A program made the position numbers and the translations under genes. The notes beneath the pieces are model-generated. The model had not been told where the DNA came from and ran no database searches. It saw nothing but the letters and a program-made list of their open reading frames with translations. A DNA stretch of 20,000 bases from an uncultured virus (IMG/VR IMGVR_UViG_3300032322_002129) (lineage: Duplodnaviria > Heunggongvirae > Uroviricota > Caudoviricetes): the IMG/VR virus record IMGVR_UViG_3300032322_002129; one strand, written 5' to 3'. This document shows positions 1-20,000 of this stretch, piece after piece. How positions within the stretch are numbered: position 1 is the stretch's first letter; each line of letters opens with the position of its first letter.

Positions 1-2
1 CA

Positions 3-899
3 GGAAAACAGTGGGCTGTAGCTACATTTACCAAGACTGGTGAGAACGTTCCAGTAGTACGAGTAGAGATGACTGGTGGGCGTGTTATTCGATGTGATCC
101 TTCTCATGAGTTTTTTGTGAATGTATTTTCTTTAGAAAATGCTCGTAGGAAATTTAGTGATGTTATGAAAGTCCGCGCACAAGATCTAGAACCAGATATG
201 GTGCTTCATACATCACTACCACCAGTACACAACGAGCAGCAAGTAGATCGTGATGCGTACACGTTAGGCTATCTGTATGCTGATGGAGTATTTACCAAAA
301 ACAGCGCATATGTACATGTACCATGTAACACTGATGCTGCTGCAAGGCTATACACCAATTTACTTGTTTCAAGTAGGTATAAGTCTGCTAAAGTTATCAA
401 TGAGGGAGGTTTAGCCAAAGTTATTTACAAATCAGATAAGGAATATTGGTCTGGTAGAAAGAAAACTATCTTTCCAGAAGAGGTATACACCTACAACACA
501 AATCAAATTGTTTCATTTCTTGCTGGACTATTTGATGGTGCTGGTGTATTCAACGCAGATCAAGCGCGTGTGCGGCTAGTTTCAAAAGACAAAACCTTTC
601 TTCGATCAATTGCACGTCTACTAGAACAAGTAGGTATCTTTGCAGGAGTTGGTAAATCTGGATATTCAAAAACTGGCATGCAGCGATGGTGTTTAAATAT
701 TATGCACGATTACCTTTCTGCATTTGTTACAACTATCCCATGCCAGATTTTTAAACCTGATGTCAGTGAGTATGAGTCATATCGCGCATCAGATATTCGT
801 GTACTCTCTGTTACAGAAGACGGTGCAGAGGATGTGTTTTGCTGTGATGTGGGTGTTCCAGAGCACTCCTTTATGGCTGAAGGTATTATTATTTCTAAC
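3..899 (+). mobile_element. Intein with LAGLIDADG homing-endonuclease domain in the RNR (N-terminus lies outside the window)
   Basis: Block B-like IRCDPSHEFF, LAGLIDADG-like LGYLYADG and FLAGLFDGAG, block F/G DVFCCDVGVPEHSFMAEGIIISN followed by Cys (AAC 897-899, TGC 900-902). Confidence 0.9.
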
Positions 900-1760
900 T
901 GCACTGAGGTAACAAGTGCTGATGATTCGGATGTTTGTAACATTAGCTCTATCAATCTTGCTCGTATTGAAACGCTGGATGAGTTTAAGCATGTAGTCAA
1001 TCTTGCAATGATCTTCCTACTCTGCGGTACCTTATACAGCAAAGTGCCGTTTGCAGAAGTTGCAGCAACACGCGAGAAGAATAGACGTCTTGGATTAGGT
1101 TTAATGGGCATGCATGAATGGCTTCTTGTGCGCGGGAAGAAGTATGGCCCAGATCCAGAATTAGCCACATGGCTAGAACACTATAGCACATCAACAGATA
1201 TTGCAGCAGGATATGCTGATGAGCTTGGTATTAGCCGTTCGGTAAAGACACGGGCTATTGCTCCAACAGGCACCATTAGTATTATTGCAGAAACAACATC
1301 TGGTATCGAACCATTGTTCTGCTCTGCATTTAAGCGCCGATACTTGAAGGGAAATACCTGGCATTACCAATATGTGGTCGATGCAACAGCACAGCGTATT
1401 ATTGAGCGTGGTGTTGATCCTGATAGCATTGAAGACGCATATTCACTGGCAAATGATGTAGAACGCCGATTGGCATTCCAGTCGTTTGTACAGCAGTATG
1501 TTGACCACGGTATTTCTAGCACGATCAATCTTCCTGCTTGGGGAAGTGATTTGAATAATGAAACACGGGTTGACTCATTCGCTGACATGTTGATGAAGTA
1601 CCTTCCAACACTTCGCGGTATTACGACGTATCCTGATGGTGCTCGTGGTGGGCAGCCGTTGGTAGCAGTACCATATCGTGAAGCAGTGAATCAAACTGGT
1701 ACTGAGTTTATTGAGTATGGGAATGAGAATGCGTGTGTAAGTGGGGTGTGTGGGATTTAG
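3..1760 (+). CDS. nrdJ: Ribonucleotide reductase, class II (adenosylcobalamin-dependent NrdJ-like), 5'-truncated by the window edge, intein-containing
   Basis: Frame is open from base 3 (GKQWAVATF...), so the ATG at 69 is internal. The C-extein starts C-T-E (the C-x-E of the N-x-C-x-E radical motif), then VCNISSINL, RRLGLGLMG, AIAPTGTISI, TTSGIEP, DHGISSTINLP, GITTYPDGAR and a C-terminal CVSGVC Cys pair. There is no class I YY pair. Confidence 0.9.
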   Translation, partial: GKQWAVATFTKTGENVPVVRVEMTGGRVIRCDPSHEFFVNVFSLENARRKFSDVMKVRAQDLEPDMVLHTSLPPVHNEQQVDRDAYTLGYLYADGVFTKNSAYVHVPCNTDAAARLYTNLLVSSRYKSAKVINEGGLAKVIYKSDKEYWSGRKKTIFPEEVYTYNTNQIVSFLAGLFDGAGVFNADQARVRLVSKDKTFLRSIARLLEQVGIFAGVGKSGYSKTGMQRWCLNIMHDYLSAFVTTIPCQIFKPDVSEYESYRASDIRVLSVTEDGAEDVFCCDVGVPEHSFMAEGIIISNCTEVTSADDSDVCNISSINLARIETLDEFKHVVNLAMIFLLCGTLYSKVPFAEVAATREKNRRLGLGLMGMHEWLLVRGKKYGPDPELATWLEHYSTSTDIAAGYADELGISRSVKTRAIAPTGTISIIAETTSGIEPLFCSAFKRRYLKGNTWHYQYVVDATAQRIIERGVDPDSIEDAYSLANDVERRLAFQSFVQQYVDHGISSTINLPAWGSDLNNETRVDSFADMLMKYLPTLRGITTYPDGARGGQPLVAVPYREAVNQTGTEFIEYGNENACVSGVCGI

Positions 1761-1772
1761 CGTTATACTATT

Positions 1773-1803
1773 GGCGCACACAGGAATATAACTTGTGTGC
1801 GCC
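1773..1803 (+). terminator. Stem-loop after the RNR, probable intrinsic terminator
   Basis: GGCGCACACA-ggaatataact-TGTGTGCGCC, a perfect 10-bp stem 12 nt after the stop codon, followed by TTATATT. Confidence 0.6.
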
Positions 1804-1840
1804 TTATATTACAAAGTATATTTACACACAGTAGTAAACT

Positions 1841-2671
1841 ATGCAAGAAATACATAAAATAGAACCAGCATCAGAAGAATGGTGGCTTTTCCGGAAACCT
1901 ATCTCAGAAGCAACGATTACAGACAATGTACTTCACTGGGGTACTGGTGGGTTGAATATTGATGGGTGTAGGATTGAACTTGATGATGCCTCCAAAGAGA
2001 TGGCTGGTAAGTTGAAGCAGAGAACTAACAAACCTTCAGGGAGAGGACTTCATCACAATCCTAAATCAGATATTCAAAGAATAAAATTGGATCGAGAGAT
2101 TGACACTTTTAAGTTGTCTGGTCGATGGCCAGCGAATGTAGTGCACGATGGTAGTGATGAGGTGGTGGGGATGTTTCCAGATACTTTACCTGCAAAACAA
2201 GCAGAACGTGGTAAAGGTATTGACAGATCTACATTTCGACATAAATCTGGAGAATTACATGGTGTGAGAGGTCATAATGATTCTGGAGGTTCAGCAGCAC
2301 GCTTCTTTTATGGGGCAAAGGCAAGTGTGCGTGATAGGGATGAGGGGTTGAGTAATTTTACCAAAAAACGTTCTGGTGGTATGTCTGCTACATTGGATGG
2401 ATCAATGCTTACTGGTAGTGGTAATGAACGTACTACTACCCGCGCAAATATTCATCCTACGGTAAAGAGTACTGAGTTGATGCGGTATTTGTGTCGTTTA
2501 ATTACTCCCCCGCACGGAATAGTTCTTGATCCGTTTGCTGGTAGTGGAAGTACTGGAAAGGGTGCATTGAAAGAAGGTTTTCAGTTTATTGGTATTGAGA
2601 TGGATGAGGAGTATTATACTATTGCCCGCGCAAGGCTGGAGCATGTACTTCAGCAGAAAGGATCTTCATGA
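1841..2671 (+). CDS. DNA N4-C/N6-A methyltransferase (beta class), C-terminal half only
   Basis: Phage MTase signatures RKP...NVLHWGTGGLNIDGCRI, GRWPANVVHDGS, SAARFFY, NIHPTVKSTELMRYLCRLITPP and SAM-binding VLDPFAGSGSTG. The catalytic DPPY motif is absent, and an in-frame TAA at 1835 closes the frame upstream. Confidence 0.8.
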   Translation: MQEIHKIEPASEEWWLFRKPISEATITDNVLHWGTGGLNIDGCRIELDDASKEMAGKLKQRTNKPSGRGLHHNPKSDIQRIKLDREIDTFKLSGRWPANVVHDGSDEVVGMFPDTLPAKQAERGKGIDRSTFRHKSGELHGVRGHNDSGGSAARFFYGAKASVRDRDEGLSNFTKKRSGGMSATLDGSMLTGSGNERTTTRANIHPTVKSTELMRYLCRLITPPHGIVLDPFAGSGSTGKGALKEGFQFIGIEMDEEYYTIARARLEHVLQQKGSS

Positions 2672-3609
2672 GCTTTTATGCAGACTTTGAAGATGTGATG
2701 ATCGTTCCAACGTTTAGCCATCTAACAAGTAGGAAAGATGCAGAACTTACTGTTACGTATAAGTTTCTTTATTCAATGTATCCATTTACTGGTGTTCCGA
2801 TTGTAGCTTCAAATATGGATGGTGTTGGTACTCCTCAGATGGCTGAAGCACTAGCATCACATGGTATGCTTACGTGTCTTACAAAGTCATATACAAGTCC
2901 CGCACATGGAATACGAACATTTGGCTTACGTGAAGGTATTTCGGCTGTAGAGCAGTATATTCTACAACATAATCCAGAAATGATCTGTCTTGATGTAGCA
3001 AATGGGTATATGAGTACATTTGTTAATTTTGTACATGATGTGCGGGCTGTGTATAGCGGAACAATCATTGCAGGAAACGTTGTAACTCCTTCAGGAGTAG
3101 AAGCACTAACAAACGCTGGCGCAGATATTGTGAAGATTGGTATTGGATCTGGAAGCATGTGTACTACAAGGTTAAAGGCTGGTGTGGGTGTTCCACAACT
3201 TACAGCAATTATCACATGCGCTGAAGCACATCCTGAGGCATGTCTTATGAGTGATGGAGGATGTAGAAATCCAGGTGATGTAGTAAAAGCGTTTGCTGCT
3301 GGTGCATCTTTTGTAATGCTTGGTGGAATGTTTGCAGGTCATACAGAGGGTGGACACGTGCAAGGAGATCCATTCTACGGCATGTCTAGCCATGTGGCTA
3401 TGGAAAAGCACTATGGAAGTGTTGATGATTATCGCACATCTGAGGGAAGGGTAGTGCTTGTTGATCATAAAGGATCAGTACATGGTACTGTGCGTGATAT
3501 TCTTGGTGGTTTAAGGAGTGGTATGTCATACATCGGCGCACGCACAATTCCAGAAATTGCACGTAAAGCACGGTTTATTTACGCTAATCGTCAAGTTAAT
3601 CATCCATAA
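2668..3609 (+). CDS. guaC: GMP reductase (IMPDH/GMPR family)
   Basis: PIVASNMDGVGT, CLDVANGY, AGNVVT, KIGIGSGSMCTTR (catalytic Cys), MSDGGC, MLGGMFAGH, FYGMSS..AMEKHYG...YRTSEG, all typical of GuaC. No CBS insert. SD AGAAAGGA; ATGA overlap with the upstream gene. Confidence 0.85.
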   Translation: MSFYADFEDVMIVPTFSHLTSRKDAELTVTYKFLYSMYPFTGVPIVASNMDGVGTPQMAEALASHGMLTCLTKSYTSPAHGIRTFGLREGISAVEQYILQHNPEMICLDVANGYMSTFVNFVHDVRAVYSGTIIAGNVVTPSGVEALTNAGADIVKIGIGSGSMCTTRLKAGVGVPQLTAIITCAEAHPEACLMSDGGCRNPGDVVKAFAAGASFVMLGGMFAGHTEGGHVQGDPFYGMSSHVAMEKHYGSVDDYRTSEGRVVLVDHKGSVHGTVRDILGGLRSGMSYIGARTIPEIARKARFIYANRQVNHP

Positions 3610-3623
3610 AAAGGAGCTTATAT

Positions 3624-3848
3624 ATGCCAATGCCGAAACCACGTCCACGAGAGAATGAACAGGATTTTATTACACGCTGCATGGGCAATGATACCATGGT
3701 TACTGACTTCCCAGAGAATAATCAGCGTTCTGCGGTGTGTTATCAGCAGTGGAGAGATGGCCGTCGTCCACGCAGTCCTGCTGAAAAGACTGAAGCAAAA
3801 GCTCCTTCACGTTTTGATAGTCTTAATACTGGTGAAGTTGATCAGTGA
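3624..3848 (+). CDS. Small hypothetical phage protein (MP.PKP...E.E.DFI.RCM...QR.AVCY.QW type)
   Basis: Good SD (AAAAGGAG). The pattern resembles small conserved phage proteins I recall, but the function is unknown. Confidence 0.7.
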   Translation: MPMPKPRPRENEQDFITRCMGNDTMVTDFPENNQRSAVCYQQWRDGRRPRSPAEKTEAKAPSRFDSLNTGEVDQ

Positions 3849-3862
3849 TAGTAATTTTTGGT

Positions 3863-3902
3863 AAAAAACATCCTCTTATATAGATAGGAGGATGTTTTTT
3901 TT
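3863..3902. terminator. Intrinsic terminator, probably bidirectional
   Basis: AAAAAACATCCTC-ttatatagatag-GAGGATGTTTTTT, with an A-tract before the stem and a long T-tract after it. Confidence 0.85.
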
Positions 3903-3907
3903 TATTT

Positions 3908-3984
3908 AGTTTGCGCATAGTTTACAGATAGTTTACAGGCAGTTTGCAGGTAGTTTACGTATACTTTGTGCAATGTTTACCAAG
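3908..3984 (+). repeat. Tandem array of 11-bp degenerate direct repeats (5 good copies, 2 weak)
   Basis: AGTTTGCGCAT / AGTTTACAGAT / AGTTTACAGGC / AGTTTGCAGGT / AGTTTACGTAT / ACTTTGTGCAA / TGTTTACCAAG starting at 3908, 3919, 3930, 3941, 3952, 3963 and 3974. A TATACT hexamer lies at 3960-3965. Confidence 0.85.
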
Positions 3985-3992
3985 GATATATT

Positions 3993-4784
3993 ATGGGAAG
4001 AAGAAAAATTACTCAAACACAGCAAACACAAGCTCCTCAACCAGCTGTGCGCGTGACAGAAAAAGAAGAAAAACCAACACCACCACAATTCAGTACACTT
4101 ACAAAAGATCAAATTATCGAAGAGTATAAACGATCGTACGACATCGATAACCTAACAACACCAAATGATAGAGCTAATCTTGATACGATGATTATGAACG
4201 CATTAGCTATTCGATCACTACAAGAAAAGCTCTTAGAGTTAGCAGTAGAAAACGTTATTGATAATGCTTCTGATATTAAACGCATCAATGACAGTATTCG
4301 CGATCTTACACAAACCAATCTTGCCATTGAACGACAGTTAAGTATTGACCGCAAGACAAGAAGGTCAGAATCTGAACAATCAGTACTTGAATATATTAAC
4401 TGGTTAAAAGATGCAGCATCAGAGTTTCTTAGCGATACTCCACGTCTCACAAAGATCTCTTGTAAGCGCTGTAATATTATGGTTGGTAGAATTAGTGGTG
4501 TGTATGATACCACATTCTTTTCTGCGGAGTTTCAATGTCCACAATGTAAAAAACATATCTATATTCGCAGAGATGAGCGTGACACATTCTATGACATCAG
4601 AGATCCAGATTGGCGTAGAAAGTATCCTATTGAAATTATTCAGCCAAATAACGCTATCCTGGATGCACCGTTGGATACTGCATTAGTAGAAGATGATGTA
4701 ATTATTAGTAATACGGTACAGGATGTTACAGAGTATGAGGATAAGGTAGTTGAGGTTTTTAGTGAGCCGCGCACACAGGAATAA
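3993..4784 (+). CDS. Putative terminase small subunit / Zn-ribbon protein
   Basis: ATG at 3993 with AAGGA SD is preferred over GTG 3966. Helical/coiled-coil N-half, CKRC...CPQC Zn ribbon, acidic tail. It lies directly upstream of TerL (2-nt gap); the TerS call is positional only. Confidence 0.5.
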   Translation: MGRRKITQTQQTQAPQPAVRVTEKEEKPTPPQFSTLTKDQIIEEYKRSYDIDNLTTPNDRANLDTMIMNALAIRSLQEKLLELAVENVIDNASDIKRINDSIRDLTQTNLAIERQLSIDRKTRRSESEQSVLEYINWLKDAASEFLSDTPRLTKISCKRCNIMVGRISGVYDTTFFSAEFQCPQCKKHIYIRRDERDTFYDIRDPDWRRKYPIEIIQPNNAILDAPLDTALVEDDVIISNTVQDVTEYEDKVVEVFSEPRTQE

Positions 4785-4786
4785 CT

Positions 4787-7366
4787 ATGCCTATACGAAA
4801 AAAGCTAGATGAAAAGGATTTAGACCTTTTAGAAGTACTAGAAGATGAAGTGTGGTTAACTGAGTTTTTACGCAACACATCAGACGGTGAGTATAATCGT
4901 GCGCTTTGGCCAGCACAACCATGGAAGTATCGAGACTATCAAAAACAAATACTTACTGATAAATCAAAATACATTTCTCTTACTGGTGGGCGTGCTATTG
5001 GTAAGTGTGAGCCGGGTGAAGCAAAGATCCTTACCGTAGGGCGTGGATATATGATGTTGAAAGACCTGGTGAAAGAAACATCATTTCCCGTGTATGCGCT
5101 GGATCAATACTCAAACCTTGTTCAGCGTAGAGCAAGAGTTACACCAGATGATATGGCTCCAGTAAAAAAGATTTATACTCGTGCGGGGCATTTAATACAC
5201 GTTACAGCAGAACATCCAATCCTTACACCAGATGGATGGGTAAAAGCAGAAAACATTGATGTAGGATCGCTAGTTGGTGTATTGACACAAATACCCAACG
5301 ATATGATTAGTCAAACATTTGCCTGGCATGAATTACGATTTTTTGGATATATTTTACTAGATCCCCCATTGCGTGAAAGTACTGTTTTTGTGCCGAAGTA
5401 TAAAAAGATTGGTGAAGAGTTTAAGTATATTTGTTCTCTTTTACCAGTAGATGTATTTCCTCGTGAGAATGGGTTTGGTGTGCGTAGGGTTAAGGGTGGG
5501 TATTTTTCTACAATCCGCGCACTTTACAATGATGTAGGCTTTGATGATGACTACGTATTTTCCTTGCGTATGTCAAGCATGCCTGAACTATTGATGCTAG
5601 AGTGTAAAGATAATCTTAAAGTATTTCTTGAAGCACTGTTTGCTCAGTTTGCAGAGGTATCTGCGCGGGAGATTAGTATATTTACACGCTACGAATCACT
5701 TACCTTTGCACTACAAACAATGCTCTTGCGCTTTGGTATTGAATCACGCATTACTACAAAAGACGAACCAAATAGTTATAGCCTTGAAATACTTGATTAC
5801 GAAAATGTGTATGATTTCTGGAAAACATTTACATTACCCGGTGTATCTGTTGATCAACTAGAAGAGCCTGTACGTAAAGCACGAGTAAATGCACATCTTC
5901 GATATGATGAAGTGGTGTATGTGGATATGCCAATATATCCAGTACAAACATATGCTGTCCATGTGCGCGAAGATAATAACTATATCTCCAGTAACATCTA
6001 TGTACATAACACTGTAGTACTTGAAGATAAAATTATCTACGAGGTAGTAAACTATGAACGTGAGTTTCCTGTTACACCAGAGCAGGTACTTACCACAGCC
6101 AACCAGTCGCAGATGCAGCCATTGCTGTCAAAACTTATACAACGTTTTACTTCAAGCCCACTACTAAAACATTATTTACAGAACAATGTAAATAAACAAG
6201 ATGGTACGATGAGGTTTCCTGCACGAAGTAAACCATTCACGTTTTACTTTCGTATCGCAGGTAGTAAAGGCGAAAACAACGTCGTAGGGCTTCACGTACC
6301 AAAAGTGAAAATTGATGAAGCACAACTGTACCCACCAAATGCGTACACACAACTGCTTCCGATTATTAACTATTGGGAACCTAAAACACAGCTTCTTATT
6401 ACTGGAGTATCAAATGGTTTACGTAATTCTGTGTTGTATTTAGTAGATCAAAAAGATCCGAAGTTTAAGAAATATCGTATTCCCTCGCACAATAACCCAT
6501 TCTACTCACGAGAGCAGGATTTACAGAACTTACGTGACTGGGGCGGTGAGAATGATGATCGCTATGTTCAGCTTGTACTTGGTAGACACGGATCAGCAGC
6601 ATTTCAAATCCTTACCAGAGATGATTTTAAAGTAGAAAGTTTTCCATTTCATAATTATCGATACCAGAGTAATCAGAAGATGAAAGGTATTCATTATCAC
6701 GAAGTATTAGGAACACCAGCTATTCCAGAATCAATCCAGCTTGTCATGGCTATTGATACAGGATTTGTTGATCCTACCATTATTCAGCTTATTGGTATGG
6801 ATAAGTATCACATTTGGAGAACCTACTGTAGGTATCACCTAAATCGTATTGACTTTACTGAGCAGAGAAAGATTATTCATTGGTTAGCTACAGAATATAA
6901 TGTACAAACAATTGCGATGGATATTGGTGCTGGTGGTGGTGGTGCTGGTATTATGCACGCACTACTCCATGAGGACGAATATAAAAACGATAACTATAAC
7001 CAACGAATTGTACCAGTCATTTTTAATGAAAAGATTGTTGTAGGATTACGCGAATCTGGTGAGGAAGTAGCAGATGATGCAAAGTCACATGGTACAAAAG
7101 TACTAGTGACCGAAGTTCAATCAAGCCGATTAGTATTTAGTGATGTAGATCATGAGGGGATTTCACAACTTGAAAGAATATCGAAGCAAAAACTTAGTAC
7201 TGGAAAAGATCGTTATTTTGTACTATCCGATCGCGGAAGTGGTGCAGATTCAAATGATCACATTTATGCCAGTTATATTTGTTTTGGCATTGCAATTGAT
7301 CGTGGTTTAGTAAAGCCCGCGCAAGCTACACGAAAGCTACCAACAGTATCTGGAGTGTATACCTAA
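4787..7366 (+). CDS. terL: Terminase large subunit, intein-containing
   Basis: Adenine-binding YRDYQ, Walker A GGRAIGK|T split by the intein, Walker B VKIDEAQ, coupling-motif region ITGVSNG, RNase H-like nuclease AIDTGFVDPT...MDIGAGG...NDHIYAS. The spliced product would be 524 aa. Confidence 0.9.
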   Translation: MPIRKKLDEKDLDLLEVLEDEVWLTEFLRNTSDGEYNRALWPAQPWKYRDYQKQILTDKSKYISLTGGRAIGKCEPGEAKILTVGRGYMMLKDLVKETSFPVYALDQYSNLVQRRARVTPDDMAPVKKIYTRAGHLIHVTAEHPILTPDGWVKAENIDVGSLVGVLTQIPNDMISQTFAWHELRFFGYILLDPPLRESTVFVPKYKKIGEEFKYICSLLPVDVFPRENGFGVRRVKGGYFSTIRALYNDVGFDDDYVFSLRMSSMPELLMLECKDNLKVFLEALFAQFAEVSAREISIFTRYESLTFALQTMLLRFGIESRITTKDEPNSYSLEILDYENVYDFWKTFTLPGVSVDQLEEPVRKARVNAHLRYDEVVYVDMPIYPVQTYAVHVREDNNYISSNIYVHNTVVLEDKIIYEVVNYEREFPVTPEQVLTTANQSQMQPLLSKLIQRFTSSPLLKHYLQNNVNKQDGTMRFPARSKPFTFYFRIAGSKGENNVVGLHVPKVKIDEAQLYPPNAYTQLLPIINYWEPKTQLLITGVSNGLRNSVLYLVDQKDPKFKKYRIPSHNNPFYSREQDLQNLRDWGGENDDRYVQLVLGRHGSAAFQILTRDDFKVESFPFHNYRYQSNQKMKGIHYHEVLGTPAIPESIQLVMAIDTGFVDPTIIQLIGMDKYHIWRTYCRYHLNRIDFTEQRKIIHWLATEYNVQTIAMDIGAGGGGAGIMHALLHEDEYKNDNYNQRIVPVIFNEKIVVGLRESGEEVADDAKSHGTKVLVTEVQSSRLVFSDVDHEGISQLERISKQKLSTGKDRYFVLSDRGSGADSNDHIYASYICFGIAIDRGLVKPAQATRKLPTVSGVYT
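5006..6010 (+). mobile_element. Intein (335 aa) in the TerL Walker A motif, with degenerate LAGLIDADG domain
   Basis: Begins CEPGEAKILT (TGT 5006), block B HVTAEHPILTPDGW, ends TYAVHVREDNNYISSNIYVHN followed by Thr (AAC 6008-6010). The endonuclease motifs are eroded (FFGYILLDP, FLEALFAQFA). Confidence 0.92.
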
Positions 7367-7397
7367 ATGTGCGCGTACGAATAAAAGATTATGATAT

Positions 7398-8885
7398 ATG
7401 AATAATGATACACCAAAACGAGTAGCAAAGGCTTCATACTTTACCAGTTACCTTGCTACACAACCAATTTATACTCCTCCAGTAAATAAATCACTTATTT
7501 CTGGATACTATAATCCGTCAGTAAAGCTGTTTGACTATCACGAGCTTATTAAAGTATGTCGATGGTTTTACACGTTTGATCCTATTGCAGGAACCGTTAT
7601 TGAACGTATGGCTGATATGTCGGTAACAGAGATACGTAATCGCAGAAAGGGTAAGCGGAATACTGCACCAGTTGATGATACAACACTTGCATATTACAAT
7701 GCTATTGCAAAGCGTATTCGTCCACTGATTAAAGCCATGGCTCTTGAGTATTTTATCCATGGGCTTGCAGTACCAGATTATACATTTGAACGTGTGCGAG
7801 GTGATCTGCTGTCAGAACATCTTGGTAGGCGTCGTGTGTGGGCTCCTGCAAAGGCTTGGGTGCGTAACCCAGAGAATATTGTACTAGAGCGTAAACCTGC
7901 TGGATTGGATCGTGCAGTCTTTCTTAAAATCCCATCACAAGATATTTCCTTTGTAAAAAACAAAGGATACTATGAAGACGGGAACTACGATCCAGAAACA
8001 TATCAGAAACTTCTTCGAGAGTTTCCAGAATATGTACGTGCAATTGAAAGCGGAAAAACAACTATCCTACTTGAAAATGTACGCCCAATTCTACGTAAAA
8101 TTACTAGCTATAATGAATATCCTTCACCATTCCTCACAAAAGCCATTAAAGCACTTCAGCATAAAGAAGCTATTAAGCAAATGGACAGAAGCATTGCTAA
8201 TCGCGCAATTGAAGCATTGCGTCATGTAAAAGTTGGTGATAAGGATTTTCCTGCTGATGATGATGATATTACTTCTGCCCGCGCAGCACTAGAACAGAAC
8301 AGCAGTTCTAGTGAGCGGGTATATAACCTTATTACGCCACACACCTACGACATCCAATGGATTCTACCACCACTAGAAGCATTACTATCTCCAGTGAAGT
8401 ATGATGAACCTAATGCAGATATTTTCTTAGGATTAGGCTTCCCTCGTATTCTTACCGTAGGTGAAACATTACGCTCTAACTCTTCTGATAGTAAAATTGC
8501 TTCATTAGGCCCAAGAGCAACACTGGAAGATCTTCGAGACAGTCTTGTAACATGGCTTGAAGAATTGTACCAAGAGCTTGCAGAGCTTAATGGCTTTACC
8601 CGCATCCCAGAACCATACCTTACACCAATTCAAACAATGGACTATACTGCATTGGTGCAATTTGCGGTAAATGCCATGATCGCTGGTGGTATTAGTAAGA
8701 ATGATCTTGCACAGCTCTACGGAACAGATTATGATACGGTGCAATCACAGCTAGAGATTGAACAAAGTGGTATTACTCCAACACCACCAGATGCAAACAC
8801 AGATACAAATACTGCGGGAGATACAGAAAATGACCAACCAGATCCAGAACCAACAGACACCGAGACAAACATTCAAGAATCCTGA
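7398..8885 (+). CDS. Probable portal protein
   Basis: 495 aa directly after TerL. N-terminal CRWFYTFDPIAGTVIERMAD resembles portal N-termini; mostly helical, with an acidic low-complexity C-tail. The call is largely positional. Confidence 0.7.
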   Translation: MNNDTPKRVAKASYFTSYLATQPIYTPPVNKSLISGYYNPSVKLFDYHELIKVCRWFYTFDPIAGTVIERMADMSVTEIRNRRKGKRNTAPVDDTTLAYYNAIAKRIRPLIKAMALEYFIHGLAVPDYTFERVRGDLLSEHLGRRRVWAPAKAWVRNPENIVLERKPAGLDRAVFLKIPSQDISFVKNKGYYEDGNYDPETYQKLLREFPEYVRAIESGKTTILLENVRPILRKITSYNEYPSPFLTKAIKALQHKEAIKQMDRSIANRAIEALRHVKVGDKDFPADDDDITSARAALEQNSSSSERVYNLITPHTYDIQWILPPLEALLSPVKYDEPNADIFLGLGFPRILTVGETLRSNSSDSKIASLGPRATLEDLRDSLVTWLEELYQELAELNGFTRIPEPYLTPIQTMDYTALVQFAVNAMIAGGISKNDLAQLYGTDYDTVQSQLEIEQSGITPTPPDANTDTNTAGDTENDQPDPEPTDTETNIQES

Positions 8886-9618
8886 AATCTTGCATTTTCG
8901 TACTCCAGAAGTATTTGCTACATATTTACAAAATAGATCTGCACCAACATGGTTTACAAAGGTATGTATCCACCACACGGCTATTCCTACGGTAGTACAA
9001 TGGCGTGGGCTGTCTACTATGCAAAATATGTTGTACTATTACCGTAGGCTTGGGTGGAAAAGCTTTCCTCATATCTTTGTTGCTCCTGATGGTGTGTGGC
9101 AAATGAATAACGTGCTTTTACGTGGCACGCACGCAAATGCAGCAAATGTGTTCTCTATTGGAGTAGAAGTAGTAGGTAACTATGATACTGGAGTGTGGCA
9201 AGAACCTATCCGCACGTATGCTGTGGAAACTATTCAGTTACTTCTTCAATGGAGATCGTTAAACAATCAAGATATTGTATTTCATCGATCATACAATCCT
9301 TCAAAATCTTGCCCAGGGAGGGCTATTACATTTCCTTGGGTGCAAGAGCAGCTAAATAACACTACTTCTGAAAATCGTACCTACAAAGTAATTACCGATC
9401 ACGCTCGTATTCGTCAAGGACCAGCAACATCATACCCAATTGCAGGTAAGCTGATGAGCGGAGATATGTTTATCTCTTCAGCAGTGAAGGAAGATGAGAC
9501 AGGGATGCACATTGGTGGGAAGAATACATGGGCGCACATTACAAAAGCAATCAAAGCACCAAACAATGTGGATTCTCTTGGCTTTGTTCATACAAGCCTC
9601 CTTGAACAAATTGGGTAA
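8830..9618 (+). CDS. Endolysin: Zn-dependent N-acetylmuramoyl-L-alanine amidase (Amidase_2) with C-terminal SH3b-like domain
   Basis: CIHHTA, HIFV, HANAANVFSIGVEVVGNY, FHR...KSCPG; C-terminal RIRQGPATSYPI...WAHI...GFVHTSLL. ATG 8830 with GGAG SD is preferred over TTG 8758 and overlaps the portal 3' end by 56 nt. Confidence 0.88.
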   Translation: MTNQIQNQQTPRQTFKNPEILHFRTPEVFATYLQNRSAPTWFTKVCIHHTAIPTVVQWRGLSTMQNMLYYYRRLGWKSFPHIFVAPDGVWQMNNVLLRGTHANAANVFSIGVEVVGNYDTGVWQEPIRTYAVETIQLLLQWRSLNNQDIVFHRSYNPSKSCPGRAITFPWVQEQLNNTTSENRTYKVITDHARIRQGPATSYPIAGKLMSGDMFISSAVKEDETGMHIGGKNTWAHITKAIKAPNNVDSLGFVHTSLLEQIG

Positions 9619-9621
9619 ATT

Positions 9622-9966
9622 ATGACAGATCCTTCTGCCGTTCTTGCTGCTATACGTGATGTAGGGCTAGCAGCAGTAATCATCCTCCTTTCATTATGGG
9701 GGATTTGGAAGGTTATCATTCCGGCAATTATTGATCAGCAACAGCAACAGACTGACTTCTATGTAGCGGAGATTAAATCTTTGAGACAAGAAGCTCGCGA
9801 AGATAAACAGCGAATGTTTGAAGCGTTTAATCAAAACTCCGAAGTAAACAAAGCTCTACAAGCTGCGCTTAATAACATTAGCGCGCAAATAGTAGAACTC
9901 TCTCGTGATGTCGTAGCTCTACAAGAAAAAGTAGACAGTATTAGTAAGGAGCAAACCAATGTTTGA
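9622..9966 (+). CDS. Holin-like / lysis-associated membrane protein (1 TM plus coiled coil, BhlA/UviB-like architecture)
   Basis: Hydrophobic VGLAAVIILLSLWGIWKVII then a long heptad-rich helix; directly follows the amidase. Confidence 0.55.
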   Translation: MTDPSAVLAAIRDVGLAAVIILLSLWGIWKVIIPAIIDQQQQQTDFYVAEIKSLRQEAREDKQRMFEAFNQNSEVNKALQAALNNISAQIVELSRDVVALQEKVDSISKEQTNV

Positions 9967-10282
9967 TTTTTCTACCATGACCGCGCAAGATGTTGTTCTT
10001 GTCATTTCACCATTTCTCTCTGTTATTGCTACGTATCTTATCGCTCAAGAAAGCTGGTCAAAACCAGTAAAAGCAGCAGTAGCATTTATTATTTCAGCAC
10101 TCTTTGCAGCACTTGTAGCATACAGTCAAGGATCGCTGGTGGATAACTTCTGGGATAATTTCTTAGTTGTATATACTATTGCACAAGGTATCTACTGGTC
10201 TGTGTTTAAGGGTGTAGGTCTGGAAAAGTATCTGCCTAAGCAGCCTGTAGAGGCTTCAGAAAAGCAGCCACTTGACAGCTAA
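9959..10282 (+). CDS. Putative holin (about 3 TM segments)
   Basis: 107 aa, three hydrophobic segments, charged C-tail, within the lysis block; SD AAGGAG. Confidence 0.65.
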   Translation: MFDFSTMTAQDVVLVISPFLSVIATYLIAQESWSKPVKAAVAFIISALFAALVAYSQGSLVDNFWDNFLVVYTIAQGIYWSVFKGVGLEKYLPKQPVEASEKQPLDS

Positions 10283-10300
10283 GTAATGTTGTGGTATAGT
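10272..10300 (+). promoter_or_regulatory. Consensus sigma70/sigmaA promoter with extended -10
   Basis: TTGACA (10272-10277), 17 nt spacer, TGg-TATAGT (-10 at 10295-10300). Confidence 0.85.
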
Positions 10301-10325
10301 GGGTGTGTGAAATGCACACCCACTA
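10297..10325. repeat. Inverted repeat overlapping the -10 box and start site
   Basis: TAGTGGGTGTG-tgaaatg-CACACCCACTA, 11-bp perfect arms plus a T.G pair. Confidence 0.8.
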
Positions 10326-10339
10326 CAAAGGATGTGTGT

Positions 10340-11104
10340 ATGACAACGATTATTCATGATGACTGTGTGCGCGGGCTACAAACACTACCACCAAACAGTG
10401 TAGACGTAATCTTTATCGATCCACCATACAACACTGGGGTAACAGAAGATAAAACACCAAAATACTCGCGTAATGAAGATTATGTAAAAAAGAACTGGAA
10501 GAGCTTTCATGCAGACTGGGATGTTATCGATGATTATTATCAGTGGGCTAGAAGTTGGTTGAGTGAGAGTAAACGAGTACTAAAAGAACACGGATCAGTC
10601 TTTATTTGCGGTAGTTTTCATAACATTCCAGATGTTGCAATGGCATTACGTAGTTTGAACTGTTACACTATTCAATGGATCTCTTGGTGTATTCCAAATA
10701 GTTTTCCTAATTTGTCTATGACAAAGATGGTGAGTTCTAATCAGGTTTTAATTTGGGCGCGCGCAAACAGTAAACACTTCTACGACGCAGAAGCAGCAAA
10801 GCGGTACAATGACGGTAAAAACCTACGCGATTATTGGGTTATTCCAAACAATACTTCAGAAAATAAAGGAAAAGTTTGGTTACGACATCCAAGCAAAAAG
10901 CCTACAGAGCTGGTTCAACGAGCTATTGATATTGCATTACCAAAAGAAAACAACGTACACGTAGTAGACTTTTTTGCTGGTAGTGGAACGACAGGGTCAG
11001 TGTGTAAGCGTCTATCACAAATGTACAATATTGATATTAATTGTACACTGATTGAACGTGAAGAGCAATACGTTTCATGGATTACAGAAAGGATGCGCTC
11101 ATGA
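10340..11104 (+). CDS. DNA amino-methyltransferase, beta class (CcrM/DpnA-like)
   Basis: IFIDPPYN, ICGSFHNI, W...PN.FPN, NDGKNLRDYWVIP, HPSKKP, VVDFFAGSGTT. ATG 10340 with AAAGGA SD; the track start at 10286 lies upstream of the promoter's start site. Confidence 0.88.
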   Translation: MTTIIHDDCVRGLQTLPPNSVDVIFIDPPYNTGVTEDKTPKYSRNEDYVKKNWKSFHADWDVIDDYYQWARSWLSESKRVLKEHGSVFICGSFHNIPDVAMALRSLNCYTIQWISWCIPNSFPNLSMTKMVSSNQVLIWARANSKHFYDAEAAKRYNDGKNLRDYWVIPNNTSENKGKVWLRHPSKKPTELVQRAIDIALPKENNVHVVDFFAGSGTTGSVCKRLSQMYNIDINCTLIEREEQYVSWITERMRS

Positions 11105-12054
11105 CAAATACACTCACGCTTGGTATTGTTATTCCTACTGTTGGTTTACATAATGTAACACATGATTGTATTACGAGGCTTGTGGTTAATTTACTAAATC
11201 CAAAACAAACACAGATCATTATTGTAGACAATCTTTATAATGGTCAAAATCTATCAGCACTCGAAGAAGAGCTAAAGCAGTTTGCAGAAGGCAGTTGTAT
11301 TGTACGAAATACCAACAATCTAGGATATTGGGATAGTCTTATTGCTGGTATCAAACTTCTACACACCGATCTTGCATTGTGTATGCACAACGATGTGTAT
11401 ATTTATGAGCAGGATTTTGATCAGCGTATTATCAATGAGTTTCTTATTAACGATAAGTTAGGTATTGCTGGTTTCTTCGGGGGTAGGGGCTTGAGTATTG
11501 ATGGTGGTAGGGGTCATCCTGAGAGCAACATGGTTGGTAGGTATGATGGAACACACGGCAGTCTGCACGGGGCTATTTTAAAAGAATCACATCCAGCAGT
11601 AGTATTTGATTCTCTTGCAATGATCTTTCGGGTGAAGTATCTGTTGAGTGTTGATTATACTGACTTGCCCCCGCATCATTGGTGTGATCGTCTTATCTGC
11701 TTACGTATGATGAAAGCAGGGTTTAATCTCCTCACTATTGGTATTGAGTTTGATCATGGTGGATCATATACATCAAACGCAACATACAATGGTGAATCAT
11801 TGCTAGAGTCTTTCTCTCGTGAATGGTGTACGAGTAAAGGTTTATCGAGGCTTGAAAACTGGAACCATACGCTCTATATGTATGGTTTAAATATGTTCCA
11901 GCAAGAGTACCGTGCGTTTGTGGGAAATGATCAACCTATTTGGGTACGAAAGCATAGCTTTTACGATTGGAAGCATGTGTATTATCAACTGCATTGGTAT
12001 CAGGATATTGCAGATGGGATGATAACTGCGGATAAGCTAGATCGAAAGGATTAG
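11101..12054 (+). CDS. Glycosyltransferase, GT-A fold (family 2-like)
   Basis: LGIVIPT, IIIVDN, NTNNLGY, CMHNDV (DxD-equivalent), VVFDSL, HHWCDRLIC. ATG 11101 with AGAAAGGA SD; ATGA overlap with the MTase. Confidence 0.8.
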   Translation: MTNTLTLGIVIPTVGLHNVTHDCITRLVVNLLNPKQTQIIIVDNLYNGQNLSALEEELKQFAEGSCIVRNTNNLGYWDSLIAGIKLLHTDLALCMHNDVYIYEQDFDQRIINEFLINDKLGIAGFFGGRGLSIDGGRGHPESNMVGRYDGTHGSLHGAILKESHPAVVFDSLAMIFRVKYLLSVDYTDLPPHHWCDRLICLRMMKAGFNLLTIGIEFDHGGSYTSNATYNGESLLESFSREWCTSKGLSRLENWNHTLYMYGLNMFQQEYRAFVGNDQPIWVRKHSFYDWKHVYYQLHWYQDIADGMITADKLDRKD

Positions 12055-12056
12055 TT

Positions 12057-12602
12057 ATGAACAGTACTATGAGTAGTGTAACATTACAGGCATCTAGTGT
12101 AGAGACTATTGAAGACGCTCAAATGATGCGTGAGATTAGAAACAGTGTGCGCGAGTATATGACACGTGATACAGATAACATTACACCAGAACAACAATAT
12201 CAATGGTTCTATAGTATGTATACATCTAGTAAATATGATGCGTATTTATTTTATAGCGCGCACGGATGCTGTGTAGGTTATGGTATGCTTACATCTTCTG
12301 ATGATAAGGTATGGGGAACGCTAGCAGTAAAGAAAGAGTTTCAAAATCAAGGATATGGGACTGCTATTTATCAATACCTTACTAGAGTATGTGCAGAGTT
12401 TAAAGAGCAGTATGAAGATCATTTTTATAAGGGCGAAGTGTATCACTATTTTTCAAAACTGTATGAAGATCTGTGGATTGAAATCTATGCAGATAATGCG
12501 GAAAGTCTGCGAGCAGCACAAAAGGCAGGATTTGAAACAGTACATGTGGGCGACAAGGTAGTTACGCTTGTTCATAGAGGAAGGAACGCAGATGAATCCT
12601 GA
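12057..12602 (+). CDS. GNAT-family N-acetyltransferase (PseH-like N-terminus)
   Basis: REIRN.VREYM...ITPEQQYQWF, VGYG, acetyl-CoA motif A LAVKKEFQNQGYGT, motif B EIYADNAESLRAAQKAGF. Confidence 0.82.
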   Translation: MNSTMSSVTLQASSVETIEDAQMMREIRNSVREYMTRDTDNITPEQQYQWFYSMYTSSKYDAYLFYSAHGCCVGYGMLTSSDDKVWGTLAVKKEFQNQGYGTAIYQYLTRVCAEFKEQYEDHFYKGEVYHYFSKLYEDLWIEIYADNAESLRAAQKAGFETVHVGDKVVTLVHRGRNADES

Positions 12603-13686
12603 ACGCACTATTCCACTATTTAAAGTATTTATGTCAAATCAAGCAAAGGCTAATGTACAAGAGGTATTAAATAGTGGGTACATTGGTCAAGGGCCATATG
12701 TAGAAAAGTTTGAAGATCTATTTGCTAATTATGTAAAGTCAGATAAACCTATTATTTCACTCAACTCTGCTACATCTGGTTTGCAGCTTGCTTGTTATAT
12801 GATTGGCTTGCGTGAAGGCGATGAGGTAATCACTACACCAATTACGTGTACTGCTACACAGACTGGTATTGTGAGTAGTAAGGCTACGATTGTATGGGGT
12901 GATGTTGATCCGCGCACAGGTTTGCTTGACGTCGATGATGTGCGGGCTAAAATGACAAAACACACAAAAGCCATCATTGCCACCAATTGGGGTGGTAGAA
13001 AGCCTAACTATGTTGAACTAAAAAAGTTAGGTGTACCAGTTATTGAAGATGCAGCCCATGGGCCATATGAAGTAACAGAGAATAGTGGTGATTACATCGT
13101 ATGGTCAACACAAGCTATCAAGTTTCTTACTACTGGAGATGGTGGGATGTTGTACTGCTCAGATCCAGAACGTGCACGCTTACTACGTTGGTATGGGCTT
13201 GATCGTCGATCCTCTAAAGATTTCCGCTGTGCACAGGATATTCAAGAAGCAGGGTTTAAGTATCATATGAATGATATTGCTGCTGCTATTGGATGTGGGA
13301 ATATTAGGTATTTAAAGTCTTTAATTAACGCGCACAAACGACATGCGCGTGCATATGAAAATTTGTTGACTGTAGACAGACCGTCATATGATCCAGAATG
13401 TCCATACTGGATTTACACCATTTTCTGTAAAAATCCTACGTTGTTAAGTGAACAACTAAAGAACTTTGGTATTGATTCCAGCCCAGTGCATGCGCGAAAT
13501 GACAAACACACTGCATTTCGTCGTATTGCAAAATATAGTGATAATACTGGTGTAGTAGAGTATGACAGCACACAGCTAAACATCCCTGTTGGTTGGTGGC
13601 TAGACAGGAATGACACGGGGATTGTAGACGATCTCGCATACATTGCTGATATAGTAAATGCACTAGTCGAAAGGATGGGCTTATGA
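12592..13686 (+). CDS. DegT/DnrJ/EryC1/StrS-family PLP-dependent NDP-sugar aminotransferase
   Basis: SGYIGQGPYVEKFE, NSATSGL, GDEVITTPIT, IEDAAH, WSTQAIKFLTTGDGG (PLP Lys), GFKYHMNDIAAAIG. ATG 12592 after GAGGAAGGA. Confidence 0.92.
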   Translation: MNPERTIPLFKVFMSNQAKANVQEVLNSGYIGQGPYVEKFEDLFANYVKSDKPIISLNSATSGLQLACYMIGLREGDEVITTPITCTATQTGIVSSKATIVWGDVDPRTGLLDVDDVRAKMTKHTKAIIATNWGGRKPNYVELKKLGVPVIEDAAHGPYEVTENSGDYIVWSTQAIKFLTTGDGGMLYCSDPERARLLRWYGLDRRSSKDFRCAQDIQEAGFKYHMNDIAAAIGCGNIRYLKSLINAHKRHARAYENLLTVDRPSYDPECPYWIYTIFCKNPTLLSEQLKNFGIDSSPVHARNDKHTAFRRIAKYSDNTGVVEYDSTQLNIPVGWWLDRNDTGIVDDLAYIADIVNALVERMGL

Positions 13687-14441
13687 AAAAATTAGTACTA
13701 TTTGCAGTACCAACATACAAAAAGCTTCAGATGTGCGCGGATCTTGTACAATCAGTTCCAGACGAAACAGATATTGCTATCTACAATCGGTTAATTATTG
13801 ATAACAGTGGTGGTGAAGTAAAGCGTCAATTTCCTGATCTTGAGTCACGCTGTATGATTGCTACTCCAGTACATAATATTGGTGTTGCGCGATCTTTTAA
13901 TCTTGCTCTCCATATTGGAAGCGTGTATGAGTATGATTATGTGATTATCAGTAATGATGATCTTGTATTACGTCCAGATACGCTTGATACGCTTGTAGCA
14001 GCAGCAATTGAGCAAGACAGTGATCACAAGAAGCTGATCTTTTGTACTAGTGGTGGTGGGTTAAATGCGTTTTCTCTTTTTCTTGCACCCCCCACAGAGC
14101 TGATTAAGCGTGTTGGTTTCTTTGAGGTAGCGTATTTTAGCTATCTAGAAGATAACGATATGCACTATCGACTACAGCTCTACGGAGCTGATCTCGTACG
14201 TGTACCTGGATGTGATGTAGAATCGCATGAAGTTAGTGCTACTATTAAAGAGTTCATTGGTGCAGAAGTTGAACACTTCCACAGATATCGTGCAAAGGGT
14301 ACACAGGAGTATCTACGTAAGTGGGGAGGTGGCCCACATGCAGAGGTCTATCAGACACCATATGACAGTGGACTTGACAGTACAACCTGGCATCGTGTAT
14401 ACTATTGCAAGGAAGATCCTATCAACCTTCCAGATTACTAA
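13683..14441 (+). CDS. Glycosyltransferase, GT-A fold (family 2-like)
   Basis: FAVPTY, LIIDNS, HNIGVARSFN, ISNDDL, VGFFE..YFSYLEDNDMHYRL, YLRKWGG. ATGA overlap with the aminotransferase. Confidence 0.85.
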   Translation: MKKLVLFAVPTYKKLQMCADLVQSVPDETDIAIYNRLIIDNSGGEVKRQFPDLESRCMIATPVHNIGVARSFNLALHIGSVYEYDYVIISNDDLVLRPDTLDTLVAAAIEQDSDHKKLIFCTSGGGLNAFSLFLAPPTELIKRVGFFEVAYFSYLEDNDMHYRLQLYGADLVRVPGCDVESHEVSATIKEFIGAEVEHFHRYRAKGTQEYLRKWGGGPHAEVYQTPYDSGLDSTTWHRVYYCKEDPINLPDY

Positions 14442-14450
14442 GAGGTATTT

Positions 14451-14771
14451 ATGAAAAACTCACGTGGTGCTACTATCAATCGACTCATCGTATCAGAAGC
14501 AGCATTAGTAACTAATAAAATTATTATTACTGCTGTCACTGGAAAAAAGATTTATATTCATCAAATGTATCTTGACACAGCAATTAATAATAATACTATT
14601 ATTTTTAAATCAAATGGTACGCCCATTGCTCCAAGTTTTTACTTTGCAAACAAAGGTGATGCGCTTATTCTACCTTTAGCTGATGAAGTTGGTTGGTTTG
14701 TTGGAGATACAAATCTAAGCATCAGTTGTGATGGTGGTTTTACTGGTTTCATTATGTATACGCAGGAATAG
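14451..14771 (+). CDS. Small beta-strand-rich hypothetical protein, possibly virion-associated
   Basis: GAGG SD; 106 aa rich in I/T/G/N, pattern AVTGKKIYI...IIFKS...; the structural role is an inference. Confidence 0.55.
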   Translation: MKNSRGATINRLIVSEAALVTNKIIITAVTGKKIYIHQMYLDTAINNNTIIFKSNGTPIAPSFYFANKGDALILPLADEVGWFVGDTNLSISCDGGFTGFIMYTQE

Positions 14772-14802
14772 TGTGCGCGCACAATAAAAGAAAGGATACG
14801 TT

Positions 14803-15369
14803 ATGATTGACCCCACATACAAAAAGCAGGTAGAGGATATTATTAACTCTCAGAGATTTGAAACACTATTATCAGCCCAAATGAATGATTCTGATTGGCC
14901 ACGGTTTATGGTATTTGAAAGTCACTTCAGTCATCCACAATACGATGATTGGAATAGTGGTAGTGATGGTTTAAGCTACATGGATAAATCTCCAGCACGC
15001 ACTGAGTGGATGTGGGACACAGCTCTTCAAGCATTCTCGTACTGTAGTAGATCGTTTAAAAGTAATGAAGACCTTATTCGCTATACTCTTGAAATGCACA
15101 ATGCAAAAAATAGCGATTATGGAAATCAAAAAAGCCCATGGACAAACATTTTTGCATGTGAACGTGTGATGGGGCTTCCAGCAGAGATAGGTATTATGGT
15201 GCGTATGCTTGATAAGGTGAGTCGATACCGACAGCTCACGAAAGCAAACTACACACCACGGGTAGAAGAGTCATTGCTTGATACCGTATTTGATATTGCA
15301 TCGTACGCATGTATGCTCCTCTGTATTGAGCAGCTACCAGAATCAGAACGTACAGCATTGGTGTGGTAG
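14803..15369 (+). CDS. DUF1599 / nucleotide-modification-associated domain 1 (Nmad1)-like all-alpha protein with N-terminal extension
   Basis: C-half AKNSDYG...N...GIMVRMLDKVSR...EESLLDTVFDIASY matches the KN.DYG / R..DK..R / ES..DT..D...Y pattern of this family. Confidence 0.75.
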   Translation: MIDPTYKKQVEDIINSQRFETLLSAQMNDSDWPRFMVFESHFSHPQYDDWNSGSDGLSYMDKSPARTEWMWDTALQAFSYCSRSFKSNEDLIRYTLEMHNAKNSDYGNQKSPWTNIFACERVMGLPAEIGIMVRMLDKVSRYRQLTKANYTPRVEESLLDTVFDIASYACMLLCIEQLPESERTALVW

Positions 15370-15402
15370 TTTCTTAGGTAGTATTAGGGTAAAATTGGGG
15401 TA

Positions 15403-15431
15403 TTGACAACGCTTGAAAAGTATGCTATACT
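15403..15431 (+). promoter_or_regulatory. Consensus sigma70/sigmaA promoter with extended -10
   Basis: TTGACA (15403-15408), 17 nt spacer, TGc-TATACT (-10 at 15426-15431), in an intergenic gap. Confidence 0.88.
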
Positions 15432-15455
15432 GTTACCGTGATGTAGCAGTATAGC
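15424..15455. repeat. Inverted repeat containing the -10 box
   Basis: GCTATACTGTTAC-cgtgat-GTAGCAGTATAGC, 13-bp arms with one T.G pair. Confidence 0.8.
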
Positions 15456-15482
15456 CTACACGATAGGTAGAAAGTAGTAAGT

Positions 15483-15695
15483 GTGGCAAAGCATCGAACA
15501 TTAAAAGAAGAAACAGAGTTTACTGTAGGTAGTAAGGTGCGGGTTACTGATAAAAACACAGAACATTACCAACAAGTAGGAGAAGTAGTACGTTTAGGAT
15601 CTGCTGGTGAGGTATTGTATATTATGGTGTTGTTTCCTGGTTATATCACACCGCGCACATTTGTGCATCAGCAGATAGAGTTAGAAAGGGTGTAA
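15483..15695 (+). CDS. Small KOW/SH3-like beta-barrel protein
   Basis: GTG start; FTVGSKVRVTD...QVGEVVRLG...IMVLF pattern. Confidence 0.55.
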   Translation: MAKHRTLKEETEFTVGSKVRVTDKNTEHYQQVGEVVRLGSAGEVLYIMVLFPGYITPRTFVHQQIELERV

Positions 15696-15696
15696 T

Positions 15697-16248
15697 ATGG
15701 ATTATTATGGTGTTCGCACTATTGATCTTGCCCACGCAGTAACAAGGTTTTTTAATTTACACTACACACTACCTGATGAAGAGGTAAAAGCAGTAAGTAC
15801 CGTAAATCACCTACAGGCTTTGTGGGAGCGTAAGCGTGGTGGTTGGCTTCGGATCAAGCACGATGTGCTATCATACACAGCACGATCAGGGTTTCTGAGC
15901 TTTGTAGTTACTCCAAGTGAGTTTACTATCAAGCTCTATAAAATACCATACTTCCCACAGCCAAAAGGAGCAATTCCTATTGTACATATTACCTATTATG
16001 CTCCTACATATGCTCAAGGACGTACCACAAGTACCAGAAGTGTTTCTGTGTACATTGATAAATCAATCGATCTTTTATCGCAGAATCTAGTAAGTGTTGC
16101 TCCTCTTTATACTATTGATAATCCGTTAGGTTTTAATGGTTTTCTGGAAAACCTTTTAGAAGAAACATCTGATGGAATTATTCGTACAGATTGGATGACG
16201 AGGAGTGCTGCTCGGGATCTTTTATACGCTATGCGCACATATCGATAA
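15697..16248 (+). CDS. Hypothetical protein
   Basis: 183-aa ORF, SD AGAAAGGG, packed between neighbours; no motif recognised. Confidence 0.7.
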   Translation: MDYYGVRTIDLAHAVTRFFNLHYTLPDEEVKAVSTVNHLQALWERKRGGWLRIKHDVLSYTARSGFLSFVVTPSEFTIKLYKIPYFPQPKGAIPIVHITYYAPTYAQGRTTSTRSVSVYIDKSIDLLSQNLVSVAPLYTIDNPLGFNGFLENLLEETSDGIIRTDWMTRSAARDLLYAMRTYR

Positions 16249-16262
16249 TATAGGGGGTAATT

Positions 16263-17027
16263 ATGTTCTTTGGGCCAATCGTAACCAACATGGGTAGTAG
16301 GGCTTCGTTCATTGATACGCTTGCACGATGGGATAAGCAGAACTTTACCAGTGTGAAGGTGATTACTGGATGGGGGCTGTCTGGTGGTTGGAGTTCTAAT
16401 GATCGCGCACAAATCCTTTCGTTTACATCTAATCCTATCGTGCGTACCGTAGCTGGAGATCCTTCTTCACGTCGTCATCCTCTACCCCATCCTGGTATTA
16501 TTATCGATGAGTTACGACCGTGGCTTGACATGAAGTTCAACCTTATGGTAGAATTAGGTAATGAGCCAAACATCAAGCCTGTAGAAGATCGCTTTATCTG
16601 GGAGTATCGTTATTTTCTGGATCAGAGCATTGATCTTGTGCGGCGAATGTATCCACACGCACACATCATTGCACCAGCACTTATTGTCAACAACACGGCA
16701 CAGCGATGGTTTGATGTGTGTAAAAATGTATTTGAGAAGTGTGACAGTGTAGGTATTCATGCCTATGAGCATATCAGTTTTTCACCACTGGATAACATTC
16801 CCCGCACAAATCAACTAGCTACGCTGAATACAATGTATGAGGAAGTTAAAAAGCCAAAAGTCATGACAGAATATGGTATCAACGATTCAAAGGTATCAAA
16901 AGTGGTAAAACTGCGTGAGTATATGGAGATGCTGCCAAAGCTCAAGGCTTTGGGATATATTGGAGCTACATTTTATCACATTAATGTAAAAGAGGATATT
17001 GATCCGCAATATCATATTCCAGTATAG
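16263..17027 (+). CDS. Glycoside hydrolase, clan GH-A-like TIM barrel
   Basis: Acid/base VELGNEPN, VGIHAYE and nucleophile VMTEYG in canonical order; no signal peptide evident. Confidence 0.75.
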   Translation: MFFGPIVTNMGSRASFIDTLARWDKQNFTSVKVITGWGLSGGWSSNDRAQILSFTSNPIVRTVAGDPSSRRHPLPHPGIIIDELRPWLDMKFNLMVELGNEPNIKPVEDRFIWEYRYFLDQSIDLVRRMYPHAHIIAPALIVNNTAQRWFDVCKNVFEKCDSVGIHAYEHISFSPLDNIPRTNQLATLNTMYEEVKKPKVMTEYGINDSKVSKVVKLREYMEMLPKLKALGYIGATFYHINVKEDIDPQYHIPV

Positions 17028-17053
17028 TGTAGGATAGTAGAAAGGATGTTCGT

Positions 17054-17263
17054 ATGTCACAACCAGTATATATCGTGCAAGTAAAGTTTACTAGTCCACA
17101 AAAAGCAGAGCTATTTGCACGATGGATGTCACAACACGCGGTGCATGATTATGCACAATATTCACAAATGAGCGGTCAGGATACTGGTGTTTCGATGTTT
17201 GTGCGCGAACGACAAGATAGAGATCTACCACACATTACTTTCATCAACGCAATGGGAGTATAG
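17054..17263 (+). CDS. Hypothetical protein
   Basis: 69 aa, SD AGAAAGGA. Confidence 0.7.
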   Translation: MSQPVYIVQVKFTSPQKAELFARWMSQHAVHDYAQYSQMSGQDTGVSMFVRERQDRDLPHITFINAMGV

Positions 17264-17275
17264 AAAGGATACATT

Positions 17276-17509
17276 ATGTATACTACTGATTTTGACAAAC
17301 TACTTCGTCTGTACGAAATTGCGCTAGATTCTCAAAATCCAGCAGACGCACAGAGAGTTTTCAATCTTGTGCGCCCCATCGCAGAACGCATGATTTATGA
17401 GTTGCTAGAAGTTTCCCTTGTTGCACGAAATCTTGTTGATGGTAAGCGTGATGTAACTACAGAGGATCTTATTTCTGCTGTACATCATGCTCGTAATGTG
17501 GTAGTATAA
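17276..17509 (+). CDS. Hypothetical helical protein
   Basis: 77 aa, SD AGAAAGGA. Confidence 0.7.
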   Translation: MYTTDFDKLLRLYEIALDSQNPADAQRVFNLVRPIAERMIYELLEVSLVARNLVDGKRDVTTEDLISAVHHARNVVV

Positions 17510-17529
17510 TTAGTTAGAAAGGCGCTCAC

Positions 17530-17976
17530 ATGAACGCACCACGAGCAGATAAAGGAGCTTCACTTACTAAAATCGTAGCAATTGTTGTTTGGCTCTTCGG
17601 AACAATTATGACGTTTAATTTTATGAACCAGACAACTTCTGGATCATGGGAGTTCATCCAACTTGCTGCAATCTCGTTTGGTATTCAGCTCGTACTTACT
17701 TTAGGGCAGAGTCCAATTTGGACTGGATCAACAAAAACGTGGCAAGTTAGCGCTATGAGCTTATTTTGTCTTATCAGTGATGTGCTGATTAACTTTGGTG
17801 GTGCATTATCAGTGATGGCGCAAGTAGATGCCTCTGGAAGTATTCAGGCATTTTCCAGCACATTCTTTGGGACATCAGCTGATTTCCCAATGTGGGTCAA
17901 AGGGATGCTTGCACTTATTGTCAGTATTGCTATTGCAGGACTTCCAGAATATCTCTGGCGTCTGGATATGAAGTAA
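17530..17976 (+). CDS. Integral membrane protein (about 4 TM)
   Basis: Four hydrophobic segments; SD AGAAAGG. Confidence 0.7.
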   Translation: MNAPRADKGASLTKIVAIVVWLFGTIMTFNFMNQTTSGSWEFIQLAAISFGIQLVLTLGQSPIWTGSTKTWQVSAMSLFCLISDVLINFGGALSVMAQVDASGSIQAFSSTFFGTSADFPMWVKGMLALIVSIAIAGLPEYLWRLDMK

Positions 17977-17986
17977 GGAGTTTCGT

Positions 17987-18544
17987 ATGGGATATGATCA
18001 CTGGATGACGCCACCAGATGAGTTGGAGCTTGCTCGGAGTATCATGGGCAGCATTACGTTAGATCCCGCAAGCAACGCGGTAGCACAGCAGTATGTACGT
18101 GCAGAACAGTATGCTGTGCTACCAGAGGAATATGATGGAAGTCCAGGTCAGGTTGTTGATGGGTTGCAGATCGCTTGGTCTGGTAATGTTTGGCTTAATC
18201 CTCCATACAGTAAACCAGTAGCAGACTTTGCAAAGAAAGCAGCAAAGGAACTACCAAACGTTACCAGTATGATGATCCTCGTTAATTCACAAACTGATGC
18301 AGCGTGGTATCATTTACTGATGGAGAAAATGTATTACCTGTGTCTCTATCGAGGTAGAATTAAGTTCTGGAAGGTATTTGACGGGGCTGCACATCAGCGC
18401 TGGATTAGTACTACTACCAGTAAAATGACAAACAGTCCTAGATATACCAATAGTGTATTCTTCCACAGCAAGGATGATGCAGCATTGAAGAGATTTGCGC
18501 AGGTATATGCAAGGAAGGGTAAAGTGTTAGTGCCTTTATATTAG
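17987..18544 (+). CDS. Phage DNA N6-adenine methyltransferase (Dam-like, phage T1/HP1 type)
   Basis: DHWMTP, ITLDPAS, DGL..AWSGNVWLNPPYS, LVNSQTDAAWY, GRIKF. Confidence 0.85.
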   Translation: MGYDHWMTPPDELELARSIMGSITLDPASNAVAQQYVRAEQYAVLPEEYDGSPGQVVDGLQIAWSGNVWLNPPYSKPVADFAKKAAKELPNVTSMMILVNSQTDAAWYHLLMEKMYYLCLYRGRIKFWKVFDGAAHQRWISTTTSKMTNSPRYTNSVFFHSKDDAALKRFAQVYARKGKVLVPLY

Positions 18545-18563
18545 CTTACCAGAAAGCAAACCA

Positions 18564-18594
18564 GTGTGCGCGGTGTTATAGTCGCCGCGCACAC
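18564..18594. repeat. Intergenic stem-loop built from two inverted copies of the TGTGCGCG motif
   Basis: GTGTGCGCGG-tgttatagtcg-CCGCGCACAC, perfect 10-bp stem; no U-tract. Confidence 0.75.
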
Positions 18595-18614
18595 CACAGA
18601 AAGGAAGGAAAAGG

Positions 18615-18806
18615 ATGCGGACACACTATCTTGTAAAAGATCTTCGACAAGCATGTCGGGAAAGACTGGGAATGGTTACGAATGGTCAAGTGTTGCTCGG
18701 TGAAGTACAGTTTAAAGTTCTGTGGGATGACAACAAGCATGAGTGGGTAGCTGCCAAGTATGTAGCAGAGGATGAAGACGATCAGGATGAGCCTTATAAG
18801 GGCTAG
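18615..18806 (+). CDS. Small hypothetical protein with acidic tail
   Basis: 63 aa after purine-rich AGAAAGGAAGGAAAAGG. Confidence 0.55.
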   Translation: MRTHYLVKDLRQACRERLGMVTNGQVLLGEVQFKVLWDDNKHEWVAAKYVAEDEDDQDEPYKG

Positions 18807-18818
18807 AAAGCAGGTAAT

Positions 18819-19502
18819 ATGGTAAAATATGTAGACTGCGCTGGTGTGCGCGAAATGGTATACATCTCAAAAAACGACATCCATCCAGCAATGGCAGAAG
18901 CAATTAGCCAATATTATAATCAACCAGTAGCAGTAGGAGTAGATATTGAAACAACAGGCTTAGATCCTCGCTATGATCGCATCTGTACGATTCAGGTTTC
19001 ATTACGATATGTGGGAACAAACGTCATCCAGCTAGATCCAGGAGCATTTCCAAAAAACCTGATAAACTATCTCACAGATAGCAATGTACATAAGATCTTT
19101 CACTACGCTATGTTTGATGTAGGATTTCTTTTGTATACGTATAAGCATATGCTTCGAAGTGTTAAATGTACGCGCACAGCAGCATCTATTGTCGATCCTA
19201 CACGACAAAAGTTTTTCTATCATGGAAAGCCAAGTCTTAGCCTTGCAGCACTGGTAGATCACTATTTTCAAGATACATTGAATAAAAAGCTCGCAGTAAG
19301 TGATTGGTCTAATCCCGATCTTACAGAAGAGCAGCTTGCGTATGCTGCAAAGGATTCATACTATCTCACGGATCTCTACTATCGATTGACAGAAGAGATG
19401 AATGATTTTGAGTATGACATGTATCTTGCTGCTTGTGAATGGCTTCCCTATAAGGTGTATGCGTTACAGAGCTTTCAACCAGATCACTTTAGTCGTGATT
19501 AG
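18819..19502 (+). CDS. Stand-alone DEDDy 3'-5' exonuclease (PolA proofreading / RNase D-like)
   Basis: ExoI VDIETTGLDP, ExoII FHYAMFDV, SLAALV, SDWS..DLTEEQLAYAAKD (ExoIII Y...D). Confidence 0.88.
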   Translation: MVKYVDCAGVREMVYISKNDIHPAMAEAISQYYNQPVAVGVDIETTGLDPRYDRICTIQVSLRYVGTNVIQLDPGAFPKNLINYLTDSNVHKIFHYAMFDVGFLLYTYKHMLRSVKCTRTAASIVDPTRQKFFYHGKPSLSLAALVDHYFQDTLNKKLAVSDWSNPDLTEEQLAYAAKDSYYLTDLYYRLTEEMNDFEYDMYLAACEWLPYKVYALQSFQPDHFSRD

Positions 19503-19537
19503 ATAGCCGTGACTAAAGTGTGCGCGGAGGGAGTATT

Positions 19538-20000
19538 ATGTCAACACGAAACATCAACATTAACAGTGGAGATTCAAGTGATAATCCAAAACTATCTCTC
19601 CGCAAGCCTGAACTAGGTACTACTGCGATAACTGCTATTGTGGTTATCGCAGTAGCCGCGCTTGCTTATCTGGTTGCATGGTTTCTTGCAGTGAATATCA
19701 CAAACTTCTACTGTTGGTCAAAAGGACAGAGTAGTTGTATCGCTAGTGATATTATTCACTATCTTTTTATTGTTGGTATTATTGCTGGTTTTATTGGTAT
19801 TGGTGCGTATGCAGTAGAAATTATTCGCAATACAAAGTATCTCTATTTCCGTGGAGTGTTTTTGGATCGTAAGTCTATTGAGGAGCATGCGCAGTCGTTG
19901 ATTGGTGTTATTAACACCAGCGCACGCAGTGAAGCTACATATGGGCTTGATACGCTGAGTAAAAGCGTAGAGGTGGTTGGTGGAAAAAGAGCAGAGGATG
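19538..20000 (+). CDS. Membrane protein (2 TM), 3'-truncated by the window edge; absent from the ORF track
   Basis: SD GGAGGGAG, ATG 19538, open to the end: MSTRNININSG...AITAIVVIAVAALAYLVAWFLAV...YLFIVGIIAGFIGIGAYAV... Confidence 0.75.
   Translation, partial: MSTRNININSGDSSDNPKLSLRKPELGTTAITAIVVIAVAALAYLVAWFLAVNITNFYCWSKGQSSCIASDIIHYLFIVGIIAGFIGIGAYAVEIIRNTKYLYFRGVFLDRKSIEEHAQSLIGVINTSARSEATYGLDTLSKSVEVVGGKRAED

Follow-up and report, generated by a model that had tools for sequence, protein, structure and literature searches.

Why should a phage repeat one short asymmetric word throughout its genome, and what might read it? The window, the whole stretch of 20,000 nucleotides analyzed here, corresponds to bases 1-20000, reverse-complemented, of a 24,912-base virus contig; the carrier is an uncultured freshwater phage, in whose genome copies of the signal number in the hundreds. 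The octamer TGTGCGCG was found 21 times in the window, 12 times on the plus and nine times on the minus strand, including every copy located by the preliminary description, which had counted at least 21. In 200 dinucleotide-preserving shuffles of the window the mean was 0.36 (sd 0.57) and the largest count two. The enrichment extends beyond the window: the whole contig holds 30 copies, with TGTGCGCG ranking first among its 8-mers and sub-words of TGTGCGCG leading the 7-mers and 6-mers, and an 85 kb relative of about 93% DNA identity, G001, holds 50 copies versus none of a reversed control word. Markov models of order 1, 2, and 3 predict 0.31, 0.64, and 1.22 copies in the contig, and orders 4 and 5 predict 4.4 and 17.4, but the latter two predictions are circular because the motif was part of the training sequence. 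Codon usage, which the preliminary description had named as a control to apply, left the enrichment standing: in 200 synonymous shuffles retaining the protein sequence and per-gene codon usage, 1.76 ± 1.25 in-gene copies (max 6) were obtained versus 24 observed in the contig, and 4.22 ± 1.85 (max 9) versus 40 in G001. The word is sharply defined, perfect copies lying far above any single one-off word. The many one-mismatch variants noted earlier do exist, with 35 copies over 24 words in the contig, but they are modest at 0-5 per word against 30 perfect copies.

The octamer occurs once per 0.8-1.7 kb and its TGCGCG core once per 0.5 kb, with all frames and both strands represented. The spacing is Poisson-like, not even, neighboring sites on a strand being 1.0-1.2 kb apart on average, and no polarity was seen along G001 (27 forward versus 23 reverse octamers). 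When contigs of close relatives (92.8% aligned identity) were compared, 25 of the 29 aligned copies were kept versus 61.6% of background 8-mers (p 0.004); the reciprocal comparison gave 25 of 26. At about 73% DNA identity the sites turn over and the enrichment stays (two octamers in 6.9 kb). Sister lineages spell the box otherwise, as TGCGGG or as AT-flanked TGCGCG/CCCGCG, as would be expected if the box and its reader change together. Since the enrichment survives codon shuffling and the copies are conserved above background, the data show selection of the signal at the DNA level, without dependence on reading frame or gene orientation.

A genome-wide signal comparable to uptake sequences or Chi had been proposed for the word. 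Its selection as DNA, its density, and its sharpness agree with this proposal, but the octamer by itself is not the unit; it is the commonest spelling of a broader, directional three-part signal. The element consists of the TGCGCG core with TG before and/or G after it, a 7-nt gap followed by a TA-started A-rich hexamer, TAWAAM, and a G-poor tail. The window contains 36 TGCGCG cores versus 4.25 ± 2.19 in shuffles, and G001 contains 164 that have TG before and/or G after. Among the 126 cores outside the early region of G001, the TA start peaks at +13 (40 cores versus 8.8% background), and 108 cores have a TA within +10..+16 (background 50.7%); the AT-rich patch is common to all three spelling classes. 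Over the tail, about 40-60 nt long, A and C are enriched and G and T depleted on the motif strand, chiefly through the choice among synonymous codons. Relative to controls matched by gene and orientation, G downstream of the cores is 0.165 vs. 0.202 (z -8) and A is 0.357 vs. 0.306 (z +9), the gain being larger for A (+0.05) than for C (+0.03), and the composition upstream is flat. A+C amounts to 0.58-0.69 over +15 to +55 and regains its baseline by about +80. The shift is strongest at third codon positions, for sense as well as antisense copies.

The copies in the window are collected in Table 1. Both inteins carry one, as first described: the RNR intein at 174, the terminase intein at 5962. 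The six intergenic copies of the preliminary description became eight of 21 intergenic or gene-edge copies when plus-strand ORFs of at least 80 aa were taken as coding, which leaves 8.3% of the window non-coding; two or three of the eight lie within small ORFs in G001. The dispersed cores of G001 are mostly within genes (107 of 126, or 85%; 64 sense versus 43 antisense, p 0.053), 15% of the copies fall in the 7.4% of the DNA that is non-coding, and ten co-oriented copies stand at most 50 nt before the next start codon versus 4.6 expected. The sense bias, the non-coding excess, and the near-start copies hint mildly at a connection with gene expression.

Table 1. Copies of the octamer, word-armed hairpins, and further TGCGCG cores in the window.
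Feature	Position	Strand	Context
TGTGCGCG	174..181	-	antisense, within RNR intein
TGTGCGCG	1127..1134	+	sense, RNR gene
TGTGCGCG	4046..4053	+	sense, ORF 3966-4784
TGTGCGCG	4768..4775	-	antisense, end of ORF 3966-4784
TGTGCGCG	5962..5969	+	sense, within terminase intein
TGTGCGCG	7368..7375	+	intergenic, terminase/portal genes
TGTGCGCG	10366..10373	+	sense, N6/N4 methyltransferase gene
TGTGCGCG	12146..12153	+	sense, GNAT gene
TGTGCGCG	12911..12918	-	antisense, DegT aminotransferase gene
TGTGCGCG	13329..13336	-	antisense, DegT aminotransferase gene
TGTGCGCG	13732..13739	+	sense, ORF 13683-14441
12-base palindrome TGTGCGCGCACA, two overlapping copies	14772..14783	.	intergenic, ~20 nt upstream of next ribosome-binding site
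TGTGCGCG	15652..15659	-	gap 15370-15696
TGTGCGCG	16404..16411	-	antisense, ORF 16263-17027
TGTGCGCG	17200..17207	+	gap 17028-17529; small ORF there in G001
Hairpin, arms are inverted copies 18565 + and 18586 -	18564..18594	+	directly 3' of Dam-like methyltransferase gene
TGTGCGCG	18845..18852	+	sense, 3'-5' exonuclease gene
TGTGCGCG	19171..19178	-	antisense, 3'-5' exonuclease gene
TGTGCGCG	19519..19526	+	immediately 5' of ribosome-binding site, last ORF
Hairpin, arms GGCGCACACA / TGTGTGCGCC (one-off spelling of the word)	1773..1803	+	3' of RNR gene
TGCGCG cores without TG prefix (n=15)	783..13891		783-, 2441-, 2627-, 5516-, 5662+, 7318-, 8202-, 8280-, 9882-, 9982-, 10760-, 12257-, 13344+, 13491+, 13886+

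A role in transcription, absent from the readings in the preliminary description, is suggested by the early promoters of G001. These were observed in G001 only; the window's own contig ends short of that region. In the first 18 kb of G001 the octamer spelling is absent and the core is found in early-promoter spacers instead, which points towards transcription. The 14 promoters read TTGACA / TTGATA - N17 - TATAAT / TAAAAT, and 13 of them have TGCGCGG unchanged in a spacer whose adjacent bases vary, the exception being the promoter at 1479, with TGTGCGGG in its place. Counted from the hexamers, the box occupies about -26 to -20. The hexamer starts at +14, one base further than the peak in the dispersed copies, and each early intergenic region has an inverted second box 45 bp upstream. 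The dispersed box is thus shared with a bona fide promoter architecture of sigma-70 consensus type.

Word, patch, and tail are repeated hundreds of times, early promoters included, and a phage or host reader would therefore be expected. We tentatively favor, as possible rather than probable, a docking site for a phage-specific DNA-binding factor working on, or together with, RNA polymerase. The reader would be a phage-encoded, sequence-specific protein touching the polymerase. At early promoters the box may serve as an operator, such that a factor bound between the -35 and the -10 could stop early transcription, while at the ~130 dispersed copies the box and the meltable TA patch might form -35-less promoter-like or polymerase-arresting sites in either direction. 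Several observations go against such a docking site. Dispersed cores pointing against their gene, 43 in number, and mostly intragenic positions are odd for promoters; the dispersed hexamer has no -35 and lacks the last-position T that sigma-70 needs, and several intergenic copies are too near a ribosome-binding site to be the promoter of that gene. Scanning the window for plain sigma-70 consensus sites gave 61, no excess over the 59.8 in shuffles. The operator model also leaves the A/C-rich tail unexplained. Finally, scans of the window and G001 with Pfam (73 proteins) and PHROGs (83 proteins) named no candidate reader, that is, no sigma factor, RNA polymerase, or regulator; most early proteins were without any match in these scans.

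We find it somewhat doubtful that the box is instead a self-tag that, like Chi or uptake sequences, is recognized on one strand by a translocating enzyme (a nuclease-helicase, a recombinase loader, or a machine for uptake or packaging). Such a tag would protect or mark phage DNA from either entry end, and the tail would be low-structure single strand beside it. The density across strands and frames, the excess of perfect copies, the turnover of sites with persisting enrichment, and the sister-lineage dialects are consistent with a tag, and some copies form inverted pairs in gene-end hairpins, as DUS and USS likewise do. A PD-(D/E)XK nuclease and resolvase-like nucleases are encoded by the phage. 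The core with its 3' AT-rich segment matches the Pasteurellaceae USS layout in excerpts of PMC1626085, and excerpts of PMC3784561 and PMC12315714 give a precedent in the enrichment of Chi in some lambdoid phages. On the other hand, the uneven spacing and the lack of polarity speak against a tag, and why early-promoter spacers hold a fixed box at a constant distance from the -10 is left unexplained. The enrichment in candidate hosts that the preliminary description had proposed to look for did not appear in the 401 genomes sampled, all cyanobacterial, none of which had a phage-like density of TGTGCGCG; the highest held ~240 copies in 6.2 Mb, at most ~4x the reversed control.

It is unlikely that the elements are start or nick sites for DNA synthesis, at which the box would direct a primase-helicase, a primer transcript, or a site-specific nickase to the TA patch and the new strand would open with the A/C-rich tail. 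Recognition box, fixed gap, meltable patch, and one-sided tail together have the layout of an initiation site, the phage has a family A DNA polymerase, a DnaB-like helicase, and a DnaG/TOPRIM-like primase, and the mean gap on each strand lies within the usual range of Okazaki fragments. However, the spacing is irregular, known DnaG-type primases recognize trinucleotides, and sequence alone cannot reveal a nick or a primer. T5-like and other phages do have nicks at defined sequences, with no function known for them, and the T5 consensus in excerpts of PMC3517423, R/GCGCRGG, holds GCGC and then GG. The likeness to TGCGCG(G) is loose, though: three annotated T5 nick sites read AG/CGCAGGG, all on one strand, and such sites are few in T5.

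An RNA-level element, with the copies as GC-rich hairpin arms stabilizing or processing mRNA 3' ends and the C-rich, G-poor tails as Rho-loading (rut-like) tracts curbing read-through and antisense transcription, is very unlikely. Two strong gene-end hairpins have word arms, one 3' of the RNR gene (-22.2 kcal/mol, z -6.6) and one 3' of the Dam-like methyltransferase gene (-24.0 kcal/mol, z -5.2; without a downstream U-run), and in read-through RNA the early promoter box and its inverted partner 45 nt upstream would form a ~17-bp stem. The tail also fits the description of rut sites, which have more C and less G over ~60 nt. Yet only about 12 inverted pairs were found among the 126 dispersed cores of G001, the remainder being singletons, and the palindrome TGTGCGCGCACA gave no hairpin fold (-4.3 kcal/mol, z -0.16). 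A rut tract requires neither a fixed word nor a TA hexamer, and the tail gains more A than C.

We see similarly little prospect for a by-product without any reader, in which CGCG words would be pushed into one favored context by the phage's own methylation, acting together with mismatch repair or with relief from restriction avoidance. Total CGCG in G001 is near the codon-shuffle expectation (172 vs. 156), with ~7/10 of it in TGCGCG. Three distant near-complete relatives (134-153 kb) contain no TGCGCG, the reversed control also being absent, and the loci of ten distant relatives (5.7-21 kb) contain no CGCG. Word-rich phages have two to three N6/N4 methyltransferase genes and two of three CGCG-free relatives have none, a circumstantial link between the word and the phage methyltransferases. 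A mutational drive, however, predicts neither the fixed-distance hexamer nor the one-sided synonymous-site tail, nor the invariant promoter-spacer box, nor the above-background conservation of individual copies, and no Vsr-like repair gene was seen in the protein-family scans. That the enrichment arises by chance, or artefactually from the usage of codons, dipeptides, or shorter k-mers, was rejected as virtually without credibility: many copies are hosted by Val-Arg, Ala-Arg, and Arg-Ala dipeptides and the circular order-5 model predicts 17 copies in the contig, but none of the 200 dinucleotide shuffles reaches 21, the codon shuffles stay far below the observed counts, and the copies occupy both strands, all frames, and intergenic DNA.

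Among known systems, HIP1 (GCGATCGC) of cyanobacteria is likewise a highly iterated GC-rich octamer in genomes of moderate G+C; the likeness drawn in the preliminary description fails because HIP1 is palindromic and belongs to the host chromosome, whereas the phage word is asymmetric and GCGATCGC occurs 0 times in three phage contigs. The nick sites of T5-like, phiKMV-like, and tf-like phages are also short conserved words of unexplained purpose, but they number 4-14 on one strand in excerpts of PMC3517423, in contrast to 50-164 sites on both strands here. The phage word resembles Chi as a sharp, non-palindromic, G/T-rich, one-directional octamer over-represented in a phage. Chi is a host word borrowed by phages, whereas close relatives respell the present word, there is no polarity along G001, and the flanks are constrained over ~70 nt. 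With the USS of Pasteurellaceae and the DUS of Neisseriaceae, as given in excerpts of PMC1626085, it has in common a density of ~1 copy per kb in both orientations and all frames, perfect copies exceeding one-off copies, a core with a 3' AT-rich segment, and clade dialects. Some copies of the phage word are also paired in hairpins. USS and DUS, however, belong to the chromosome of a competent bacterium with its own uptake machinery, while this carrier is a phage whose word is tied to promoter spacers, with no counterpart in the 401 cyanobacterial genomes searched. In cluster A mycobacteriophages, excerpts of PMC9283540 describe one asymmetric word in the early promoter and at more than 20 scattered genomic copies, the stoperators, which lie in short intergenic spaces in an orientation that follows transcription. 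The dispersed phage box differs in being 85% intragenic and in pointing either way (64 sense, 43 antisense), in having a word of 6-8 bases plus hexamer and tail instead of 13 bases, and in a carrier for which the Pfam and PHROG scans revealed no recognizable repressor and neither an integrase nor any further indication of lysogeny. Like the operators and stoperators of an L5 gp71-type repressor, it stands both in early-promoter spacers, 14 in number, and in ~130 other places.

The octamer TGTGCGCG, that is TG followed by the hexamer TGCGCG (here the core), occurs 21 times in the window, at the places where the preliminary description had found it, while dinucleotide shuffles gave 0.36 ± 0.57 copies. 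The window comes from a virus contig of 24,912 bases (40% G+C), of which it represents bases 1-20000 in reverse complement. In this contig the octamer is the commonest 8-mer (30 copies in 24.9 kb), each of the 24 words that differ from it at one position, such as TGTGCACG, is present in 0-5 copies, and the directly flanking bases are not conserved. The preliminary description had left room for an excess that vanishes under a codon control or is limited to the window. The genes of the contig contain 24 octamers against 1.76 ± 1.25 expected from codon shuffles, and those of G001, an 85 kb relative, contain 40 against 4.22 ± 1.85 with the amino-acid sequence and per-gene codon usage fixed. As the shuffled counts lie far below those observed, the excess survives, and it also extends beyond the window, since G001 carries 50 octamers (in about 62 kb) and no copy of the reversed control, i.e., the same letters read backwards. 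Dinucleotide shuffles, Markov expectations, and synonymous-codon shuffles thus exclude chance and codon artefact as explanations.

The core is enriched as well. The window contains 36 cores (4.25 ± 2.19 expected), and G001 has 164, evenly spread at about 10 per 5 kb, versus 26 copies of the reversed control. About seven in ten of the 221 CGCG of G001 sit in TGCGCG context, and the total of CGCG in its genes (172) is close to the codon-shuffle expectation of 156. Beyond the first 15.5 kb of G001 there are 126 cores, 50 of which are preceded by TG and form the octamer, 48 are followed by G without the TG, and 28 have neither. The octamer is therefore one spelling of a broader signal. A longer repeat or mobile element was rejected, as the flanks are unconserved apart from their composition and a TA patch and indels are scarce in the portal alignment, in which 495 residues fill 506 columns. 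Z-DNA formation was set aside as the selected property, since other alternating spellings are rare (one copy each of CGTGCGCG and TGCGCGCG) and a sister spelling found in a relative, TGCGGG, is not alternating. Among the literature matches listed for either string of the word, none was a phage or bacterial signal.

All sizeable genes of the window are on one strand (Table). The DUF1599 protein is described as "nucleotide modification associated", and three DNA methyltransferases are encoded elsewhere in the window; the GT2/GNAT/DegT/DUF1599 cluster could be a module for DNA hypermodification or virion glycosylation. The longest ORF of the amidase begins with a TTG within the 3' end of the portal gene, overlapping it by 128 bases, and the true start is probably further downstream. 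In G001 (56774-59760; L008 16774-19757), a free-standing LAGLIDADG_2 endonuclease gene splits the reductase into two pieces, so that the same gene holds different mobile elements in the two phages, an intein in the window and a free-standing endonuclease in G001. Relatives were collected by a portal search; CheckV estimated the completeness of G001 at 63% and that of G002, a more distant phage contig, at 68%.

Table. Genes of the window and relatives retrieved with the portal protein
Feature or relative	Position in window	Strand	Portal identity	Length and remarks
Ribonucleotide reductase with LAGLIDADG intein	3-1760	+		
N6/N4 DNA methyltransferase		+		First of two in the window
GMP-reductase-like enzyme		+		
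Large terminase with LAGLIDADG intein	4787-7366	+		
Portal	7398-8885	+		
Amidase	8758-9618	+		Longest ORF
N6/N4 DNA methyltransferase		+		Second of two
GT2/GNAT/DegT sugar-modification group and one further ORF	11077-14441	+		
DUF1599 protein		+		Adjoins GT2/GNAT/DegT group (module 11077-14441 and 14803-15369)
Dam-like methyltransferase		+		
3'-5' exonuclease		+		
G001			98%	85,328 bases; 92.8% identity over aligned DNA
G003, G004, L038			77-78%	6-9 kb fragments
L039			74%	12.9 kb
G002			60%	106,876 bases; terminal repeats; 27 tRNA genes
Ten distant relatives			36-38%	Three are 134-153 kb, 90-100% complete
L050 (eleventh locus, more distant still)			32%	4 CGCG

When ORFs of 80 aa or longer are taken as genes, 13 of the 21 octamers in the window are inside genes and eight lie between genes or on their edges, in the 8.3% of the window that is non-coding. 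The intergenic share had previously been put at six; the occurrence of copies in different reading frames, also described before, was borne out, with all frames occupied and most copies coding for Val-Arg, Met-Arg, x-Ala-Arg, or Arg-Ala. The copies supply 28% of all CGC and 25% of all CGG codons. In G001 outside the early region, 107 of the 126 cores are in genes, 64 in sense and 43 in antisense orientation (p 0.053), and 19 are in the 7.4% of non-coding DNA, 13 of them pointing at the next gene; these coding and frame counts are approximate because the genes of the relatives are longest-ORF calls. Co-oriented copies are mildly enriched in the 50 nt that precede a start codon (10 versus 4.6 expected). 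Neither even spacing nor 10-nt phasing was found, the spacing being Poisson-like. A minority of copies form hairpin arms at gene ends, as at window positions 1773-1803 (−22.2 kcal/mol) and 18564-18594 (−24.0 kcal/mol), and the 12-base palindrome at 14772 gave no fold.

The surroundings of the dispersed copies were analyzed in the direction given by the word, and the 126 non-early cores of G001 were compared with controls matched for gene and orientation. Upstream of the core the composition is flat, while downstream there is an A/T-rich patch and then a G-poor tail. At positions +13 to +18, the A/T fraction is 0.76 versus 0.60 and that of A alone 0.511 versus 0.306 (z +11.6). From +20 to +79, G is reduced (0.165 versus 0.202, z −8.0), and both A (0.357 versus 0.306, z +9.2) and C (0.224 versus 0.195, z +6.2) are raised; A+C amounts to 0.58-0.69 from +15 to +55 and is back at 0.50 by about +80. 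The same pattern of patch and tail was seen separately in sense, antisense, and intergenic copies and in all three spelling classes. A TA step begins exactly at +13 in 40 of the 126 sites (background 8.8%) and within +10 to +16 in 108 (background 50.7%). Alignment on this TA gives the hexamer TAWAAM, whose last position is not enriched in T. The third codon positions are shifted most (antisense G 0.07 versus 0.13, sense A 0.42 versus 0.31), indicating that the tail is written mainly by synonymous choice.

The first 18 kb of G001 contain no octamer. Bases 1-15500 (L006, L033-L037) encode about 30 small genes of no known family on the minus strand, and nearly the same cassette, aacaNaaagctc TTGACA ggaTGCGCGGnaagTGG TATAAT, stands before each of 14 early genes. 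It forms a sigma-70 promoter of consensus type, in which 17 nt separate the −35 from the −10 and the −10 is extended by TG. In 13 of the 14 cassettes TGCGCGG is unaltered amid variable spacer bases; at 1479, TGTGCGGG takes its place. In the early intergenic regions, a second, inverted box (the core with TG before and/or G behind it) is found about 45 bp upstream of the promoter box, making each region a long imperfect inverted repeat with arms of roughly 17 bp. At 54099, the first promoter of the rightward arm carries TGTGCGTG beside its −10. Counted from the T of the core, the TATAAT of the early promoters begins at +14, one base beyond the hexamer of the dispersed copies. All 14 early promoters conform to the sigma-70 layout of a −35, a spacer of 16-18 nt, a −10 with A2/T6, and a gene ahead, whereas the dispersed copies have no −35 and no T enrichment at the last hexamer position, and they occur in both orientations; a plain sigma-70 scan of the window yielded 61 versus 59.8, i.e., was at chance. 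The early-promoter word TTGACAGGATGCGCGG had multiple matches in IMG/VR in G001 only and single chance matches elsewhere. As the early promoters lie outside the contig of the window, we infer their presence in its own phage from its close kinship with G001.

Between the contig of the window and G001, which are close relatives and not independent samples, 25 of 29 aligned octamers are kept, compared with 61.6% of all aligned 8-mers (p 0.004), as are 25 of 26 in the reverse comparison and 38 of 46 cores (background 68.1%). In the short G003, at about 73% DNA identity, the positions turn over, with one of four aligned cores kept against a background of 16%. The octamer itself is found twice each in G002 (reversed control 6), G003, and G004. 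L039, a short locus like L038, has TGCGGG as its spelling (20 copies in 12.9 kb, 16 in genes versus 3.9 ± 1.7), accompanied by the same TATA-like patch and G-poor tail, and retains four octamers. G002 has 84 TGCGCG (63 in genes versus 22 ± 4.4) and 42 CCCGCG (32 in genes versus 6.9), and its core stands between AT-rich arms on both sides (TATAAT-GCGCGgc-TATTAT) without the one-sided tail, which is a symmetric version of the signal. The AT-rich arms are inverted (L011-L016; e.g., at 23757, 24028, 24547, 34137, and 36734), and 15 of the 21 intergenic copies of G002 lie 9-61 nt before a start codon, beside the ribosome-binding site.

The ten loci from the distant relatives (L040-L049; 5.7-21 kb each, 37-40% G+C) contain no CGCG, and the three contigs behind L044, L047, and L049 (G410-G412) have neither TGCGCG nor the reversed control GCGCGT in 435 kb. 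Judged from these sequences, the distant relatives seem to avoid a CGCG-type restriction site altogether. G001 has three genes for N6/N4 methyltransferases and G002 has two; of the three distant contigs, one has a single such gene and two have none. An excess of TGCGGC/TGCCGC in the distant relatives was discarded as a comparable signal, as it reflects conserved Ala-Ala coding on the sense strand. Within L044 (21 kb of G410), AAGCGGAA has eight copies versus 0.44 expected; it contains GAAGCGG, which we take to be the Chi sequence of Staphylococcus aureus.

The DNA was found in freshwater and aquatic metagenome runs; the 20 listed runs are all DNA metagenomes, with the sequence present as contigs, and include no RNA run. 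A megablast search against 50,697 phage records gave no DNA match, and at the protein level identity to the best matches was no more than 24-28%, with Bacillus, Clostridium, and Microcystis phages for the portal and Leptolyngbya and Pseudanabaena phages for the polymerase. No tRNA genes were found in G001, an Atlas look-up of the GMP reductase gave no host information, a portal profile search of genome contigs gave no match, and the DegT matches (30-48% identity) are scattered over many phyla. None of 401 cyanobacterial genomes (G005, G010-G409), the sole phylum sampled, reached a phage-like octamer density. Many of the large ones (5-7 Mb) show a mild excess of TGTGCGCG, 3-4 times the reversed control (e.g., 242 versus 66 and 219 versus 66), which is far below the density in the phage.

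Structurally, the most telling feature is that a single box stands at a near-constant distance from a TA-started hexamer, both in promoters and in about 130 other places. Together with the one-sided downstream sequence, this distance suggests a geometry of binding at the box and starting or holding just downstream. For such a geometry we tentatively favor a phage-specific DNA-binding factor that would act with RNA polymerase. At the early promoters the box would be its operator, and at the dispersed copies it may create promoter-like or arresting sites. However, the copies are located mostly within genes and many are antisense, the final T required by sigma-70 is absent from the hexamer, and an operator model gives the tail no function. 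No gene for the reader could be named; nearly all early proteins are without a Pfam or PHROG match and no regulator was recognized by either collection in G001, which is only 63% complete.

A wider formulation, possible but more doubtful than the phage factor, is a signal private to a small clade of freshwater phages and composed of word, melt patch, and unstructured tail, at which a strand-specific machine would start or load about every 0.5 kb on both strands, and which would double as the control box of early promoters. Possible machines are RNA polymerase together with a phage factor, a helicase/primase, or a nuclease. The spelling differs by lineage (TGCGCG, TGCGGG, AT-flanked TGCGCG/CCCGCG), presumably together with the reader, and the signal perhaps arose in a clade whose distant relatives have no TGCGCG, after the word-rich phages had gained methyltransferases by which such words became safe.

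Somewhat less likely again is a Chi- or uptake-sequence-like self-tag read by a DNA-tracking enzyme. It would suit the density, the sharpness, the dialects, and the turnover, and also the layout of core plus AT segment of the Pasteurellaceae uptake sequence (PMC1626085), but the cyanobacterial genomes contain at most about one copy per 26 kb. Priming or nick sites would agree with the initiation-like geometry and with the phage's own replication genes; the likeness to T5 nick sites is loose, however, and we consider this improbable. Roles at the RNA level, with hairpin arms or rut-like tails, explain only a minority of copies and are very improbable. The same low standing is given to a by-product of methylation and released CGCG avoidance that has no reader, which fits the family-wide contrast between methyltransferase genes and CGCG-free relatives but leaves the fixed hexamer, the tail, and the promoter boxes unexplained.

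Selection on a DNA word itself is known in few cases, among them iterated recognition words such as Chi, uptake sequences, KOPS, and stoperators, each of which has led to a specific molecular machine. Here, the word is iterated in a lytic-looking phage without cultured relatives, its three-part anatomy is measurable and is written via synonymous codons, and the word is shared with the strongest promoters of the phage; these features make the signal testable. In addition, the word-rich phages and their TGCGCG-free sisters, which also have no CGCG in the parts read, provide a natural experiment on the influence of restriction pressure and phage methyltransferases over the choice of words available as signals.

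Of the known systems, the suggested likeness to HIP1, a palindromic octamer (GCGATCGC) iterated in the cyanobacterial chromosome, had to be dropped, as the word is not palindromic and GCGATCGC occurs 0 times in the phage contigs G000, G001, and G002. T5-type nick sites, at which virion DNA has a physical break in one strand, are few and all on one strand, with the consensus R/GCGCRGG (PMC3517423), and the annotated T5 sites examined read AG/CGCAGGG on the minus strand; the phage sites differ in lying on both strands and in numbering 50-164. Uptake sequences (USS/DUS) agree with the phage word in a density of about 1/kb, in both orientations, and in perfect copies outnumbering one-off ones. The phage signal also has the Pasteurellaceae-type layout of a core with an AT-rich segment 3' of it (PMC1626085). 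USS and Chi, however, are words of the host chromosome, USS being preferred by the competence machinery of the host and Chi being recognized by its RecBCD/AddAB and both over-represented and strand-skewed in its chromosome. This word is carried by a phage, and Chi has orientation only, without a long constrained flank, in contrast to the one-sided constraint of about 70 nt downstream of the phage word. In cluster A mycobacteriophages, a single asymmetric site is found both in the early promoter and, as stoperators, at dispersed positions, as is the case in G001. The stoperators are located in short intergenic spaces with their orientation tied to the direction of transcription (PMC9283540), unlike the dispersed cores of G001 (107 of 126 inside genes, 64 sense and 43 antisense). 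Such a system also includes a gene for the cognate repressor. The signal is most like an operator/stoperator set or an uptake/Chi-type word, yet it fails defining features of each; belonging to none of the named families compared, it is an iterated recognition word.

Follow-up and report, generated by a model that had tools for sequence, protein, structure and literature searches.

Recurrent association with phage head genes suggests a probable role in virion glycosylation for a seven-gene glycosyltransferase operon of an uncultured phage

A 20,000-nucleotide stretch of DNA from an uncultured member of the Caudoviricetes (IMG/VR record IMGVR_UViG_3300032322_002129; here termed the window) contains a seven-gene operon with two glycosyltransferases (GTs) and putative amino-sugar enzymes, raising the question of which molecule would receive the sugar. 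An earlier note, made from the sequence alone, had preferred hypermodification of phage DNA and had named virion-protein or host-envelope glycosylation as the alternative; of these, glycosylation of virion proteins proved to be the better-supported reading, the GT families being recurrently located near head genes. The operon is real, and its predicted sugar most likely goes onto proteins of the phage particle rather than onto phage DNA. A probability of about 0.5 is given to the full reading, in which the operon is a virion-glycosylation cassette that turns a 4-keto sugar from the host into a 4-acylamino sugar.

All seven ORFs lie on the + strand, in the order DNA methyltransferase (MTase), GT2a, GNAT, DegT, GT2b, a 106-amino-acid all-beta protein (beta106) and a DUF1599-like protein. 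The earlier description of tightly coupled genes between two consensus promoters held: ATGA overlaps at 11101 (MTase/GT2a) and 13683 (DegT/GT2b), a GT2a-GNAT gap of 2 nt (12055-12056) and a GNAT/DegT overlap of 11 nt (12592-12602) were re-derived at the same coordinates, and near-consensus sigma-70 sites were located at 10272 and 15403. The upstream promoter (10272..10300, + strand; TTGACA-17-TATAGT, with a TG-extended −10 element) overlaps the stop of a holin-like gene, and the downstream one (15403..15431, + strand; TTGACA-17-TATACT) opens the next transcription unit. An internal promoter-like site with an 11/12 match (14374..14403, + strand; TTGACA-18-TATACT) precedes the beta106 gene, lying within the 3′ end of GT2b. 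Four sites matching at 11 or more of 12 positions were present on the + strand and none on the − strand, against a background of 0.40 sites per strand in dinucleotide shuffles, of which 0 of 300 reached four sites. Both bounding promoters were kept in G001, a relative with 90 to 97% identity (68623 and 74507), and in a relative with ∼40 to 60% protein identity (L015, position 2384; L016, position 4212); the internal site was present in G001 (73487) and absent at L016. At the −10 element and transcription start lies a 9-bp inverted repeat (GTGGGTGTG / CACACCCAC; 10299..10323, + strand), which might serve as an operator or form a 5′ hairpin. Just after this repeat G001 carries an insertion, a 244-amino-acid PAPS-reductase-like ORF (phrog_424), and L015 has a tRNA-Ile inserted between promoter and MTase. 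Within the window, the cassette comes after the lysis genes, 3 to 6 kb from terminase and portal.

DegT (12592..13686, + strand) belongs to the DegT/DnrJ/EryC1 family of PLP-dependent sugar aminotransferases (PF01041, 177.2 bits), and all 13 full-length homologues of 13 retain its Schiff-base lysine, Lys177 within an STQAIK motif. Among solved structures, its best matches are C4-aminotransferases of sugars (PDB 4xau/4zwv, 1.5e-52; CalS13, 1.3e-43; ArnB, 4e-28), and the enzyme probably acts at sugar C4. The GNAT N-acyltransferase (12057..12602, + strand; PF00583, 34.8 bits; acyl-CoA motif QNQGYG) accompanies DegT in L015/16, L022, L026, L065, L088, L090 and L114 and is presumed to N-acylate the amino sugar. 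The sugar chemistry proposed earlier was thus supported by the lysine motif, the C4-aminotransferase relatives, the two soluble GT-A enzymes and the recurrence of the cassette; the PseH-like label given to GNAT corresponds to a weak match (25.6 bits; cut-off, 93.1). Family searches of the ORFs agreed that the window contains neither an NDP-sugar dehydratase nor a base-activating enzyme, and no flippase, polymerase, Und-P transferase or membrane partner was present in the cassette. In the scheme that we infer for the sugar, the order of steps and the acceptor, an NDP-4-keto sugar supplied by the host or by phage genes outside the sequenced part (likely a 4-keto-pentose or a dTDP- or UDP-4-keto-6-deoxyhexose) would be aminated by DegT and the new amine N-acylated by GNAT. 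GT2a, GT2b and a distant GT-B enzyme would then attach this sugar and others to a macromolecule specific to the phage, most likely a capsid, tail or decoration protein of the virion, in which case the particle would gain a variable glycan coat.

Both GT2a and GT2b are soluble GT-A glycosyltransferases, with no transmembrane segments detected in either. GT2a (11101..12054, + strand; motifs DN, MHNDV, GGRGHPEGN, HHxxDR and FDHGG) matched PF00535 at 30.6 bits (cut-off, 23.3); its 49 homologues are all from metagenome and viral contigs, and a pattern scan of 185,579 GTDB species genomes found no relatives. GT2b (13683..14441, + strand; motifs NDD, YxEDNDxHxR and KWGGxP) had no Pfam match, matched phrog_29879 ("galactosyl transferase") at 9e-21 and represents a widespread phage family, with 131 relatives in viral contigs and homologues in Pontimonas phage phiPsal1 and Synechococcus phage S-CBS4 (gp15). 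The two enzymes are acidic (pI 5.2 to 5.8), as against 8.5 to 9.0 for the DNA MTases of the contig. A search of 50,697 phage records, presumably including the known DNA-glycosylating phages, yielded no match for GT2a and one record, phiPsal1, for GT2b. The GT-B enzyme of G001 is encoded ∼40 kb upstream of the operon, at the edge of a block of large genes, most of them without annotation, that presumably encodes the virion structure.

GT2a and GT2b represent phage families whose members recur alongside GT-B enzymes and interchangeable sugar-tailoring genes, the swapped genes being DegT/GNAT, dehydratases, FkbM and C-methyltransferases. L022 and L026 unite GT4, DegT, GT2a, GNAT and GT2b, with GT2a standing before DegT in L026, and the order in L012, L013, L023 and L025 is GroEL-GT2a-FkbM-MT-GT2b-(dehydratase)-GT1-TerS-TerL. 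In L011 the gene immediately before the GT2a homologue is one for superinfection immunity (PF14373). Cassettes adjoin terminase, portal or capsid genes in at least five head-gene types or contexts; GT2b adjoins or stands a few genes from capsid or portal in gp23-type modules (MCP, then directly GT-B and GT2b), in SU10-type modules and in this phage's own head modules. Two isolates have the gene within their head modules, phiPsal1 (MCP-GT1-MT-GT2b-neck) and S-CBS4 (portal-x-GT-B-GT2b-MT...MCP). Within ±10 kb of GT2b, a head or packaging marker (terminase, portal, capsid, protease or MuF) was found in 50 of 79 further viral loci, a second GT in 54 and a sugar-tailoring enzyme in 47, the annotation being limited to ORF clusters present in at least three loci; the 79 loci are not independent, many being near-identical or from few lineages, and 29 had no head marker. 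One broad lineage has the cassette between a recombination module and NMAD1-DUF7246-terminase, in some members beside a dNMP kinase, a position that would suit a nucleotide or DNA role just as well.

Glycosylation of the virion is favored because of the enzyme set, the lack of transmembrane segments in GT2a and GT2b and the absence of a flippase or polymerase; because the GT2a family was found only in metagenome and viral contigs, the GTs are acidic and the head-module association recurs; and because the architecture of cluster O mycobacteriophages is analogous. It is weakened because the cassette here follows lysis genes and is not embedded among capsid genes, because a sigma-70-type promoter does not mark the operon as late, because the 79 loci are non-independent and include the 29 devoid of head markers, because tblastn with GT2a, GT2b and GT-B detected no homology to proven virion GTs (no Mycobacterium phage was among the matches listed), and because the cassette position in the one lineage fits a nucleotide or DNA role equally well.

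The preference of the earlier note was for an N-acyl-amino sugar on a modified base, shielding phage DNA from restriction or CRISPR, with the MTase and an Nmad1-like gene as brackets. The MTase (10340..11104, + strand; PF01555, 121.9 bits) is a CcrM-like beta-class N6/N4 DNA amino-methyltransferase but not an equivalog (158.7 bits against NF050803; cut-off, 830). Its start is most likely the ATG at 10340, with an AAAGGA ribosome-binding site; the start at 10286 in the ORF list falls within the promoter. Contig and flank together contain five N6/N4/Dam amino-MTases within 25 kb, this one included, and therefore the operon MTase is not a specific bracket; it is probably an ordinary co-transcribed anti-restriction methylase. 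The DUF1599/Nmad1-like all-helical protein (14803..15369, + strand; model pLDDT 74) has a conserved core (residues ∼95 to 175) and a lineage-specific N-terminal half. It matched PF07659 below the cut-off (21.9 bits; cut-off, 25), phrog_1485 at 8e-13 and GT2b-linked phrog_1485 proteins by hhalign (probability, 88.9; E, 2.4e-6). The Nmad1 link stood insofar as such a gene recurs beside GT2b in several lineages, including 11 of 79 other GT2b loci in which it follows GT2b as it does here, but the domain was also found in phages without glycosyl genes nearby. Glycosylation of DNA is further favored by co-transcription with a DNA MTase, joined in G001 by the PAPS-reductase-like PP-loop protein, by dNMP kinase or MazG near the cassette in some relatives, and by the hexose, HexNAc and heptose placed on 5hmC by phage GT-A/GT-B enzymes, as described in the main text of bioRxiv 10.1101/2023.12.21.572611; the sequence, moreover, covers all but 37% of the relative's genome. 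Against it, ThyA-like hydroxymethylase, TET/JBP and C5-MTase were absent from G000 and the 85-kb G001, and 0 of 4 cassette-bearing viral genomes at least 90% complete had a ThyA-family or TET match (the TET search being without a positive control); a ThyA-family gene occurred in 1 of 10 records, >45 kb from the cassette. G001 carries ThyX and dCMP deaminase, a canonical dTMP supply, and all five MTases are amino-MTases, which create no hydroxyl acceptor. With no hydroxyl-generating base enzyme found in the 85 kb of G001 or in the four near-complete genomes, acidic GTs that are almost absent from the phage records and GT families placed with head genes, a DNA target appears unlikely.

TarP is a prophage-encoded soluble GT-A enzyme, and by analogy the cassette, acting in the cytoplasm, might modify a polymer of the host surface (teichoic acid, LPS/O-antigen, S-layer or pilin), blocking superinfection or re-adsorption. 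Soluble GT-A enzymes, a host-type promoter, adjoining lysis genes and the immunity gene of L011 are consistent with such a role, as are the best PDB sequence matches of the GT2a profile, which are GT2 enzymes for polysaccharides or cell walls and cover no more than its N-terminal 90 residues. The missing flippase, Und-P transferase and membrane partner, the lack of a bacterial-genome relative of GT2a in the pattern scan and the head-gene association across unrelated phage types argue against it, and the phage is large and apparently lytic (no integrase among 102 G001 ORFs scanned); a host polymer is thus an unlikely target. It is reasonably likely, on the other hand, that the seven genes are not one system, GT2a-GNAT-DegT-GT2b being the module and the MTase, beta106 and DUF1599-like genes unrelated passengers on the transcript that they share with it. 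Outside the lineage, this module of four genes is found with neither MTase nor beta106 (L022, L026, L065 and L090), architecture A relatives hold GT2b only at this locus, and the promoter-MTase insertions differ between G001 and L015. Beta106 (14451..14771, + strand), modeled as a jelly-roll beta-sandwich (pLDDT 79.6) with an invariant C-terminal TQE, had few homologues, no match in family searches and no HMM match among 1,636 neighboring ORFs; its best structural match had a VIA Z of 8.4 (Ena1B), with a phage cement protein and nucleoplasmin in further rows, none above background. It is a candidate decoration protein, glycan-binding protein or acceptor, and it and the DUF1599-like protein may be accessory to the cassette. 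Passenger status is opposed by the translational coupling of the MTase to GT2a (ATGA) and by a gene order conserved in L015 and L016. A passenger status for these genes is compatible with virion glycosylation, refining that reading and not replacing it.

WecE/WecD (dTDP-Fuc4NAc), PseC/PseH and ArnB are bacterial NDP-amino-sugar enzymes, and the operon resembles them in that a C4 aminotransferase of the DegT family, with a GNAT after it, would act on an NDP-4-keto sugar. It differs in scoring far below the NCBIfam equivalog cut-offs (PseC, 145/423; ArnB, 117/631; PseH, 26/93), in lacking a dehydratase and in a product that would pass to soluble GTs specific to phages instead of a lipid-linked pathway. 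Phage DNA glycosylation clusters (T4 alpha/beta-GT; C5-MT, 5mYOX and GT; ThyA-like and GT) share phage GT-A/GT-B enzymes and NDP-sugar tailoring genes with the operon, and HexNAc on DNA is known there; the terms aminotransferase and acetyltransferase had no occurrences in the main text of either source (bioRxiv 10.1101/2023.12.21.572611; PMC13326640). As presented in those texts, such clusters need a hydroxylated base, the product of a ThyA-like enzyme or of C5-MT and TET together; none of these enzymes was found in G000, in the 85-kb G001 or in the cassette-bearing relatives at least 90% complete. Virion glycosylation cassettes have been reported from actinobacteriophages, namely mycobacteriophages of clusters O and F (Freeman et al. 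2023; via PMC11600133, PMC12619734 and PMC13313380). In cluster O, an O-methyltransferase is reportedly followed by three GTs in tandem, the targets of which are capsid and tail-tube proteins (Freeman 2023, via PMC11600133). As far as these citing articles describe them, the reported cassettes resemble the present ones in having phage-encoded tandem GTs and sugar-tailoring enzymes beside or within virion genes, and L012, L013, L023 and L025 share their make-up of GTs plus O-methyltransferases. The operon differs from the cassettes so described in GT homology (none by tblastn) and in predicted tailoring by amination and N-acylation as against O-methylation. Giant viruses glycosylate their fibrils and capsids with amino sugars of their own making, viosamine and bacillosamine among them. 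These viruses are a eukaryotic-virus lineage encoding its own dehydratases, none of which is visible in the window, and the likeness is one of gene roles: a DegT-type aminotransferase, an N-acyltransferase and GTs are all virus encoded, and in giant viruses these enzymes decorate the virion.

The seven ORFs of the operon (10272..15369, + strand), with the overlaps and gaps described in the earlier note, were all present in the sequence and belonged to the families listed there, except for the last gene. Both bounding promoters matched the consensus at 11/12 positions. Four sites with at least 11/12 matches were detected on the + strand of the window and none on the − strand, compared with 0.40 sites per strand in dinucleotide shuffles, and four sites were reached in 0 of 300 shuffles. 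The bounding promoters were kept in G001, a near-identical longer contig, and in the far more divergent syntenic relative L015/L016, with protein identities of 79% for the portal, 62% for the MTase, 58% for DegT, 54% for GT2b, 43% for both GT2a and the DUF1599-like protein, 38 to 40% for GNAT and 38% for the 106-aa protein beta106. A third promoter-like site inside GT2b (14374) was conserved in G001 only. Translation of the MTase most likely begins at 10340. The spacer between the promoter and the MTase (window ~10326) varied between relatives: that of G001 (68701-69435) holds a gene for a 244-aa PAPS-reductase-like protein (phrog_424), another copy of which is present at G001 52337-53110, and that of L015 (2590-2664) holds a tRNA-Ile(TAT). 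With the operon as blastn query, none of the 50,697 phage records was matched.

Gene order in the window, which is the reverse complement of bases 1-20000 in the parent viral record G000 (24,912 bases; CheckV completeness estimate, 20%), was assigned by Pfam and PHROG scans. Every credible gene is on the + strand; GC content ranges from 0.38 to 0.45. The C-terminal part of the RNR large subunit, with a LAGLIDADG intein or insertion (69-1760), is followed by an N6/N4 MTase (1841-2671), a GMP reductase (2668-3609), a large terminase (TerL) with an intein (PF14890 and LAGLIDADG_3; 4787-7366), the portal (7398-8885), an Amidase_2 endolysin and two small membrane proteins, and downstream of the operon a second transcription unit encodes a Dam-like MTase and a 3′-5′ exonuclease. 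The 4.9 kb of G000 beyond the window encode two further N6/N4 MTases and the RNR N terminus. G001 (85,328 bases, 63% complete), which was 90 to 97% identical to G000 over the full length of G000, was used as a proxy for the remainder of the genome, 37% of which is unseen.

Several features of these contigs were recorded alongside the operon. The RNR gene of G001 (56774-59760) is split into two ORFs with a free-standing LAGLIDADG_2 endonuclease gene between them; hence, these close relatives differ in the selfish element interrupting this gene. For the amidase ORF, the listed TTG start lies within the portal gene, giving a 128-base overlap (8758-8885), and the true start is probably later, since the Amidase_2 domain begins only at residue 68. 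Bases 1-15000 of G001 contain, on the − strand, about 20 perfect or 11/12 TTGACA-17-TATAAT promoters, each upstream of a small ORF, and constitute a dense early-gene region read by a host sigma-70-type polymerase. A tblastn search with the portal found nothing beyond 24 to 28% matches to Bacillus and Microcystis phages, and a scan of GTDB genomes with the GMP reductase, aimed at the host, detected no relatives. In another phage lineage (L077, L086, L088 and L089), a GMP reductase gene lies directly between GT2b and a phrog_1485 gene, in a stretch preceding the genes for DUF7246, a ferritin-like protein and the terminase. GMP reductase, encoded in the window as well, is an auxiliary function that recurs among these phages. 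The unit directly downstream of the operon encodes a 254-aa protein (16263-17027) with 50% identity to its L016 counterpart and subthreshold matches to glycoside-hydrolase TIM barrels (PF11790, 19.7 bits; GH5, 16.2 bits); a PDB sequence search with this protein gave no significant match.

The earlier proposal that an N-acyl-amino sugar is made and then transferred by two glycosyltransferases drew support from the enzyme families, and this assignment is well supported as an inference from sequence. DegT matched PF01041 with 177.2 bits (curated cut-off, 19.8), and its best PDB relatives were found at 1.5e-52. The nearest solved relatives were 4xau/4zwv, which we take to be AtmS13, together with CalS13, TlmJ and ArnB, all presumably C4 aminotransferases of NDP-4-keto sugars. 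In the DegT family, the lysine forming the PLP Schiff base lies in an S-x-(H/Q)-x-x-K motif; Lys177 of the operon protein occurs in STQAIK, and the lysine was present in 13 of 13 aligned full-length homologues, one truncated row having been set aside. No NCBIfam equivalog threshold that would fix the exact sugar was reached (PseC, 145.3 versus 423.5; ArnB, 116.6 versus 631; WecE, 58.5 versus 434.9). The GNAT matched PF00583 (34.8 bits; cut-off, 20.7), its PseH match was weak and below the equivalog cut-off (25.6 versus 93.1), and a PDB sequence search with it yielded nothing significant. Family scans bore out the statement that the window lacks both an NDP-sugar dehydratase and a base-activating enzyme, and no SDR dehydratase was detected in G001 (63% complete) either; hence, the 4-keto sugar would be supplied by the host or encoded in the 37% of the genome that is unseen. 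DegT homologues of other lineages adjoin SDR dehydratase genes.

GT2a (11101..12054) matched PF00535 with 30.6 bits (cut-off, 23.3). GT2b (13683..14441) had no Pfam match of its own and nothing significant in a PDB sequence search, but was assigned to phrog_29879 (9e-21), and members of its family in L011 and L021 matched PF00535 with 57.4 and 48.2 bits. Both enzymes are predicted to be soluble, with hydropathy never exceeding 1.6 in any window, and acidic (pI 5.8 for GT2a and 5.2 for GT2b versus ~8.5 to 9.0 for the three MTases of the window). All 49 GT2a homologues were of metagenome-type origin; no GT2a relative turned up when 185,579 species genomes (GTDB) were scanned by pattern. In tblastn searches of phage records, GT2a matched none, GT2b matched one (phiPsal1) and GT-B, a distant third enzyme encoded in G001, matched 23; no Mycobacterium phage was among the matches of any of the three.

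The GT-B gene of G001 (phrog_2170) is located ~40 kb upstream of the operon, between a gene for a primase and a run of large genes, most of them without annotation; this run contains the sole recognised neck/tail-completion gene and is taken to be the virion-structure block. This GT-B is homologous to the GT1s of the cassettes in the metagenome loci and to GT1 of Pontimonas phage phiPsal1, where the order is MCP-GT1-MT-GT2b-neck. In Synechococcus phage S-CBS4 the order is portal-x-GT-B-gp15-MT...MCP, gp15 being a GT2b homologue, and in Tetrasphaera phage TJE1 sugar-nucleotide genes, an MT and GT-B precede TerL. In these three isolates, the homologues are located within or next to modules for head formation and packaging. 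Homologues of GT2a and GT2b co-occur with GT4, DegT and GNAT in L022 and L026, and follow TerL in L011 and L021, together with RGP-like and further GT2 genes. In four soil-type phage contigs (L012, L013, L023 and L025), they occur with GroEL, FkbM, other methyltransferases, a dehydratase and GT1 immediately before TerS-TerL; the GroEL-like chaperonin gene lies directly upstream of the GT2a-FkbM-MT-GT2b cassette and the terminase.

Searching viral contigs with a GT2b profile yielded 131 relatives; 80 of these were retained, giving 79 loci besides G001. Their 1,636 ORFs were called and clustered, and the 105 clusters present in at least three loci were annotated, singletons being left out. Counts refer to features within ±10 kb of GT2b in loci that are not independent of one another. 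A head or packaging marker was present in 50 of the 79 loci, and 29 showed none. Any second glycosyltransferase was found in 54 loci (GT-B in 30) and any sugar-tailoring enzyme in 47, including SDR dehydratases/epimerases (21/79), FkbM methyltransferases (14/79), C-methyltransferases (12/79), DegT (11/79) and GNAT (3/79). GT2b adjoined or stood a few genes from head genes in gp23-type modules (MCP-GT-B-GT2b-FkbM, with DegT-x-GNAT-GT2a as well in L090), SU10-type modules (GT2a-SDR-DegT-SDR...GT2b-GT-B..portal-MuF-protease-MCP) and modules of the type found in this phage itself ([sugar genes]-GT2b-TerL-portal-..-MCP-..-GT-B). In one broad lineage, the cassette is flanked by a recombination module on one side and NMAD1-DUF7246-ferritin-like-TerL on the other, in some cases with a dNMP kinase next to it. 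Closer relatives (MazG-RNR-TerL(intein)-portal-lysis-...) have GT2b alone at the locus of the operon, so that the four-gene amino-sugar module is an expansion at a variable locus.

The penultimate gene, beta106 (14451..14771), was modelled as a jelly-roll sandwich (pLDDT, 79.6). Its structural neighbours included Ena spore-appendage subunits, nucleoplasmin, a phage cement protein, turret and baseplate domains and CBMs; VIA-wide neighbours had Z scores of 6 to 8.4 (best, 8.4), all within the stated background of the tool, and Foldseek returned nothing at E ≤ 1e-3. Neither Foldseek nor the VIA fold comparison supported a cupin or sugar isomerase. Homologues were few, with an invariant C-terminal TQE: a word-indexed search yielded two close relatives and no more, tblastn against phages gave no match, and no copy was found beside other GT2b genes among the 1,636 ORFs of the 79 loci. 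The long matches among nine HMMER matches were to repeat-rich adhesin-, B-repeat- or tail-spike-like proteins and were set aside as compositional.

The last gene (14803..15369) had been called Nmad1/DUF1599. The likeness held (phrog_1485, 8e-13; tblastn, 2e-6 to a Melnitz protein annotated 'nucleotide modification associated domain'), while membership of PF07659 did not (21.9 bits; cut-off, 25; E, 2.2e-4), and the protein is best described as DUF1599-like. Its model was helical (pLDDT, 74), with no Foldseek match, and the top VIA rows were dimeric dUTPases with Z scores of 6.0 and 5.6, under the helical background; an all-alpha NTP-pyrophosphatase-like fold is only a lead. A PDB sequence search found nothing significant, and a word-indexed homologue search returned two close relatives and no more. 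The core (residues ~97-175) matched proteins of Methylophilales phage Melnitz, Lactobacillus phage LfeInf, Streptococcus phage Javan53 and others, in which the gene is flanked by recombination/replication genes and stands without glycosyl genes.

The glycan could be destined for DNA, the host envelope or the virion. DNA had been preferred, partly because an MTase and an Nmad1-like gene bracket the operon. The operon MTase (10340-11104) is an N6/N4 enzyme (PF01555, 121.9 bits; cut-off, 26.7) below CcrM equivalog status (158.7; cut-off, 830). Five DNA amino-methyltransferases, four N6_N4 and one Dam-like, occur in 25 kb of phage contig (window 1841-2671, 10340-11104 and 17987-18544, all +; flank locus L002 1843-2658 and 2648-3361); hence, an MTase beside glycosyltransferases is unremarkable and unspecific as a bracket. 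The association of Nmad1 with glycosylation survived in part: phrog_1485 proteins, homologous to the DUF1599-like core (hhalign probability, 88.9; E, 2.4e-6), recur 3′ of GT2b in other lineages (11 of 79 loci), but DUF1599-like genes also occur in phages lacking glycosyl genes. This linkage could reflect a nucleotide-handling accessory role or shared synteny. Glycosylated phage DNA is described as carrying Hex, HexNAc, heptose or arabinose on 5hmC or 5hoC, the acceptor base being made in each case by a C5-MT plus 5mYOX or by a ThyA-like enzyme (bioRxiv 10.1101/2023.12.21.572611; PMC13326640); no description of an N-acyl-4-amino sugar on DNA was found in the literature examined. ThyA-family and C5-MTase genes were absent from G000 (24.9 kb) and G001 (85.3 kb, 63% complete), G001 encoding ThyX and dCMP deaminase. 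No TET/JBP was detected in either, but this is a weak negative as the TET search matched in no control genome. ThyA-like, TET and C5-MT families were absent from the 105 annotated clusters, ThyX being present in 3 of 79 loci. Among 10 other viral records with a GT2b cassette, one had a ThyA-family gene, >45 kb from the cassette; of the four records at least 90% complete, none had a ThyA-family or TET gene (the TET search being without a positive control) and three had a C5-MTase. An acceptor made without ThyA-like or TET enzymes might involve the PP-loop (PAPS-reductase-like) protein encoded at the head of the operon in G001 and the DUF1599-like protein, whose gene recurs beside GT2b; that the phage DNA carries an N-acyl-4-amino sugar by such chemistry is improbable.

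With no acceptor-making gene detected in G000 or the 63%-complete G001 and glycosyltransferase families that keep company with head genes, DNA lost its place as the preferred target and glycosylation of it is doubtful; modification of the host envelope is slightly less so, though still unlikely. The genomic company of these families argues for virion proteins over DNA. Tandem glycosyltransferases with tailoring genes near structural or packaging genes, the arrangement of actinophage virion-glycosylation cassettes, were found in the window, where TerL and the portal lie 3 to 6 kb upstream of the operon, and in the wider family, where 50 of the 79 loci had a head or packaging marker and such genes were direct neighbours in phiPsal1, S-CBS4 and the three types of head module. 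On this sequence evidence, we put the probability of virion glycosylation at about 0.5. The operon also illustrates that a neighbouring DNA methyltransferase or DUF1599 domain carries little weight as evidence for DNA hypermodification.

If virion proteins are the target, three glycosyltransferases specific to phages (GT2a, GT2b and GT-B), combined with freely exchanged tailoring genes, would produce a variable glycan coat in many uncultured phage lineages, comparable to bacterial O-antigen loci; GT2b is present in at least 131 viral contigs. Such a coat would have consequences for the immunogenicity, adsorption and stability of phages and for their arms races with hosts. Soluble glycosyltransferases and amino-sugar enzymes that are still uncharacterised can also be drawn from these loci. 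Tandem glycosyltransferases and an O-methyltransferase of mycobacteriophages are described as modifying capsid and tail-tube proteins (PMC11600133, citing Freeman 2023). No homology to the characterised glycosyltransferases of that system was detected by tblastn of GT2a, GT2b and GT-B; the operon family resembles it in combining tandem glycosyltransferases with tailoring genes near virion genes. If virion proteins are indeed modified here, virion glycosylation would not be peculiar to actinobacteriophages.
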